Positions 1 through 64,000 of a stretch of DNA of 64,000 bases are shown here, one piece after another. The stretch lies in assembly GCA_963813025.1 (NCBI GenBank), contig CAWEXO010000013.1:576001-640000 (forward strand), written 5' to 3'. The notes below the pieces were generated by a model. That model did no database searches, was not told where the DNA came from, and worked only from the letters and a program-made list of their open reading frames with translations. Origin of the DNA: an uncultured Verrucomicrobiae bacterium (lineage in GTDB: Bacteria; Verrucomicrobiota; Verrucomicrobiia; Chthoniobacterales; JAFAMB01). Each line of letters starts with the position of its first letter. Positions within the stretch are counted from its first letter, which is position 1. The position numbers were made by a program, and so were the translations under genes.

Positions 1-358
1 AGGCATGGATCGCTACTCCGCATTGAGCCCCTTCATGAATAAAATAGGCGAGGGGGTCATAGCCGGGTGATTCGCCTTGCGTGCCGGTCAGATAGCGGCT
101 CCACGGTTCCAGCCGAGAGGCATAAAGCGCGTCTCCTTCCGGGCGTACCTGGACCATTAACGCGTTCAGCCCGTCAGCTGCCGCAATCCGGACGAGCAAA
201 CGAATCTCGGCCTTTTGTTGCGTTTCACTCAGGCCCAAGCTGGAGGGAAAGTTGAGGTTATAAACCGAAGCAACCCAAGCTGCCCGGAACTCCCGAGCGG
301 AGGCGAATGGTGTCAGTGCGAGAAGAACGAGAGCCGACAAATGACTTCGCGGAACCAT
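1..358 (-). CDS. GHL10/YddW(DigH)-like glycoside hydrolase, N-terminal part (runs off window)
   Basis: Manual translation from ATG 358 (not in ORF track): signal peptide then REFRAAWVASVYNLNFPS...LNALMVQVRPEGDALYASRLEPWS...GYDPLAYFIHE...IHA. Confidence 0.85.
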   Translation of the reverse strand, partial: MVPRSHLSALVLLALTPFASAREFRAAWVASVYNLNFPSSLGLSETQQKAEIRLLVRIAAADGLNALMVQVRPEGDALYASRLEPWSRYLTGTQGESPGYDPLAYFIHEGAQCGVAIHA

Positions 359-363
359 GCCGT

Positions 364-493
364 GGAGTTTAGGAGATGAAGAGTTCGGAAGTCTAGAATT
401 TTAGGAGTGGCAGGAGTGGCGGCCCATGGCCGTCGGCCGATGACCGATGACCGATTGCCGATCACTCCCGACTCCTGATTCCTGGAACTCCTG
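364..493. repeat. Degenerate short-repeat brackets: AGGAGT-type units on the left, ACTCCT-type units on the right, CCGATGA heptamers between
   Basis: ttaggagtggcaggagtggc ... ccgatgaccgatgaccgattgccgatc ... cactcccgactcctgattcctggaactcctg. Confidence 0.65.
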
Positions 494-504
494 CGAATCC
501 TCTC

Positions 505-1305
505 TCACTCCTCCAGTCTCTCGGCGTTGACGAACTTGATCTGCCCTCGCTCCCTCTGCACAAATTCCTCGGCCAACGCGCGGTAGGCAATTGCTCCAAC
601 CCCGTTCGGTTCATATTCGATGATCGGCTTACCGAAGCTTGGCGCTTCGCCCAGGCGCACCGAGCGCGGAACAATTGTTTGGTAAACCAATGCGTCGAAA
701 TGCCGGCGCACCTCACCAACCACCTGCTGGCTGAGATTCGTGCGGGCATCGTACATTGTCATCACGATTCCGCCAATCTGGAGCTTGGCGTTGACCGTTT
801 TCATCCGCTCGACAATCTGGACAATCTTAGAGAGCCCCTCCAAGGCGAAATACTCGCATTGCAATGGGATGAGGAGCTGGTCAGCCGCGGCCAGCGCGTT
901 CGTCATTAAAATGCCGAGCGAGGGCGGGCAGTCCAAAAATATATAGTCAAAGCGTGCGGCATCTCCGAGCTGGGCGAGTACAGTTCGTAACCGGGTCAAG
1001 TGATCATCGACGCGGGCGATCTCAATCTCGGCTCCAGCCAGGTCAAGGTCCGCCGGGATAATCGAAAGGTTCGCGAAGCGTGTCGCGATAACTTTGTCGG
1101 CGATCTTGGCAAGCCCAATCAGCGGCTCGTAGAGGCTCTTGCCGGCCGTATCTTCCACTCCGAGCGCGCTGGTCGCATTTCCTTGAGGGTCCAGATCGAT
1201 CAGGAGAACCCTCTTACCCTTAGCCGCCAGACAGGACGAAAGATTAACCGCGGTTGTTGTCTTGCCGACGCCTCCTTTCTGATTGGCAATCGCCAGCAAC
1301 TTCAT
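505..1305 (-). CDS. parA: ParA/Soj family chromosome partitioning ATPase
   Basis: NQKGGVGKTTT deviant Walker A, DLDPQGNATS, DCPPSLG, PLQCEYFALEG, EAPSFG. Confidence 0.95.
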   Translation of the reverse strand: MKLLAIANQKGGVGKTTTAVNLSSCLAAKGKRVLLIDLDPQGNATSALGVEDTAGKSLYEPLIGLAKIADKVIATRFANLSIIPADLDLAGAEIEIARVDDHLTRLRTVLAQLGDAARFDYIFLDCPPSLGILMTNALAAADQLLIPLQCEYFALEGLSKIVQIVERMKTVNAKLQIGGIVMTMYDARTNLSQQVVGEVRRHFDALVYQTIVPRSVRLGEAPSFGKPIIEYEPNGVGAIAYRALAEEFVQRERGQIKFVNAERLEE

Positions 1306-1370
1306 TTTTCAGAGAGTGTGGTCGTCGCGGACCTCGGTGGAAAGAAAATTTGCATAGCGGGGACGGGGCA

Positions 1371-1520
1371 GTGGGAGCGGCTTCAGCGGCGTGAGGTACT
1401 TGGCAGTTAGCAACGAAGAGTTTCCAGGCAGCCCAACCGCATTTCTCTTCGCTTCCGTGCTCTCGCGCTACATCCCTCCGCTGAGCCGCTCCCACCGCTT
1501 CCTCCGCTCCCACCGCTTCC
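1371..1520. repeat. Inverted repeat (1371-1389 vs 1478-1495) followed by 9-mer tandem units
   Basis: gtgggagcggcttcagcgg vs ccgctgagccgctcccac; then cgcttcctc cgctcccac cgcttcc. Confidence 0.7.
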
Positions 1521-1559
1521 ATTGACTCTCCTTTGTTCAGTTGCCATCTTCCCTGTCCC

Positions 1560-4500
1560 ATGCCTCCGGTCACTATCACTGAACGCTTTCTTATGGACAC
1601 GGGTGGGTGGCCGGCGATGAAGCACGCCAAAGCCCTGGTCGAGATGGGCCGGGTGGTGACTGCTCGGTATCGGCCGCCAGTGCTCCAAGGCGTGGTGCGT
1701 GAAGGAGATATTGAATACCGCGCCGGCCTGAAGATAGCGGATTATAGCCGGGTCGAAAACCTCTGTTCCTGTCGTGATTCGCGGCAGTGGGGAAAGATCT
1801 GCCCCCATTCTCTAGCTGTTGGATTGGCGACGATTCAGCCGAGCACGCCGGTCGCAGCAAAGTTGACGCCGGCCACGCCGGTGCGCGGTCCGCGGCTGCT
1901 CACGGAAGGCTCCGGGGATCGAATCGAACTTCATGTTGTGATCGCGCCAACCCTTCTGAATACGTGGCCGAAGGACCAGGTGATGGTCGGTTTTGAAGTT
2001 TCAATTAAGACGAACCGAATTCTGGCCAGCGCCCTGCCAGCGGATCGCGCGTTCGTTTGCTCTGTGCCCGATCGGGAAATTCTCGATGGTTATCGTCCTT
2101 TGTTCAATGGGAAGTTGCCGGGGATGGCGACGTTGTCCCGCAACGATTTTCTGGAATTGCTTCGGCGGCTACCGGAGCATCCCAGAGTTTCGTTTGGCCG
2201 GAATGCCAAAGCAACTGTGGAAAAGCAAGGACTGCGGCCGCCCCTGCGCATAAGGCGCCTCGCTGACGATCGCTGCGAGATCACGTGCAAAATCGACGGC
2301 GCTCTCCTGGCTGGCGACCAATCGGCGTGGGTATTGCGCGGTCATACTTTTATCCCCGTCGCGCCCGGTGTTCCGGCTGCTTATTTTCCCGTTCTATTCA
2401 AGCCCATCATTCTGTCCCGTGTACAGGGACTCATCTTTGCGCGCGATGAACTTCCCAAGTTATCTGCATTTTTTTCGATCGAGGGCGGGGAAACGGTTCC
2501 GGAGGCGCAGCCGGGGACACCCGGTGTGGTCGCGACATTCGAGGGTTCCCTCAATCATCTTTCGGGACGGGTGCAATGTTTTTATGACAACCGGATTGTC
2601 ACAGCGGGATTAACCCCGGCCAGCGACGCCTTCATCTATGAAGCGAACGGACGGCCTTGGACGCGTAACCTGGAGTTTGAGAGTCGATGCGTGGAGCGCC
2701 TCGCGAGAGCTGGCTTTGCACTTTCGCGTTCGACCGGCGAGTTCGTTTTGCGCGGTCAGAATGCTATCCTGCAGTTCTTTGCCTCCGAGTTACCCAGACT
2801 GGAAAAGATCTGGAAGGTGTCGATCGGCAGCCGGTTTGCGAACGTCACAAAACAGGTCGAACGGATTGCGCCGCACTTCGCCATCACCAGTTCCGGGGAA
2901 GACTGGTTCGATCTTTCGTTTTCGTTGGCCAGCGCGAGCGGCGAGCGTTTTTCCAACGCCGAGGTCCAGCGGCTGCTGCAACTAGGCCAGGGATTTACCC
3001 GACTGAAGAATGGGAAATTGGCGGTATTCAATTCGATCGACCTCGAAACCGTACAGGATGTCCTGACTGATTGTTCTCCAGATCAGGTCGTGCCCGGCAC
3101 CTATCGGCTGGGCCGTGCTCAGGCCGGTTTTGTCAGCGGAACCTTAGGCGCTTTGCCGGGCGCGGTAATGGAAGCAGGCGGCTGGTTCAACGAATGGGCG
3201 CTTCGCCAACAGCAGCTCAAGCCGTTTGAGCCGGTCCCACTCGGTTCGTTTGAATCCCTGCTCCGGCCGTATCAGAAGCAGGGCGCGTACTGGTTGCATT
3301 TCCTCTATCAAAACCGGCTTGGAGGGATCCTGGCCGATGAAATGGGTCTGGGTAAAACGGTCCAGTCTCTCGCCTTTCTTTCATCGCTCCCCGGTCCGGC
3401 ATTGGTTGTGTGTCCTGCCTCGCTCCTGTTCAATTGGCGACGCGAAACAGAGCGGTTCGCACCTCATCTGCGTGTCTTAACCATCGAAGGACCTAATCGC
3501 TCCAAGCTGTTTCCGGAGATAAAGAACCACAATTTGGTTCTGACCAGTTATCCACTGCTCCGACGCGACAGCGACGCTTACCGGCCGTTTGAATTTTCCG
3601 CGATCGTCCTGGACGAGGCGACCCACATTAAGAACCCGGATACGCAAAACACCCAGGCGGCTATGGCGCTCCGCGGCCGCTACCGGTTTGTCTTGACCGG
3701 CACTCCGGTGGAAAATTCGGTGCGGGATCTGTGGTCGATCATGAATTTCGTTCTCCCTGGGTACCTCAGTTCACGCAACGATTTTCGTGAGCGATATGAG
3801 CTGCCAATCAGCCGCGGATCGGAAGCCGAGAAAATCAGGCTGGCCAAACGGATTCGCCCCGTCATGCTCCGGCGGTTAAAACGCGAGGTGGCGCGCGAAT
3901 TGCCCGAAAAGATCGAGCAAGTGTCGCTCTGCGAACTTTCGCCGGAACAACGCGAGCTGTACCGAAAAATTCACTCCGAGGCCCAGCGAAAGCTGGATGA
4001 ACTTCAGGGAGAAAAGAATCGTGGTGCTGCCCGGATGACAATGTTAACCACTCTCTTGCGTTTACGCCAGGTCTGCTGTGACGTTCGTCTGGTCGGTCAA
4101 GACGGGAGCTCCGGGAAACTGGAGATGTTTCTCGAGCTGCTGGAAGAGGTGATTGACGGCGGTCATCGTGTCCTCGTTTTCAGCCAGTTTGTGCAAATGC
4201 TACACCTGCTGCGAACCGAGCTGGAGAACTCGGGCATAAATTTTTGTTATCTCGACGGCCAAAGCAAAGATCGAGAAGAAGTGGTAAATCGTTTTCAGGC
4301 AAACTCGGATATTCCCGCATTTCTGATCAGCCTCAAGGCCGGCGGTGTCGGGCTGACGCTTACCGGAGCGGACACTATTTTCCACTATGATCCCTGGTGG
4401 AATCCGGCTGTCGAGGATCAGGCAACGGACCGGGCGCATCGCATCGGACAGGAACGCACTGTCACTTCCTATAAATTAATCAGCCGCGGCACGGTCGAAG

Positions 4501-4625
4501 AGAAGATTGTCGCGCTACAACAAAAGAAGAGAGCAATTATCGACGCCACTGTGGAAAGCGAGGAACCGCTGATGACGGGTCTTTCAACCGAAGAGATTGC
4601 CGACCTGATCAGCGGCGAGCTGTGA
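1560..4625 (+). CDS. SWIM zinc-finger / SNF2-family helicase
   Basis: N-terminal CSC...CPH SWIM; LADEMGLGKT, DEAT, LTGTPVEN, SLKAGGVGL, DPWWNPAVEDQATDRAHRIGQ; start chosen at ATG 1560. Confidence 0.93.
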   Translation: MPPVTITERFLMDTGGWPAMKHAKALVEMGRVVTARYRPPVLQGVVREGDIEYRAGLKIADYSRVENLCSCRDSRQWGKICPHSLAVGLATIQPSTPVAAKLTPATPVRGPRLLTEGSGDRIELHVVIAPTLLNTWPKDQVMVGFEVSIKTNRILASALPADRAFVCSVPDREILDGYRPLFNGKLPGMATLSRNDFLELLRRLPEHPRVSFGRNAKATVEKQGLRPPLRIRRLADDRCEITCKIDGALLAGDQSAWVLRGHTFIPVAPGVPAAYFPVLFKPIILSRVQGLIFARDELPKLSAFFSIEGGETVPEAQPGTPGVVATFEGSLNHLSGRVQCFYDNRIVTAGLTPASDAFIYEANGRPWTRNLEFESRCVERLARAGFALSRSTGEFVLRGQNAILQFFASELPRLEKIWKVSIGSRFANVTKQVERIAPHFAITSSGEDWFDLSFSLASASGERFSNAEVQRLLQLGQGFTRLKNGKLAVFNSIDLETVQDVLTDCSPDQVVPGTYRLGRAQAGFVSGTLGALPGAVMEAGGWFNEWALRQQQLKPFEPVPLGSFESLLRPYQKQGAYWLHFLYQNRLGGILADEMGLGKTVQSLAFLSSLPGPALVVCPASLLFNWRRETERFAPHLRVLTIEGPNRSKLFPEIKNHNLVLTSYPLLRRDSDAYRPFEFSAIVLDEATHIKNPDTQNTQAAMALRGRYRFVLTGTPVENSVRDLWSIMNFVLPGYLSSRNDFRERYELPISRGSEAEKIRLAKRIRPVMLRRLKREVARELPEKIEQVSLCELSPEQRELYRKIHSEAQRKLDELQGEKNRGAARMTMLTTLLRLRQVCCDVRLVGQDGSSGKLEMFLELLEEVIDGGHRVLVFSQFVQMLHLLRTELENSGINFCYLDGQSKDREEVVNRFQANSDIPAFLISLKAGGVGLTLTGADTIFHYDPWWNPAVEDQATDRAHRIGQERTVTSYKLISRGTVEEKIVALQQKKRAIIDATVESEEPLMTGLSTEEIADLISGEL

Positions 4626-4829
4626 GAGCGAGGCGAGCCGGCCCCGACTCATGGCGTATCTTGCTCCTGCCCCGGAGCGGACGGCGTGTTCGCCATAGCT
4701 TCAGCGAAGGAGGAGCGGCGACAAGTCGGACGCACTCCATGACGCTTATGCTCGCGTTGTCCGCGCGAGGGCGCTCGAATATTGGCCGCCGGCGTTTTCG
4801 CTCAAGGCTCATCCGAGCTATTTTGCGAT

Positions 4830-5519
4830 ATGCTTAAAGTAACTTTCCTAGGTCATGCCGCTTTCTGCCTCGAAAGCGATGGTACGCAGCTGCTCATTGA
4901 TCCTTTTCTGACCGGCAATCCAAAGGCGAAGGCTAAGCCGGAAGACTTTCGACCCGGGTTTATCGTACTGAGCCATGGGCACGGCGATCACGTGGGCGAT
5001 ACCGTAGCGATCGCCAAACGCACCCACGCAAAAGTGATCGCGCCCTTTGAGCTGGGCAACTGGCTTGGCGGCCAGGGAGTTGATGCCCAGCCGATGGGGT
5101 ATGGTGGTTGGTCGAAGTTTCCTTTTGGAGCGGTAAAATTTACTGCGGCAATCCACAGCTCATCTGCCACCGGCGACGACGGGAAACCTATCTACCTGGG
5201 CGAACCGGCTGGTATCTTGCTCGATTTCCATGGGAAACGGGTTTATCACGCCGGCGATACGGCCCTGTTTTCCGACATGCGCTTAATTGGGGAAGACGCT
5301 CCGATCGACTTGGCTTGTCTTCCGATTGGCGAACATTTTGTCATGGGTCCAAAAGACGCCGCCAAAGCAGTCGAATTCCTCAAACCGAAACACGTTGTTC
5401 CGATGCATTACGGCACTTTTCCTGTGCTCTATGGAGATCCGAAAGAGTTCGCCCGTCTGGCTCAAGGAAAAGGAGCCGAGATCTCGATCCTTGAGGCCGG
5501 CGATGCCTTGGAGCTATAG
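4830..5519 (+). CDS. Metal-dependent hydrolase, metallo-beta-lactamase fold (UPF0173-like)
   Basis: FLGHA, IDPFLTGNP, SHGHGDHVGD, YHAGDT, PMHYGTF. Confidence 0.92.
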   Translation: MLKVTFLGHAAFCLESDGTQLLIDPFLTGNPKAKAKPEDFRPGFIVLSHGHGDHVGDTVAIAKRTHAKVIAPFELGNWLGGQGVDAQPMGYGGWSKFPFGAVKFTAAIHSSSATGDDGKPIYLGEPAGILLDFHGKRVYHAGDTALFSDMRLIGEDAPIDLACLPIGEHFVMGPKDAAKAVEFLKPKHVVPMHYGTFPVLYGDPKEFARLAQGKGAEISILEAGDALEL

Positions 5520-5781
5520 GACGGACAAGGACGGATAAAAGGCCTCCTGAAGTGAAGCGTAGCGTTGGACTTTTCCGCGACCTGACGGGCGAACCGATCC
5601 TGGTTCCTTGACCCTCCCAAAAAAGACGCATAACTGGAAATGGCCTGCCCTCCACGGGCAATTGCGGCTTTAATCCCGTACAAAAGCCTTTCATAAACGA
5701 TTGGAAACCCACCTCGCTCCCGAGTATCATCACCGGGTAGAGTCGGCAATCCGTGTACCACCATTGGTTTGGGCGGAGCTC

Positions 5782-5940
5782 ATGAAAAAGTTACCTCGAC
5801 AATTACCGGAGGCGCAGCAAGAGGGCGTGCGCCTGAACTTCTACGATGGCCTGAGGCAACGAGAGATCGCGTCCCCAAAGGCGCTCGCGTCAAACACTGT
5901 CAAGACACCCGCTTTGAACGTTGCGCAGAAAAAGCTTCTA
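5782..5940 (+). pseudogene. Remnant of ECF sigma factor region 4
   Basis: QLPEAQQEGVRLNFYDGLRQREIA...NTVKT resembles sigma70 r4.2; no region 2 seen. Confidence 0.55.
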
Positions 5941-6022
5941 ACCCGCCTTCCGGCGCTTCCCGAGAAACGCTTTGACCCGGTCTGGCCGATTGCGGCCTGA
6001 ACGCTCTAAGTGTCACGCTTTC

Positions 6023-7666
6023 ATGACTACACATCCACTTGCAGGTAAACCCGCACCGAAAGACCTCTTGATCGACGTGAGCCGAGTCGAAGCCGCATTC
6101 TACGAGGCCAAGCCCGATCCGACAGACCCGAATCAGCTCGTAAGCTTCGGCACCAGCGGCCATCGCGGCACCAGCTCGAACGCGACGTTTACCGAAGCGC
6201 ACATCCTGGCCATCACCCAAGCTATCTGCGAATACCGGCGCCACCAGGGCATCACGGGCCCGTTGTTCATGGGCAAAGACACCCACGCGCTTTCCCGGCC
6301 TGCCGAACGCGTGGCACTCGAAGTACTCGCCGCGAATGGAGTGGAGACATTCATTCAGCGCGATGACGGCTTCACACCGACCCCGGTCATATCACGCTCC
6401 ATCCTGGTGCACAACCGGGGTAGGTCGAATGGTCTCGCCGACGGCATTGTCGTCACCCCCTCGCACAACCCGCCCACCGACGGCGGCTTCAAATACAACC
6501 CGCCTAACGGCGGTCCGGCCGACACGGACGTCACCGACCAGATTCAAACCAGAGCCAACGAGCTGCTGCGGGCGGGGAACAAAGGCGTTCAGCGCCTCGT
6601 CTTCAAAGCCGCCTTCGAGGCGTCCACAACTCGAACAGAAGACTTCGTCGCGCCTTATGTGGGGGACCTTGCTAACGTCATCGATCTGGAAGCCATCCGT
6701 TCTTCCGGCGTGAGGATCGGCGTCGATCCGCTTGGTGGCGCGGCGTCGGCGTATTGGCAACCGCTGGCCGAGCGCTACGGGCTCAACATCAAAGTCGTGA
6801 ACCCCAAGATTGACCCAACCTTCGCATTCATGCCAGTAGATCACGACGGCAAGATCCGGATGGATTGCTCCAGCCCCTACGCGATGGCCGGACTGGTTGA
6901 ACTCAAGGACCGCTTCGATATCGCGTTTGGCAACGATCCGGACTCTGACCGGCACGGCATTGTCACTCCCTCCGCCGGTCTTCTAAACCCGAACCACTAT
7001 CTCGCGGTCGCAATCCGTTATCTTCTCACCAATCGCCCCCATTGGCCTGTTAGCGCAGTCGTCGGCAAAACGCTCGTCAGTAGTTCTCTGATCGATCGCG
7101 TTGTCGCCAGCCTCGGTGGCAAGCTTTGGGAAGTGCCCGTCGGCTTCAAATGGTTCACGCCTCGCCTGTTCGATGGCTCCTGTTGTTTCGGCGGCGAGGA
7201 AAGTGCCGGCGCAAGCTTCATCCGGCGCGACGGCACAGTCTGGAGCACGGACAAAGACGGCCTGATTCTTGGCCTGCTCGCCGCGGAAATCACCGCGCGC
7301 GCTGGGAAGGATCCCGGCTTGCATTACCAGGAGCTCTCCGCCGAGTTCGGCACGCCATTTTACACTCGCATCGACGCTCCCGCCACGCCTGAGCAGAAGA
7401 ACCGGCTCAAGAAACTCTCGCCGGAAGCCGTCACTGCCACCGAACTCGCCGGCGAACCCATCACGGCGAAACTCACTCGTGCTCCCGGCAACGACGCCCC
7501 GATCGGCGGGTTGAAGGTGGTCTCAGCCACCGGCTGGTTCGCTGCGCGCCCGTCGGGCACGGAAAACATCTACAAACTCTACGCCGAGAGCCTGAAAAGC
7601 GCCGACCATCTCAGCGCCATCATCGAGCAAGCACAGGAGATCGTCAGTCGCTCGTTGGGCGGGTGA
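6023..7666 (+). CDS. pgm: Phosphoglucomutase (alpha-D-glucose-1,6-bisphosphate dependent)
   Basis: [38 protein letters not shown]. Confidence 0.96.
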
Positions 7667-7693
7667 GTAACGGCTGAACCTCGCAGGAGGCCA

Positions 7694-9061
7694 ATGGCAA
7701 ACGAACTGCGCACCGCGTTGCCCACGTACGAGGAGCGAAGAACGGCAGGTCGTGCGCTGCGGGACCAGGTGAAACGCGGCGCTCTTGGGCACTGGCGCAC
7801 TCCGGAGGACCGGGCCGATCCGGTCGGTCTCGTCGAGGAGGCGCACTCGGGGCGCCTGGAACGGCTGATTCCCGTGAGGGTCGGCCGGATGGTGACGTCG
7901 CCGTACGCTTTTCTGCGCGGGGCGGCCTCCCTGATGGCAGAGGATTTCCAGCGCATGCCCAGAACGGGGATCGAGCCGGTGATCTGCGGCGATGCACACC
8001 TTGGCAATTTCGGCTTCTACGCCTCACCGGAGCGCGACCTAGTGTTCGACCTCAACGACTTTGACGAGGCGCACCCCGGCCCATGGGAGTGGGACTTGTG
8101 GCGGCTCACCGCAAGCATCTGGGTGGCCGGCCGTCAGAACGGCTTGGCCGAAGGGACCTGCGAGGATGCCGTGTTGTGGTGCGCGGCGGCGTACCGCCGG
8201 CAGATTGGCCGGCTTGCCGGACAGCCGCTACTAGCCCGCTCGTTCGACCGGATGGACATCGACCGAATGCGGCTGGAGATGGCAGACTGGTCGCTGCGAG
8301 CGGAGATCGAACGGTCGGCGAACCTGGCACGGCTGCGGACCAGCGACCGTGCGCTCCCCAAGCTGACCCGCGAGCACGATGGCGTGCGCCACATCGTGGA
8401 CCAACCGCCTGTCGTGATGCACGTATCCGATGAGGAGAAGGAGCGTCTCATCGACGGGCTGGAGGCGTATTTGAAAACGATTCCGCCCCACTGGCGCCGG
8501 GTGCTCAGTTCGTATGTGGTCCTCGATGTAGCCCATAAGGTGGTCGGTGTGGGCAGCGTGGGACTGCGAGCGTTCGTGGTGCTGCTGCAAGGCAACGGTG
8601 CGCACGACATGCTCTTCCTGCAGTTGAAGCAGGCCAGACGATCGTGCGTGGCCGCGTTCGTGCACGGTGCCACTGCGTGGCACGCGCATCAGGGGCAGCG
8701 GGCGGTGGAGTATCAGCAGACGTTGCAGACTGTCAGCGACCCGCTGCTCGGCTGGACCACGGTAGACAAACGCGACTACTACGTCCGCCAGTTCCGCGAC
8801 ATGAAGGGCGCGGTCAGCGTGGAAGGCATGGATGGGTCCGCCCTCATGGACTATGGCCGCATCTGCGGCGCCCTGCTCGCAAAGGGCCACGCCCGCTCAA
8901 CGGGTGCCACGATGCTGTCCGGCTATCTCGGCAAGGGCGACGTCGCTGACCGAGCATTCGCGCGCTTCGCACGTGCCTACGCAGACCAGACGGAAGCCGA
9001 TCACCAGGCGCTTCAACAGGCCGTCAAGTCCGGACGACTCCCCGCAGAGCACGCGATCTAG
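7694..9061 (+). CDS. DUF2252 family protein (kinase-like)
   Basis: SPYAFLRGAA, CGDAHLGNFG, FDLNDFDEA, KVVGVGSVG, YVRQFRDMKG. Confidence 0.9.
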   Translation: MANELRTALPTYEERRTAGRALRDQVKRGALGHWRTPEDRADPVGLVEEAHSGRLERLIPVRVGRMVTSPYAFLRGAASLMAEDFQRMPRTGIEPVICGDAHLGNFGFYASPERDLVFDLNDFDEAHPGPWEWDLWRLTASIWVAGRQNGLAEGTCEDAVLWCAAAYRRQIGRLAGQPLLARSFDRMDIDRMRLEMADWSLRAEIERSANLARLRTSDRALPKLTREHDGVRHIVDQPPVVMHVSDEEKERLIDGLEAYLKTIPPHWRRVLSSYVVLDVAHKVVGVGSVGLRAFVVLLQGNGAHDMLFLQLKQARRSCVAAFVHGATAWHAHQGQRAVEYQQTLQTVSDPLLGWTTVDKRDYYVRQFRDMKGAVSVEGMDGSALMDYGRICGALLAKGHARSTGATMLSGYLGKGDVADRAFARFARAYADQTEADHQALQQAVKSGRLPAEHAI

Positions 9062-9378
9062 TGCACCGGCTACCGTTTGCCTTCGCTGGGGCGGAGGTAA
9101 TACTTCATCCGGGGAGAGGATAAAGGCTCCGGAAAATACGAAAAACTTTTCAAGTTTGGTATAGACTGCTGATGTGTTCCTTCATAAAAAAAAGGCGGGT
9201 ACGCGTCGATTTTAGCCGAACGCTGAGGACCGCCTTGTGGCAGCGGCGTTTCCCTCGGTTTTGGGGAATCTCACGCGACCGGCTCAGGGTCTGAGGGTTC
9301 CTACGCCAACTCCATGCGACTTAAGCCCCTACACTCTTAACTTATCTTGAACGAACTTACCCTAATCACTCCTCGAAC

Positions 9379-10338
9379 ATGAGCATCAGCATCTTTTTCC
9401 GGTTTGGAAGTCAAACCGCTGCCGGCTTGCTTTTGGCAGGCGTCCTGGCGAATCCGACCTTTGCCGAAAGCAAAAAACTCAACTCGGCGGCCGTGACGGT
9501 GGGCGACCTTGGAAATCCCTTCTTTGTGCAAATCGTCCACGGGGCGGAATACAAGGCCAAGAAGATTAACAACAAGGTGAAGTTCACGGCCCTGTCGAGC
9601 AACTACGACGTCAACAACCAAACCAACCAAATTGACAACTTCATTTCCTCGAACGTGAACCTGATCTTGTTAGGCGCGGCGGACAGTAAGGGGATCGCGC
9701 CGGCAGTCATGCGGGCCAAGCAAGCGGGCATCACGGTAGTGGCCGTTGACGTGGGGGCCGAAGGCGGCGTGGATGCCACGGTCACCTCCAATAACAAGCA
9801 GGCCGGCACCGAGGACGGCCGATATGTGGCCGAGCGGCTCAAGGGCAAGGGCCAAATCATCATCGTCAACGGGCCGCCGGTTACGGCGGTGTCCGATCGC
9901 GTCGCGGGTTTTCTTGAAGTCCTCAAGCAATATCCGGGCATCAAGGTCCTCTCGCAGGATCAAAATGCTGGAGGCAGCCGTGACGGCGGGCTTCGAGTGA
10001 TGACGGATCTGTTGACTGGATTCCCAAAAATCGATGCGGTTTTTGCAATTAACGACCCGACGGCTATCGGCTGTGACTTGGCCGCCAAGCAAGCCCAGCG
10101 CAAGGATTTCTTCATCGTGGGCGTGGACGGCTCGCCCGATATCGTGCCGTTCTTGAAAGACCCCAACAGCCTGATCGCGGCCACCGCTGCGCAGGATCCC
10201 TACCTGATGGCAGAAACGGCCGTCGAGATCGGCTACAACCTCATGCAGGGCAAAAAGCCCAAGGAGGAGCTGACCCTCATCCCAGTGGGGCTAATCACCA
10301 AAGAAAATGTCGATCGGTACGCAGGCTGGACCAAGTGA
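9379..10338 (+). CDS. Sugar ABC transporter periplasmic binding protein (RbsB-like)
   Basis: Signal peptide; GNPFF, VVAVD, VFAIND, IVGVDG, AAQDP motifs. Confidence 0.9.
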   Translation: MSISIFFRFGSQTAAGLLLAGVLANPTFAESKKLNSAAVTVGDLGNPFFVQIVHGAEYKAKKINNKVKFTALSSNYDVNNQTNQIDNFISSNVNLILLGAADSKGIAPAVMRAKQAGITVVAVDVGAEGGVDATVTSNNKQAGTEDGRYVAERLKGKGQIIIVNGPPVTAVSDRVAGFLEVLKQYPGIKVLSQDQNAGGSRDGGLRVMTDLLTGFPKIDAVFAINDPTAIGCDLAAKQAQRKDFFIVGVDGSPDIVPFLKDPNSLIAATAAQDPYLMAETAVEIGYNLMQGKKPKEELTLIPVGLITKENVDRYAGWTK

Positions 10339-10465
10339 GCGAATCTGGCCGGGCTGGAAGTGCGCGGGATGACTAAGAACTTCCCCGGATTGCGTCGTTA
10401 AAGAGGTGAACCTGCGGACTGGCCCCTCGGGACTGGGTCAAGCACTGCGGCTGTCCTGTGATCGC

Positions 10466-11392
10466 TCACCTGCCTAAGCTGGCTCTAAATTCCTGGATCA
10501 TCTCTGGCGGCACTAAGGGCGTCGCCCCATCATGCGAGGCAACAAAGGCGCCCAGACGGCAAGCAGTTTCCAGAACCGCTTGACTGTCGGTTCCGCGCGT
10601 CAGTCCAACCATCAGGCCGGCCATGAATGCGTCCCCCGCGCCAACCGTATCCTTGACGACCACTTTTGGAGCCGGAGCGCAAACGAGCGTGCCCCGATCC
10701 CACAGCGCCGCACCCGCCGCAGCCATCGTGACGCAGATGCGAGGTGTGTTTGTTGCTTCTGCGAGTGCTGCACAAGCTTCCGCGACGGCATCGGCATTCC
10801 CGGGCGGATTGGGGGTCGCCTGGCCGGTTCGCAGCCACGAAGCGATCTGGCCGACTTCGTCATGGTTGAGTTTGATGACGTCGGCGCGGGCCGCCATTTC
10901 GACGATACGCTCCGGATTGGCGAACGGAGGACGCAGATTGACATCGAAGAATTTCAATGGGCCCTTCAGCGCAAGAAGCCGATCCAACTGCTCGAGGTTG
11001 TACGGCGAGCGGGTGGCTAGTGACCCGAAGATCAACGCGCCGCCTTTCTCCACGGCTTCGATGACTTCGGGGGAAAATGTGATCTCGTCCCATGCCACCG
11101 GCTGAACGAGTTCGTAGGTCGCGTTGCCCAAGGCGTCGACCGTGGCAATTACGGTCCCGGTGGGAAGACCGACGCGCGCACGGCTCACAAACTGGACGTT
11201 GACCCCTTTGTCTCGCGCAACCTGCAGAATTTCGTCGCCGAGAGGGTCCCGGCCGACCGCTGAGAGTAGAGACGCGGAGACTCCCAATTGGACGAGATGA
11301 CAGGCGACGTTGAACGGAGCGCCGCCAGCGTGCTTGCCAGAGGGGAGGCAGTCCCAGAGTATTTCGCCAAAGGCGTAGAATTCAGTGTTCAT
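10466..11392 (-). CDS. PfkB family carbohydrate kinase (fructokinase-like)
   Basis: FGEILWD, GGAPFNVA, DVNLR, DTVGAGDAF. Confidence 0.93.
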   Translation of the reverse strand: MNTEFYAFGEILWDCLPSGKHAGGAPFNVACHLVQLGVSASLLSAVGRDPLGDEILQVARDKGVNVQFVSRARVGLPTGTVIATVDALGNATYELVQPVAWDEITFSPEVIEAVEKGGALIFGSLATRSPYNLEQLDRLLALKGPLKFFDVNLRPPFANPERIVEMAARADVIKLNHDEVGQIASWLRTGQATPNPPGNADAVAEACAALAEATNTPRICVTMAAAGAALWDRGTLVCAPAPKVVVKDTVGAGDAFMAGLMVGLTRGTDSQAVLETACRLGAFVASHDGATPLVPPEMIQEFRASLGR

Positions 11393-11544
11393 CAGGGAGA
11401 TTGTATGTGGTTGGCACGTGAAACCGCACCAGTTCGCGTCCACGGGCGGAGGAAGAGGGGTGAGCAGAGAGGTGGAGAGGCAACAAACGCTTCGCGTTTT
11501 CCAAGTTGAAATATGTTAGTAGAGAAGGAAACTTTTTTCTCGAG

Positions 11545-12123
11545 ATGGCTGCCAATTTTGTTCTAAATCACGATAGGCTAACGGGTGATCCGAAGTTTGC
11601 CAGCTTGGCGGGCAATCTCAGCACCGAGTCGCGCATCGATTCCAGGGAGGCGTTCAATCGCTATTGCCGAAAGGCCTGCCTGTTCTGGAGTGAGCACTTC
11701 AGCGATGCGCCCCTTAGAACGTCCGCCTTGTTTACTGAACTTCTCGAGCGCATCGAACGGCGTGGCGAAAAGACTATACAAACGCCTTGGGGAGGTGTGG
11801 TCGTCGTGCTCCATTCGCATCCGCGGGTCGAAAAGTATCTCGTAATCCGTCAAGGTGGATACCTCGCTCTTGAAACGCATGAACAAAAGGATGAACGCTT
11901 GGAGGTGCAGGAGGGCGCGGGGCTCATCCTGTGGCGGCGCGCCGCCGGTCAGCCGCTTACCGTGGCGCCGCTCGCGCCGGGGGACAGGTTTCATTTCGAG
12001 CCCGGAATGGAGCATTGTCTGATCGGAACGGAGAATCTGCTCGTGTTCGAGCGATCGGTTGATCCCAAGGGGATGGACCAGGACCTCGTGTTCATCTACG
12101 AACCGCTCAGTGACATCTCCTGA
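11545..12123 (+). CDS. Cupin-fold protein
   Basis: TPWGG, LETHEQKDERLEV, PGDRFHFEPGMEHCL cupin-like motifs. Confidence 0.65.
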   Translation: MAANFVLNHDRLTGDPKFASLAGNLSTESRIDSREAFNRYCRKACLFWSEHFSDAPLRTSALFTELLERIERRGEKTIQTPWGGVVVVLHSHPRVEKYLVIRQGGYLALETHEQKDERLEVQEGAGLILWRRAAGQPLTVAPLAPGDRFHFEPGMEHCLIGTENLLVFERSVDPKGMDQDLVFIYEPLSDIS

Positions 12124-12195
12124 CCGCTTCATCGTATTAGAACGCTAGTGCATCGTCTCCCGTCTCGGCCGATCACACCAGTGATTGACCGAGCG

Positions 12196-13629
12196 TCAGT
12201 GCCCGCCTGAAGCCGACACCCCGACCATAGACTCAGCACCGCTGAGTCTCGGCCACAAAAACGCATAAACCGCGATGAACGCAAAGCACAACATCGGCAC
12301 AATAAATCCGCGGGACAGATCGTACGCATCGGCAATAGTTCCCATCACCTTTGGTAGAATCGCCCCACCCATGATCGCCATGACAATAAAGGAGGATGCC
12401 TTTTTTGCCCGTTGACCGAGGCCGAAAATGCCCAGGGCAAAGATGGTCGGGAACATGATCGACATAAAAAAGTAAGTCCCAAAGACGCAAACCGCCGATA
12501 ACCAGCCCAATTTGGAGAAGATCAGCAGACAGAGCAGCGTATTGATAGCGGCATAGAGACCAAGTAGTTTGTGGGCGGAGAATCTTTTCAGGAGAGCAGT
12601 CCCGATGAACCGGCCGACCAGGAAGAGAAGCAGGCCCACCGATACCAGGTTGGAGGCACCTCTGTTGTTGAAAACAATAGCCCCAGTCGTGCGGATCTCA
12701 GTCAGGCTGTTTAGCCAGTGCTGCAAGAAGCCGGCGTTCTGGTGTATCGCCGCGTCCAGCTTAGGAGGAATTTCCGGGACCTGAGAGGTCATGTAGTTGA
12801 TGAAGAAGCTGAAAATGCCAGCCTGGGCGGCGACGTATAGGAATTGGGCTATGACGGCCATAACAAAGTGTGGGTGCGACCAAATGGAGTGGGAAACCCC
12901 CCGTGTCGAATCGTCGAGGTGATAGTCGTCCTCGGCTTTGATGTCGGGAACCTCGGCAAAAAAGAATACGACGGCGAGGATAATGACCACGACCGCGACA
13001 GCGGCGTAAGGAATCCAGAGCGTCTCGCTACCCGTGTTCGTTCCTGCGGCGTTCTTGGAATAGAAAAACATGCCGCCGGCGATCGGTCCGAAAATCAAGC
13101 CGATGCCGTTGCAGGATTGGGCGAGATTGATGCGGGTGGCGGCATGTTTCGGCGATCCCAAGACCGTGGTGTAGGGATTGGCGATGGTTTCGAGAAACGT
13201 GAGACCAGCGGCAATGAGGCAGACGCCAAGCAAAAACGCCCAGAAAGCTGCGATGTGCGTCGCCGGGAGGAACCAAATTCCACCCACTGCAACTATCAAG
13301 AGCCCGGTAATGATGCCGCCTTTGTAACCCAGCTTGGTCGCCAGCCACCCGGCCGGGAGTGCCATCAGGAAATAACCCAGATAGTGCGCAAATTGCACCC
13401 AGGCAGATTGGCCCAAATCCAGGTGCAGTTGTTCCTGGAAGTGCTTATCCATGACGTCGATCATCCCGTTGCAGAATCCCCAAAGGGCAAACAGGGAGAT
13501 GAGCAGGACGAAGGTGAAGATAACGTTCTTGCCGTCATCAGTCACGAACATGCTTTCCTTAGCGCGCGTTTTTTGGGGAACGCTTTTGCCGTCATCGGTG
13601 ACGACCCTGTTTTTGTTACGAGCTTTCAT
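12196..13629 (-). CDS. MFS sugar transporter, FucP/glucose-galactose family
   Basis: LFALWGF, GYKGGII, LETIANPY, RINLAQSCNG, SIMFPTIFAL, MAIMGGA. Confidence 0.92.
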   Translation of the reverse strand: MKARNKNRVVTDDGKSVPQKTRAKESMFVTDDGKNVIFTFVLLISLFALWGFCNGMIDVMDKHFQEQLHLDLGQSAWVQFAHYLGYFLMALPAGWLATKLGYKGGIITGLLIVAVGGIWFLPATHIAAFWAFLLGVCLIAAGLTFLETIANPYTTVLGSPKHAATRINLAQSCNGIGLIFGPIAGGMFFYSKNAAGTNTGSETLWIPYAAVAVVVIILAVVFFFAEVPDIKAEDDYHLDDSTRGVSHSIWSHPHFVMAVIAQFLYVAAQAGIFSFFINYMTSQVPEIPPKLDAAIHQNAGFLQHWLNSLTEIRTTGAIVFNNRGASNLVSVGLLLFLVGRFIGTALLKRFSAHKLLGLYAAINTLLCLLIFSKLGWLSAVCVFGTYFFMSIMFPTIFALGIFGLGQRAKKASSFIVMAIMGGAILPKVMGTIADAYDLSRGFIVPMLCFAFIAVYAFLWPRLSGAESMVGVSASGGH

Positions 13630-14134
13630 TTTTTGGGGAGGTTGGAGATGTTTGAAAATTCGATTATGACCTGACGCCACCCGCTGGAGCGCCGCCGTCT
13701 CGCTCGGTCACATAACAGTCCGGGGGAGCTCCGCAATCCCTTCAACTCGCCTACACGAAGAACTTGTAAGCGTCAAGTACGCCCGCAAGTCGGTGCTAGC
13801 CGATTCTCTCCGGACGGTCCAGACTCACGCACCTCTACTATCAACCTGTAAACCGGTGTCTTTGGGCGTCCATTAGTTAGTGACTCGTCTTCAAGGAAGG
13901 CGATCTTAAGTCACGCTCCGGATCGACTTGAGTAATTTCCTCATCATGCGCTACGCCCGCCGGCGTAGTCGGCGGAGTTTTGTATGATCGTCAGTTAATC
14001 CACTTGCGCCCGCACAAGTTGACAAGCCGATTCCAGCCCTGACTGAAAATGACAAATGTGAACTGTAGGAAGGTCATGTTTTAGTTTGGCAATATAGAAG
14101 CCTGCTACGATGGTAACCAGAGACAAAAATTCAC

Positions 14135-15415
14135 ATGATGACCCTCCAAAACAAGACCCTTGCCATTGTGATGGGCGGCGGTGCCGGCACCCGCCTTTTC
14201 CCCTTGACTCAGAAGCGTGCCAAACCAGCAGTGCCGCTGGCCGGCAAATATCGTTTGGTGGACATCCCAATCAGCAATTGCCTCAACAGCGGTTTTCGCC
14301 AGGTCTACGTTCTGACGCAGTTTAACAGCGAGTCCTTGCACCGCCACATCACGGCCAGCTATAAATTTGACAGCTTTACTAAAAGCTTTGTTGAGATTCT
14401 TGCCGCTCAGCAAACACCCGAGGGCGCCCGCTGGTACCAGGGTACGGCGGACGCGGTGCGCCAGAACCTCCACTACTTTCTGGAGCGCCCTTACGACCAT
14501 TACATCATCCTGAGTGGCGATCAGCTCTACCGCATGGATTACGGAGACCTGTTGCAAGCGCACCTCCAAAGAGGTGCCGACGTCACGCTGGGCACCACCC
14601 CGGTCGACCGCCAGGCGGCTTCGGGCTTTGGGATTCTGCACAGCGATGCCAAGCGACACATTTTCCGCTTTGAGGAAAAGCCCAAGGACCCCAAGCTGTT
14701 GGACGAACTGCGCATCCCCCCCGATCTGCTGAACGAGTTGGGCCGTCCGGCCGATGCCGAGCTCTACCAGGGCTCGATGGGCATCTACGTCTTCAACCGC
14801 CAAATCTTAGTCGACGCGCTAGCCAACGATCACGCCGACTTCGGCAAACACATCATCCCGGCCTCGCTGCAGAAGTACAAGGTCTTTGCCTACATCTTTC
14901 AGGAGTACTGGGAAGATATTGGGACGGTACGGGCATTTTTCGAAGCCAATCTGGCTCTGACCGACCCGGCGCCGACATTCAATTTTTTTGACCGCATTAA
15001 TCCAATCTATACCCAGCAGCGTTTTCTGCCGGGCAGCAAGGTTAGCGGAACGCAGGTTCAGCGGGCGATCATCTCCGACGGCTGCATCATTACCGACGCG
15101 CACATCGACCGCGCGGTCATCGGGATTCGGAGCGTGATCGAAAGCGGCACCACGATCCGCAACTCGGTCCTGATGGGGGCGGACTTCTACCAAGACGAAG
15201 CCCCGGAGCCGAAGCCGGGCAGCCCGTCGCTTGGCATCGGAGGCCGTTGCCACATTGAGGGCGCCATTATCGACAAAAACGCTCGCATCGGAGAAGGAGT
15301 CGTGATCACACCTGACGGGAAAGCTCCGAATCTGGATGCCGAATACTATTGCGTTCGAGATGGGGTTGTGGTTGTCCCAAAAGGCGCCGTTATCCCGGCC
15401 GGAACCTTGATCTGA
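14135..15415 (+). CDS. glgC: Glucose-1-phosphate adenylyltransferase
   Basis: GGGAGTRLFPLT, RAKPAVP, WYQGTADAV, LSGDQLY, FEEKP, YWEDIGT. Confidence 0.97.
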   Translation: MMTLQNKTLAIVMGGGAGTRLFPLTQKRAKPAVPLAGKYRLVDIPISNCLNSGFRQVYVLTQFNSESLHRHITASYKFDSFTKSFVEILAAQQTPEGARWYQGTADAVRQNLHYFLERPYDHYIILSGDQLYRMDYGDLLQAHLQRGADVTLGTTPVDRQAASGFGILHSDAKRHIFRFEEKPKDPKLLDELRIPPDLLNELGRPADAELYQGSMGIYVFNRQILVDALANDHADFGKHIIPASLQKYKVFAYIFQEYWEDIGTVRAFFEANLALTDPAPTFNFFDRINPIYTQQRFLPGSKVSGTQVQRAIISDGCIITDAHIDRAVIGIRSVIESGTTIRNSVLMGADFYQDEAPEPKPGSPSLGIGGRCHIEGAIIDKNARIGEGVVITPDGKAPNLDAEYYCVRDGVVVVPKGAVIPAGTLI

Positions 15416-15609
15416 ACTTGCCGGTGCTTAGTCTGAGCGAGACTACCCGGACGCATTTACCTCACGCGCAACGCTTAGAGTCCTTGAAAACTCGAAGCTG
15501 TCGACGTTCTGAAAAGGGGTACTGTCATTTTCCTTCGGAAAAGTGCTTCTCCACTGGAAGTCTTTTTGGCGCGTTATCACAGGGCTTAGTTTGCCAGGTT
15601 TTCGAACTC

Positions 15610-15900
15610 TGCGGGCCAGATATCCAAGTGCACTGTGCCGGCGGCGCCGGTTGTAAAAGGCTTCGATGAAGGAGAAGATTTCCACTCTCGCCACTATCGG
15701 TGGTTTTTGGCCGGTAATGCCGCTTCTGCCTCCCGCAGAGCCCCAGCTCTCGCCGGATCCGATCGATGCGTTTGCGACTGTGATGACGTCCCTGACTTTC
15801 CAGTTCGGCGTGCAGCCGCGGCGTGCCGTAAGTGCCACGACTCTCCCGATGGATCAGACCGATCTGTTCGGCCAAAAGCCGATCTTCCAGGCGACGCACA
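15610..15900 (-). pseudogene. Internally deleted IS3-family transposase (OrfB) remnant
   Basis: HRESRGTYGTPRLHAEL...RRELGL...KTTDS joined, in another frame, to the C-terminal EIFSFIEAFYNRRRRHSALGY; DDE core absent. Confidence 0.85.
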
Positions 15901-16196
15901 CTCGGGCTTTGTGGCTGCATGAACACCCGTCCGGCTCCTCCCAAATCTTCGCAGGAAACCATCAAATAAGAAGAAAGTAGTACGGAGGCATCAAACGTTT
16001 GATCAACGGCTAAAGGATCCTCCGTGTGCTCCGTGACCTCCGTGCGCGACTCGATCGATATCAGTGGCGGGCGAACCGATCCTGGTTTTTTGGACCTCCC
16101 AAAAAGACGCCTGACGTCAACATGCGGTGACCCCCCGGGCCTACGATCGGGTTGCAGCTTTACGGGGCTGTGCTTCTCTACCGATTCATCGCTGAA

Positions 16197-16236
16197 CGCT
16201 CTTAGCTCAGGTGGATAGAGCAAGGATTTCTAATCC
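16197..16236 (+). repeat. att site: copy of the 5' half of tRNA-Arg(TCT)
   Basis: cgctcttagctcaggtggatagagcaaggatttctaatcc matches 26436-26476 with one G missing. Confidence 0.9.
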
Positions 16237-16715
16237 GATTCTGGGGCGTTTCATTTTTTTGCACTGTTTCGCAAAACCGGACTTCTCCTTGTGGATCAAG
16301 GGGCTACGTTGTCAGGGTTTTGCGCACGGTTGCACCGTTTTCGCGCTTAACAGTGAAAGCAACCGTGAATTCAGGCGTTGGATGGTCGGTGGCTACTGCC
16401 GCCCTCGGCGCTGCCCCTTGCGAATGTGCCCTCTCGCCGCCACTATTTCCGCCGATAGACCCGCATGATCTCTTCAATCAATTCCTCAAGATCAGCAAGC
16501 TTCGGCAGCCTGGCATGCGACGCTTCAAAAAACGCTGCCCTCGTTCGGGCGGAACTCCTCGCTTAGGTCGAAGCGACCACAATTGTAGCGATGGGTTTTT
16601 CTCTTCATTCTTATCGCTTAAACAAGGAAGCGTTTCATATGGCTATAAATTGCCTCCATATTGAAGGCAGCCTTTAATATGGGAGTGACCAAGCTCCATA
16701 TACAACTTTCAAGCA

Positions 16716-17909
16716 ATGAGTGACGTTGCCGACCAAATCGCCGGCTCTTCCAATCGTGCCGGCCGCTACATGCGTCAACCTTCAGGATATCGCGCCTTTA
16801 TCCCGGCTACTCTGCCGCCAGTACCTCCCATCCGATTGGAGGGCGAACTTCAATTTCTGCTTTCCGACGCAGACCGCGCCATGGGCCGTCTAGACGGGTC
16901 CATTCAGACTCTACCCAATCCCGATTTGTTCGTCTTCATGTATGTTCGCAAAGAAGCCGTGCTCTCCAGCCAGATAGAGGGGACTGAAAGCTCCTTGCAA
17001 GACCTACTTGCTGCCGAAGCGAAAATCCTCTCTCCGGATCGCCCTCACGACGTGGACGAGGTGATAAACTACGTTAACGCCATGAATTACGGGCTTGAAC
17101 GCCTGCGCGAACTGCCTCTCTCGGTCGGCCTGATCAAAGAAATCCATGAGAGGCTACTTCATGGAGTGCGCGGAGCACGACTTACTCCTGGTGAACTCCG
17201 ACGTTCCCAAAATTGGATCGGCGCTGGCGGATGCACTCTTAGCGAGGCTATCTTCGTTCCGCCGCCTCCAGATGAAGTGCCTGCAGCCCTTGGAGCGTTG
17301 GAAACATTCCTTCACACTCCAACCGATCTGCCTGTGCTTATCCAAATTGGTCTCGCTCATGCCCAGTTCGAGACGATTCACCCTTTCCTCGACGGCAACG
17401 GACGTGTCGGGCGGCTCCTCATCACCTTCCTGCTCTGTCAGCGTGAGATTCTCCTCAAGCCTGTGCTCTATCTCTCCCATTTTTTCAAACGGCATCGCAC
17501 TTCCTACTATGAGCGTCTCCAATCCGTCCGCGACACCGGCGATTGGGGAAAATGGCTTGCATTCTTTCTGCTCGGCGTGACTAGCGTAAGTCGGGAGGCG
17601 ACCGAAACCGCCCGGCGCATTCTCGCCTTGCGCGAAGGCCATCGCACCATAGTGACCGCGCAGCTCGGACGCGCCGCTGCTAACGCTCACCGCGTACTCG
17701 AACATCTCTATCAGCGTCCCATTCTAGGCGTCGCCGATGTGCAGAAACTCACTGGCACAACTTATACCGCCGCCAATAACCTGGTTTCCCGCCTTTCCGA
17801 TCTCGGCATTATCCAAGAAACCACTGGCAATCGACGCAACAGGCTCTTTAGGTACGAACCCTACATCCGAATCTTCAGCGAGCCCCCTCCCGAAGGCGAG
17901 GACAAATAA
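16716..17909 (+). CDS. Fic family protein with C-terminal HTH
   Basis: EAVLSSQIEGT and HPFLDGNGRVGR motifs. Confidence 0.95.
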   Translation: MSDVADQIAGSSNRAGRYMRQPSGYRAFIPATLPPVPPIRLEGELQFLLSDADRAMGRLDGSIQTLPNPDLFVFMYVRKEAVLSSQIEGTESSLQDLLAAEAKILSPDRPHDVDEVINYVNAMNYGLERLRELPLSVGLIKEIHERLLHGVRGARLTPGELRRSQNWIGAGGCTLSEAIFVPPPPDEVPAALGALETFLHTPTDLPVLIQIGLAHAQFETIHPFLDGNGRVGRLLITFLLCQREILLKPVLYLSHFFKRHRTSYYERLQSVRDTGDWGKWLAFFLLGVTSVSREATETARRILALREGHRTIVTAQLGRAAANAHRVLEHLYQRPILGVADVQKLTGTTYTAANNLVSRLSDLGIIQETTGNRRNRLFRYEPYIRIFSEPPPEGEDK

Positions 17910-18013
17910 CGATGGAGGCCGTAAACGGGCGTAGCAAAGGTCTTGAGCCTCTCGCTCGGTGATGAAAAAGGGTGGCATTATTCCTGGTCTGCTTCGAGTC
18001 CGAGCGAAGGACG

Positions 18014-18666
18014 TCAGCCGTGCATCTGCAGTCCTTGTCCGGGAACATATCCGCTGCCCTTGGGCAGTGCGTCCTTAAGCTGCCCCATACTTTCCGTTAA
18101 CTGGTTAACCATGTCCTTCTGCGCCCGCTCAGCATCGAGTAAATTTTGCTTCGCCCTCTGAGTCTCGGCATCCGGAGCGCCGGCATTTATTAACGAATTA
18201 AGTTATCCTGGGCGGCCCTGATCTGTTCCGTTTGTTCTACATGCTCCGGACTAGGTTTAGCTGCTTCGACCAGTTCATATTTTCGCAGATCAGAAAAAAA
18301 TTGACCCCACTGCCCGCTCTCGCCCAAGGCCTTTTCCAACTCGTCTTTATTCTTAAGGCCGCCCGCTTTCATCAAGGCCGCCGCTAGGTTGTAACCAGTA
18401 TTCGCACTGAACTCCTGTAAATGCTTGTAATCGACCTGGCCGCCCGCATACATCCGGGTAATAGCCCGGGTGCCCATCTTGAACGATTCCGTATCGTGAG
18501 ACAGGTCAGACAGCTGGCCGATCATCTTCATCACGGCATCGGTGGAACCAAAGCGCTTGGCATTGGAGGACATCAGCTGTGCCGCAACATCCATCAGCTC
18601 AGAGTAAACACGCGGCGTCGATTGACCTTCCGCGTTACGGATTGCCTGATCCAGACTCTGCGCCAT
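18014..18666 (-). pseudogene. Phage tape-measure-like fragment
   Basis: ELMDVAAQL...MKMIGQLSDL...RAITRMYAGGQV...LQEF resembles a tape-measure domain; helical coding continues in another frame to 18014. Confidence 0.55.
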
Positions 18667-18669
18667 TTC

Positions 18670-19181
18670 CGGGTGACCAGCACTAGCGCGGCAATGTCAG
18701 CCGAGCCAAGCGCCACGTTCCACACTCCCGGAAACGCAATTGCCGCATCCAGGAAGCTGCCTGCGCTATGCTGTCGGCGCCGAGGTTGATTGAGTTCGCA
18801 GTCGTGCTCCCTGTCAGAGACGTTGTGTCGGTGGCATTGTTGGCGCCGTTTTTGTAAATCGTACGACCAGAAGAACTGGTAAAAACCGCAGCAACGTGAT
18901 ACCAGGTGGAGGTGGTACTTGTGCTCGTCTCTCGGACAGGCGTGGATAAGGCCCCCGTTGCGTCTCCCTGAGTAATAGAAAACTTACCTAGGGAACTCAT
19001 GTAGAGGTTGTATTGGATCAAATTGTTTGAAGACGCAAAGACGCACGCGACCATATAGACGTTGCCGGATCCCCGGTATGGTGGTCATGTTAACCCGCGC
19101 CGCAATGGTCAAAGTGGTGTTGGTGACGGGACTAGCCTTACTCAGGTACTGGCTGGAGGCCGCAACAAGGGTTCTGGTCAT
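18670..19181 (-). pseudogene. LamG/concanavalin A-like domain gene, frameshifted
   Basis: TLTIAARVN / STWYHVAAVF..GRTIYKNG / AIAFPGVWNVALGSADIAAL split by frameshifts. Confidence 0.7.
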
Positions 19182-19621
19182 ATTATCTAACTCCTAATTG
19201 CGTGATCCGCCTTAACCGCCTTCCTACCACATCATTCGGCGCCGGATATCCGCACATTGTAGTGCTCGGGTATCAACTGCGGGATCATGAAGCGTTCGGA
19301 TCGCTAATCGGATAACGTTGTCCACCGTCGCACCGCAGCCACCTGCGAAAAGGATCGCGTCCGCTTCTGCTGCGGTAAGTTTATAAAAAGGTGGCTTCAT
19401 TTATGTTAGTTCGTAAAACAGGGGGAGCCGCCGCGGGAGCATCAATTAGTTACCATTTTTACCGCAACGGCTGGGTGCCCAAGTAGGCACACTGAAAGGT
19501 TTTTGGAGGTACGCCCTGCCAGCCCATGGAATAAAACTGGCAGGGCGCTGTGTAACACCAACAGTTGCCCGGTTTTCGCCCACCGAGCTGAGCCCACCTT
19601 TTTGCAATGCTTTTCACCGCG

Positions 19622-19864
19622 TTATTTGCGGGCCGGTAATTCAACAGCTGTCGTGCCAAACCCATTGCCATTGCACGTTCTCTTATAAAGCGCCGCGATT
19701 TGCGCTTTAGACAATCTCTGGTCGCCTCGACGCACAGTATAAACTCGTCCAGGGTTCGCGACCGCGTCCAGAATTATCGCCTTCTTTTCGGCCCGCGATA
19801 GGCCCTTGGCGTCGCATTGATCCCATAGATAATCTAGCCGCCGTTGTGATTCAGTTGAATTCAT
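19622..19864 (-). CDS. Small hypothetical protein
   Basis: 80 aa ATG ORF with an upstream GGAG, in a run of small minus-strand ORFs. Confidence 0.45.
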   Translation of the reverse strand: MNSTESQRRLDYLWDQCDAKGLSRAEKKAIILDAVANPGRVYTVRRGDQRLSKAQIAALYKRTCNGNGFGTTAVELPARK

Positions 19865-20291
19865 AATGTTAATATTCTCCTGGGTTCACTGGGGCCCGGC
19901 TAGCCGTGCCAACCTCTGGTAAAAAGGAAGCCTTGTTTCGGATTGACTGTGGAAGTAGTCTGCAGCGTTGTGCCGTTGCCAGGATCGGGAACCACAATCT
20001 GGATGAACCCCAGCACACCGTGCGACCCGCAAAGCATGTATTCATCTTTTGTGAGTGGAACCGGGACCAGTTTGATTTGCGCCACGCTATACCGCGGCAT
20101 GTCAACCCGCGGGACGGCCCGCCAGCGTGCGCTTCAAATCCACTCCCAACTCCAGCCAGCCCCAAAGTGGAGGGTCAGCCTGTCAACAGGGGAATTGCCC
20201 GCGCTGTGGCAGTCCGCCAATTGGCAGAATTATTCCCGAAAATGTTCTTGGCCCGGGAATTTCTATCTTCGCAGACCCATCGCCCCTTGGG

Positions 20292-20489
20292 CTAGGGGAG
20301 GGTGGAGGAGGTTCGTCGAATCTGCGCGACCACAGAGTCGAGGAGGCTCTTGCAGCTCTTCAAACGGATATCGTCCTCCCTTTGCTGATCGCACTGAGTC
20401 GGCTGAACAGCTGGTTCCTTGCTTGATCCCGGAACATCAATCACATGACTCGAGCCGGTGCCTATCGTAACTCCAGATGTAGTAAACAT
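20292..20489 (-). CDS. Small hypothetical protein
   Basis: 65 aa ORF preceded by AAAAGGAG RBS and an AT-rich upstream region. Confidence 0.45.
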   Translation of the reverse strand: MFTTSGVTIGTGSSHVIDVPGSSKEPAVQPTQCDQQREDDIRLKSCKSLLDSVVAQIRRTSSTLP

Positions 20490-21079
20490 GATAATCTCCT
20501 TTTTAGTAATTCACATTGTTTGTAAGTTAAACGACGCTTGCTTCGCCCTTTAATACGGTGCATAGCATGTTCTTTTAACATTTGTAGTTTAGTGATAGAT
20601 TGGTGCTGTCGCTACTATCCAAAAGAGCATTTCTTGCCTGCACTAAATGGTAGTTAAGATTTACTCTTTCGGAGTACCGCGCTGACCAGGCGAAGCTCTA
20701 AGGTCGGTGTCAACTCCAGAATGCCGTTTCCTGGCGCTAGGATGACCGTAGACGCGTTTTGATGGCCCGCCTATACGTCCGAGCACCTCTGCTGGTCTTC
20801 TTGTCGGACACGATCTAGTGCGCCCATTTCTCACAGGGGTTGTGGTGTACTACGCGGTCCGATGGGTGCTCGATATACTCATAGCGCGGCGCGGGAACTG
20901 AAGAAATCGATTCCGGCAATCGGCGCTGTCGCCGGAAAGGTGGCAGAAGCTGATTCATGACGATGCGACCACCCGCTAGACCGCCGTTTCCCGCCTACCG
21001 AGGAAATGCTGGATTGGGCGGAGCCTGCGGCAGTGCTTGCCGGAAGTCCGCCGAAGTCATTGAAAATTTTGGGACCATC

Positions 21080-21310
21080 ATTCCAACCTTCGAAGACTAC
21101 TGCCGTGGTCGGTGGCAGATGAGTCTGGCACGTTCCAAGCGACTCGTGGCTTCTGCGGAAGTCATCCAGAATTTGACTCCGATCGGAGCCATCCCAGCTA
21201 ACCTGGAGCAGACTCGCCCACTCGCCAACCTTGAACCCGAGCAGCAGCGCGAGGTGTGGGAGAAAGCGGTCGAGACAGCGCCGGTGCCTTTAGCCCAAAC
21301 CTGTCAATAG
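21080..21310 (+). pseudogene. Fragment of a phage/plasmid DNA-binding protein
   Basis: TFEDYCRGRWQMS...A.VIQNL...PANLEQTRPLANLEPEQQREVWEKAVETAP, a motif typical of phage proteins; both ends appear truncated. Confidence 0.55.
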
Positions 21311-21658
21311 AGCGATGAGCCCAACCACGCTGAGAGCAATAATCACCGCAAGAAAGCACGCTAGGTTCCGTTCGAGCATAGTCGACTGAATGTATCGACA
21401 CAGATTACGGCGACGTTGCGGCAACATTACAATTCAGACATGCCGCGGCATGTCAAGCTTCAGCGGTTCAGCGTGGCGCCTCAGAAAAGCCCCCAGGAAC
21501 GAATCGGGACAGCCCGCACGGTTATCCCTAGCTAAAGGCTGTTGCGAAATGGTTTTTCCCCTCGGCGTGGCGCGGCGGAGGGCGAACGAGTAGTTCTTCA
21601 AAGAAATTTTGATTTTGTTGTTGTCGAGAGTTACCTAATCGACTATATCGATTAGGTA

Positions 21659-22872
21659 GTGATCGGTAAGACCGTTCGGCCAGTTTCTCTATTTGCTTTC
21701 GCTTTCTTCAAGGAAGTAGCCACCATTACTGACCCGGTGCTCGATTCGGTTGATGGGCTGCTTGACGACCCGGGCTTATTGGCTTTGAGCACTCGGGCTT
21801 TGACGAGCCGCTCGCCAGGCTCAGGCAAAGTTGGCCGCGAAGGAATTGCGCCGGATCGGCTGCTGCGCTGTGCGGTGCTTAAGCACATCAAAGGTTGGTC
21901 CTACCGTGAACTGCACCACGAACTGCGAGTCAGCCTTCTCTATCGACGCTTCACGCGCTTTTATGAGGATCCGATTCCAGATTTTAGCAATCTGTGTCGG
22001 GCTTTTGCGCTCTTTGGCAAGGAAGGCACTCCAGCAGATTCACCAGCAGATCGTAGAGCAGGCCAAAGAGGCGACCATCCTTGCCGGAAAGAAGCTGCGC
22101 ACCGATACCACCGCGGTCGAAACGAATATTCACCACCCAACCGACAGCTCGTTGCTGGCCGATTCAGTGCGGGTCATGAGCCGGTCTTTGCAACGTATCG
22201 CCGGAGGTTGTCAGGAATCGGAGCTTCGCATTGTCCATCATGCTCGGGCGGTCAAACATCGAGTGTTGGAGATTGGCCGAGCGGCCCGGACTTGTACGCA
22301 AGCAGGCCAGGAGCAGTTAAAGCAAAGCTATAAAAAGCTCATCGGACTGACCCAAGGAGTAAGGACTCAGGGCCTATCGGTGCTTACGGCTCTCAAAAAT
22401 GGCCAATTAGTGGCCCGGCAGGAGACTTCTTTGAAGGTCCTTGCAGCAGAAGCTTCTCTCAAACATTACCTGCCCTTGGTTGAGAAAGTTATCGCTCAGA
22501 GTTGGGCGCGAATTTTCCAGGCACAGACGCGCCATCCGGAGAAAATCTTGAGCCTCTTTGAGCCCCACAGTGTGGTCATTCGCAAGGGTAAAGCTCACAA
22601 ACCCAATGAATTTGGTCGCTTGGTCCGGATCGACGAAGTCGAAAACGGGCTGGTCAGCAATTATGCTGTGGCCCCGGGCAACCTTTGCGATCGGCAACGG
22701 TGGATGCCGGCGCTGGAAACACATCTGGAGCGATTCGGTCGAGCACCAGAATTGGCTGCGGCTGACCGAGGCTTCTGGAGTAGTGCCAACGAAAAGGCTG
22801 CGCTTGGAGCTGGGAGTCAAGCAAGTAGTGCTGCCGAGCTGCGGTCGCTTAAGCGCCGCCCGAGCTGCGCGA
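21659..22872 (+). pseudogene. ISNCY/IS5-like DDE transposase, frameshifted (~22030) and 3'-truncated by IS256
   Basis: GREG..LLR..VLKH..GWSY; RTDTTAVETNIHHPTDS; ILSLFEPH...KGKAHKPNEFG; AADRGF. Confidence 0.85.
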
Positions 22873-24280
22873 GAGCTATAACCGAATTTTGTGGATGAGG
22901 AGATAAAGAAAGGCGCATCCTTTCAGTGAGAAAAAGAAACACGGCAGCCTCACTCGAGGACGCCAAAAAGAAAGGATGCACCAATGCCAGAGAATAAAGT
23001 GGTCTCGCTTGATGAGCGAGCAAAAGATGAAGAGAAGCCCTTCCTGGAACAGTTACTGCAGGAAGGGGCCAGGAAGCTGTTACAGGCGGCAATCGAGAAT
23101 GAGGTGATCGACTATATCCAATTCCACAAAGATCAGCGGGATGAGAATGGGCAGCGGCTGGTGGTACGCAATGGACATCTGCCGGAGCGGGAGGTGGTCA
23201 GTGGAGTGGGTCCGATCCGGGTTCGTCAGCCACGGATCCGGCATCGCGACCAAGGTCGATTTTCCAGCGCGATTCTGCCCAAGTATATGCGTCGGGCTCC
23301 CAGCGTCGATGCTTTGATTCCAGCCCTTTACCTCAAAGGGATCTCAACCGGAGATTTCAGCGAAGCGTTGACAGCGATTTTGGGCGAAGGAGCCAGTGGG
23401 CTTTCAGCCACCAACATCGTCAGACTCAAGAGCAGTTGGGAAGCCGATTACAAGGCATGGACTCAGCGTGACTTGAGGCAGAAGCGTTACGTTTATTGGT
23501 GGGCCGACGGCGTCTATTTCAACGTCCGACTCGACGAAGAGCGAACCTGCGTGCTGGTCTTGATCGGAGCCACCGAGGATGGCACCAAAGAACTCTTAGC
23601 TGTTGTCGACGGTTATCGCGAAAGCACCCAATCCTGGCGTGAACTGCTTGGGCAGCTCAAACGCCTAGGCCTGTCCGCCGCGCCGAAGTTGGCCATCGGT
23701 GACGGTTCGCTCGGCTTCTGGATCGCTCTGCAGGAAGAATATGGCCCGATCGCCCAGCAACGTTGTTGGGTGCATAAGACAGCCAACATCCTGGATAAAA
23801 TGCCCAAGAGTGTGCAAGGTAAAGCTAAGCAACTCATCCATGAAATGTACCTGGCGCCGACCCGCAAAGCAGCTCTGGCGGCCTACGATCAGTTCATCTC
23901 CAGTTACCAAATCAAGTTCCCAAAAGCCTGCGAATGCTTGGACAAAGATAAAGAAGTCCTGTTTACCTTTTACGACTTCCCAGCCCAACATTGGCCGCAT
24001 TTACGGACCACCAACCCCATCGAATCCACCTTTGCTACCGTCCGATTACGAACTCACCGAACAAAGGGTTGCGGTTCACGAATCGCGACACTGACAATGG
24101 TCTTTAAACTCGGTCTGGAAGCCCAAAAGCATTGGCGCCGGCTTCAGGGCTTCGAACTGATCCCAAAGGTAGTTACTGGTGTCCGGTTCGTCGATGGCGA
24201 AGAACAAACCCAACAGGCCGCTTAATCGATCATTTCAAAGGATGCGCCCGTTCCCAATACACAACTTTTGACAATATCTC
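22873..24280 (+). mobile_element. IS256-family insertion sequence
   Basis: Imperfect terminal IR (gagctataaccgaattttgtg vs reverse complement gagatattgtcaaaagttgtg, 14/21) plus subterminal ggcgcatccttt/aaaggatgcgcc. Confidence 0.85.
22984..24225 (+). CDS. IS256 family transposase
   Basis: RNGH, LYLKGISTGD, WADGVY, AIGDG, QRCWVHK, RTTNPIES. Confidence 0.96.
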   Translation: MPENKVVSLDERAKDEEKPFLEQLLQEGARKLLQAAIENEVIDYIQFHKDQRDENGQRLVVRNGHLPEREVVSGVGPIRVRQPRIRHRDQGRFSSAILPKYMRRAPSVDALIPALYLKGISTGDFSEALTAILGEGASGLSATNIVRLKSSWEADYKAWTQRDLRQKRYVYWWADGVYFNVRLDEERTCVLVLIGATEDGTKELLAVVDGYRESTQSWRELLGQLKRLGLSAAPKLAIGDGSLGFWIALQEEYGPIAQQRCWVHKTANILDKMPKSVQGKAKQLIHEMYLAPTRKAALAAYDQFISSYQIKFPKACECLDKDKEVLFTFYDFPAQHWPHLRTTNPIESTFATVRLRTHRTKGCGSRIATLTMVFKLGLEAQKHWRRLQGFELIPKVVTGVRFVDGEEQTQQAA

Positions 24281-24438
24281 TTCGGCTATGACGGTAGAAG
24301 CGAACCTTGCCGCTCCACCCGATATGCTCCCACCTCTTAGCGGCAACAAAGCGAAAATACAACTGAACCATTACTCTGGTTAATCTGTGGGGCGCCAGTG
24401 GTCGCCAACCGCTGGCCCTTCTTTTTCCTCAGATGGGC

Positions 24439-24662
24439 TCATGGCTGGGTTGCTTTCTTCCGGGGACCCCCGGTGCGCGGGAAACCCTTGCCTCGGGCCA
24501 GAATAAATTTGTCCAGAGTCTCTTTCGTAAAAAAATACCGGCCTTTAAATTTATTGGACGGCAGTCTGTCGGTATAGACAAAATACATGAGACTGCCATG
24601 GTCCAAGCCCACGTATTTTGCAGCTTCTTTGCTGTTAGGTCGTTTTCGGTAACTGTGGTCAT
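24439..24662 (-). pseudogene. Excisionase-type HTH protein, frameshifted near N-terminus
   Basis: After MTTVTENDL the alternate frame reads SKEAAKYVGLDHGSLMYFVYTDRLPSNKFKGRYFFTKETLDKFI. Confidence 0.65.
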
Positions 24663-24673
24663 TTCAATAAGTA

Positions 24674-25225
24674 CTAATTGATTTTTAGGTGCTCGGAACA
24701 GTTCCTAACTGTCTTAGCTATTGGCCCACCGTTAGGCTTCTCGTACAGCCACAGAAGTTTCTGCTCCCGCCCGTTATCCCCTCGCGTTACGCACGGCAAC
24801 CGCGTCAGCCGCACCGCGGTTAGTGCGCCAGGATCGGCCCCGAACGGGATCAGTAGCGGCATAAGCTTGTCGCGCACAATGCGGTCAAAGTCTTCTTTGG
24901 ATCCTGCCCCGGTGCGGAACAAGGCATGCACACTCCGGTTGCCCGAGGTGTAAAGCGCGACAATGGGGAGGTGGAGCTGCATTAGTAACCGCAGCCATAG
25001 ATCCTCCGGTGCTAGGTCTGACTCAAGAACAGCATGGCGAAAGCTTGTCAGATTTCCCTCTGACCGGATAGACCCGTTAACCACCTCGCCATTGACTGGA
25101 TTACTTAAAATCCAACAGCCATCATTGTTCTTAGCAATGTACCTGGCCAGCAGATCCGCGGACCTCTCGTCTCCGACGTTGTAAATAAACCCGACCTTGG
25201 AGTTTTTATTCTTGGTGACGAACAC
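24674..25225 (-). CDS. RepB/AEP-like primase domain, probably N-terminally truncated
   Basis: FRHAVLESD, LPIVALYTSGNRSVHAL, ADP...VRLTRLP. Confidence 0.6.
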   Translation of the reverse strand: MFVTKNKNSKVGFIYNVGDERSADLLARYIAKNNDGCWILSNPVNGEVVNGSIRSEGNLTSFRHAVLESDLAPEDLWLRLLMQLHLPIVALYTSGNRSVHALFRTGAGSKEDFDRIVRDKLMPLLIPFGADPGALTAVRLTRLPCVTRGDNGREQKLLWLYEKPNGGPIAKTVRNCSEHLKIN

Positions 25226-25248
25226 CTTTTCGCCGGTGAGAGATTCTT

Positions 25249-26391
25249 TCAGAACGTCACACGCGCTGCCATAGCCTGGCTGTGCTCATCGCGGAGGTGA
25301 CCATAGGTTCGCATCGCCAGGGAACCGCCATCCGAATGACCAAGCCAGCGCGATACGATGGGAATGTCCACCCCGGATTCAATACAACGGGTGGCGAACA
25401 GGTGACGAAGGTCGTGATGCGTAAAGCGGGCGATCCCCAGTCTGGCGCATGCCCGGTCAATGGCTTTCTGGCATTCAGTGACTGCAAGCACGTATCCGGC
25501 CTTTCTCCGGGCCGCAGAACGCGGGTAACGCGGCGTCTGGCGCAGGTCGATAAGCAGCTTTGCCAAAGGCTCGATAATCGGAATCCAGCGAGTCTTGCCG
25601 CTCTTGGTGGAGTTAAGGGGATCGCCACAGATTTTGATTCGGGCACCGTTTTCGTCTACATGATCCCAGAGCACGCACCGCGCCTCATCGACTCGACAGC
25701 CGGTGTAAGATAAGAACTCAACCAAGTCTGCCGAACACTGACTGACCGCGCCCTCGGCGCTGCGGATTTCTTTAACGAGTGCCGCGAACTGAGTGCCAGT
25801 AGGTATCCGCATCGTCTTCTGCTTGGGCGTAATCTTGCCGATGACGTTCGCCGGATTGTCTAGAATAGCGCCGTGTTCAACGCCAACATCCAAGATGTGC
25901 CGAAGGGTGTCGACAGTGTTATTGAATCGGCCGGCTGAAATGGTTTTCTGTGCTCCGTCGGTCTTCCACCCATGGCCATTGGCCCGCTTTGAATTTAAGA
26001 AGACCTTGGCCCACTCCCGGCATTGAGATTGGCTGATCGCTGAAATTCTTGTGTCAGCTAATCCGGGCCATGAACGAAACAAAGTTTTGATCGTCTGGAA
26101 CCGATAATCCTTGCTCGATTGTTTGATCTCACTATCAGTTTCGACCTTGGCCCGGTAGAGTTCAGCGGCTTGGCCTAGCGTCGGTTTTCCAGACAGAAGG
26201 GCGTCGGATATGTTGCGGGTCTTGTTGATCTCTTGGAGGACCTTCGGCGCTTGGGCGCGGGCTATCTCGAAGGAAGTTGTCTTAAGAGCTTTCCACATCT
26301 CGCTGCCTTGCCGGAAGCCACGCACATAGTACCTTCCGGAATCACGATGGCGATAGAGATGCTGAACTTTGGTTTGAATCCATGTGGCCGT
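25249..26391 (-). CDS. Tyrosine integrase of the tRNA-Arg island
   Basis: YTGCRVDE, KSGK, HDLRH, LGHSDGG, TYGH; frame open upstream of GTG 26325 to ACG 26391 (TATWIQTKVQHLYRHRDSGRYYVR). Confidence 0.92.
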   Translation of the reverse strand, partial: TATWIQTKVQHLYRHRDSGRYYVRGFRQGSEMWKALKTTSFEIARAQAPKVLQEINKTRNISDALLSGKPTLGQAAELYRAKVETDSEIKQSSKDYRFQTIKTLFRSWPGLADTRISAISQSQCREWAKVFLNSKRANGHGWKTDGAQKTISAGRFNNTVDTLRHILDVGVEHGAILDNPANVIGKITPKQKTMRIPTGTQFAALVKEIRSAEGAVSQCSADLVEFLSYTGCRVDEARCVLWDHVDENGARIKICGDPLNSTKSGKTRWIPIIEPLAKLLIDLRQTPRYPRSAARRKAGYVLAVTECQKAIDRACARLGIARFTHHDLRHLFATRCIESGVDIPIVSRWLGHSDGGSLAMRTYGHLRDEHSQAMAARVTF

Positions 26392-26434
26392 AACAGCACT
26401 GTACCCGAACCCACCGTGAACGCAACCGTGAAAA

Positions 26435-26511
26435 GCGCTCTTAGCTCAGGTGGATAGAGCAAGGGATTTCTAATCCCTAGGTCACAGGTTCGAGTCCTGT
26501 AGAGCGCACCA
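26435..26511 (+). tRNA. tRNA-Arg (TCT)
   Basis: Acceptor stem gcgctct/agagcgc, anticodon arm aggga-tttctaa-tccct, GGTTCGAGTCC T-arm, encoded CCA. Confidence 0.97.
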
Positions 26512-26559
26512 CCAGATGAATTCAAGAACACCACTGACGACTTCAGAACATCCTCCATC

Positions 26560-26967
26560 ATGACCGAACAACCTGCTTTAGCCGAATACCTCGTGATTTC
26601 ACGGGGACAATGGGACCCAACCCTTTCGGGGAGTGAAATACAGAGCGCGATCGATCAGTTCTACACTTGGTATGAGCGATTGGCGAATGAAGGAAAAATT
26701 AAGCGAGGGAGTCGGCTCACGTACGAAGGCAAAACGATCGCGGGACAAAATCTGGTAACCGACGGTCCATTTGGCGAAACCAAGGAAGTGATTGGTGGTT
26801 ACTGGTTCATTCTCGCGAACAGCCTCGACGAAGCCGTGCAGATCGCCAAAGGCAACCCCTGCTTGAACTGCGGCATTTTTTGCGAAATCAGGCCCGTCGA
26901 TTCCCAACGCGCAACCCCGGAAAATACCCGGGCATCGAGGGCTGATAGAATTAGTGATGACCGATGA
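26560..26967 (+). CDS. YciI family protein
   Basis: VTDGPFGETKEVIGGYWFI...EAV...P...EIRP. Confidence 0.9.
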   Translation: MTEQPALAEYLVISRGQWDPTLSGSEIQSAIDQFYTWYERLANEGKIKRGSRLTYEGKTIAGQNLVTDGPFGETKEVIGGYWFILANSLDEAVQIAKGNPCLNCGIFCEIRPVDSQRATPENTRASRADRISDDR

Positions 26968-26983
26968 CCGATGACCGATGACC
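26956..26983 (+). repeat. (GATGACC)4 heptamer tandem repeat
   Basis: Four perfect units overlapping the YciI stop; same unit as near 437-460. Confidence 0.85.
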
Positions 26984-27042
26984 TGCACGCACGACTTTTC
27001 TCTGACGTTTACCGTAGTGCTGGGCTAACCCGCGAAACTCCG

Positions 27043-28172
27043 CTAGTACTTAGTTGCTTTAGTTCTTTATATTTATGAAAAATTATGATTTGTTGGATGG
27101 ATGGCAACGGGTCGCATCAAACTTTCTGTGGAAAAGCGCAAGCTCTTGGAGGGTTGGAGTCGAGCGCAACGGGTCGAACACCGGCTCAAGGTCAGGAGTC
27201 AGATTATCTTGAAGGCGGCAGCGGGCTTGAGTGGACGTGCGATTGCCAAGAGCCTGCGCATTCCCGAGGTGACGGTGAGTAAATGGCGGCGGCGCTTTGT
27301 GCGCCAAGGCCTGGCTGGCTTGGAAGACGCGCCACGCAGTGGAAAGCCGGCCAAGTATGATCAAATGACGGTCAAGCGGGTCTTGGCGCTGCTGGATGAA
27401 GATCCACCGGCGGGCTACGGGCGCTGGAATGGGCGACTGCTGGCGCAGAGTCTGGCCGATGTTTCCTCCGATCAAGTCTGGCGCATTTTGCGCCAACAAG
27501 GCATTGAATTGGAACGGCGCCGCAGCTGGTGCATTTCCACCGATCCGGAGTTTGTGCGCAAGGCCGCTGACATTGTCGGTCTTTATCTCAATCCGCCCCA
27601 GAATGCGCTCATCTTGGCCATTGATGAAAAACCAGCCATTCAAGCCCTGGAAAGAGCCCAAGGTTGGATTCGCTTGCCCAATGGCAGGGCGCTGACGGGT
27701 TTTAGCCACGAGTACAAGCGCCATGGCACCTCCACTCTCTTTGCCGCCCTCAACATTGCCAGCGGCCAAGTGCAGGCTGGTCATTACCGGCGCCAGCGCC
27801 GACGGGAATTCCTGGAGTTTATGAACCAGGTAGTTGCCGGAAATCTCGACAAAGAAATTCATGTGGTCTTAGACAACCTTGCGACCCATAAGCCAAAGCA
27901 AGATCGCTGGTTGAAGGCTCACCCCAATGTGCATTTTCATTTCACTCCAACCCACGCTTCTTGGCTCAACCAGATTGAGATCTGGTTTAGTATCTTGAGC
28001 CGCCAAGCCCTCCAGGGGGCAAACTTCACCAGCGTGGCAGAGCTGCGCAACGCCATCGACACCTTCATCAAGAACTACAATAACAATGCGGCTCCCTTCG
28101 AATGGACCAAATCCCAGGTACATCAGGGGAAAGTCGCCATACATATAACTAACTTACGCAATTAGGCACTAG
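27043..28172 (+). mobile_element. IS630-family insertion sequence
   Basis: CTAG at both ends; ~30 bp imperfect IR ctagtacttagttgctttagttctttatat vs reverse complement ctagtgcctaattgcgtaagttagttatat. Confidence 0.92.
27101..28165 (+). CDS. IS630 family transposase
   Basis: LEDAPRSG, IDEKPAIQAL, EYKRHGT, VLDNLATHK, HFTPTHASWLNQIEIWF. Confidence 0.96.
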   Translation: MATGRIKLSVEKRKLLEGWSRAQRVEHRLKVRSQIILKAAAGLSGRAIAKSLRIPEVTVSKWRRRFVRQGLAGLEDAPRSGKPAKYDQMTVKRVLALLDEDPPAGYGRWNGRLLAQSLADVSSDQVWRILRQQGIELERRRSWCISTDPEFVRKAADIVGLYLNPPQNALILAIDEKPAIQALERAQGWIRLPNGRALTGFSHEYKRHGTSTLFAALNIASGQVQAGHYRRQRRREFLEFMNQVVAGNLDKEIHVVLDNLATHKPKQDRWLKAHPNVHFHFTPTHASWLNQIEIWFSILSRQALQGANFTSVAELRNAIDTFIKNYNNNAAPFEWTKSQVHQGKVAIHITNLRN

Positions 28173-28389
28173 TTCCTTGTTCTCGGACGACAAAACTGGG
28201 AGGCCAGTCAAGCCTCTGATTCTCACGATAAGCCCGGAGAAGGGCATCGGTGCATAGTTGAAAAAAATGGCTTCGATCTTTGAAACCGAATTCGCGGACC
28301 ACTCGTTCCAGAGAGCCCAGGTTCTCTAATCGCACGCTGGTTGTTCGTTTATTTTCGGCCGTCGGACTGTTGTTCGCCACAGAGTTCAT
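28162..28389 (-). CDS. Small RHH/CopG-like protein with its 3' end altered by IS630
   Basis: KRTTSVRLENL..LERVVREFGFKDRSHFFQLC; reads into the IS right end. Confidence 0.6.
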   Translation of the reverse strand: MNSVANNSPTAENKRTTSVRLENLGSLERVVREFGFKDRSHFFQLCTDALLRAYRENQRLDWPPSFVVREQGTSA

Positions 28390-29140
28390 TCGTAAAAATC
28401 CTGGTTGGATCGGTCCTGCCGCATTCCGGGATCGGCTCGGTCGAATAAGATCCCGGGCAGCTGGTTGGGTTCCGATTTGCTTTAGCAAATTGCGTTTGGT
28501 GTACTTCCTATTCTGTTGCGTCGCAGTCGCTGTCCCAGATGCACGAAGCAATGCGGAAAGTGAAATGCTCGTCCCGAAGGGCGATGGAAAATAGGCCGAC
28601 AATTCATTGCCGGTGTCGATGCCACCCAAGGGTTTCCACCAGGTTTCCACCCGGGAGTGCCGGGCTGAGGAGCACCTACGTCGATTCAGAGTCATGTAGC
28701 GCGGGCGGCCATGGGCGCTCCCAGCGGATTAAAGCGCTGGAACCTTCCGCCCTAATGAGGGCGAGACGGAGAGGAACGGTTTTCCCGGGTTAACGCCAGG
28801 TTAAAACCTGCGGACTGAGTCCTCATGTTCCTTCGGGACTAAACAAGTTAAAGCCCGACGGGCCATCCCTAGTCCGTACTCCTTTGGCTGCACGAGTGCA
28901 CCGCAGGCCATCGTGGGATCTTAGGCATAGCGGCCCGCCCTCCTTCGCTCAAGAGCCTCGGCGGGACGCAGCCGGGCACAGCTATCACGTGCGCGATCTA
29001 AAGAATGGCGAATCTTTCCGTTGCCAAATGCCTGTCCCTTGGTACTCTCCATTCAATGTTCGTACCTGACTTCAAGCGCAATTGCATCGGTCACATGCCG
29101 GCTACGGCGTGGTGTGACCGGATTGCGCTTCGCGATCTGT

Positions 29141-29240
29141 CCATCACCCGAAGTGGTGGGTTCGCTAAAAAGTCCAGATAAACGAATCAAGATTTTAAAG
29201 CAAACCCACCGCTGAGCAACGGCGGTGGGTTTTTTATTTT
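29141..29240 (+). promoter_or_regulatory. Attenuator-like leader with alternative hairpins
   Basis: ccatcac/gtggtgg (1:2), gtggtgggttcgct/agcaaacccaccgc (2:3) and terminator (3:4); TGG TGG GTT CGC TAA in segment 2. Confidence 0.6.
29202..29240 (+). terminator. Intrinsic terminator
   Basis: aaacccaccgc-tgagcaacg-gcggtgggttt followed by a T-run. Confidence 0.85.
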
Positions 29241-29273
29241 CCTACCGCCGGTTCGCGAAACCGGAGAACCCCA

Positions 29274-29435
29274 ATGAACAATAACCAAGACATCGAGCTG
29301 AACCTGGAGCAACAGATGGCTGCTCTCGCCCAATTGTATCTTGAGTTGGCTCTGCCCTTGTCGGCAGCTGTTGAGGCTGCCCTGGCCGACCTGCAGGACC
29401 TTGACGCCGAATTTCTGGTCGCGGAAGCTGCCTAG
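29274..29435 (+). CDS. 53-aa acidic helical small protein (not in ORF track)
   Basis: GGAG RBS; MNNNQDIELNLEQQMAALAQLYLELALPLSAAVEAALADLQDLDAEFLVAEAA; stop overlaps the cca start (TAGTG). Confidence 0.65.
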   Translation: MNNNQDIELNLEQQMAALAQLYLELALPLSAAVEAALADLQDLDAEFLVAEAA

Positions 29436-30784
29436 TGGCTCTACCGGCAAACCTGGTGCGCGCAACATCGTGGCAAACCGCTACTTCCCTGGTCCGAAGA
29501 TTGCAGGGCAACGGTTTTGTCGCCTTTTTTGCGGGGGGCAGCGTGCGGGACGCCTTGCGTGGGATGCCCTCGAAAGACATCGACATCGCGACCAGCGCAA
29601 CTCCGGCGGACGTCCAGAGGTTGTTTCGGAAGACGGTCCCGGTTGGAGTTCAATTTGGGGTGGTCCGCGTGCTGGAAGCGGGATGCGAGTTTGAGGTAGC
29701 CACGTTTCGATCCGATGGACGGTATATCGATGGGCGCCATCCGCAGTCAGTACGGTTTTCCTCGCCGGAAGAGGATGCGCAGCGGCGTGACTTCACGATC
29801 AACGGGATGTTCTATGACCCGATCGCGGAATCAGTGTTGGACTTCGTCGGAGGTCAGGCAGACATCGAGCGCCGCCTGATTCGAGCCATTGGTGAGCCCG
29901 CGCACCGGTTCCGGGAAGATCGTCTTCGCCTGCTCCGGGCCGTCCGGTTTGCTGCGACGCTTGGCTTTTCGGTCGAGCCGCTTACCTGGAAAGCACTTCA
30001 ATCGCAAGCAGCCGAAATCGGGCAAGTAAGTCTGGAACGGATTCGCGATGAGCTCATGAAAATTCTATCCCATCCAGCACGTCTACGCGGACTCGATCTG
30101 CTGGATGCGAGCGGATTGCTCGCAATTGTCTTGCCCGAAGTCTTTTCCTTGAAAGGTGTGGAACAGCCCGCGGAATTTCATCCCGAGGGAGACGTTTATG
30201 TTCATACCAGGAAAATGTTAGAGTCTTTGGAGCCAGATTCGCCGCCGTTGCTTGTCCTTTCCGTCTTGCTTCACGATATTGGTAAGCGACCAACCCAGAC
30301 GTTTGATCCGCAGGAGAACCGGATTCGCTTCAATGGCCACGATCGGGTGGGAGCGGAGATGACGGAACGAGTGCTAACCCGGCTGCGCTTCTCGCGGGCC
30401 GAGATCGATGCAGTGGTCGAAGCGGTCCGCAATCACATGGTTTTCAAAGATGTCCAGCGGATGCGGCCGGCGCGTCTGCGCCGCTTTATGGCCCGGGAGA
30501 CTTTCCCGCTGGAGATCGAGTTACACCGAATTGATTGCGAGAGCAGCCACGGTAGCATCGACAATTACCATTTCCTCAAAGACAAGGCCGCCGAGTTCTC
30601 GGCAGAACCTTTGATCCCGCCGCGGCTTCTGAGTGGCAGGGATCTGATCGCGCTCGGATTGAAGCCCGGACCACTGTTCGGGAAAATTCTTGAGGCGGTT
30701 GAGACGGCGCAATTGGAGAATGAGATCGGCACGAAGGAAGAAGCGCTCCAGTTCGTGCGGAGATTGATCGGAGAGGGGAGCTGA
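29435..30784 (+). CDS. cca: CCA tRNA nucleotidyltransferase with HD domain
   Basis: AGGSVRD, KDIDIAT, EVATFR, RRDFTIN, EDRLRLLRAVRF, FHPEGDV..HT, LLHDIGK. Confidence 0.93.
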   Translation: MALPANLVRATSWQTATSLVRRLQGNGFVAFFAGGSVRDALRGMPSKDIDIATSATPADVQRLFRKTVPVGVQFGVVRVLEAGCEFEVATFRSDGRYIDGRHPQSVRFSSPEEDAQRRDFTINGMFYDPIAESVLDFVGGQADIERRLIRAIGEPAHRFREDRLRLLRAVRFAATLGFSVEPLTWKALQSQAAEIGQVSLERIRDELMKILSHPARLRGLDLLDASGLLAIVLPEVFSLKGVEQPAEFHPEGDVYVHTRKMLESLEPDSPPLLVLSVLLHDIGKRPTQTFDPQENRIRFNGHDRVGAEMTERVLTRLRFSRAEIDAVVEAVRNHMVFKDVQRMRPARLRRFMARETFPLEIELHRIDCESSHGSIDNYHFLKDKAAEFSAEPLIPPRLLSGRDLIALGLKPGPLFGKILEAVETAQLENEIGTKEEALQFVRRLIGEGS

Positions 30785-30882
30785 AGCTCAAGGAAGTTCG
30801 AGGAAGTTCGAGGAAGTTCAAGGAAGTTCAGGGAAGTTCAGGGAAGTTCGGGGAAGAAGGAAGTTCAAGGAAGTTCAGGGAA
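30783..30882 (+). repeat. (RGGAAGTTCR)n decamer array, left bracket
   Basis: About 9-10 units, some degenerate, starting at the cca stop codon. Confidence 0.95.
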
Positions 30883-30948
30883 TTGTCCGGGTTTGGTTCT
30901 TGCGAAAATCGGCTTGATCACAATAAAGAAACGTTCTATTTCAATGTT

Positions 30949-31335
30949 ATGAAATCCGCAAAAACGTTTCGAGACTTGGTGGTCTGGCAGAGAGCACATC
31001 AATATGTCCTGCAGTTATATAAATTTACTGAGTTATTCCCGAAATATGAGCAGTTCTGCTTGACCTCCCAGATGAGGAGGGCCGCTATTTCCATTCCAGC
31101 CAATATCGCCGAAGGGTTCAAAAAACGGAGTCGCGCGGACAAAACTCGCTATCTGAATATCGCACAAGGGTCACTGGAAGAATCACGATACTATCTCATT
31201 CTAAGCAACGACCTAGGATACGGTGTTGTGTCTTTACTGGAGGCAGAACTAGAGCATGTTTCACGCCTTTTAATTCGGTACGCAAATGCAATTGCAAAGA
31301 ATCAAAATGATCCGCGCGAGGTTTCCCTTCCCTGA
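30949..31335 (+). CDS. Four helix bundle protein (23S rRNA intervening-sequence protein / Avd-like family)
   Basis: FRDLVVWQRAH, FPKYEQFCLTSQMRRAAISIPANIAEG, YLNIAQGSLEE..YYLILS.DLGY; more AT-rich than its neighbours. Confidence 0.95.
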   Translation: MKSAKTFRDLVVWQRAHQYVLQLYKFTELFPKYEQFCLTSQMRRAAISIPANIAEGFKKRSRADKTRYLNIAQGSLEESRYYLILSNDLGYGVVSLLEAELEHVSRLLIRYANAIAKNQNDPREVSLP

Positions 31336-31409
31336 ACTTCCCTGAACTTCCCTGAACTTCCCTGAACTTCCCTGAACTTCCCCGAACTTCCTTGAACTTC
31401 CCTGAACTT
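31328..31409 (+). repeat. (CCTGAACTTC)8 decamer array, right bracket, inverted relative to 30783-30882
   Basis: 8 units; the first supplies the TGA stop of the four-helix gene. Confidence 0.95.
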
Positions 31410-31414
31410 GCATC

Positions 31415-32508
31415 GTGCGTCCCGCGACCCGTGTGCTCAAGGCAGGCTTGGCGGCCCCGGAAGCTGGGGAACCTTTCCTCGCCGGTCCGACTTTTGCCGC
31501 TCCGTTCCATACGCCGGGCGACCCAGCCGATTCACCGTATAGCTACGGAAGGTTGGGCAATCCGACCTGGGTGCGCTTGGAAGCGGCGATCGGATCGCTG
31601 GAGGGTGGGGAAGCCTGTGTGTTCAGCTCGGGAATGGCCGCCGTTTCTGCCACCCTCGGCTGTTTGATAAGACCGCATATGAGCGTGGTCTTACCCTCCG
31701 ACGGCTACTACGCGGTTCGACAGCTCGCCCGAGCCATGGAAGAAAAAATGCACGTACAGCTTCGCACCGCCACTTCCCAGAATGACCTTTTCGGGTTGAT
31801 CGAAGGTGCGGGCATACTCTGGTTGGAAACGCCAACCAATCCACAGCTTGAGGTCTATGACATAACAGTTCTCGCTGCGGAGGCGCACCGTTGTGGAGCT
31901 TTGGTCATCGTCGATAACACCACAGCCACGTGCCTCGGGCAGCAACCGCTGGAGCTTGGGGCCGACGTTTCACTGGCGAGCGGAACCAAAGGCCTCACTG
32001 GTCATAGCGATATCCTGCTTGGATATGTGGCAAGCCGCGATCCGGAGTTGATTTCAAGGATGCGAACCTGGCGCTCGCAAAATGGCGCCATTTTAGGGCC
32101 AATGGAGGCATGGCTGGCACATCGTTCTCTCGCTACTCTCTATTTGCGGGTACAACAACAGTGCAGGGGCGCGTTGCAAATAGCCGAGTTTCTAAGTGAA
32201 CAACCGAAGGTACGTTTTGTTCGCTATCCCGGTCTGAAGTCCGATCCGGCGTTTCCGGTCGCTTCCCGGCAAATGCGTTATTTCGGTCCGATCGTCAGCT
32301 TCGTTCTCCCGAGCAGAGAAAAGGCGGACGCTTTTTTGAAGGCGTGCAAGCTCTGGAGGCGACAAGCTTCGGTGGAATTCATTCCAGCGCGGAGCGCCGG
32401 GCCAGATGGGGCGGCGATCAGGTCGAGGACGGGTTTATCCGCCTAAGTGTCGGTTGCGAAGATCCCGCTGATTTGTTGGAGGACCTGGAGCAAGCATTGG
32501 CTAAATAA
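31415..32508 (+). CDS. Cystathionine gamma-lyase/synthase family PLP enzyme, frameshift near 32353
   Basis: YGRLGNPT, FSSGMAA, WLETPTNP, VDNT, SGTKGLTGHSD; C-terminal EATSFGGIHS...IRLSVGCED lies in another frame ending TAA 32508. Confidence 0.88.
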
Positions 32509-32726
32509 GAACAAAGACCTCGATTCTCATAAAGTCACCAGAAAGAATAACTGCATGAACCAAGACCGCACCCTCTCCCTATCCATCGTCAATCTCGGAT
32601 TCGATCGCAGCAGCGGGGCCGAAGCAACCTCATATCTTAACGATGCAAGAGAGCCTTAATTTTGCCGGATAACCTGGCCTGAATTTCCCGAAGTTTGCAG
32701 GAGCACTCCCTAACCGAACGGTCCGC

Positions 32727-33242
32727 TCATCGCTTCATTGGTTGGTCGCTTCGCCGAGTTATCGTTTGTTTCTCAGGTCGATTCAGAAAAGAACCCAGGA
32801 TCAATAACCCGGCGGCTATGCAGATGCAGCTGTCGGCCACATTAAAGGAGGGCCAGACGTATTCCCGGATGTAGAAGTTGAGGAAGTCCACGACGCTCCC
32901 CCGGAACAACCGGTCAATCAGGTTGCCGAGCACCCCGGCGGCCAACAAGCTCAGGGCAATTTTCGTGAGGAGCTTCAGCCGCTTTTTGGGGTCAGTGGTC
33001 TGCGAGTCCCGGATCAAAAGAAAGAACAGTGTGATCAGCGCCGCGACTGCCAAAACAATGAAGAACAAGTTGTTGTTCTGAAACAGGCCAAAGGCCGCGC
33101 CGGTATTGGTGACGTGCACCAGACTGAAAAACCCCTGGATCACTGGCACCTCCGCGCCGGGTGGGATCTGCTGAAGAACCAGCCATTTTGTGACCTGGTC
33201 AATGACGAGCAGGGGCAAGGTCAGGAAAAGAAGAAATCTCAT
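32727..33242 (-). CDS. lspA: Lipoprotein signal peptidase II
   Basis: DQVTK, NTGAAFG, GNLIDR, VVDF, FNVAD. Confidence 0.96.
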   Translation of the reverse strand: MRFLLFLTLPLLVIDQVTKWLVLQQIPPGAEVPVIQGFFSLVHVTNTGAAFGLFQNNNLFFIVLAVAALITLFFLLIRDSQTTDPKKRLKLLTKIALSLLAAGVLGNLIDRLFRGSVVDFLNFYIREYVWPSFNVADSCICIAAGLLILGSFLNRPEKQTITRRSDQPMKR

Positions 33243-35965
33243 TCAGAGATAGCCAATTCGTTCACTACGGCCACGCAACGATCACAGAGCGCCGGATGCT
33301 CGACAAAAGTCCCGACCGCTGGGCGATGACGCCAGCAGCGCCCACAGCGAGCATGGCTCGTTTTCGAAACGATCGCTCTTGGTTCGCCCTCAACAGTCCG
33401 GACGTGGAGATCGCTCAAAATCAAAAACTCTTCCACCTCGTCCAGCGGCAGTTCAAGTACGCGATCTTCCGGCGGAACGCTAAGCTCGACCCGGGCTTCG
33501 AGATTGTTTCCGATAAACTTCTGCTGGCGAGCTGCCTCCATTACCTGGGCAACCACACTGCGCGCTCCGAGCAAGGCCTGGACGTCCCGCTCCGCTGCCT
33601 CATCAAAGTATTCAGACTCGAGAGTCGGGAATAGCTCCAGATGCACCGATCTGGAGCTGCCGGAGGTCCGCCAAACTTCTTCCGCGGTAAAAGAGAGAAT
33701 CGGCGCGGTAAGGCGAACGATCGCCTCGAAAGCCTGGCGCATCACCTCCTGGGTTGCTCGGCGACGCGGCGAGTTGGGATGATCGCAATACAGGCGATCT
33801 TTCGTGATATCGACGTAGAGACTGCTCAGGTCCACGGCACAAAACTGGTTAATCGCGTGGTAGACTTTGTGGAACTCATAAGTCTGGTAAGCCGCCCGGC
33901 ACTGTTGGATCAGTTGTTGCAACCGGCTCATGAGCCAGCGATCGACCAGCGTGTATTGTGGCTGGGCTTCCGCCGCGAAGTCGTGCAGATTTCCCAGGAG
34001 GACGCGGAGAGTGTTTCTGATCCTACGATAGGTATCGGCCAATTGGTCGAACATACGTCCCCCGAAAGGCACTTCGTCCCCGTAATTGACGCTGGCTACC
34101 CAGAGACGAACAATGTCCGCGCCGTATTTGTTCACAAAATGCTCGGCTTCGGTCGGCTTGTCGTATGTGCCTTGCTGCGATTTGGAGATTTTCTGCCGGC
34201 TATCGACATCCACCACAAATCCATGCGTGATGACTTCTTTGTAGGGAGCTTCCCCGCGGACCGCCACACTGGTGATCAGCGAGGATTGGAACCAGCCGCG
34301 GTGTTGATCGGTTGCTTCGATGTACACGTCAGCCGGCCAGCGGAGCTCGGGTTCGTGGCGGAGAACCGCTTCATGGCTGACACCGGAGTCGATCCAAACA
34401 TCGAGCGTATCGTTTCGGCGAGTCAGCTCCGGCGGCAACCCAAGTTGCTCCGCCAGTTGCGCATCCGTTAGCTCGTACCAGACGTTGCTGCCGCGGCCTG
34501 CCACCAGGTCAGCAAAACGATTAATCCATTCCGGGCGCAGCAGCGGAGTGCCCTCCTGATAAAATACCGGCAGTGGAACGCCCCAGCTCCGTTGGCGCGA
34601 GATGCACCAGTCAGGCCGTGATTCGACCGTGCCATAAATCCGGTTCCGTCCCCAGCTCGGAAGCCACGTGACCCGATCGATCGTCGCCAGCGCTGCGGGT
34701 TTGAGTTTGTCCATTCGAATAAAAAATTGCTCAACCGCCCGAAAGATGATCGGCGTTTTCGATCGCCAACAGTGGGGATAACTATGGTGATAGACTTCTT
34801 CGCCCAGCAGCATTTCGTTGCGCTGCAGCAAGGCAATGATTTCCCGGTTGGCCGCGAAGACGTAGAGTCCAACCAAATGGGGTACGCCAACTTCCGCAGT
34901 ATAACGTCCGTCATCATCGACCGGCGACAGAACAGGCAGGCCGTAACGCTGTCCGAGGATGTAGTCGTCTTCGCCATGCCCAGGCGCTATGTGAACGCAG
35001 CCAGTCCCGCTATCAAGCGTTACGAAGTCGCCCAGAAGAACGACCGACTGCCTCGGTAGAAAAGGATGCTGGCATTCCCATCGCTCCATCTCGCGACCAG
35101 AAAATGAGCCCTGTGTTTGATCGATCGGTTTCCACCCGGTCTCTTCGGCAAAGGATGCTACCAACTCCCTGGCGAGCACGAGAACGATCGGTTCAGGTCG
35201 AGTCGGATGGCTGAAAGTCTGCGCGACGTACTCGTGTTTCGGGTGTACCGCGATCGCCAGGTTCGCCGGCAAGGTCCACGGAGTAGTGGTCCAGATGGCC
35301 AGAGAAGCCCTGCCGGCCAAGGGTCCGGTCGCGATAGGAAATCGTACGTAAATGGCTGGATCGTTACGCTCCTTGTACTCGACTTCCGCTTCTGCCAGCG
35401 CGGTTTGCGCTCCGGTGCTCCAGAACACCGGTTTCTTGCTCCGATAAACCAGACCGCGCCGCACGATCTCGGCAAATACTCGCAGTATTTCCGCTTCATA
35501 CCCTGGATCGAGTGTGAGATACGGTCTTTCCCAGCGCCCGAGGACCCCCAACCGTTTGAACTGCTCACGTTGGATTGCGATGAATTTGCGCGCAAAGGCC
35601 TCTGATTTTTGGCGGATTTCCAGTGCACTCAGCCCTCGTGATTCCTTGACCACTTTGTATTCGATGGGCAAACCATGACAATCCCAACCAGGAATAAATG
35701 GCGCCCGCAATCCAGCCATTGTCCGGCTTTTGATGATAAAGTCTTTCAGAATCTTGTTGAGCGCGGTGCCCATGTGCACGTCGCCATTCGCGAAGGGCGG
35801 TCCGTCGTGGAGGACAAACAGCGGATCGTCGCGATGAGCCGCTTGAATCTGGTCGTAGAGCCGCGACCGTTCCCATTCTGCCAAAATCTCCGGTTCCCGC
35901 CGGGCAAGGTTCGCCTTCATCGGGAAGTCCGTCTTCGGCAGGTTGAGAGTGTCTTTGTAATTCAT
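33239..35965 (-). CDS. ileS: Isoleucine--tRNA ligase
   Basis: MNYKDTLNLPKTDFPM, HDGPPFANGDVHMG, GWDCHGLP, WCISRQR, KISKS, C-terminal CGRCW/CDRC. Confidence 0.97.
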   Translation of the reverse strand: MNYKDTLNLPKTDFPMKANLARREPEILAEWERSRLYDQIQAAHRDDPLFVLHDGPPFANGDVHMGTALNKILKDFIIKSRTMAGLRAPFIPGWDCHGLPIEYKVVKESRGLSALEIRQKSEAFARKFIAIQREQFKRLGVLGRWERPYLTLDPGYEAEILRVFAEIVRRGLVYRSKKPVFWSTGAQTALAEAEVEYKERNDPAIYVRFPIATGPLAGRASLAIWTTTPWTLPANLAIAVHPKHEYVAQTFSHPTRPEPIVLVLARELVASFAEETGWKPIDQTQGSFSGREMERWECQHPFLPRQSVVLLGDFVTLDSGTGCVHIAPGHGEDDYILGQRYGLPVLSPVDDDGRYTAEVGVPHLVGLYVFAANREIIALLQRNEMLLGEEVYHHSYPHCWRSKTPIIFRAVEQFFIRMDKLKPAALATIDRVTWLPSWGRNRIYGTVESRPDWCISRQRSWGVPLPVFYQEGTPLLRPEWINRFADLVAGRGSNVWYELTDAQLAEQLGLPPELTRRNDTLDVWIDSGVSHEAVLRHEPELRWPADVYIEATDQHRGWFQSSLITSVAVRGEAPYKEVITHGFVVDVDSRQKISKSQQGTYDKPTEAEHFVNKYGADIVRLWVASVNYGDEVPFGGRMFDQLADTYRRIRNTLRVLLGNLHDFAAEAQPQYTLVDRWLMSRLQQLIQQCRAAYQTYEFHKVYHAINQFCAVDLSSLYVDITKDRLYCDHPNSPRRRATQEVMRQAFEAIVRLTAPILSFTAEEVWRTSGSSRSVHLELFPTLESEYFDEAAERDVQALLGARSVVAQVMEAARQQKFIGNNLEARVELSVPPEDRVLELPLDEVEEFLILSDLHVRTVEGEPRAIVSKTSHARCGRCWRHRPAVGTFVEHPALCDRCVAVVNELAISE

Positions 35966-35967
35966 GC

Positions 35968-36012
35968 GGGAAGAAGAAGTTCGAGGAAGTTCAGGGAAGT
36001 TCAAGGAAGTTC
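35968..36012 (+). repeat. (RGGAAGTTCR)~4 decamer array, left bracket of second instance
   Basis: Same unit as 30783-30882; abuts the ileS start codon. Confidence 0.92.
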
Positions 36013-36161
36013 CTCCTGGAGTAAGACGCACGCCCTCGTGCGTCACGTCGCAGATACGGGCGAGGCCGTCCGCCTGCGTGCCCGCTCCGCGGCACCATGG
36101 CGCGACAAGGTTCGCGCTACCCATGCGATCGCTCAGGAGCGAAACACGGCCCGGCGGCGCC

Positions 36162-36233
36162 TCCCTGAACTTCCCCGAACTTCCCCGAACTTCCTTGAAC
36201 TTCCCTGAACTTCCTCGAACTTCCCTGAACTTC
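36162..36233 (+). repeat. (CCYGAACTTC)7 decamer array, right bracket of second instance
   Basis: Same unit as 31328-31409; ends 9 nt before the site-2 protease ATG. Confidence 0.92.
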
Positions 36234-36242
36234 TCCTTCTCC

Positions 36243-37343
36243 ATGCGATGGTCGTTCAAAATCGCGCGGATTGCCGGAATCGATATCCGGATCCACGCCA
36301 CCTTCTTCCTTCTGGTGGCCTATGTCATCTACGCGGGGAGCGATGCTGGCGCGGAGGGCGGAGCGATCAGCGCTCTTTTCATCTGTCTTCTCTTTGTTTG
36401 TGTGCTCCTTCATGAATTCGGCCATGCGCTGGCAGCGCGCCGCTACGGGGTGAGAACGGCCGACATTACGCTTCTGCCAATCGGAGGTATCGCACGCATG
36501 GAGCGATTGCCCGAAAAACCGCTGCAGGAGCTGGTGGTGGCCTTGGCCGGCCCTTTTGTCAATGTGCTGATAGCTCTTGTTCTTGCGGCGATTCTCATAG
36601 CTCGGGGAACTCTGGACCTATATTTCTGGCGTCATCTTGACTCGCTGGGACTTCTGTCGTTGCTGCTCTACACGAACATTGTGATGGGCCTGTTCAACCT
36701 GATTCCCGCGTTTCCGCTGGACGGTGGCCGGGTGCTTCGAGCGCTGCTCGCGACCCGCATGGATTACGTAAAGGCCACGCACATCGCGGCGACAATCGGA
36801 CAGGGCCTCGCCTTAGCTCTCGGCGTCTTCGCGGCCTACAAATTCAATATGCTCCTGATCCTTATTGCGATGTTCATCTACATCGGGGCAGAGAGCGAGT
36901 CGGCGATCGTACAACTGCGAACGGCCACATCCGGGATGCCTGTCTCGAGCGCAATGATTACGCGGTTCGATACATTAAACTCCTCCTCGACGTTGGATCA
37001 AGCGGTCGATGCCCTGCTCGGCACCACTCAACACGATTTTCCGGTACTCGACGATAACGGTGGATTCGCCGGGCTTTTGACGAAGCATAATCTACTTCTT
37101 GCCTTGAAGAGATCGGGTTCGGAAACCCTGGTGACCGATGTCATGATCAAGGGGCTTCCCTCAATCTTACCGCACACCAGTTTTCAAAGTGCGCTAACGA
37201 TTCTGCAGTCGGCCAAGGCACCGGCCTTGCCGGTCCTGGACCACGCTGGACGTCTGGTCGGACTGTTTACCACCGAAAATATTGGTGAATTCATGCTGGT
37301 TCGCAGCGCTACCGGGGGGCGGCAAGGGCGGAGACGTTGGTAG
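36243..37343 (+). CDS. Site-2 (M50) protease with CBS domains
   Basis: HEFGH, LLPIGG, AGPFVN, FNLIPAFPLDGGR, C-terminal CBS pair. Confidence 0.94.
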   Translation: MRWSFKIARIAGIDIRIHATFFLLVAYVIYAGSDAGAEGGAISALFICLLFVCVLLHEFGHALAARRYGVRTADITLLPIGGIARMERLPEKPLQELVVALAGPFVNVLIALVLAAILIARGTLDLYFWRHLDSLGLLSLLLYTNIVMGLFNLIPAFPLDGGRVLRALLATRMDYVKATHIAATIGQGLALALGVFAAYKFNMLLILIAMFIYIGAESESAIVQLRTATSGMPVSSAMITRFDTLNSSSTLDQAVDALLGTTQHDFPVLDDNGGFAGLLTKHNLLLALKRSGSETLVTDVMIKGLPSILPHTSFQSALTILQSAKAPALPVLDHAGRLVGLFTTENIGEFMLVRSATGGRQGRRRW

Positions 37344-37346
37344 GAG

Positions 37347-37372
37347 AGTGGGCGAAAGGGCGAATGGGCGCT
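37347..37372 (+). repeat. G-rich GGGCGAAN octamer units, complementary to the array at 37570
   Basis: gagtgggcgaaagggcgaatgggcg just after the protease stop. Confidence 0.7.
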
Positions 37373-37569
37373 CCGGGGCCGACGTCGGCCTGGTCGGTAG
37401 TATCAGCTTTTGTGTGTGACGCTTTGCTTCTTTATCTTGGTCCGCTTTTTCCTGCTTGGTCACTTCCATCTTTTATCTCAGGTTGTGACCTCACACACAA
37501 AGTTTGCCGACACCCTCGCCCGATCAGGATAGGACCTATGAGGCCTGTAGGTCCTATGAGTCCGCTCCT

Positions 37570-37705
37570 ACTCGCCCTTACGCCCACTCGCCCTTACGCC
37601 CACTCGCCCTTACGCCCACTCGCCCTTACGCCCACTCGCCCTTACGCCCACTCGCCCTTACGCCCACTCGCCCTTACGCCCACTCGCCCTTACGCCCACT
37701 CGCCC
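37570..37705 (+). repeat. (ACTCGCCCTTACGCCC)8.5 perfect 16-mer tandem array
   Basis: Counted directly; built from two related octamers. Confidence 0.97.
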
Positions 37706-38488
37706 ACTAGTTCCGTGCAGCCACGGCGTCGCCCAAGCCAGCCCATCGCCCGTTGTCGTCCGTGGTTTGTACTCACATCCTACCCAGCCGCGATAGGCCA
37801 ACCTGTCGAGCTGGCGCAGCAGATATGCATAGTTTATCTCACCGCGATCAGGCTCATTGCGATCGGGGACGCTCGCCAGTTGGATGTGCCCGACTAGATT
37901 CAAGTAGTGCTCGGTACGTCGCGCTAAATCACCGCCCATAATCTGCGCGTGGTACCAATCGAGCTGGAGCTTTAGTCGCGGATGGCTGAGCTGATTGATC
38001 AACGTTGCAGCCTCTTCGAGGGTCGTCAGGAAATAGCCGGGGATGTCGCGCGAGTTGATCGGTTCCAGCAGGAGCTCCAGTTCGCGGTTGTCGAGCTGCT
38101 GCAGCGCGAATTCGAGATTGTGCCGAAGAACACCCGAAGCAGCTTCCCTTTCCGACCGATCCACGATTCCCGACATGATATGCAAGCGAGGCACCTGCAA
38201 TGTGTCAGAGTACTCCAGCGCTTTTTTAAGCGACTCGCGAAAATCTTTCTCGCGCCCGGGCAAAGCGGCCAGGCCGCGCTCGCCCCGCGCGAAGTCGCCC
38301 GGTGGACCGTTGAAAAGGACCGGGCTGAGCCGGTTTTCATCCAACGCGTGTTTGATCTTCGCCGCCTCGTGCTCGTAAGGAAAAAGGAATTCGACCCCCG
38401 CAAAACCAGCTTCTGCCGCCGCCCGAAAACGTTGCAGGAATGGTTGCTCGGAATATAACCAGGACAGATTCGCGGCAAGCCTCGGCAT
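37658..38488 (-). CDS. otnI: 2-oxo-tetronate isomerase / hydroxypyruvate isomerase family
   Basis: MPRLAANLS, VEFLFPY, LEPINSRDIPGYFL, DWYHAQ, VPDRNEPD.GEINY, WVGCEY; operonic with otnK/otnC. Confidence 0.85.
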   Translation of the reverse strand: MPRLAANLSWLYSEQPFLQRFRAAAEAGFAGVEFLFPYEHEAAKIKHALDENRLSPVLFNGPPGDFARGERGLAALPGREKDFRESLKKALEYSDTLQVPRLHIMSGIVDRSEREAASGVLRHNLEFALQQLDNRELELLLEPINSRDIPGYFLTTLEEAATLINQLSHPRLKLQLDWYHAQIMGGDLARRTEHYLNLVGHIQLASVPDRNEPDRGEINYAYLLRQLDRLAYRGWVGCEYKPRTTTGDGLAWATPWLHGTSGRVGVRASGRKGEWA

Positions 38489-38495
38489 GGGATGA

Positions 38496-39137
38496 TCACC
38501 AGCTTGCGCCGAAGGTTTCGGTTAAGTCCCGGATATCGTCGGGCGAGAGTATCCGAATCTTTTGATTCTGCAACAGCAAAGTCAACTTGGCGGTTTCCTC
38601 GAGTTCTTCAATCGCATGCTGCGCCGAATCCAGGTCTTTTCCGGAAACGACCGGTCCGTGATTGGCCAACAGAACGGAAGAATGTTTACTCGCGTGTTTT
38701 CCGATCTCGCCGGCCAGTGCGCGGTCACCCGGTCGAAAGTAGGGGATAAGGGGTAATTTCCCGACCCGCATGACAAAATAAGGGGTGATCGGCTGGAGAC
38801 AGCTCTCGGGGTCCAGTCCATCCAGGCATGAAACTGCCGCGGCGTAGGTGCTGTGGAGGTGAACGATCGCTCCGCTCTGCGGCCGGTTCTGGTATAGCGC
38901 TATGTGCAGAAAAGATTCCTTGCTCGCCTTTGCTCCGGAGAGTTGGCGTCCGTCCCAGTCAAGTTTCGCGAGATGATCCGGGTCGAGTTGGCCGAGAGAG
39001 GAGTTGGTCGGAGTTACGAGCCAGCCGTCTTCTAAACGAACACTAATATTTCCGCTGGTGCCTGGACTTAGCCCGCGTTGATAAAGGGTTTGTCCAACCC
39101 TGGCGATCTTTTCTCGTAAAGCTGATTCGGTATTCAT
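38496..39137 (-). CDS. otnC: 3-oxo-tetronate 4-phosphate decarboxylase (class II aldolase)
   Basis: GTSGNIS, TPTNSSLG, SKE..LH, VHLHST, PITPYFVMRVG, LLANHGPV. Confidence 0.88.
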   Translation of the reverse strand: MNTESALREKIARVGQTLYQRGLSPGTSGNISVRLEDGWLVTPTNSSLGQLDPDHLAKLDWDGRQLSGAKASKESFLHIALYQNRPQSGAIVHLHSTYAAAVSCLDGLDPESCLQPITPYFVMRVGKLPLIPYFRPGDRALAGEIGKHASKHSSVLLANHGPVVSGKDLDSAQHAIEELEETAKLTLLLQNQKIRILSPDDIRDLTETFGASW

Positions 39138-40393
39138 GGGAGCGCCTGCCATGCATCGATAAAAAAATTGTCCCCTCCGAAGTTCCCGGATTTCAGAGCC
39201 AGCGCGAGACGCTTTTTTCCGAAAGAAGCGAGCGTCCAAGGGACGCCGGGAGCGATTTCGGTACCAATCGTGAGGCTCTGAATTTCCAAGGCTTTCAGGA
39301 CCGAGCCGGAGGTTTCTCCGCCCGCGACAATCATTTGCGTCACATCGCGCCGCACCAGTTCAACGGCCAGAGACGCGAGGGCCGCCTCAGCCGCGCGGCC
39401 CGTCTGAGCAATGCCGTACGCCGCTTGCGCCGTCCGAATTTGTTCGGGCAGGGCACTCGTATAGATCACCACGGGAACGGCCTCGCTCAACTGTTCCACT
39501 GCCCAGGTCGCCACGCGATCGACAGTGCCGGTGAAATCGTTCAGCACTTCTTCCACGCGAATCTGTCGAGAGGGATAGAGCGAGGAAACACGGGAAAGCT
39601 GGCGCATAGTTGCCGGCGAACAACTGCCAGCCAGGATTGCCCGAGTTCCGGGCGAAGCTTTCCCTTGGATTGCATCGGCTTTTTTCAGTCCGAAGTTCTC
39701 GGCCAGGAACAAGGCAAGACCCGATCCGCCGGTCAACAGGCGAAGGTTCTTCGCTACTTCTCCGATGATCTGGAGGTCGCTGTTTTCGAGAACGTCGACC
39801 ACCGCCATGCGGCATCCGCCGGCCTGGAGGCGTTCCATTTCTTCGCGCAGAGCTGCGGCACCTTGGCGCACCTGATTGAAACGCAGCAGCCCGATGGCGG
39901 AAGCGGTCTGGCTCGCGAGCACGCGAAGGAGATTCGGATCCCGCATCGGGGTGAGCGGATGATTCTCCATCCCGCTCTCGTTCAGCAGCGCGTCATGAAC
40001 GAAAAGATGTCCCCGGTAGACCGTACGGCCGGTGTCGGGAAATGCTGGACAGACGATAGTAAAATCTATCCCAAGTTTTGCTGATAAGGCGTCGATCACC
40101 GGCCCGATATTGCCGTGTGCTGTCGAATCAAAGGTTGAGCAATATTTAAAATAGAATTGTCGGCAGCTGGTCTGGATAAGCGAGTCGAGAGCCGCGACGG
40201 ATTGTTCGACTGCGGCATTCACCGGCAGGGTTCGGCTTTTAAGAGCGATCACCACGGCATCGACGGAAGTCAACGCGAGATCGGGCGTGGGCAGTCCAAG
40301 TGTCTGGATCGTGCGAAAGCCGGTCTTCGCCAGATTGTTCGCCAAGTCGGTGCCGCCGGTGAAATCGTCTGCGATGCAGCCGAGCGAAGGCAT
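39134..40393 (-). CDS. otnK: 3-oxo-tetronate kinase (four-carbon acid sugar kinase)
   Basis: GCIADDFTGGTD, ALKSR, YFKYCSTFDST, HPLTPM, AGGETSG, LKSGNFG. Confidence 0.92.
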   Translation of the reverse strand: MPSLGCIADDFTGGTDLANNLAKTGFRTIQTLGLPTPDLALTSVDAVVIALKSRTLPVNAAVEQSVAALDSLIQTSCRQFYFKYCSTFDSTAHGNIGPVIDALSAKLGIDFTIVCPAFPDTGRTVYRGHLFVHDALLNESGMENHPLTPMRDPNLLRVLASQTASAIGLLRFNQVRQGAAALREEMERLQAGGCRMAVVDVLENSDLQIIGEVAKNLRLLTGGSGLALFLAENFGLKKADAIQGKASPGTRAILAGSCSPATMRQLSRVSSLYPSRQIRVEEVLNDFTGTVDRVATWAVEQLSEAVPVVIYTSALPEQIRTAQAAYGIAQTGRAAEAALASLAVELVRRDVTQMIVAGGETSGSVLKALEIQSLTIGTEIAPGVPWTLASFGKKRLALALKSGNFGGDNFFIDAWQALP

Positions 40394-40448
40394 ACGGAAA
40401 ATCATGCGGCTTAGCTGATCGAAACGCAAGGGGCGTGGTGAGTGGCGC

Positions 40449-40968
40449 CGAGTCCCGAGTCACTGGTCACGAGTCCCGGGTCGCGAGTCACGAGTCCCGA
40501 GTCGCTGGTCCCGAGTTGCGACTCCTGAGTCCCGAGTCGCCGGTGCGCTGCGAGAACGCCTGGTACATGTTCATTATGGTCGTAGCAGCGGGCCGGTCCG
40601 GAAAAATGTGATTGTGGGTAAGTCGCCAATTGAACCCGACCGGCAAAGCGCCCAACGTTTGTCTTTGCTGGAAAATGCCCCCTGGTTTTGAGCACTTTGC
40701 GGCTTTCGCTCTTTCCAGTTGCAGAAAGAGAGCGAATTACGAAGCAGATGCACGATGCAGGTCTCGGGACTAGTGACTCGAGACGCGGGACTCGCAACTC
40801 TTTTTACAGATCTTGTTGAGAACAGCTCAGACCTCTTGATGGTGTCCTGGTTTCGGTGTCCACTATTACCATTCTGCGATGCCAACCACTCGGGCCTCGT
40901 AACTCGGGACTAGTGACCCGGGACTCGGGACTCGTTAACTCGGGACCGGGGACTCGTAACTAAGAACT
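40449..40968. repeat. Inverted degenerate heptamer arrays: GAGTCCC/GAGTCAC type at 40449-40543; ACTCGGG/ACTCGTA type at 40762-40800 and 40888-40968
   Basis: gagtcccgagtcactggtcacgagtcccggg... vs ...actcgggactagtgacccgggactcgggactcgtt. Confidence 0.88.
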
Positions 40969-40976
40969 CTCTTTTA

Positions 40977-41567
40977 ATGCGACACCAGGAATCGATGACC
41001 ACAGGTCGCCTCTGCTTGCGCCCGTTTCGGATTCGCGATGCAGCGCGGGTTTACGAACTTCTCCAGGATCGACGGATCAGCCAGAACACTTTCAATATCC
41101 CTTATCCGTATGAGGAAGAGATGGCGGAGCGCTGGATTGCCACGCATCAAACGATTTTCTTCGAGGATCGTGGCGCGGTTTTTGCCGTCTGCCTAAGACA
41201 ACAGGCGGTGCTCATCGGCGCTATCAGCCTCACGGTCAATCGGGCCGAAAACTCGGCCGAACTTGGTTATTGGATTGGCGTGCCGTTCTGGAACCAAGGT
41301 TATTGTACGGAGGCGGCGGAAGCTTTGGTTTTTTACGGTTTCGATGTCCTGCGATGTCGTCGCATCCACGCTCGCCGGCTGGAAAGCAATCTCCAATCGG
41401 GGCGGGTTCTTGAAAAAATCGGAATGCGGCAGGAGGGTCAGCGAGTTGAACCCATTCTGCAGGGGGGTGGTTGCCGGACGTCCATTCTCTACCGATTGCG
41501 CGACGAGCGTCCGAGAACCGGAAAAACTCGGCAGGATGACTGTGACCCATCGCGGCAGGAAGATTAG
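40977..41567 (+). CDS. GNAT acetyltransferase, RimJ/RimL family
   Basis: TGRLCLRPF, NIPYPY, AELGYWIG..FWNQGYCTEA, S.RVLEKIGM..EG. Confidence 0.9.
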   Translation: MRHQESMTTGRLCLRPFRIRDAARVYELLQDRRISQNTFNIPYPYEEEMAERWIATHQTIFFEDRGAVFAVCLRQQAVLIGAISLTVNRAENSAELGYWIGVPFWNQGYCTEAAEALVFYGFDVLRCRRIHARRLESNLQSGRVLEKIGMRQEGQRVEPILQGGGCRTSILYRLRDERPRTGKTRQDDCDPSRQED

Positions 41568-41571
41568 TAAT

Positions 41572-42390
41572 ATGCGACGGAACGCATTGCGAACACTGTG
41601 GGAACGGGGGACTTACGGGGTCAATGGATGGTTAGCCTTGCCGTGCAGCTTCTCCGCCGAGCTCATGGCGCACCAGGGGTGGAACTCGCTGACCATCGAT
41701 TTGCAACATGGACTGGTCGATTACCAGATGGCTGTGCAGATGCTCCAGGCCATTTCGACTACGGACACGGTGCCGCTGGTCCGGGTTCCCGGCCTCGATC
41801 CCGCAATGATCATGAAGCTGCTCGACGCTGGTGCCTACGGGATCATCTGTCCTTTGATCAATAGTGCAGCCGATGTGATCAGGCTTGTGGCAGCGTGTCG
41901 GTATCCTCCGCAGGGAAGCAGAAGTTCCGGACCCATCCGGGCCAGCATCTACGCCGGTCCGGACTATGTTGCGCAGGCAAACGGCGAGATCCTGGCGATT
42001 GCGATGATTGAGACTCGACCTGCCCTGGAGCAGCTGGACGAGATTCTGTCGGTCGGAGGTTTGGATGCGATTTATGTCGGACCCTCCGACCTGGCGCTGG
42101 CGCTCGGGTACAGACCGAGACTTGATCCCACCGAAAAGGCAGTGGTAGACGCCATAGAGTACGTCTTGGCGCGGGCACTGGAGGCAAAAATTCCGGCCGG
42201 TATTCATACCGAATCGCCAGTGTACGCGGAGCAGATGTTAGCGAAGGGGTTCCGCTTTGTCACAGTTGGTACCGACGTGCGTCTGCTCCAAGCCAAGGCT
42301 ACCGAGGTTCTTCAAGCGATGCGCCGGAGTCCTGGTCCGCCCAAACACAACGTCGTACGCGAATCTGACAAGAAAAACCATGGATACTGA
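41572..42390 (+). CDS. HpcH/HpaI aldolase family protein
   Basis: IDLQHG, LVRVP, LLDAGAYG, RYPPQGSR, MIET, YVGPSDL. Confidence 0.92.
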   Translation: MRRNALRTLWERGTYGVNGWLALPCSFSAELMAHQGWNSLTIDLQHGLVDYQMAVQMLQAISTTDTVPLVRVPGLDPAMIMKLLDAGAYGIICPLINSAADVIRLVAACRYPPQGSRSSGPIRASIYAGPDYVAQANGEILAIAMIETRPALEQLDEILSVGGLDAIYVGPSDLALALGYRPRLDPTEKAVVDAIEYVLARALEAKIPAGIHTESPVYAEQMLAKGFRFVTVGTDVRLLQAKATEVLQAMRRSPGPPKHNVVRESDKKNHGY

Positions 42391-42826
42391 GAGTACTTTG
42401 GAGACGGAACGAATGATCGCTCGGGAACGCAGTTCAGAAGAGGCGCGACAGACCGTTTTGACCAGCCGAATGCTCATTCAGAGCATGATTCTGATCAATG
42501 GTGCCGGCGTAGTCACAGTCTTGGGTTTCTTCAGGGCGCACACGGACGTGGTGCTTCACCCGGCAACCGTTCCGATTATTGTTCTGCTGTTTTGTCTCGG
42601 GATCTTTACTGCGGTGTTTGCTGGCCTGTATCTGCGACGAACCAATCAGGCGTGGGCAGAATTTTGGGAATTGAAGAGTTACCCTGAAAGTAGCGAGCGC
42701 CAGCAGGCAGCCGGCCAACTCCGCCAGCAGGTGAATCGGAGCAAGCAGTGGTCTACCGGGCTCATCGTGTGCAGTGAGATGTTCTTTCTCGTGGCCAGCG
42801 TCAGTCTGGCAATCTCTCTCGTCTAG
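42380..42826 (+). CDS. Hypothetical membrane protein
   Basis: Three hydrophobic segments; start overlaps the aldolase end. Confidence 0.65.
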   Translation: MDTESTLETERMIARERSSEEARQTVLTSRMLIQSMILINGAGVVTVLGFFRAHTDVVLHPATVPIIVLLFCLGIFTAVFAGLYLRRTNQAWAEFWELKSYPESSERQQAAGQLRQQVNRSKQWSTGLIVCSEMFFLVASVSLAISLV

Positions 42827-42954
42827 TGCCTCAAAACGATGACATGGTCCGGCCTGCCAAAAATCGCTTGCACCGCGGCGCGCAGACTCCTATATAAGCT
42901 CCTCCCGCTGAGCCGGGTCGAAAATCGCATCTCGCAACGCGGCGCTAAGCTGAC

Positions 42955-43037
42955 GGGTAGGTACCGAAGCGGCCAAACGGGGCAGACTGTAAATCTGCTG
43001 GCTTACGCCTTCGCTGGTTCGAATCCAGCCCTGCCCA
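42955..43037 (+). tRNA. tRNA-Tyr (GTA)
   Basis: gggtagg/cctgccc acceptor stem, gcaga-ctgtaaa-tctgc anticodon arm, long variable arm, GGTTCGAATCC; CCA not encoded. Confidence 0.97.
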
Positions 43038-43331
43038 TTTCCGCTGCCAAAGCCTAAGAGCAGCCACCAGAGCGGTTTCAATGGTGGGAGCTGACGCCTG
43101 AACCGGCTGTTTCGTTCGATTTATTCAAAGTGATTCCTTCGATGAAATAGCTGGATTTTGGGCAGTTTGGGTACATTTTTGGTCAGTCGTGGTCAGTCGA
43201 TCTGGACTGACCTCCAATACTCTAAAACCATGAAAACCACTGTCACCCTCACCCATATCGAGGCGTTTAATTGCCCGCACCGTGTGGCATTCACTCGTCG
43301 GACTTAGCCTTGCATTTTTTAAGACCCGGCA

Positions 43332-43886
43332 ATGTCAAAGAAAAAAGGGCGTCCAAGTAAGGCAAAAAATCCAAAAAATGCAGCATGGATGGTAGTGCAT
43401 AAGAAAGCACTCTCCGCACTCTCGGGAGCGATGACTTTGATCGGTTTCATTGTCGCCGTGATTACCTTCTATCCGAGACCCACTGTAACACAGAGCGATC
43501 CGGTGGATCCCAGCAATCCATTCTCAGCATCTTTTACTATCACAAATAACACCTTCATCCCACTTGAACATGTCACTGCATTTCTAGGCATTGGTCAGAT
43601 TGAAAGTGAACCCGCGGCAGCGATCCCGAATTTTCACCCGAATTTTAGCACCCATCTGGTTAAGACGAACGATTGGGAGAACCATTATCTCGGTAGAGAC
43701 GAACGATTTGCTATTACGCCTTCGGATATCTTTTCGAAGGGAAGCGGCAAAATAAGCTTCGCAGACGTTGCGATCGGCATCACGTATAAACCGTGGTTTC
43801 TGCCGTGGAAAATGGAAAAGATGTTCCGCTTTGTAACGCACAAACAACCCAACGGTCTGTACTGGTACTCTTTTCCTTTGAATTAA
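43332..43886 (+). CDS. Hypothetical protein with one N-terminal TM helix (cargo)
   Basis: 184 aa ORF, lower GC, hydrophobic segment at about aa 27-47. Confidence 0.7.
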   Translation: MSKKKGRPSKAKNPKNAAWMVVHKKALSALSGAMTLIGFIVAVITFYPRPTVTQSDPVDPSNPFSASFTITNNTFIPLEHVTAFLGIGQIESEPAAAIPNFHPNFSTHLVKTNDWENHYLGRDERFAITPSDIFSKGSGKISFADVAIGITYKPWFLPWKMEKMFRFVTHKQPNGLYWYSFPLN

Positions 43887-44188
43887 AGCATCTACCGAAT
43901 GATCAAAACACCAAAGATCAAAACACCAAAAATCGGCCAACAGTGGGGCACCCGTCGCGCGCGCATTAATTCTGCTGCCGCCGGGCGACACTCTCGGCAA
44001 GCTCGGTCTCCATTTCTTTCGCCGGTCGAACAAGTCCCTTCCAAGCTTCTTCTTCTTCGGAATGAGCTAGCGGAGCTCTACGACTTTACCAACTCTTGAA
44101 AACTTTCGTCCTCGCTTATAGGAGAAACTCGAGCACAGGCATCAGAGCCGCCCTCCTCCGAGTCGAGCTTGTGCCTCAGGTCGGCGAA

Positions 44189-44422
44189 CTAGATGCCGCC
44201 GCTCGGAGGATTTAGCGAATCAATCGGTTCGGTTTCGGAGCAGGAGAAATACCGGGCTCTCAGCACACAGCTGACGAAATGCCCTGGCGTAGTTCCCAAT
44301 CGCTGACACTCGGCTCGGATCATGGAAGTTGTCGCTCGAGGCAACTGCCAACCGACGCATTCAGTATTAGCCGGCGGCCGGCCGTTTGGGCGGGAGGCTT
44401 TGACGTGGGTCGCATGACGCAC
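44189..44422 (-). CDS. RHH-like small DNA-binding protein, copy A1
   Basis: GRPPANTECVGWQLPRATTSMIRAECQRLG; differences from copy A2 in the core are synonymous. Confidence 0.7.
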   Translation of the reverse strand: MRHATHVKASRPNGRPPANTECVGWQLPRATTSMIRAECQRLGTTPGHFVSCVLRARYFSCSETEPIDSLNPPSGGI

Positions 44423-44489
44423 GCCTTCACCGTAGCAGATTTGTCCGGGTTTTTGCTAGGAGCAACTCGAGAGATTTTGTTCCTGGAAC

Positions 44490-44687
44490 ATGCCGACCGC
44501 CACAAAATCTCGCGCCGGACGGCCCCGGCTGGGTGATGAACGGATCGATGTGACTCTGCCGCGATCGGTTGCTAATCAGTTGCGCAGCTTCGAGAATCTG
44601 ACGGGCAAGTACCGCACCCGGATCGTGGCCAATATCATCACAAACGTTCTGGCCGATCCGGAAGCCACGCAACGCTTCCTCCACTAG
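44490..44687 (+). CDS. RHH-like small DNA-binding protein B1
   Basis: GRPRLGDERIDVTLPRSVANQLR...RTRIVANII. Confidence 0.75.
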   Translation: MPTATKSRAGRPRLGDERIDVTLPRSVANQLRSFENLTGKYRTRIVANIITNVLADPEATQRFLH

Positions 44688-44876
44688 AACTTGAACGCCT
44701 CCCGATTTGAGCGTTGCTTCGTTATGCCCATAATTTCACCTATCATCTTAGATCGTCCTACTCGGCCAAGCTCTCCAAAGGTGCACCGGATGACTCCTCG
44801 AGTCCCTCGTCCCTCCAGGAGAAGTTCAAGCAGGGGCACTAGCCACCGAGTCGAGTTCGTGCATCAAGTCGGCGAA

Positions 44877-45113
44877 CTAGATGCGGCCGCGCGGAGGCTT
44901 TAGCCCGAGTAGAGTCTGTTCGGTTTCGGAGCAGGAGAAATACCGGGTCATCAGCACACAGCTGACGAAATGCCCCGGCGTAGTTCCCAACCGCTGACAC
45001 TCGGCACGGATCATGGAGGTGGTCGCTCGGGGCAACTGCCAACCAACGCATTCAGTATTAGCCGGCGGCCGGCCGTTTGGGCGGGAAGCTTTGCCGTGAG
45101 TCGCATGACGCAC
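44877..45113 (-). CDS. RHH-like small DNA-binding protein, copy A2
   Basis: Near-identical protein to 44189-44422. Confidence 0.7.
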   Translation of the reverse strand: MRHATHGKASRPNGRPPANTECVGWQLPRATTSMIRAECQRLGTTPGHFVSCVLMTRYFSCSETEQTLLGLKPPRGRI

Positions 45114-45181
45114 GCATTCACCGTAGCAGATTTGTCCGGGTTTTTGCTAGGGCCGACTTTGCCCGCGAAAAGTCTGTTTCA

Positions 45182-45499
45182 ATGGCGAGAAAGATCGGCC
45201 GCCCACGAGTCGGTGATGAGCGAATGCAGTTGACCATTCCTCGCAACGTTTTCGACCGATTGCGTGAACTGGAGACCCAGACCGGCGAATACCGAACGGC
45301 GATCGCTCGCAAAATCATTGCTCAAGAGCTGATGGGCGCAGACTCCGGAATTTGCCAGCTGGCCGACTCCCAGAGGACCGCACCTCCACCAAAGTCCAAT
45401 CTCCAGCACACCAGCAAGCTTTTGCCGCCTCCGGCTGAAGTCGAGCTGGATCGGCTCTTGAACCTGGCTGGCGATCTCGGGGGGAGTCTGCCTCGCTAG
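45182..45499 (+). CDS. RHH-like small DNA-binding protein B2
   Basis: MARKIGRPRVGDERMQLTIPRNVFDRLRELE..TGEYRTAIARKII; paralogue of B1. Confidence 0.75.
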   Translation: MARKIGRPRVGDERMQLTIPRNVFDRLRELETQTGEYRTAIARKIIAQELMGADSGICQLADSQRTAPPPKSNLQHTSKLLPPPAEVELDRLLNLAGDLGGSLPR

Positions 45500-45508
45500 G
45501 AGGAAACC

Positions 45509-45661
45509 ATGGCGCAGGGTGGAAAACGACCAGGAGCAGAGCGACGCCCGATCGAGGACAGCATCACCGTAAAATGGCGGGTGCCTCGGGATGTGCATTC
45601 GGCGATAGTGGCTGAAGCTCCCCCGGCAGCAATTGCGGTGATCACCGGCTGCCACTCATAA
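45509..45661 (+). CDS. 50-aa RHH-like protein (not in ORF track)
   Basis: AGGAGG RBS; MAQGGKRPGAERRPIEDSITVKWRVPRDVHSAIVAEA. Confidence 0.55.
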   Translation: MAQGGKRPGAERRPIEDSITVKWRVPRDVHSAIVAEAPPAAIAVITGCHS

Positions 45662-45823
45662 AAACGTGGAGTCGAATTCGCACGTCATTCGCAGCGCTTT
45701 GTGCCGCTTCGGATTGGTTTCGGCGAGTTGCCCTTTTTTCCTTCGCTCGGCGCTACCACTCTCAAATTACCGCCGCTTCGTCGTGGACTTCGCCAACCGC
45801 GTCGGCAGTACATGTCGTTACGG

Positions 45824-46630
45824 TTATGGTGCTGAAGGGCTAGCAGTGCCGGAACCGGTGACTGCTGAGACAGCACTCCCTTGAGGAGGATGGTCGAGTA
45901 GATTCATCACTTGAATTTCGGAAGACTGCAGAGCGATCAACTTTTTGTCTGAATTCTGGACAACCACATAACGGTTCAATTCGAGGACGACCCGCCCTTC
46001 GAACTTTGAATGATCTTTCATCATGATCGTCCGAAAAGAGAGTATCGGACCGGCGATCGTTAGGAAATAGAGTCCTGTCCAAAAGGAAAATGCTAATATC
46101 CAAATAGTAATCTGAATGAAGGAAGAGAAGAGCGGAGGCAACCGAAACAAGTGGACCCAACCCGGGATTAAGGTTAAGGACACCAACAGGACTACAGTCG
46201 GACAGTACCACCATGCGAACAACGTCAAAAGGATGTCCTTAGGAAAAGCTTGTATGACGACGAAGACGATTCCAAGGACTGCATAAAAGAGAGGCTTGTT
46301 AAGGTTGGCCAACCAACGCGGCAAGCTGATAATTGACTCACGGAATCGCTTCCTGTCCTCGACGTTAGCCGCCAAGACGCTGGGAGGCCGCTCAATACCC
46401 AAGCGAAACAACATGCCAATAACAACCCCAACCCCCATCGATGTCGGAATTGCCCAGCTGGGTGCAACCCGGAGATAGTCGGAGAGATCACAGAGTCCTA
46501 AGAGGTTGTGATTCAACCCCAACGAGAGGCCAGAGACGAAAAGAAGCGAGGCAAGGAATACGACAGCGCTGAGGAAAGTAAATCCGACTGTGAGATTCGG
46601 CCACTTCGATGAAATGTCATTATCCGCCAT
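45824..46630 (-). CDS. Hypothetical multi-pass membrane protein (cargo)
   Basis: About 5 hydrophobic segments; start chosen at MADND. Confidence 0.7.
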   Translation of the reverse strand: MADNDISSKWPNLTVGFTFLSAVVFLASLLFVSGLSLGLNHNLLGLCDLSDYLRVAPSWAIPTSMGVGVVIGMLFRLGIERPPSVLAANVEDRKRFRESIISLPRWLANLNKPLFYAVLGIVFVVIQAFPKDILLTLFAWWYCPTVVLLVSLTLIPGWVHLFRLPPLFSSFIQITIWILAFSFWTGLYFLTIAGPILSFRTIMMKDHSKFEGRVVLELNRYVVVQNSDKKLIALQSSEIQVMNLLDHPPQGSAVSAVTGSGTASPSAP

Positions 46631-46803
46631 CTTGAGAGGAGTGAACCCAGGCCGATTTGTCGAGGCCTGGTCGACAAGTATTTCAACGCAAACTGGTCCA
46701 AATCGAGCTGAAAAAACGGCCTCGACTGAAAGATGGGGAGGAGACATCCCTTGCCCCCCTTAAGTGGTCTCTACTTCCATGAAACCCGTCCCGCCGAATC
46801 CAA

Positions 46804-47439
46804 ATGATGATTGAAACCGCGGGAGACTTCTACAAGGCGATTGCTGAACGCCGGCGCGAGGAGCGAGCGGCAATCAAAGCTTTTATTGAAGGTGCAGTAT
46901 CCGGAGATACCGAATTGTTTAGTTCCGGGATCCGCTTGGTAGACAAGCATTGTGTTTGGAATCGCGCCTTCCGGGCCATAGCCCGACACTCAGCCGCAAA
47001 AGAGGTACGCGACTACTTTCAATGGTCATGGCTATCCTCGGGCGACCACATTCGCGGCGAGGTGAACAGCGATCTTATCCTAATTGCCGGATTACGGGCT
47101 CTCTTGCCTCCTTATCGGGGCTCGGCAATCCGGCTCTACCGCGGGGACAGCGCACATAACCGCCGCCACCGCACCTACGGACTATCTTGGACTGCAAATA
47201 TCGACATTGCGCGGGCCCACGCCGGAGGCATCTGGCGCACCTTCAAGGGCGGAAGCGTAGTGCTTACCACCGTAGCTTCCCCCGAATCAACCATTTGGGC
47301 TTGCAAGGCTGAAGGTGATCACTACCAAGAGGACGAATATGTTGTCGATCGTCGCTGGTTAAAAGTCGATGTGATTGAGCGGCTTTCTCAGATTTCGATT
47401 AGAGAACATGCAAAGAAGAAAAAGGATGCCGAACAGTAA
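46804..47439 (+). CDS. Putative ADP-ribosyltransferase-fold protein
   Basis: IRLYRG ... GLSWT ... QEDEYVV, an R-S-E-like arrangement. Confidence 0.55.
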   Translation: MMIETAGDFYKAIAERRREERAAIKAFIEGAVSGDTELFSSGIRLVDKHCVWNRAFRAIARHSAAKEVRDYFQWSWLSSGDHIRGEVNSDLILIAGLRALLPPYRGSAIRLYRGDSAHNRRHRTYGLSWTANIDIARAHAGGIWRTFKGGSVVLTTVASPESTIWACKAEGDHYQEDEYVVDRRWLKVDVIERLSQISIREHAKKKKDAEQ

Positions 47440-47469
47440 CCAGCCGCCTAGTGCTCTGGAATTCGCCAA

Positions 47470-49491
47470 TCACCACACAACCGGCCGGTTCTGGACTCCG
47501 TACCGGCGCTGGGGCGTGGGCGTGCTCTCTCCTTCCACGCTGATCGAACGTTCAGCCGGCTGATAGACGATATCCCGTCGCACCGGCTGTGCTCCCCATT
47601 GAGCTGTGGTCACGCCCGGCTGGGATTGGGAATGATCGCCTGCAGGAGCTTCAGTCTGGACCGGTATCTCCTCCAGGTTGAGCCGCAAGGATTCAGTCGC
47701 GACCATGATCATGGCGAGGCAATCCAGGGCTTCGTTCCGTCGGCTCCCGATCCGTTTCCAGCTTGAGACCCGCACGCCGTTCCGGTAGCGGACCTCCTTT
47801 GTCTCCGCACGAAGTTGGGCAAAGAAGTTGTCGTCAAAGCCGCGGACCGCTTCTCCGGAAGGACCGCAACAGAGATGGATGTAGCCTGGTCCCGGCTCAG
47901 TCAAAGCCAGGGCTTCGGCTACCCGGTCCTTTGCCAGGTCAGGCGAAACGTTGACCACCTGACAACGCTCCGTCGTATTCTGGCCGATCCGGTAAAGCTG
48001 GCTCCCGGAAAGCGACAGCCCGCGGGAAGCGATCAAGTGCGGATGCCGTTTCTTGCATTCGCGATAGACCGCGCTGCCATGATGGCCGCCAGCATCCATG
48101 AGTGAACGCCGGATTCGCATAAAGCTGCCATCGCCGCGTTTCCACATCTTTTGCACAACCAGCGCGTCCAGCTGCTTGGCGACCTCGGCGGTCTGGGTCG
48201 TGATCGAGCCTTGAATCTCACCGAACTCCAGGAGCCAGAGCTCGCGGCCTTTGCCGACTCCGGCAACCAGATACTGCAGATAATGATCTTGGGTATCAAC
48301 TGCACCTACCAACACCTTGACTGGATCAGGCGCCTCGGCCGGGTAGACCTCACGCCGGTCGTTCAGGTTCTCGCTTGCCACCTCAATCCGAGGCGGAACG
48401 TAGGGCTCAGCCAACCTGGTATTGAGAAACGCTCGGAACGCGCTGGAATCGCCCGCCTGGCGCAGATGCTCGGCCGCTCTGAACTCAGAGTGAACGATGC
48501 GCCAGTCAATGAAGGGACTCACCCAGCAGCCTAGGTGGAACCCGCGACGGAACGGGTGCTGGGCGTGCGCTCGCCACTCTCCGTCTCGTTCCAGCCAAGT
48601 CGCCTGATCATAGCTCCGGCCGCACTCCAGGCAGGTGCACTCGCCACTCTCAAAGATCATCTCCGGCAACCCGAGAATCTGGAAATGACCGTGAGGACAC
48701 TGACTGTAGTAGTGCTCTTCGGTTGAATCCCGGAATAGCGCGGTGATCCGGCAGCTTTGTTCCTCTACGGGCGAGCTGGAATAGATGATCTTGGCTTGGG
48801 AGCCGAACGTGCTCGTTCTGACCTTCGCCAGCTGGATGACATCGCCTTCCGCGGTTCGACCGACCGCCATCAAAGGAAGCCGGCTGACTTCCTCGAAAAA
48901 CAGGTACTTGATCGGGCGCATCGAAAGACCCGTCGCGCTCAGGCCGGCGACGATAGCAAGCTGGCAACCGTTCTCAAAACTCTTGCGGAACATCGAGTTA
49001 TCTGATCCGGGTCCGCCGATCTGTTCGGACACGAAGGGCCGAGCAATCGGCGAATCTCGGAGCATCGGATCAATCCGGTCCAGGCTCATCGAGCGGCAAG
49101 CTTGCAAGGTTGGGCAAATCAGGAGCATCGGCGCCGGATCGGTGGCCGAGAAAAACAAGATTGGATTTAGCGTGGCAAACTCGGACTTGCCGACTTGAGA
49201 CGCGGCCATGATACACACTTCGCGGACGTTAGTGTCGGCGATTGCGCGGGTGATCTCCTCGCCATAAGGAACCCGGCTGAAATGCCAGGGACCAGGCTCG
49301 GCGCTGGCTTCTACTGACAGTCTCCGGTAGCGCTCCAGCCAGGCGATCACATCCATCGGTTCAGGTGGTCGAGCGATCAGAGCAAGCTGTCCGAAGAGCT
49401 CTCGCAAAGCCCGAGGGTCATCATAGCCCAGGCCCTGAGAAACGCGTTCCTGTGGCTTCCTAGCGCGTTTGTTTTTGGCTGAACTCGCCAT
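47470..49491 (-). CDS. Phage terminase large subunit, lambda GpA family
   Basis: AEPGPW...VPY, MAASQVGKSE Walker A, PIKYLFFEEVSR, SSP, CPHG..Q, GFHL..WVSPF..W, FLNTRLAEPY, AVDTQD, MDAGGH, RNEALDC. Confidence 0.94.
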   Translation of the reverse strand: MASSAKNKRARKPQERVSQGLGYDDPRALRELFGQLALIARPPEPMDVIAWLERYRRLSVEASAEPGPWHFSRVPYGEEITRAIADTNVREVCIMAASQVGKSEFATLNPILFFSATDPAPMLLICPTLQACRSMSLDRIDPMLRDSPIARPFVSEQIGGPGSDNSMFRKSFENGCQLAIVAGLSATGLSMRPIKYLFFEEVSRLPLMAVGRTAEGDVIQLAKVRTSTFGSQAKIIYSSSPVEEQSCRITALFRDSTEEHYYSQCPHGHFQILGLPEMIFESGECTCLECGRSYDQATWLERDGEWRAHAQHPFRRGFHLGCWVSPFIDWRIVHSEFRAAEHLRQAGDSSAFRAFLNTRLAEPYVPPRIEVASENLNDRREVYPAEAPDPVKVLVGAVDTQDHYLQYLVAGVGKGRELWLLEFGEIQGSITTQTAEVAKQLDALVVQKMWKRGDGSFMRIRRSLMDAGGHHGSAVYRECKKRHPHLIASRGLSLSGSQLYRIGQNTTERCQVVNVSPDLAKDRVAEALALTEPGPGYIHLCCGPSGEAVRGFDDNFFAQLRAETKEVRYRNGVRVSSWKRIGSRRNEALDCLAMIMVATESLRLNLEEIPVQTEAPAGDHSQSQPGVTTAQWGAQPVRRDIVYQPAERSISVEGESTPTPQRRYGVQNRPVVW

Positions 49492-50014
49492 TTTTGTCCG
49501 AATCCGGATTCTGGAGCAATACGGACAAAGTTGCGAGAGCATCCAATATTTCCCCTTCCAAGACTGCCGATACCTCCAGGTGATCTTTGGCTTGGAACAG
49601 CCGTCGGCTTACCCGTGCAGGGAGGGATAAGAGTTGCCGGCGGAAGACCGTGATCGCTTGCCCGAAGCTCGCCAATACCTGCGCCTGAGGAACCAGCGCG
49701 CCGCGGCGCACCGCCACCTCCAGTTCTGTCCGAGCACGGGACGCGGCAGCGCCGTCAGCCCGTTCCCTGAGCCATTTGCGCCGAGCTTGCGCGTCATCCC
49801 GGCGTTGATAATCCACATAAGCGCTGAGCGTTGCGATCAGTGGGTACAGGTTCTGGTTAGTGTTCTGTGGGTTGATCTTGACCGGGAGCACTCCGCTCCG
49901 CCCCAGCTTGGACACCTCCGTGTCGGTGATCCGGAGAATTTGAGCAATCTCCGAAGTGGTCACCTCCAGCTCGCATAATTCTTCCAGGATCGGCGGTCGA
50001 AGTTTGCGCCCCAT
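49460..50014 (-). CDS. Phage terminase small subunit, Nu1-like
   Basis: N-terminal wHTH (VTTSEIAQIL.IT..EVSKL), coiled coil, ELEVAVRRGALVP, FRRQLLSLPAR; overlaps the TerL start. Confidence 0.85.
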   Translation of the reverse strand: MGRKLRPPILEELCELEVTTSEIAQILRITDTEVSKLGRSGVLPVKINPQNTNQNLYPLIATLSAYVDYQRRDDAQARRKWLRERADGAAASRARTELEVAVRRGALVPQAQVLASFGQAITVFRRQLLSLPARVSRRLFQAKDHLEVSAVLEGEILDALATLSVLLQNPDSDKNGEFSQKQTR

Positions 50015-50071
50015 CGGCTACAACCCGTACAGCTTTTTGTTAGGATTGTGAAAAAGTTTCCCTGAGATTTT

Positions 50072-50117
50072 GTGATCTGCTGCACCCGCTGGCTCGGAAA
50101 GTTCACGAAAGGATCCG
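50072..50117 (-). other. Putative lambda-like cos site (cosQ-cosN)
   Basis: Minus strand cGGATCCTttc...cG|GGTGCAGCAGAT|CAC, same spacing as lambda GGGTCCT...G|GGGCGGCGACCT|CGC, ~60 bp upstream of terS. Confidence 0.6.
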
Positions 50118-50151
50118 CACCCAGGGGTTCAAAACATTCGGGGCAAATGTT

Positions 50152-50451
50152 TCATTGGCTCGCCCGCAGCAAAACATCGGGATGACATGGTTGGTCAAGC
50201 CGGCACCAGCAAGCCAAGTCGTGACCGCGCAACAGGTGAAGGTTGTCCCGCATCCATTGTGCTCGGTGATCATCTGAATGAAGCAGCCAGTCTTCGAAGA
50301 GACGGACTGCAGTTGCGGCATCTGGCACGGACACATCCCCGACTCGGAACGGATTTCCAAAGTGTCCTCCCCATGTCACTACGACAGCACCGGGGGGGTT
50401 CCGATAGCCACGGACACGACGCAGCTGAACGCCATGCGGCTCAAGACTCAT
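50152..50451 (-). CDS. DUF4326 domain protein
   Basis: VQLRR..G..P..AV.V, FGNPF, LRGHDLACWC....CH.DVLL. Confidence 0.88.
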   Translation of the reverse strand: MSLEPHGVQLRRVRGYRNPPGAVVVTWGGHFGNPFRVGDVSVPDAATAVRLFEDWLLHSDDHRAQWMRDNLHLLRGHDLACWCRLDQPCHPDVLLRASQ

Positions 50452-50549
50452 GGGAAGAATAGATTCGCGGCTACAGGGGTGGGCCGTGGGGTAGCCGGTG
50501 CACGTGCTCTGCTTTAGGTTGGGGACTGGAGGATGGGAGGGGGATGGGT

Positions 50550-51254
50550 TTAGGGGCTAGTCTTTTTAGCTTCTGCCTCGAACGCTTCCCGCTTCTGTAA
50601 AAGCGCGGCAATCTCCTTCTCCATGGCCGCGGGGCGCAGCTCGGAGGTAGGAGATACCCCGAGATGCCTGACCAGTTCTGGCGGACAAAACTTATTCAAA
50701 GCTTGAACACCGAACGCATACTTTGCCACATCCGCCAGGCCGGCTGCGGGATCGATCCGCTCTTTGAGCCATTCGACTACGGCAATGACGCGCTGAGCCC
50801 GGAGTGTTTCGGCCTGTTGTTGCAACAAGGTCTTTGCGCAATCAAGCCGGGTCCTAAGTTCTTCAGCGGCGGCCTGTCGTTTCTGGCTGGTCTTCTGCAA
50901 CCGCGATTGCAAAACACGGGTTCTGGCCTGAGCAACCGAAAGTTCAGCGACCAAGCTCTCCTCGTCCTCCCGCTCGTCATTGGTGAGACGCTCCTCGGCG
51001 GCCTTGGCTGAGGTAAGCTTGGCGTTCAATTCGGTTTCCTGGAGGGCGAGCTTCCGAAAAATGTCATGGGCCTTCTCCAACGTCAGCCAGACGTCGCCTG
51101 GATCGGCCGATTTTCGGAAGGGAATTGCCGGCACCTGAGGTGCATTAGCCAACAGTTCTGGAGGATAGGATGGAGGCGGAGCCTCGCGGACTGGGAGTGC
51201 CGGAGTTGATGGAACAATGGGTGGACGGACGGGGGATTCAGTCGTCGGGTTCAT
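50550..51254 (-). CDS. Hypothetical coiled-coil protein with Pro-rich N-terminus
   Basis: 234 aa ORF coupled to the upstream gene by ATGA overlap. Confidence 0.7.
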   Translation of the reverse strand: MNPTTESPVRPPIVPSTPALPVREAPPPSYPPELLANAPQVPAIPFRKSADPGDVWLTLEKAHDIFRKLALQETELNAKLTSAKAAEERLTNDEREDEESLVAELSVAQARTRVLQSRLQKTSQKRQAAAEELRTRLDCAKTLLQQQAETLRAQRVIAVVEWLKERIDPAAGLADVAKYAFGVQALNKFCPPELVRHLGVSPTSELRPAAMEKEIAALLQKREAFEAEAKKTSP

Positions 51255-51499
51255 TTGTTTCGAGCTGCTGCCTTTTTGAGAGAAGTAATAATCGGGGAAG
51301 GCTGCTTCGAGTTTTCGGCCCGGGTTGATCTCAGGTACTCGGCTTCGCTTTTGGGAAGCGTAGCTTTGCTTTTTACTGGAGGGCGGAGGCTAGCGGCGAT
51401 AAGCCGCCCGGCGTGATCGGCTGGGGAACGACCGAGCAACTGGGCGCCTTCGCGAAGCCGCTGGTAGTCGCTGCTCGATAGCTGGATGGTAAGTGTCAT
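51251..51499 (-). CDS. RHH-like small protein
   Basis: MTLTIQLSSSDYQRLREGAQLLGRSPADHAGRLI; ATGA overlaps on both sides. Confidence 0.7.
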   Translation of the reverse strand: MTLTIQLSSSDYQRLREGAQLLGRSPADHAGRLIAASLRPPVKSKATLPKSEAEYLRSTRAENSKQPSPIITSLKKAAARNK

Positions 51500-51729
51500 G
51501 AGTGGGATCTTTCTATTTTTGGGTTACAGGAAAACTTAATGGAGAGCCCCTCGAATTGGCCGGCCACTGAGGAAGGCAGCAGCCAGGCCTGGAGACTGAC
51601 GGTACCGCTTTCCCGATAAAGCACGCCAACGAAATCAGGCTGCCAAAGTTCGGTTTTGGAAGACTTCCGATTGAGCCTTATTGTGCAGGCATCCAGGCTT
51701 TCGAAGAGCCGTGGGAAACTTGTTTTCAC
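51496..51729 (-). CDS. Hypothetical protein
   Basis: Coupled by 4-nt overlaps; QPDFVG motif. Confidence 0.6.
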   Translation of the reverse strand: MKTSFPRLFESLDACTIRLNRKSSKTELWQPDFVGVLYRESGTVSLQAWLLPSSVAGQFEGLSIKFSCNPKIERSHS

Positions 51730-52211
51730 AAAGAGTTTCGTTTCAGCTCCTCGCTGAAAGCGGTCCTGAAGGTTTTCAGGTACGCCTCATCAAAAGTGGC
51801 GTAACGCTGAGTATCTAGTTCGGCCCGATCATTGTCAGAAATTACGGCGGCAAAGTAAACCGACCCTTCTTCTGGTGGGACGACCTCGTAGATTTGCACT
51901 TCGTGACTTGGCGAATTCCACCGGGAACGCCAGAGGGCGTTGTCACGCGTGAAGGTGAGCTGACGCCTCCGCTGTGCGAGTACAGCTCGGATCAGGGTGC
52001 GATTAATCTGGCCGGAGTAGACCGGGCCGTGCGCCGAGGAAAGCACGCCGGTTAGCTCAAAACTGGTGCAACCTTCGTAGAGGTTACCGCACTCAGGGCC
52101 GAGACACCTCCCAGTCATTCGGTCACTGGCCTCGTCATAGGAAAACTCAAAAACAGATCCGCATCTCGTGCAGGTGCGGAGGGTTCTGTAACTCCAGGCT
52201 TGGGTGGACAT
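51726..52211 (-). CDS. Hypothetical protein with N-terminal CxxC...CxxxxC zinc ribbon
   Basis: CTRCG...CLGPECG. Confidence 0.65.
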   Translation of the reverse strand: MSTQAWSYRTLRTCTRCGSVFEFSYDEASDRMTGRCLGPECGNLYEGCTSFELTGVLSSAHGPVYSGQINRTLIRAVLAQRRRQLTFTRDNALWRSRWNSPSHEVQIYEVVPPEEGSVYFAAVISDNDRAELDTQRYATFDEAYLKTFRTAFSEELKRNSL

Positions 52212-52690
52212 AGGGATTTTTTGTGGGTTTGTGGGGTTTAGGATGGTCTATGGAAATTGGTACGAGTTCGGTTTTGGGCAGTCATGACTTTATGATCAGT
52301 GCTCGTCCGCCTCCATAATGCGTTACGCACGGCCTCTGACACATGCTTTGTACGCAAAGCTCTTCTTCGCGCTCGATGTTTGGCGGGACATAGCCACTAG
52401 CCGCTATGGTCACCGGCTTAGTAAGACCTCTTAAGATAAGGTCCTCAGCTGGCAGTGATGCTGGCACTGAACCGCGAAATCTTTCGGCGAGGCCAAGGCA
52501 ACAGCAAAAAGGCCAGGAGCTGGCCAAGGAAGAGACGACGTTTTACTTGCTTTGTTCTCATAGGGTAGAAACGAGTGAACTGACTGAATAGGGTCTTTCA
52601 TGCTGATGGCGGTGGAAGGCGACCATTCAAAAACTGAACCAGCCCGGATTAGGGCATCGCGCGTTTGGTCGAAACATCAGCCTCGGGGGT

Positions 52691-52891
52691 TTAGCGTTTC
52701 TCAATCCAGAGCGCCAGACTTTGGAAAACAAGGTGGCGCAACAGGAGCAGCTCCTTAAGTTCAGCGCGGTCCAACGAGCGTTGGAATTTCAGAGTGGTCA
52801 GTTCTTTGAACCGATCGTAGCGCTCCACGAAGGAGCGGGAATCCGCATCACTCCGGGTTCGTAACTCGCTCACGACGGTGGGTTCGGGCAT
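52691..52891 (-). CDS. Small hypothetical protein
   Basis: MPEPTVVSELRTRSD...; probable start is internal to the longer ORF-track call. Confidence 0.45.
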   Translation of the reverse strand: MPEPTVVSELRTRSDADSRSFVERYDRFKELTTLKFQRSLDRAELKELLLLRHLVFQSLALWIEKR

Positions 52892-53080
52892 GTTCCACAA
52901 GAATGTTCCATAAAGAACGCGGTTAGACAAAGAAGAGAAGGAAAGAAGAGATCCTTCCCACTTAAGCTTCTCCACTTTAGTAAATAGTAATAGAAGAGAA
53001 GAATAAGAAAGAAACAAGGAACGGGGTACGTCTTCCCGAAGCTGCCGGGAAGGTACCTGCACGAAGCTGGCGGGAAGGTA

Positions 53081-53413
53081 TCACTCCCAGGGCAGTTTCC
53101 AATTCAGGGTTATTTTTGGATTTTTGCCATTTGTCCGTTCCCACGTAATGGCTCTGTATTTTTTCAACACCTGCAACGCTTTTTGTTTTTGATTCTTTGA
53201 GATTCTGTAGGGACGCAGGCTTTCTGAGGTGAGAGCGATGGGATTTTTATGTTTCCAGTCCAAGTAACACGTTTCGTAGAGCACCAAGAGGACAGTCAAG
53301 GCGGGCATGTAGCCACTCGCAATGATTGTAAGCAGGACCGATTTCGGAAGCGTCAAGCGCTCCAACTTTCGATATTTCGAGGAACTCACAATCTCCGCAT
53401 GATTTCGTCCCAC
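53081..53413 (-). CDS. Winged-helix-like protein downstream of PolA
   Basis: PIALTSESL...ISKNQKQKALQVLKKYRAITWERTNGKNPKITL. Confidence 0.65.
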   Translation of the reverse strand: MGRNHAEIVSSSKYRKLERLTLPKSVLLTIIASGYMPALTVLLVLYETCYLDWKHKNPIALTSESLRPYRISKNQKQKALQVLKKYRAITWERTNGKNPKITLNWKLPWE

Positions 53414-55098
53414 ATGGGTTTGCCCTTCTTTTTCATGTAGCGGTCTGGATACCGAACGAGGGTCGACTCCACTCGCAGTTGGTAGCCGTCCAGAACCATG
53501 GCGGAGGCTTTCCCCATGCAGGCCTGCAGTGCATCTACGACAGTTTCAATCTCGGCGGCCGGCGCTACCACAGCCATGGCATCATGCATCAAACCGCAGA
53601 CGGGGAGTTCAGCTTCCGTCGCAAAGATGGCCGCCAGCCGCAGCATGTCGCCAGCGTTGCCCTGGCTGTGATAATTGCCGGCAGCCCGGGCATTGCAGCT
53701 GGCGTCGGTGATGCGTTTACGCCAGCCGAAGGTGGTAAATTGAAAGGTATGGATAAAGGCGTGATTCTTGACGTCCTCCAGCCACTCCCAGTAGCGCGGG
53801 AAAATCTCCCGATGCAGGCGCAGCAACCGCCTGGCTACCGTTTGTGGTTGTCCCAGCTGGCCGGCGAGGGTTTGGTCGTGAATCTCGTACTGAGTGCCAA
53901 GGATGCAGGGTTTGTAACGCTCACGCAGCTCCTCGTGAGTCTCCTTGGTCACGCCGGGCGGAGCATCTCCGACCTCCATGGCAAACCACAGGTAGATATC
54001 GGGACTTTCGTAAGCCCGGATCATGTTGGGATCGCCGGAGAGCACTGCGGCAATGCCAAACTCCTGAGCCACCCAGTCCAGGACAGCGAAGGTTTCGCCC
54101 GGCGCCGGTTTAACTAAGCCGCGCAGCCACGAGGGAGCGCCGAGAATGGATTTGGCAGGCGAGGGCATGTTACGGCCCGTGATTGTCCAGAATGGGTTCA
54201 TGTACGCGCGATTGCAGCCATCCGAACCGACAGGAAAATCTAAAAGTCGCGTTTTGGAGAGAATGCCTCGCAGGTAGCGCAACTTCAGAAGCTGGGGATA
54301 AACTCGAGCCCGTTCTTCAAAAGCCTCGTCATCCAGGCGAAGTGTGCCGCTTTTAAGAACCGGCCATTCAATGCCTTCTCGCGTCAGGTACTCAACAAAT
54401 TTGTTCGTGTTAAACGAAGCGCCTTCATAAACTCCGTAGTCTCGATCGACTTCGGCAATCAACTCTTGTTTAATCCGTGACATCTCTTCCCGGAGACGAT
54501 CGCGCAGCGGTTCATCAAAAGGTACGCCGACTCGCTCAATCCAAGCCAGGCTGTACATGTAGCGTCCGCGCAGAGTGGCTCGGGGGAGGTCCAACAGAGG
54601 CAACATCTTTCTAAAAAGCTCCGCAGTTTCATCCACGTCACTTTCGCAATAATCCAGAATTTCCTGGCGTTCTTCCGAGCTCCAAGGTCCGCCACGCAAG
54701 ACCAGATCTCGCTTCGCGGCCTTTTCTTCTTTGGTGATCGCGACAATGCCGAAGTCCACTAGAGCCCGTAACAGGGAAGTTGGCGTGGGCTTCTTCGTCT
54801 GGCCGTTTATGAGCCAGCGATATTCGCTATAGAGATCCAGAATGCACTGCGGTTTGGCCCAGCCAAGCGCCAGGTGACAGGAAGCTTCGGCGCTTGTCTG
54901 GTATGATACAAAGAGGGAACCTGGCCCTATATCGTAGGGTGGACGGTCCTCAAATTCCGTGTACCAAAGTTTGATTTTCCGGTTCGAGCGCAGTTCGCGC
55001 GCGACCAAACAGATCGGCTGCACATTACCGTTGCCTTGCGGAATAAACTCAAAGTCAGCAATGGTAATGTGCCGGAACCGATCGAGCAGGAAGGACAC
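53386..55098 (-). CDS. Family A DNA polymerase with N-terminal 3'-5' exonuclease-like domain
   Basis: ADFEF (ExoI), YCESDV (ExoIII), TITGRN, LDWVAQEF (motif A), RERYK..ILGTQY (motif B), MHDA (motif C). Confidence 0.92.
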   Translation of the reverse strand: MSFLLDRFRHITIADFEFIPQGNGNVQPICLVARELRSNRKIKLWYTEFEDRPPYDIGPGSLFVSYQTSAEASCHLALGWAKPQCILDLYSEYRWLINGQTKKPTPTSLLRALVDFGIVAITKEEKAAKRDLVLRGGPWSSEERQEILDYCESDVDETAELFRKMLPLLDLPRATLRGRYMYSLAWIERVGVPFDEPLRDRLREEMSRIKQELIAEVDRDYGVYEGASFNTNKFVEYLTREGIEWPVLKSGTLRLDDEAFEERARVYPQLLKLRYLRGILSKTRLLDFPVGSDGCNRAYMNPFWTITGRNMPSPAKSILGAPSWLRGLVKPAPGETFAVLDWVAQEFGIAAVLSGDPNMIRAYESPDIYLWFAMEVGDAPPGVTKETHEELRERYKPCILGTQYEIHDQTLAGQLGQPQTVARRLLRLHREIFPRYWEWLEDVKNHAFIHTFQFTTFGWRKRITDASCNARAAGNYHSQGNAGDMLRLAAIFATEAELPVCGLMHDAMAVVAPAAEIETVVDALQACMGKASAMVLDGYQLRVESTLVRYPDRYMKKKGKPMWDEIMRRL

Positions 55099-55105
55099 GC
55101 TTGCC

Positions 55106-55834
55106 CTACTCCACGCCAGCCAGGTTCTGCATGATCGGATGTTCCATGGAATCGATCACCCGATTCTTGAAGGCTAGCCGCAGAATTTCGCCAAAAGATA
55201 CCTCCGGCCAAATCGGTTCGGGCATCTTTCCGTTAGGCCGGACATAGGCATAACAGCCGCCTTCGGCATAGACACGCAACCATTCGGTTTTGCACATATC
55301 GGCAATCTCTCTGGCGGTTCTCCAATAATCATTGTCCCTGGCCCCATCCAGGGGGAGGCGTATTTTCCAGACGAAAGGCTTTTCCGCGTGGCGCTCCAAA
55401 GCCAGACAAAGAATGACACTTTTCATGAGCACCTTGTATTCCTCTGCCAGCTCCTGCAAAAAGGGAGGAGAAATCAGGTAGGTATCCCTTTCCATCCCTG
55501 CCTCATCGGTGTCTTCAAAGATGTAAGTCAGGTGCTGATAGTCTTCCCCGGGATGCACCCGACAAAAGGAGCCAGGCCGCGGAACTTTTCTAATGCTGTA
55601 GCTGGTGACTAACTTCTTAGCCGGGGCTTTTAGCGTTGCCTGGCTCAAACGCATGTTGACCGGGTCGAATGGGTCAAATGCGGGTTTTGGTTCGCTGCGT
55701 GAAGCTTCAACCGGTTCTGGCTGAGCCGACGGACTTACTTCGGATATGTGGTTTTGGGCGCCATCCGAGCTGAATGTATCAAAACTAACTGTCTCGCGTT
55801 TTTTCATAAAAGTTAGATTGCCGGGGGTTTTCAC
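55106..55834 (-). CDS. Hypothetical protein directly upstream of PolA (possible replication accessory)
   Basis: 242 aa ORF, aromatic-rich (IRK.P...FCRVHP, W.R, P.WPE..F.EILRLAF..RVI); function inferred from position only. Confidence 0.7.
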   Translation of the reverse strand: MKTPGNLTFMKKRETVSFDTFSSDGAQNHISEVSPSAQPEPVEASRSEPKPAFDPFDPVNMRLSQATLKAPAKKLVTSYSIRKVPRPGSFCRVHPGEDYQHLTYIFEDTDEAGMERDTYLISPPFLQELAEEYKVLMKSVILCLALERHAEKPFVWKIRLPLDGARDNDYWRTAREIADMCKTEWLRVYAEGGCYAYVRPNGKMPEPIWPEVSFGEILRLAFKNRVIDSMEHPIMQNLAGVE

Positions 55835-55837
55835 TGA

Positions 55838-56191
55838 TTAGGTTTGAAACTCTAGCTGCCGCCCATCCCGTTTAGCCTTGCGCGGCCTGCGGGGCAGCTC
55901 GTAAAGCGTAAACACTTCGGGTAGGAGACAGGAGCAGCTCACCGCGGTAGGTATCCACCACCGGTGGTTCTCGTTCGTAATTCGGGAGTCTGCTCGCGCC
56001 GCAAATAATACGACGAGCGGCTGCTGGCACTTATCGCAGCTAAGTTCCCGGTGCTTGTTCTCTCTCCAGCAGGGAAGAGAATTAAGCAGCGCAAACTGGG
56101 TGCCGCGGACTTCTAAGAATTCTGGTCTTTTAACGGTAACACGTTTCATAATTATTGGTTTTCTTCCCCCTCTGGGAACCCTCCCTCTCAA
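55838..56191 (-). CDS. Hypothetical Cys-containing protein
   Basis: CDKC...CSC; co-oriented in the operon. Confidence 0.55.
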   Translation of the reverse strand: MRGRVPRGGRKPIIMKRVTVKRPEFLEVRGTQFALLNSLPCWRENKHRELSCDKCQQPLVVLFAARADSRITNENHRWWIPTAVSCSCLLPEVFTLYELPRRPRKAKRDGRQLEFQT

Positions 56192-56556
56192 GGGCGCTCA
56201 CTATCATCTTTTCTGAGACTGTTTAAGATAGGTCCTGTCGTGCGATTAAACCGGGTACCATATGCTCGCTTGCCTGCCCATCGCCTTCTGGTGAGTTCCT
56301 CGACCTTTGATTTTAGTTCCGCCAAGTCGTCGCTGAACATGCTCCAGAGAGGAGCGGCCAATTCCGGGAGCCTTTTCGGAACGCCGATAAAGATGCACTG
56401 GAAGCGTTCTCCCGGTTCACCTGAACTTTCTTTTGTGTAGAACTCGAACAATCCATTTCGCGTTTCGACGGCGGGTTCTGGCAGTAGCGGGCGATAGCCG
56501 TCCAAAATAGTGGCGTTAGTAAATCTCATAGGCTCTCTCCGTTCTTTGCTTGTCAT
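56188..56556 (-). CDS. Hypothetical protein
   Basis: 122 aa co-oriented ORF. Confidence 0.55.
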   Translation of the reverse strand: MTSKERREPMRFTNATILDGYRPLLPEPAVETRNGLFEFYTKESSGEPGERFQCIFIGVPKRLPELAAPLWSMFSDDLAELKSKVEELTRRRWAGKRAYGTRFNRTTGPILNSLRKDDSERP

Positions 56557-56644
56557 GGATAATTTCTGATTTCGGCTCCTAAGTTTCGGCCGCTATCTTC
56601 GATGATGAAAACGGCTGAGCCGCTCCAGAGTAGTTCCAGGGAGC

Positions 56645-57469
56645 TCATGCCGCCTCTCCTTCTAACAATCTTCGGATAACGACTTGCTGGTGACTTTCGC
56701 GTTCCTGTACGTGTTCCAGCGGTTCAGGCAAAAGTTTTTCCAGTCGATTGCGTAAAATCTCGACGATGATTCGTTGACTCAAGGCTTCGGTTTCTACCGC
56801 TTCGTGTTGCCCGCCGTCCTTGTAACGACGATCCTGCTTGATAATGACAGGGAGCTGGTATCGCTCGACCTGTTCCAGCATGAGCGCTAGTCGTTCCCAG
56901 CACAGTTCGCCTACTTCACGTTCCAGTACGCGCCAAGTATTCTGCTCAATCAAATTTCCGCATAGGTCGTAGTCGCCCAGATAAATTACCTGATGAGAAG
57001 GACGCAGAATCGGGGCGATATCCGTGTGAAGAAATCCTCCACATTGACCATTGGTTGGAGCAATCCGGACGCCGTAATGGCGGGCGACTGCGCGTAAGAC
57101 ACCAGCGAGCGAGCGGCTTTCAGTAAGGATTAAGGGGGCGTTACCGTTCCACGGATCAAGCCGCGCTGCTGACAACACCCCTAGTACCCATTCTCTGACC
57201 GTAGTTGAACCGGTGAAGTCTTCCAGAGATCGGGTTTCATCCACGATCCAGTCCCAAGGAATGGCGCCGGACTCACGCAAGTCCGTCAGCGCATCGCTCA
57301 TATCTTGGTCCGGCCGTCGGCCCGCACCCGCCTTCTTCTCTTTAGAAACGACTCCGCGCGTGATCAGCTCATAGTACAAGAACCGCGGCGAGGTCGGGAG
57401 CGCCTGGTCGTGCTCGTGCTCCTTTACTAGCTCAAACAACGCGTCGCGTAGCCTGCCAATTTTGCTCAC
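56645..57469 (-). CDS. wHTH + TOPRIM protein (topoisomerase VI-A/Spo11-like architecture)
   Basis: SPRFLYYELI, LRESGAIPWDWIVDETR, ILTES..LAGVL, IYLGDYD..G, VETEAL. Confidence 0.75.
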   Translation of the reverse strand: MSKIGRLRDALFELVKEHEHDQALPTSPRFLYYELITRGVVSKEKKAGAGRRPDQDMSDALTDLRESGAIPWDWIVDETRSLEDFTGSTTVREWVLGVLSAARLDPWNGNAPLILTESRSLAGVLRAVARHYGVRIAPTNGQCGGFLHTDIAPILRPSHQVIYLGDYDLCGNLIEQNTWRVLEREVGELCWERLALMLEQVERYQLPVIIKQDRRYKDGGQHEAVETEALSQRIIVEILRNRLEKLLPEPLEHVQERESHQQVVIRRLLEGEAA

Positions 57470-57502
57470 TCACTTCCTCCTTGGCCTGAGACCGTCCACC
57501 AG

Positions 57503-58099
57503 TTAAGGGGTCAAAACTCGTTCGGCAGGGTCATAGTAGCGGGTGCTCGAATCAGTGGCTCGCGAAGCGGCTCCCAGACTTGATCCGTTTTGCTTAACTG
57601 GTGGACACTGACCCCCTTTATTTCGCCATCTGCGTTTCTTTGCTGTATCGGTCACCTTCCGACGCCTGATCCGACACTTGGCGCAGTACCGTTTTCGGGG
57701 TTCGATTCGGTGTTTTCCGCAGTCTGGGCACCGCCGGGTTATCGGCTGAACAACTACGGTCTCCGGGAAAGCCTCGCGATAGAGCTGTGCCGCTTCCCGA
57801 AATGTTTTGCCTTGGGTGAATGTTGGCCAATCCCGCTCGCCCCGCTTTTCCATCGGCAGGACGCTTTCTTCGAAGTACGGACAACGTTGGCCCAGGGCGA
57901 GCAGACATCGGCTGCCGGCCTTCTGCCACCGGAAGTGGCAGGCAGTTAGGAGATCTACGCCTGTCCCGAGACAGGTGCCGTCGGAACAAAAATTCACGCA
58001 ATGCGTTTTAGCCTGGTAAAAAACGGACCGCAGCTTCTGGGCGTGGCCATTAGCGGACGGGGCTGGGCCCACCGCGTTTGCTTGGCCAAGACAGCTCAT
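57503..58099 (-). CDS. Cys-rich putative zinc-binding protein
   Basis: HCVN, RCPYFEESVLP, CPDCG....RKRYCAKC. Confidence 0.65.
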   Translation of the reverse strand: MSCLGQANAVGPAPSANGHAQKLRSVFYQAKTHCVNFCSDGTCLGTGVDLLTACHFRWQKAGSRCLLALGQRCPYFEESVLPMEKRGERDWPTFTQGKTFREAAQLYREAFPETVVVQPITRRCPDCGKHRIEPRKRYCAKCRIRRRKVTDTAKKRRWRNKGGQCPPVKQNGSSLGAASRATDSSTRYYDPAERVLTP

Positions 58100-58395
58100 A
58101 AACGCACCTCTTGGTCCCGACATGCGGGATTGCGTTTCGGAGAACGAGACCTGGGCGGGAAGACTTCCCGCTTGGTTGGTTTAAGTTGCACTGAGGCAAC
58201 GATGGGGGTATTTGACATCGCGTTTCTTTCTTCGGGTCGTGATTCTTTGCTGGGTCACGACCCCTTTTTTCTTTGTGAGGCGGAATTTGGTTCCGGCTCC
58301 GCCTCGTTTGGACCGGTGCCAGCAGGGTGCTGGCGAAATGGTCAAGTCCGCGGCTCATTTTGTTTTAAGGCAAGGGAACCTTCGAGATCTGAGGA

Positions 58396-58620
58396 TTATT
58401 CTGCGATCGATGCGCAAACGATTTCGCTTTCCAGATAGCGCCGCACCTGCTCGGCATCGTAAAAAAAGGACCGGTAGCCATCCTTTCTGTAGTCTATTAA
58501 TCGGAGTTTGCGCAGCGTATCAAGTTTCCACGGCGAACACCCTGTGTCCGCACAGAGGCGAAGCGTTTCGGCCTTCGAGCTCCACTTACGTTTTGAAGGA
58601 GTCATGGTTGGTAAATTCAA
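58396..58620 (-). CDS. Excisionase/AlpA-like small HTH protein
   Basis: LDTLRKLRLIDYRKDGYRSFFYDAEQVRRYL; divergent from the XRE gene. Confidence 0.7.
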   Translation of the reverse strand: MNLPTMTPSKRKWSSKAETLRLCADTGCSPWKLDTLRKLRLIDYRKDGYRSFFYDAEQVRRYLESEIVCASIAE

Positions 58621-58734
58621 TTTTCAGTCGAGAGATAGAACAACAGATTAGCAACGACTGCACAAGAAATATTTTGAAAGATCCTAATATTGCTATCTGA
58701 TTCCTTTTAATCCTTGTATTCGTAGGACAATGGA

Positions 58735-59595
58735 GTGACTCTTGCGCTGAAAGTCATGCCACGTAGACCTGCTCAATCACACGTCTTGCGCACGGTCCGG
58801 GAACGGGCGGGTTTAACTCAGCGCGTTCTTGCGGACCGGATTGGATGCACTCCGGGAATGCTGCAGCAGTTCGAGAATGGAAGGGCGCGACTCTCGGAGA
58901 AACTGGCGAAACGAATCTCCTTTGAACTCGGCTGTGATTGGAGCCAGCTCCTGGACAACATGGAGCCGGAAAGGCCGATAGTGCCTTCCGGCGAAGAATT
59001 TACGACCGAATTCTATCGCACGTACGTCAGAAGCGGCTTCGCGGAACAATCGCAGGCGGACGGGGATGGCCAAGCGATTGGGTTTATGGTCCAAGCAATT
59101 TTAGATGCTGCTAATCAGGAGGGGCGTTATCGAAGCGTTACGGCATCGCTTTTCAGCGTGCTCAGGGACTTCATAAAGGAGCTAAGACTAGGACAAAGCA
59201 TATACGAGCTGCTGAAAAACTACGGCATGGGCGTACAAGGCCAGAACCCTAAAACCGATTTTCTAACTCGGTCCTGGTCTGCTGAAGACCACGTTCGCCA
59301 GGCTCTTGAGACGCTGACCTGGATCGGGCGTGACCCACAAATACGAGCTAATCGAGACCAGGTCAGGCCGCACCTGTACAAAATTCTTGAGTTTCGAGCC
59401 GCTACGCAGCCTTCGGCGGAAAAATCGACCAATACGCCTTCGCGGCCTTGGGAGTCACCCGATGACGATAAAAACGCTGAAACAAGCGCAATCCGCCCGA
59501 GTGCCCCATCGACTGAGCCGTTGCCGCGTCGTTCTGGCCGTAAACGGAGTGATAAGAGCCGTACGAGTGCCGGAGCGCATCCTGCGGCCACCTGA
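58735..59595 (+). CDS. XRE-family HTH transcriptional regulator (repressor-like)
   Basis: LRTVRERAGLTQRVLADRIGCTPGMLQQFENG. Confidence 0.85.
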   Translation: MTLALKVMPRRPAQSHVLRTVRERAGLTQRVLADRIGCTPGMLQQFENGRARLSEKLAKRISFELGCDWSQLLDNMEPERPIVPSGEEFTTEFYRTYVRSGFAEQSQADGDGQAIGFMVQAILDAANQEGRYRSVTASLFSVLRDFIKELRLGQSIYELLKNYGMGVQGQNPKTDFLTRSWSAEDHVRQALETLTWIGRDPQIRANRDQVRPHLYKILEFRAATQPSAEKSTNTPSRPWESPDDDKNAETSAIRPSAPSTEPLPRRSGRKRSDKSRTSAGAHPAAT

Positions 59596-60643
59596 GGAGA
59601 TTGGAGGCGTCAATTCCGCGCGCACCGAGTTGTTCAGCCGCGCGCTCCCGAGCAATCGCTAAATGCGCAAGGTAAGCGTCGTCCTTTAAACCGACGAACT
59701 CCTGACCTTGATGTTCAGGCGCATAACGTTTGAGCCAAGCCAACAGGTTGTCTTCGATATGGATAAAGCGGTGAGAGCCGACATTTTTGCTTTTGTCGAT
59801 TGTAATCTGACGTGTTTTGAGATCGATCGCAGACCATCGCATAGGAATTATCTCACTTTCTGGTCGACATCCGGCAAAAGCTCCCAAACAGATGGCCGGG
59901 ACAATCTGCGGACTGGCTGCAGACAGAAGCGCTTTTAATTCCGCTGGGGTGAGGATGCCGGGGCGTTTGGGCGGTATGGTGGCTGTTTCAACATCCGGTA
60001 TCGGATTTTTGACGATATATCCACGTTTTCGGGCGTGACTGAAAAAGACGCCCAGACACTGACGGTACCCCTTGCGGGTGGTTGGAGCCAACTCGAGTGA
60101 GCGCAACCAATCGTCAATCTCTGCAGATGAAATTTCATGCATCGGGCGTGGACTAAAAGCATTGACAAAACGAGTCACCTTGAGTCGGAAATCCTTCAGA
60201 TAACGAGTGGCGGCACCATCCTGCTTCTTGTATTCCAGTGCCTCGGCCAAGATCGCCTCGAGCGGCTTTGAATTGGTACGCAGCGGTAATCCGTTGCGGA
60301 GATAGAAATCAATACACTGGCTCAAAGTCACATCGTGAGATTGCAACCGTGCGAAGGCGCGGCGAGCCTCTTCTTCCTGGCTGGGTGTCAGCTCAATCAG
60401 CGACTGCTGCCCATGATTCATCTGACGTTTGCGCACCTGTTCGGCTTCATGCCGGGCTCGGGCTTCGCTGGGATAAGAGTTGCGCACTCGCCTTAGCTTG
60501 CCGGTCAGAGGATCCGGTATCCGGCCGAGATCGACGCACCATGAAGCGGTGCCGCTTTTGTTCTTAATCGGATAAACGACTGGCCACTCCCGATTGATCG
60601 GGGAGCGCCCTTTCTGTGGCGATTTGTTCTTCTGACGGCCCAT
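59402..60643 (-). CDS. Tyrosine integrase of the tRNA-Tyr element
   Basis: FAGCRPESE, SKN, DALRHSYGSY, MGHSG, RFY; start chosen at ATG 60643 inside attR. Confidence 0.93.
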   Translation of the reverse strand: MGRQKNKSPQKGRSPINREWPVVYPIKNKSGTASWCVDLGRIPDPLTGKLRRVRNSYPSEARARHEAEQVRKRQMNHGQQSLIELTPSQEEEARRAFARLQSHDVTLSQCIDFYLRNGLPLRTNSKPLEAILAEALEYKKQDGAATRYLKDFRLKVTRFVNAFSPRPMHEISSAEIDDWLRSLELAPTTRKGYRQCLGVFFSHARKRGYIVKNPIPDVETATIPPKRPGILTPAELKALLSAASPQIVPAICLGAFAGCRPESEIIPMRWSAIDLKTRQITIDKSKNVGSHRFIHIEDNLLAWLKRYAPEHQGQEFVGLKDDAYLAHLAIARERAAEQLGARGIDASNLLRWPQDALRHSYGSYHSVYGQNDAATAQSMGHSGGLRLFQRFYRHRVTPKAAKAYWSIFPPKAA

Positions 60644-60703
60644 AAGGCCGCAATTTTGGGCAGGTATTGGGCAGTCGCAAGTGGTTTCTCGAGGGAAACG
60701 GGA

Positions 60704-60758
60704 CAGACTGTAAATCTGCTGGCTTACGCCTTCGCTGGTTCGAATCCAGCCCTGCCCA
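60704..60758 (+). repeat. attR: duplicated 3' 55 bp of tRNA-Tyr
   Basis: Identical to 42983-43037; similarity extends to 60696 with one mismatch. Confidence 0.97.
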
Positions 60759-60893
60759 CGGCTCTCCAGTAAAGGATCTACGTCAATGGGCATTTCTAAA
60801 ATACGCTCGTCTTAAAGATTTAGTTGCGAAATAGTTGCGCTAAAATATTGAAACTTCGAGGCGCGGGCGAGCTTCGGGATTCGAGCTGTCTTC

Positions 60894-61100
60894 CTACTCC
60901 GCGTCCCTCTGCTCTACCTCTTCCCCCTGTGGCTTAACACCCTTCAACGCGATTAGTTTTGCCCACTCGCGGCTGTCCATCGCGTCAATGATCCCCTGCT
61001 GCTCCTGCTCTTCCTCCGTAGGTTTCTGATGTAGCTTGGAACCGAGGCAGCTCAGTTGCGCTTTCTCTTCGTCGGTAGACAGGTCAGATGTCTTTTTCAT
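60894..61100 (-). CDS. Small hypothetical protein
   Basis: 68 aa ORF downstream of the Abi-like gene. Confidence 0.35.
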   Translation of the reverse strand: MKKTSDLSTDEEKAQLSCLGSKLHQKPTEEEQEQQGIIDAMDSREWAKLIALKGVKPQGEEVEQRDAE

Positions 61101-61169
61101 TGGAGCGTGGCGGGCGTCGCTCCGATTAAACTTTTCATGCGCCGGCGCACTGAATCCGCCCTCACCAGA

Positions 61170-62114
61170 TCAGAATGGTATGTCGTCCGGCTCATCGGCC
61201 AGACTTGTCGGGTCTTTAGGCTTTTGATCCGCTTCATCCGAGGGTTTTTTCCGTAAGTAAAGATCGACTACGAACTGGTTAAGCGCCCCAGCAAGATGCA
61301 CCGCAAGAAGTGCGTACGGCCTCGGAACCTGGATTACGCGATCACCTTGGCCGTGGCCTCCTAGTTTATTACGAAGCGTCGGCAGAGAGCCGAGCACCTG
61401 TTTGCAGATGGCTTTAGCGTCGTCTTCGGGGATGTCGTCCATAAAGCCCGCCTTCCGAAACGCATCTTGAAGGGCAGTAAAGTCTCCGTTTTGCCCGGTT
61501 GCAGTCTTCAGCGTGCTCTCGAAGCTCTTTGACGCTTTCACAATGGCGTCTTTTGGCTCGTCTCCTGAGAGATCTTCCAGCGCCGATCTGAACTCGTCAT
61601 GCGCGCCCTGAAATTCGTGCTGGCGAAGTAGACCCTCTGCCCTCTGGTTGAGCTCATGATCCAGAAAGTCGGAGTCGACTTGGAAGAATTGGCCATCTGA
61701 AAACCTCCATGGGCAATGAAACGCCAACATGGCTTCGTTGATTTCCTTTTGCAGCTCAGAACCCCTGATCGTACTCTGGTTAACGACCTCTTCAAAGAAC
61801 TGCTCAATCACATCCAATGCGCAGGAAGGATAACCAAACTTGAAATAGGACTCTAAGTCGGCGTCCTCGAATCCGGTAGAAGTCTTAATTTGGAGCTTGT
61901 CTGTTGCGCCCAGCAACTTCCGAAGCTTCCGCTCCGTTTGGTCTAAATGGCTCGTCCGCACGTTCCAGTTGTCATTGCAATCTGGTTGGTACTCGTAGGC
62001 TTCGTTATATTCGGCCAGAGTCGACCAAAGACGGTTTCGAAGGGGCACCTTCATCGAAACCTGAACGCGCTTTTCTTGTAGCGCTTGCCGGTGCCTTAAC
62101 GAGAACGGGTTCAT
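61170..62114 (-). CDS. AbiJ-N-terminal-like / abortive-infection C-terminal (HEPN-like) protein
   Basis: FSLRH..LRNRLW, DVIE..INE....CPWRF, DAIVKASKSFESTLK, LRNKLGGHGQG. Confidence 0.7.
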   Translation of the reverse strand: MNPFSLRHRQALQEKRVQVSMKVPLRNRLWSTLAEYNEAYEYQPDCNDNWNVRTSHLDQTERKLRKLLGATDKLQIKTSTGFEDADLESYFKFGYPSCALDVIEQFFEEVVNQSTIRGSELQKEINEAMLAFHCPWRFSDGQFFQVDSDFLDHELNQRAEGLLRQHEFQGAHDEFRSALEDLSGDEPKDAIVKASKSFESTLKTATGQNGDFTALQDAFRKAGFMDDIPEDDAKAICKQVLGSLPTLRNKLGGHGQGDRVIQVPRPYALLAVHLAGALNQFVVDLYLRKKPSDEADQKPKDPTSLADEPDDIPF

Positions 62115-62621
62115 TCTGAAAGAATAATGCTTCAATAGGTCGTTGCCTAGACCCCACGACTGACATCCCTTCGGAATGTAGCCAGCATTCCCGCGCAGAA
62201 AGTCAGATACAAAACCGTGTCGTAAGAACCTGGAACATGCGCGAACGGTTTCTCGATCAAACGCGTCCTATGCCAAGGAGACGCCGTCGGGCGTTGTTGT
62301 ACTGGCCAAGCGGATCCCCATCCTGCCCTTCATAATGTATTCGTGTTTTCTCACGCATATTACTCGCCTAGCTACTTCGCCGCAGGTTCGGCAACCTCCC
62401 CTCCGCAGCTAGTCGCGCTTCGTGAGCCTTCCGTTCAGCTATGCCTTCACCATAGGCATTTTCACTGAATCGCGTCTCTGCCGTTTCTTTCCCAAAACCA
62501 GTCAATACGCTTATTTCCTGAGAACCAATTGCTACAATTTCATTGCTTATGCTTTCGGCAAGGCGATTTATGCTGAAAAGTGCGCTGTTTTTGCCGAATT
62601 CATTTTGAGAGATGTACCTGA

Positions 62622-63568
62622 ATGACTTGTGGGGGGCCGATTACCAGCCCGAATCGATCACGCAAGGTTACGCAGGCACAGACTCCAACTGGTCTTGTGC
62701 GCTTCGCTCCTTTTTTGTGCGGGATACCAGTCTTCTCTCAACCACCGTCCGAGAGCGCGGCGGATCTCGCAAAATATGCGATGAAACTGCGCGAAAGCTC
62801 TTTGGTCAGGATCGAGCCGAAGATTGCGAGAACGCTGGTCAACAACAGGCTCCAGATTTCGGATCTGAGTAACGAACCCGTCTCAGCTATTAGCGTAAGA
62901 AATAGTCGCGGAATCGGATCGAGCGATTACACCTGGAAACTCAGAATTGCGACCACTGTATTTTGGATAGGCGAACAAGCGTCCACCAGCAACCCCGTGT
63001 CGAATGAGAAGAGCGCGTGGGATAGCAGTTGGATTTCTAGTTACGGCGGCACGGATACTCCGGTTTCGGAAGAACGATTGAAATTTGCGCCGGCAAGTTT
63101 TATCCCGCGGCAAAATCCGTTCTACGTCGCGCTTCCATACAACGACGTCGATGATCACCATACCAAACCCGAAGCCGTGCAGGTAATACCATGGTACCAA
63201 AATTCCTTTGTGCGAGATGGGCAATCCGTTTGCAAGGGCCGCTGGGTAGCGATCAGGCTGGTAACAAAGTATGTTACGCGCAGTGGGAGGATGTCGGCCC
63301 GTTTCAGACGGATCACTGGCAATATGTGTTCGGGGATGAACGTCCCAGACCAAACGGAAACCGAGACGCCGGGCTGGACGTGTCTCCGGCGGTCCGCGAC
63401 TATCTGGGCCTCGACAACATCGATTTCTGTGACTGGAAATTCGTCGACTTCAATCATGTGCTATCCGGTCCCTGGGCGATTTACGGGGATAACAACATTT
63501 TCAGCCGGCTTCACCGCAGCAAATCGACGGCGAGTACCGTGAACCATCTGGTCGGTCCACCGTTCTGA
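62622..63568 (+). CDS. Hypothetical secreted-type protein, frameshift near 63255
   Basis: IATTVFWIGE..SAWD..FIPRQNPFYVALPYND..CKGRWVAIR then, in another frame, GNKVCYAQWEDVGPF..DH..YVFG..AGLDVSPAVRDYLGL; start uncertain. Confidence 0.7.
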
Positions 63569-64000
63569 GGAGGGGCAAAGAACCGCTCGGGCCGAATCGC
63601 CCTTTACCGGATCAGTTATTGGGACTCCGAATGGCTTAAGCATGCTGTTTAGTTAGTGGGGCGGCAAAGCAACGCAGATTGGTCTGGTCAAAGGCGCATA
63701 AGTGAGCGGCAGTCGATCGCGACTTCGACTGCAATCAAAATGAATGGTGATCCGACCACACAAGGTTAGGCTCAGCCCGAGAAAAGCGCCTATGAGTCAA
63801 CGTAAGAGCGGCACGCCCAAAACGCTTCGAGTACTTCATAGACAAAGTAGATTGGTCCCACGGCCACGGCTACCGGATCCCAATACCCACGTCGACGCTA
63901 CCGGAGCCAAGCACATCTACCATCAGACTTTTTCGACCCGGAAACTTGGGCTGGACATGATGCAGCTAAGCGTCTAGCCATGGCCGAACGCGACCGGCTC

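Follow-up and report, generated by a model that had tools for sequence, protein, structure and literature searches.

The locus studied here raises the question of why a small gene for a four-helix-bundle protein should lie between two arrays of one short word in opposite orientation, enclosed in turn by two ordinary host genes. The window, which is the whole stretch of 64,000 nucleotides that was analysed, carries all of the following features on its forward strand: the CCA-adding enzyme gene cca (29435..30784), a left arm in which a purine-rich 10-base word is repeated about 10 times (30783..30882, with one 7-nt slip near 30856), an AT-rich leader (30883..30948, 38% GC), the four-helix-bundle gene (30949..31335, 128 aa), a right arm of 8.3 units of the reverse complement of the left-arm word (31327..31409), and a cystathionine gamma-lyase-like gene (31415..32446) that starts 5 nt past the right arm. 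TRF assigned both arrays a period of 10, with 10.3 copies and 84% matches on the left and 8.3 copies and 94% matches on the right. The stop codon of cca (30782-30784) shares bases with the first unit of the left array, and the four-helix ORF, which begins with ATG at 30949, takes its stop codon (31333-31335) from the right array. The preliminary description thus held for the arrays and their inverse relation, for the bases shared with the end of cca, for an ORF stop taken from the repeat, and for the 5-nt spacing ahead of the lyase gene. A chance control with four permuted words returned no decamer arrays.

The enclosed gene had been described as an AT-richer four-helix bundle, and this was upheld: its GC content was 45.5% compared with 58% for both neighbour genes, and its product passed the curated cut-offs of PF05635 (E 1e-33, 115.9 bits vs 33.8) and TIGR02436 (E 2e-32, 111.9 bits vs 24). 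The protein was basic (19 K+R, 13 D+E), its nearest named homologs belonged to Verrucomicrobiota, which makes a host from this phylum likely, and the family alignment contained invariant polar residues at Y24, E34, Q41, S48, N52, E55, S75 and E78. To our knowledge, this four-helix-bundle protein has no active site, catalytic activity or catalytic motif. From its homology to 2GSC (Xcc0516, E 1e-18), a ring-shaped assembly is predicted for it; Xcc0516 was reported to be a homopentamer, as cited in PMC4990558. A search of the region upstream of the ORF (30883..30948) for a sigma-70-like promoter found none.

The two arrays were mutually reverse-complementary, with longest arms of 74 nt at 92% complementarity, and register-shifted pairings 10 nt apart were possible. 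It had been proposed that a read-through transcript folds into a slidable duplex of about 80 bp with the ORF in the loop. The loop and the 10-nt shifts were retained, and the main contiguous duplex was shortened to about 74 bp. The RNA-folding check called for at the time was run on positions 30770-31425; it predicted a stable stem that loops out the ORF, at -263.4 kcal/mol (z -11.7 relative to 20 shuffled sequences). Outer arm units held 15 mismatches vs 7 for inner units, a weak difference drawn from 14 arm rows with one arm counted twice. Among four DNA runs, which had short contigs, one, possibly from the source sample, covered the junction of arm and ORF with near-identical sequence. One DNA-run joint between 30849 and 31359, one side of which measured 29 nt, was set aside and may stem from another repeat pair. 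Near position 32354 the lyase gene was 4 nt shorter than in the same-genus genome described below, which shifted the frame and truncated the conserved C-terminus; a contig of run X1 crossed this position gap-free. Ahead of cca, the segment 29000-29435 resembled an attenuator leader: it held a short ORF, a hairpin with a T-run (29202-29232) and, ending immediately upstream of cca, a small acidic ORF. Further upstream (21659-28165), inspection of translations indicated a cluster of ORFs that resemble transposases, together with one that resembles a tyrosine integrase. The cassette itself contained no transposase, in agreement with the earlier account.

Whether the cassette had been inherited with its neighbours was addressed by comparing the genome of the window (G000) with the only same-genus genome (G001), of which 2.39 of ~4.2 Mb were compared. 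At the cca-lyase junction of G001, where the cca product was 91% identical, the four-helix gene was absent, and an element of 201 nt whose arms repeat a 9-base word began at about the same base. This inserted element also supplied the stop of the G001 cca, giving a different C-terminal tail. The empty-site comparison that had been recommended at this junction thus showed that the cassette is not vertically fixed. The notion that it had entered a housekeeping operon was abandoned, because cca and the lyase gene were adjacent in only 1 of 29 relatives' loci and therefore do not form a conserved operon.

Seven of 19 decamer sites were syntenic between the two genomes, and G001 had decamer arms at two of them, a short hairpin remnant at one and no arms at four; one of the armless sites was reduced to a 9-nt gap vs 193 nt in G000. 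The other 12 decamer sites, as well as nine cassette queries, had no resolvable ortholog because of the 2.39 Mb compared. When four-helix cassette sites could be resolved, the gene was present in one genome only at 6/7, which with two genomes is compatible with gain or loss alike. At the seventh site G000 retained a deleted remnant, and an intact 86%-identical copy was located elsewhere in G000. Near-clean empty sites were found, and seven short-allele cases showed no fixed target-site duplication; two empty sites (L367 and L044) showed a 5-nt overlap and kept about one word copy. Arms of one word around those of another were recognised by eye in three cases, one of them at the tip of a minimal decamer hairpin, and a strict automatic test for fully nested pairs returned none. 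A stack of arms of four words (10-, 8-, 9- and 7-base) occupied one junction (L128, G001:C2:243.0-243.4 kb; G000:C14:292.8 kb) and stood 2 kb from a broken four-helix gene. Syntenic sites carried another word in 23/67 and 34/74 cases, and the same lenient test scored 833/2576 ordinary junctions of at least 60 nt; reuse of junctions by different words was not clearly above this baseline.

Beyond what the preliminary description had covered, the same decamer occurred in gene-less pairs across the genome, and other members of the protein family carried other words. G000 contained 29 decamer arrays, and in all 7 of its 7 close decamer pairs the purine-rich arm came first. Five short inverted pairs lacked a gene and had interiors of 72-149 nt, which resembled neither one another (no match at E<1e-5) nor the four-helix gene; a gene remnant was looked for in the five interiors and none was found, and they held no trace of a copying step. 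Since these interiors were not copies of one master and carried no gene remnant, simple MITE-like copying was excluded and assignment to MITEs was rejected. One such pair lies 4.6 kb downstream of the window cassette (35976-36233), with forward-strand arms at 35976..36012 and 36162..36233 and a partly multicopy interior of 149 nt (36013..36161), at the junction where an M50 peptidase gene and a gene that by inspection is ileS-like diverge. Its outer arms were common to G000 and G001, and the interiors between them were unrelated. A gene-less inverted pair of a 7-base word was also present at 40448..40961, and this word by eye was the one framing another four-helix gene (G000:C8:48.7 kb). Over 130 decamer units the core was fixed and the edges varied by purine transitions. 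Units followed one another head-to-tail with no spacers, and a CRISPR-like array was rejected on these grounds.

Other repeats of the window were recorded alongside. An inverted tandem pair with an 8/16-base unit lies between the M50 peptidase and isomerase genes (37350-37370 and 37570-37705), its right array having 8.5 perfect copies. Solo right-type arrays were seen for a 7-base word at 26956-26983, where the array supplies the end of a YCII-domain ORF, and for a 9-base word at 1486-1521. Elsewhere in G000 (C12:163740-164958), decamer arms 1.16 kb apart flanked what by inspection appeared to be a broken IS256-type transposase, and the ends of this insert resembled the sequence enclosed by another gene-less pair, at C16:68 kb.

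De novo detection of repeat pairs extended these findings to words of any kind. Inverted pair rows outnumbered direct ones both in G000 (40 vs 11) and in sampled G001 (27 vs 4), and shuffled sequence gave 0; on contig C11, 10 inverted pairs were detected in the real sequence vs 0 after block shuffling. The purine-richer arm was the left one in 33/40 and 21/27 pairs, respectively. By simple gene calls made here, the outer end lay no more than 40 nt from a gene for 106/167 intergenic arrays of G000. Among the 40 pair rows, 13 were at divergent and 8 at convergent junctions. A read-through transcript cannot explain pairs at junctions of these two kinds, and their presence there points to a step at the DNA level.

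We further investigated whether each four-helix gene was associated with a word of its own. G000 had 10 TIGR02436 matches, and by eye most of these loci were framed by their own 6-, 7-, 9- or 10-base word; 5/10 scored in a strict inverted-array test. The 7 matches in G001 corresponded to 5 genes, each again with separate words. Of 224 G000 arrays located away from cassettes, 150 matched a word in the flanks of 12 four-helix or GxxExxY loci, whereas random gene sets reached 35 at the median and 124 at most (200 draws). Eleven four-helix genes were genome-specific, and the word of 9 of them was denser in the carrier genome; one gene had no arrays, and in the remaining exception the G000 word was as dense in G001, where a matching gene was absent (2.7 vs 3.3 per Mb). 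The decamer itself reached 6.6 per Mb in G000 vs 0.8 in G001, with 47 vs 3 exact 2.5-unit matches. In the density comparisons, the arms of the cassette itself are counted for G000, and 2.39 Mb of G001 were sampled. Two proteins of 81% identity carried different 7-base words. Several four-helix paralogs were pseudogenes, and their words were still abundant. Moreover, GxxExxY (TIGR04256) genes and remnants were packaged in the same way as four-helix genes, inside inverted arms of their own words (L168, L170 and L173 in G001; L169 and L171 in G000). Only 1 of 13 Y1 transposase loci had an inverted array score, and Y1 genes lay outside the window cassette. Both RT loci found in G000 were on other contigs and had group II intron RNA matches.

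The survey of four-helix gene flanks that had been suggested earlier revealed a strong enrichment. Inverted arrays stood beside 42/75 close homologs (80 fetched, 5 left out for short flanks), compared with 2/75 for direct arrays, 0/68 for shifted windows and 14/4032 for ordinary G000 genes. Similarly, relatives of another paralog, which formed a second clade (80 fetched, 69 scored), gave 38/69 for inverted arrays vs 4/69, and the homologs within the taxonomic family gave 16/27 vs 0/27. The flanks of cca had inverted arrays in 0/22 cases. Within the query clade, the left arm of one locus matched the right arm of another in 1194/5550 pairs (21.5%), as against 65/5175 (1.3%) and 25/5175 (0.5%) between clades; arm conservation within sets is inflated because both homolog sets were picked by exact peptide words. 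The cross-matching loci spanned Cyanobacteriota, Bacillota, Acidobacteriota, Nitrospirota and others, and the word was retained across phyla at 57-71% protein identity. Words in the query clade were mostly 7-base, verrucomicrobial sisters had a related 8-base word, and a G000 paralog had a 9-base word. The 10-base form was seen in this genus only (300 phylum genomes and 40 relatives searched): the decamer arm had no match in the 300 phylum genomes (E<=1e-10) nor in 39 of the 40 relatives. Some close homologs (L419, L421 and L423) carried different words.

The surroundings of these genes were diverse. Within the family, 29 upstream flanks fell into 22 neighbourhoods and 24 downstream flanks into 18. 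Four-helix genes were co-oriented with the upstream ORF in 56/67 cases and with the downstream ORF in 59/67, which fits transcription through the cassette. The 8-base word was abundant (at least 5 matches) in 12/21 family genomes with a query-clade gene vs 9/21 without, a count over 42 incomplete genomes with match scores bounded above, and present gene content therefore does not predict arrays at family scale. We make no claim of transfer because the protein tree was a quick version with 3/79 branches starred. A search of annotated phages gave no match, 35 plasmid records were matched, mostly cyanobacterial, and viral loci had inverted arrays in 4/16 cases vs direct arrays in 1/16.

Together, these results made it likely that the window cassette belongs to a family of tiny mobile cassettes in which every member has a repeat word of its own. 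That this particular cassette is mobile, with a ring-forming protein that likely binds the cognate word and depends on other enzymes, appears to us an evenly balanced proposition. On such a scheme, a gene-bearing copy of a small cassette would be gained and lost at gene junctions. The protein would bind the word on single-stranded DNA or RNA, one unit per subunit, and would have no catalytic role, leaving the work to other enzymes; candidate helpers are host repair, GxxExxY nucleases with their own arms, group II intron RTs and Y1 transposases. It would likely help these host or co-resident enzymes to seed, insert or exchange arm-bounded DNA. New units may often land at an existing hairpin apex or a single word copy, producing nested arms, and the interior may later be lost or swapped while the arms persist as gene-less pairs and solo arrays. 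The hairpin would bring the upstream stop beside the downstream start, which would make the insert tolerable, and, like the 23S intervening sequences (IVSs), it could be a substrate of RNase III. More broadly, and with somewhat less than even confidence, we propose an undescribed class of mobile elements that lack a transposase. Each four-helix protein would recognise a 6-10-base word of its own and would drive the seeding of mirror-image microsatellite arms where genes meet and at the tips of hairpins; bacterial intergenic heptamers and ORF-bearing rRNA IVSs would both be products of one system.

Other explanations were weighed against the scheme of a mobile cassette. Arms spread by a separate engine (GxxExxY nuclease, Y1 transposase, RT, or host repair with gene conversion), with the four-helix gene as cargo and the tracking of word and protein as co-inheritance, would account for the inverted arms owned by GxxExxY genes, for interiors swapped between common arms, and for abundant arrays in genomes that yielded no query-clade gene; a four-helix protein in which we know of no catalytic motif, alongside Y1 transposases and group II intron RTs, is also what such an engine would lead one to expect. 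We consider this account rather unlikely, in that nearly each abundant word has its four-helix gene, the word is kept across phyla in proteins that have diverged as described above, and Y1 loci rarely sit in arrays.

A device acting mainly in RNA, i.e. an mRNA intervening sequence whose arms form a stem that is cut by RNase III or couples translation and whose protein binds RNA, is improbable. The pairs at divergent and convergent junctions argue against it, and RNA processing alone leaves gain at new DNA sites unexplained, even though the predicted stem is very stable, the genes are largely co-oriented with both neighbours, and RNase III cuts the Coxiella IVS at the first heptamer (PMC4990558). 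As for a vertically inherited gene between microsatellites that arose by slippage and have a regulatory role, variable array length and the arms common to G000 and G001 (23/67 sites) would suit it. Slippage, however, does not make two complementary arms of fixed polarity, and the absence of the gene at the orthologous G001 site together with the many different neighbours largely refuted this explanation, which we regard as very improbable.

A family of cassettes with protein-specific words would explain long-unexplained short tandem repeats at bacterial gene junctions. It would join three questions, namely the role of PF05635, the origin of ORF-bearing rRNA IVSs, and the hundreds of polar 6-10-base repeats at gene ends. 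The pair of genomes compared here supplies more than 10 natural protein-word pairs. If the proposal is true, it describes a mobility route that operates with no transposase, and a small scaffold, a ring of protein subunits, on which evolution has repeatedly re-tuned sequence specificity. Our literature search, which left most subscription papers and bioRxiv supplements outside its scope, found no paper that connects the PF05635 family with inverted tandem arrays in places other than rRNA. There may be a preprint about tandem-inverted-repeat elements, which this search did not surface.

Among known systems, the kinship with ORF-bearing 23S IVSs that had been asserted earlier proved real. In the 23S IVS of Coxiella burnetii, tandem heptamers precede the S23p ORF, RNase III cuts at the first heptamer, and the S23p protein is thought to be unexpressed (PMC4990558). 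The window cassette shares with it the protein family, an ORF in the loop of a terminal inverted stem, an AT content above that of the host, tandem repeats before the ORF and a patchy distribution. In contrast to the Coxiella element, it lies in an mRNA junction between cca and the lyase gene, with no Rfam match in the locus, its arms comprise 8-10 units (74 bp) instead of a 28-bp stem, its word recurs genome-wide with gene-less pairs, and processing of its RNA is putative. A 23S IVS proper was rejected, as the cassette is outside an rRNA gene. The DGR accessory protein Avd is a homologous small helical protein (NF033474; PMC10053308; E 1.5e-7), but the match reached 31.7 bits vs a cut-off of 80 and the cassette has no RT gene; a DGR was rejected on this score and on the RT loci of G000, which are on other contigs with group II intron matches.

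The G-rich heptamers of Xanthomonas and Nostoc are intergenic, place their purine-rich strand just past stops and its complement just before starts, and often occur in convergent pairs (Rehm et al. 2015, PMC4692102). Arrays of the window genome show the same stop/start polarity and convergent pairs. An array of the abundant Xanthomonas heptamer spans the start of XCC0516 and is listed with no inverted partner (PMC4692102). The paper on Beggiatoaceae heptamers speculates on a mobile repeat-binding protein and names none (MacGregor 2015, PMC4679880), and the helix-bundle family has 0 occurrences in the main texts of these two papers. The arrays described here differ from both in their 10-base unit and in the variety of words, of which one genome has many and each is linked to a gene.

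REPIN-RAYT systems and TIRtrons (PMC3733652; 10.1101/2021.07.10.451892; PMC3116915) likewise place a small gene between inverted repeat copies, disperse the repeat as gene-less pairs, and maintain several gene-repeat families per genome. Unlike them, the window cassette has no HUH/Y1 transposase, its arms are tandem words and not tagged palindromes, its interiors are unconserved, and the gene itself changes place; assignment to REPINs was rejected because the enclosed gene is PF05635 and not a Y1 (HUH) transposase. The Coxiella 23S IVS and the heptamers of Xanthomonas would appear to be members of the same cassette family. In its workings, the window cassette would seem closest to an IVS-type cassette that extends to mRNA junctions and is accompanied, much as in REPINs, by a family of gene-less arms.

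Follow-up and report, generated by a model that had tools for sequence, protein, structure and literature searches.

How would an integrated element that carries its own cos-like site and both terminase subunits, with no recognisable portal, capsid or tail gene, leave the cell in which it resides? The question is raised by an island inserted in a tRNA-Tyr gene, within a 64,000-nucleotide stretch of an uncultured Verrucomicrobiae genome (the window; positions are counted from its first letter). In satellite models, the large terminase subunit (TerL) signals an element that also makes its own heads, and software takes TerL without a portal for prophage decay. If true, a lineage maintained with cos, the small subunit (TerS) and TerL in the absence of a portal would represent a third packaging strategy, some "cryptic prophages" would be working parasites, and the case would bear on the origin of satellites from phages via gene loss. 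No description of portal-less islands with their own cos-TerS-TerL was found in the literature searched. The reading favoured here, which we consider fairly probable, is that of a satellite packaging its own concatemers into the proheads of a sister phage family.

The tRNA-Tyr island and its genes

The island lies between exact 55-bp att repeats (62/63 matches when extended) with a spacing of 17,721 bp, as the first-pass annotation had described (about 17.7 kb). The same tRNA-Tyr gene is unoccupied in G001, a genome of the same genus, which is evidence of mobility, as is the 98% identity of the family-A DNA polymerase (PolA) between this island and its sibling C8, whose integrases are unrelated and whose TerLs are 55% identical. 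Integration, regulatory and accessory features are:

42955-43037, + strand: tRNA-Tyr(GTA), integration target; attL is its 3' part (exact core 42983-43037)
60704-60758, + strand: attR, exact 55-bp copy of the tRNA 3' part
59402-60643, - strand: tyrosine integrase, 413 aa (phrog_1, E 3e-35)
58735-59595, + strand: XRE-family repressor (PF01381, E 8e-10)
58396-58605, - strand: 69-aa ORF divergent from XRE, candidate excisionase or regulator, without family match
57503-58123, - strand: 206-aa Cys-rich accessory protein, weak zinc-ribbon matches
56645-57469, - strand: TOPRIM-type accessory protein, 274 aa (phrog_6247 'DNA topoisomerase', E 9e-23)
46804-47439, + strand: cargo, 211 aa (phrog_30882, unknown function, E 9e-17)
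45824-46630, - strand: cargo, membrane protein of about 268 aa with four hydrophobic segments, without family
43332-43886, + strand: cargo, 184 aa, one hydrophobic segment, without family

The integrase is unbroken, as first reported, and likely starts at 60643, because the longest ORF (463 aa) crosses attR; its end overlaps the 3' end of the XRE gene by 194 nt. The divergent XRE/Xis pair initially proposed stands for the XRE gene, the name Xis having come from position and size. The tRNA is the single Rfam match in the element, a promoter and terminator scan stayed at chance level, and PADLOC gave no match for the 7/7 element ORFs examined.

The replication module comprises:

55838-56556, - strand: two small ORFs (103 and 122 aa), also in the C8 island
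55106-55807, - strand: PolA partner, 233 aa, OB-like fold, candidate SSB with weak likeness to T4/RB69 gp32
53386-55098, - strand: PolA, 570 aa, with 3'-5' exonuclease motifs (PF00476, E 3e-19)
53081-53413, - strand: 110-aa basic protein, candidate initiator adjoining the repeats, without family match
52960-53080, - strand: candidate origin, two 19-bp direct repeats (53080-53062 and 53055-53037) followed by an AT-rich tract

PolA is under selection (dN/dS 0.075 against the C8 copy). The likeness of its partner to gp32 is a lead only (fold comparison: Z 3.6-3.8, rmsd 4.7, 136 residues aligned); all its viral fold matches have E above 0.001, and the ESM Atlas returned no useful match. The AT-rich tract of the candidate origin falls to 26% GC over 50 nt at 52968. 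As already remarked in the first-pass annotation, no primase or helicase was matched among the island ORFs in PHROGs, Pfam or NCBIfam. The TOPRIM-type protein was considered as the element's primase and rejected: its gene has no second copy in the genome and is therefore not in the C8 island, which has the same PolA module. The long operon first described keeps its PolA, TOPRIM, DUF4326, TerS and TerL genes, while its 'wHTH' (53081-53413) had been named by position and size.

The packaging module and its surroundings comprise:

51251-52211, - strand: three coupled small ORFs (161, 77 and 82 aa), kept in the C8 and G001 islands
50550-51254, - strand: 234-aa coiled-coil hairpin just upstream of cos, kept in four islands, without specific fold match
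50152-50451, - strand: DUF4326 protein (PF14216, E 1e-19)
50075-50116, - strand: cos-like site (GGATCCT, 20 nt, GCG, GGTGCAGCAGAT) with the spacing of the lambda junction; putative function
49460-50014, - strand: terminase small subunit (phrog_57, E 3e-25)
47470-49491, - strand: terminase large subunit, lambda GpA type (PF05876, E 9e-48, and PF20454, E 6e-56; longest ORF start 49542)
45077-45499, + strand: diverged second copy of the small gene below (tandem duplication of ~690 bp, 309 nt at 90.6%)
44490-44687, + strand: small conserved gene, 65 aa, on the strand opposite TerL; its homologue lies between TerL and gpW/portal in sister phages

A cos-like site and both terminase subunits, as first annotated, are thus recovered, and lambda cos spacing recurs in 6/8 loci bearing TerS. 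The 65-aa product, a putative RHH protein, has no family match; its dN/dS is 0.13 against the C8 copy. The far end of the island does hold cargo ORFs, as initially stated, together with the duplicated small gene, which is conserved and belongs to the packaging module.

Portal-less relatives and a sister phage family

Is the particle-forming part of this element really missing, or hidden among its hypothetical ORFs? In agreement with the first-pass annotation, searches of PHROGs (31 ORFs), Pfam (35) and NCBIfam (23) matched no gene for portal, capsid, protease, tail or lysis functions. Scanning all six frames of the element with profiles for portal, protease, capsid, gpW, gpD and sheath likewise gave nothing; the same scan recovered gpE and gpD in the sibling island C5a, and the profiles recovered portals in phage loci. 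The two largest unannotated ORFs fold as an OB-like protein and a coiled-coil hairpin, neither being a capsid fold, and the hairpin has generic helical matches only (P4 Psu at E 0.93, not significant). A hidden capsid or portal, the outcome that would have undermined the original proposal, was rejected on these profiles and folds. The 4.4 kb from TerL to attL hold cargo and the small gene only; among 80 viral GpA loci taken as controls, a portal lies within 3 kb in 60, none does in 9, and 11 end too soon.

Islands of this kind recur. Counting the tRNA-Tyr island, seven att-bounded members of 10.0-18.5 kb occupy six tRNA types in three genomes (G000, which carries the tRNA-Tyr island, G001 and G041), and 0/7 have a portal. 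Their TerLs form one long-branched clade (SH-aLRT 99.8), the closest relatives being other portal-less islands (42-89% identical) and the closest full phages about 35% identical. The genome search suggested by the first-pass annotation therefore returned a recurring element rather than a one-off deletion, and the nearest relatives are not prophages of 40 kb or more. Its choice of PolA as the defining trait had to be abandoned as a class marker: PolA occurs in only 2/7 members, and others have primase/helicase or Sak4 modules. The family is narrow, and it is small and old; the small gene is found in 3/43 family genomes, and one clade member (P0138) lies on a 58-kb contig. IMG/VR scans with single proteins (TerL, PolA, P0138) and with an alignment of the PolA partner gave no relative, and a scan with the island-clade alignment gave none above 37% identity among the matches listed.

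One sibling, C5a, a 10-kb tRNA-Leu island of G000, has gpE (PF03864, E 3e-30) and gpD adjoining cos, TerS and TerL, without a portal. It might provide gpE and gpD for small heads used by all islands, an arrangement that we regard as very improbable: no portal was found in G000 (80% complete) with PF05136 (with positive controls) or with a sister-phage profile, so that a phage would still be required, and no capsid gene occurs in those islands of G001 and G041 that were examined. Across the 43 family genomes the sister-phage profile likewise found no portal, a result covering close homologues only, as the query missed portals known in four controls.

New here is the sister clade of the island TerLs, which sequence comparison identifies as a phage family (IMG/VR loci L154-L216; SH-aLRT 100 for the sister clade, 98.8 for the two jointly) with the order TerS-TerL-small reversed gene-gpW-portal, followed by protease, gpD, gpE and tail genes. 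Further TerL trees recover the same groups. The islands retain this order as far as the small reversed gene, then end. The small gene stands between TerL and portal in 42/43 sister loci vs 0/176 controls, with a profile defined only once these sequences had been inspected. Six of seven near-complete sister genomes measure 55.3-57.8 kb and have no tyrosine integrase. A candidate host link is given by shared small genes (71-84% nucleotide identity) and by one provirus that matches a tRNA-Ser over 34 nt. This family of about 57 kb is likely the shell donor, and such a helper is probably virulent; the lambda-like helper first postulated is thereby narrowed to one phage family, identified by its sister TerL clade and shared layout.

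Are the islands, instead, remnants of temperate members of the sister family that have lost the head-tail operon and are drifting to loss? One member of that family is a 64-kb provirus whose integrase, Sak4 and primase resemble those of some islands, and decayed forms do occur: TerL is frameshifted in 2/7 att-bounded members, which leaves the missing frameshifts invoked in the first-pass annotation a weak argument by themselves, a gpD remnant persists in the sibling island C1, soil contigs contain TerL pseudogenes, and remnants lacking the terminase are found. Independent decay would, however, scatter the island TerLs among phage TerLs and vary the breakpoints, whereas a single long-branched clade with a common stop past the small reversed gene is seen, and no phage TerL is closer than 37% among the IMG/VR matches listed. 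Moreover, the island terminase is under purifying selection, dN/dS between two portal-less members being 0.12 for TerL and 0.19 for TerS. Decay is thus an unlikely account of the family.

Proposed packaging cycle and other possible roles for the terminase

In the satellite reading, the XRE repressor would keep the island silent in tRNA-Tyr until infection by a sister-family helper triggers excision. Replication would start from the repeat/AT-rich origin with the island's own PolA, probable SSB and initiator, together with host primase and helicase, and result in concatemers. Its own TerS would then bind its own cos-like site, where its own TerL would cut, and the C-terminal tail of TerL, common to sister phages, would dock on the helper portal. 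A full-size head may take up some three copies (53 kb, equal to 93% of the genome of a 57-kb helper), a size fit of little discriminating power, and the particle would be completed by helper tail and lysis genes. A single ancient event, cutting a phage late operon past the small reversed gene and before gpW/portal, may have founded the family, with integrases and replication modules exchanged since it arose.

The TerL tail of the tRNA-Tyr island reads RYGVQNRPVVW. The tail motif, defined only once these sequences had been inspected, occurs in 51/54 sister-phage sequences vs 0/167 controls; it is missing from G041 and from 5/7 full-length metagenome members (P0003-P0009). The C-terminus of lambda TerL is described as a prohead-binding domain (PMC4856287). 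A complex prediction with two sister-phage portal copies and the TerL tail scored 0.00 and is not used as evidence.

The ATPase centre is unusual. TerL retains the Lys of Walker A, the catalytic Glu and the acidic residues of the nuclease, and has Glu in place of Asp at Walker B, a position where Asp is found in 78/78 viral GpA TerLs; in the island clade, 11 sequences have Glu or Thr instead (Thr in two members). This change at Walker B may adjust the motor so that it outcompetes or jams that of the helper. Does the terminase then serve as anti-phage defence, occupying helper portals or cutting without translocating, with passive or rare island spread? The Walker B changes, alongside nuclease residues that are retained and a tail still present in most genomic members, would fit such a role, as would defence-like cargo in siblings (a PD-(D/E)xK/NucC-like nuclease in C8, PDC-S05 in G041). 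Full-length members nevertheless keep the Walker A Lys and catalytic Glu, Sf6 TerL is functional and natively Glu-Glu at this site according to Table 1 of PMC6379665, and a pure blocker would need no cos, TerS or replication genes of its own, all of which are kept; we hold interference for somewhat less probable even than decay.

A terminase might also serve outside virions, for instance by converting concatemers into unit-length linear DNA for spread through vesicles or natural transformation. G000 has no integrated helper, and tycheposons and VEIMEs have been described in vesicle fractions too. Against this stand the retained phage-type C-terminal tail and ATPase domain, and the integrase could already resolve circles; such a role seems very improbable. 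The satellite reading names a likely helper family, the point in the operon where the lineage broke off and a peptide that may mediate docking, and is therefore open to in vitro test without host culture.

Comparison with known satellites

The island is known here from its sequence, and the comparisons below rest on published descriptions of satellite classes. It resembles classical PICIs (SaPI and EcCICFT073 types), as described with the SatelliteFinder PICI model (PMC10085698), in falling within 10-18 kb, in having a site-specific integrase, divergent regulators, a replication module, TerS and accessory genes past the packaging genes, and in lacking tail and lysis genes. It has the end-located integrase of an att-bounded element, the regulator (XRE) and the small terminase of that model. 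It differs from classical PICIs by its TerL and own cos, and a PolA module stands in place of the primase-replicase (siblings carry primase/helicase). The model presupposes reliance on helper TerL and lists TerL as cfPICI-specific, whereas here an intact GpA TerL is under purifying selection. For the capsid-morphogenesis gene, optional in type B, no family match was found, the 234-aa coiled coil giving generic helical matches.

With cf-PICIs (EcCIEDL933; bioRxiv 10.1101/2022.09.08.507074, as described there) it shares its own TerS and TerL, a long-branched TerL clade and the absence of tails; unlike them, it has no major capsid, protease, portal or head-tail connector genes, and its terminase is of lambda GpA type without HNH.

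VEIMEs and PICMIs (PMC9618062, PMC11389934) also have no capsid genes; in these descriptions, some VEIMEs carry TerS and DNA polymerase genes, some occur in Verrucomicrobia, and PICMI helpers are virulent phages. Concatemers in full-size heads have been shown for VEIMEs, and for the tRNA-Tyr island they would be compatible with its size. The TerL used by VEIMEs is presumed helper-derived and PICMI seems to use a DNA motif only, whereas the tRNA-Tyr island encodes a whole terminase. PICI-like tycheposons (bioRxiv 10.1101/2020.12.28.424599) are alike in tRNA integration, size (10-20 kb) and swappable replication modules including polymerases; they are described with TerS or a major capsid protein, and in a different host phylum.

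The sister IMG/VR phages share TerS, cos layout, the small reversed gene after TerL and the TerL tail motif, and differ by their gpW-to-tail genes, their length (55-64 kb when complete) and a mostly missing integrase; the portal and head genes directly following TerL in a complete lambda-like prophage are absent from the island. Next to cf-PICIs, C5a, with gpE, gpD, TerS and TerL but no portal, looks intermediate. Taken together, we tentatively propose, as a possibility falling a little short of even confidence, a class that would take from phages their proheads and not their terminases: derived by one late-operon cut, it would keep its own cos-TerS-TerL motor, be compatible via the TerL tail with virulent 55-58-kb phages, and bridge PICIs and cf-PICIs in stages, with members that have a terminase alone at one end and C5a, with terminase and capsid, at the other.

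Anatomy and surroundings of the tRNA-Tyr element

The element lies where it had been placed, between exact 55-bp repeats at 42983-43037 and 60704-60758 (spacing 17,721 bp), with a repeat identity of 62/63 once extended beyond the exact 55 bp and a left copy that is the 3' part of tRNA-Tyr. A same-genus genome (G001) carries the same set of genes ahead of tRNA-Tyr, and the element is absent behind it. Family scans bore out the genes named in the first-pass annotation: a tyrosine integrase, an XRE repressor, a TOPRIM-type protein, a family-A polymerase (PolA), DUF4326, TerS and a lambda GpA-type TerL. In the divergent pair and wHTH also proposed, XRE (+) stands by its family match; the names Xis and wHTH were given to ORFs (-) that match no family. 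The claimed absence of structural genes was confirmed, as portal, capsid, protease, tail and lysis families were all without a match in the element, and a six-frame scan with profiles from lambda and the nearest phages gave no portal- or capsid-type match there, although a sibling island scanned likewise did show gpE and gpD.

Features of the element
44490-44687 (+): small marker gene, 65 aa
46804-47439: cargo gene, phrog_30882 protein with YRG...SWT...EDE spacing, presumably resembling that of R-S-E ADP-ribosyltransferases
47470-49491 (-): TerL
49460-50014 (-): TerS
50116-50075 (-): cos-like site
50550-51254 (-): 234-aa gene before the cos-like site, coiled-coil hairpin fold, generic matches only
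53081-53413 (-): 110-aa gene; downstream, a candidate replication origin formed by a pair of 19-bp repeats with an AT-rich tract
53386-55098 (-): PolA
55106-55807 (-): 233-aa gene before PolA, OB-like domain, weakly similar to T4/RB69 gp32 (Z 3.6-3.8, rmsd 4.7, 136 aligned)

The first heptamer of the cos-like site is one that we take to be cosQ. The site, upstream of TerS, reads GGATCCT-20 nt-GCG-GGTGCAGCAGAT, and is spaced like lambda's own junction, GGGTCCT-20 nt-ACG-GGGCGGCGACCT (record J02459). A pattern drawn post hoc from these cos-like sites has 4 genome matches against about 0.4 expected, 3 of them upstream of a TerS gene. A near-exact copy of the site of another TerL locus (C5b) occurs at L121:12144 (G000:C6), with no adjoining terminase.

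The window holds a second island at tRNA-Arg(TCT) (16197-26476), between 41-bp att copies spaced by about 10.2 kb; it carries an integrase, a Fic gene and transposase fragments, and no terminase. Just beyond attR, an AbiJ-NTD4 / Abi_C gene (61170-62135; PADLOC PDC-S32) opens about 30 kb of further DNA missing from G001 at the corresponding site. Tandem-repeat arrays (30760-36233, 37535-37726 and 40449-40970; units of 10, 16 and 7/21 nt) include inverted pairs separated by a few hundred bases, and similar stretches occur again in G001.

Related islands

The source genome (G000) carries four TerL loci besides the element. With G001 and a further family genome (G041), seven att-bounded portal-less members are found, the element included; it belongs to a recurring type and is no one-off.

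Relatives of the element
C8 island (G000): tRNA-Arg; 16.3 kb; PolA 98% and TerL 55% identical to the window
C5a island (L003, G000:C5:89810-99835): tRNA-Leu; 10.0 kb; primase/helicase; gpE and gpD before cos-TerS-TerL
C1 island (G000): tRNA-Met; 18.5 kb; Sak4 and primase/helicase; TerL frameshifted
C5b locus (G000): TerS, TerL, small gene; no att pair found
G001 island 1: tRNA-Arg; 17.0 kb; TerL 88-89% identical, intact; helicase/primase module
G001 island 2: tRNA-Ser; 17.3 kb; TerL frameshifted; helicase/primase module
G041 island: tRNA-Ser; 13.9 kb; Sak4 type

PolA, which had been put forward as a defining trait, is present in only two of the seven att-bounded members, and is thus one among several replication modules. 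The integrases of the C8 island and the window have no BLAST match to each other. The C5a island has neither portal nor protease, and is possibly a capsid-remodelling variant. None of the seven members has a portal, nor was one found in G000 (80% complete) by PF05136 or a nearer profile; among viral GpA controls, the portal lies no more than 3 kb from TerL in 60 of 80 loci, 11 end too soon, and nine are portal-less over that distance, eight of these with <3.6 kb left. Comparing the window with G001 gives Nei-Gojobori dN/dS values of 0.12 (TerL) and 0.19 (TerS), and comparing it with C8 gives 0.075 (PolA); the values for the 110-aa gene (0.87) and an 82-aa gene (0.83) rest on few changes. The family is narrow: 5/43 family genomes have a TerL match (E 1e-20) and 3/43 the small marker gene. 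Its TerL clade also takes in about a dozen metagenome proteins.

Partial copies and cargo were also seen: an orphan marker gene (L006:9822-10190, G000:C8 at about 330 kb); a terminase-less remnant at tRNA-Thr that keeps an integrase, the marker gene and a broken coiled-coil gene (L326:7059-15846, G001:C5); one frameshifted, 5'-truncated island-clade TerL amid host genes in six metagenome contigs (L145-L150); and the module of PolA and its partner in tRNA-Leu and tRNA-Ala islands in which no TerL was seen (L033:15245-19794, G024; L035:13407-15445, G041). Defence-like cargo includes a PD-(D/E)xK/NucC-like nuclease domain in the C8 island (L001:9370-10917) and PDC-S05 in the G041 island (L032:14265-15158). 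Portal-less TerLs of other lineages occur in other Verrucomicrobia families (L134, G232; L133, G229; L132, G190; L138, G140), three adjoining a tRNA and two with an integrase, which suggests that the architecture arose repeatedly.

Sister phages as candidate helpers

In TerL trees (32 sequences, the C1 fragment left out), the islands form a single clade (SH-aLRT 99.8), whose sister is a metagenomic TerL group (SH-aLRT 100; joint node 98.8). A search with an alignment of this group brought up 63 IMG/VR loci among 79 returned, with 57-100% identity to its first member. These loci run TerS, TerL, optional cargo, an opposite-strand small gene, gpW, portal, protease, gpD, gpE and tail genes, the gpW and tail-gene names being presumptive and based on position. 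The small gene is a homologue of window 44490-44687. Of the 43 sister loci with both TerL and portal, 42 carry it between the two, reversed every time, against 0/176 other GpA loci, by a profile made from those very sister matches (BLASTP first gave 46/63 loci). One IMG/VR contig (L190:1752-7856) joins a PolA partner and PolA (43%) to sister-clade TerS/TerL and ends 300 nt past TerL.

The islands retain TerL, cargo and the reversed small gene, followed by att. That they are mere decay products, as frameshifted and remnant copies might suggest (frameshifts could also be assembly errors), is improbable given the single TerL clade, the common breakpoint and the purifying-type dN/dS, which indicates selection on island genes.

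Island and sister TerLs also share a C-terminal tail, [FWY]G[AV]xN, found in 51 of 54 full sister TerLs against 0/167 controls and at the end of the window, C8, C5a, C5b and G001 TerLs; it is missing from the G041 TerL and from 5/7 full-length metagenome clade members. In lambda, the TerL C-terminus is described as the prohead-binding domain (PMC4856287). The Walker B Asp, present in 78/78 viral GpA TerLs, is replaced by Glu in the window and 8 other clade sequences and by Thr in 2, which could speak for a terminase acting in interference; Sf6 TerL, however, is natively Glu-Glu (PMC6379665 Table 1), so that the Glu does not demonstrate a dead motor, and the interference reading is, like decay, improbable.

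Of the 38 sequences lying ahead of sister TerS genes, 12 contain AGGTTCT, 11 AAGTTTT and 4 GGGTCCT; the one at L192 closely resembles the window cos-like site. Six near-complete sister genomes are 55.3-57.8 kb long, and a seventh is a 64.3-kb provirus, whose att matches a G000 tRNA-Ser across 34 nt. Inside the tail operon, four sister-phage loci carry a gene for a 52-aa membrane protein (in L196 at 18758-18916) that has 71-81% DNA identity to a host gene in G000, and a second stretch common to both has 79-84%. From these sequence matches there is a thin case that the sister phages may infect the element's host. Tyrosine integrase is missing in 9/10 large sister contigs tested, serine recombinase was found in 0/5, and a sample of 401 genomes from the order and 401 from the phylum yielded no sister-family prophage. 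The sister-phage family is likely the helper of the islands.

Proposed mode of working and known satellites

Given the observed anatomy, island family, selection and ancestry of the packaging module, the element is probably a satellite with its own terminase. A sister-family phage would induce it; the island would then excise, and its replication would rely on PolA together with a probable SSB and an initiator, the host supplying primase and helicase; its own terminase would cut its DNA at its own cos and dock, via the TerL tail common to the sister phages, to sister-family heads. About three copies would be loaded per head, or 93% of 57 kb, a fit that indicates compatibility only, since a unit below about 20 kb always fits some multiple; lambda packages cosmid multimers likewise (PMC4856287).

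Among known systems, SatelliteFinder treats TerL as cfPICI-specific and counts primase-replicase among the PICI core genes (PMC10085698); the element, in contrast, encodes TerL and lacks that core. Unlike cf-PICIs, described as encoding capsid, protease, portal and connectors (10.1101/2022.09.08.507074), it has none of these. VEIMEs lack capsid genes and some carry TerS and polymerases, but their TerL is presumed helper-derived (PMC9618062), whereas the element encodes its own. PICI-like tycheposons are reported with TerS or a capsid gene (10.1101/2020.12.28.424599), EPIPs with TerS, head-tail genes and a tape measure protein (PMC12822802), and PICMI is a further comparator (review PMC11389934). 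In the sources covered, mostly open papers, no satellite with TerS and TerL but without portal or capsid was found, and VEIME or tycheposon supplementary gene tables may include such. A candidate helper family can now be named, and the TerL tail offers a testable, putative docking peptide. The element stands outside the PICI and cf-PICI definitions, yet would work as a PICI-type satellite; it is real, maintained and apparently undescribed, probably a variant of phage satellite for which particle transfer is predicted.
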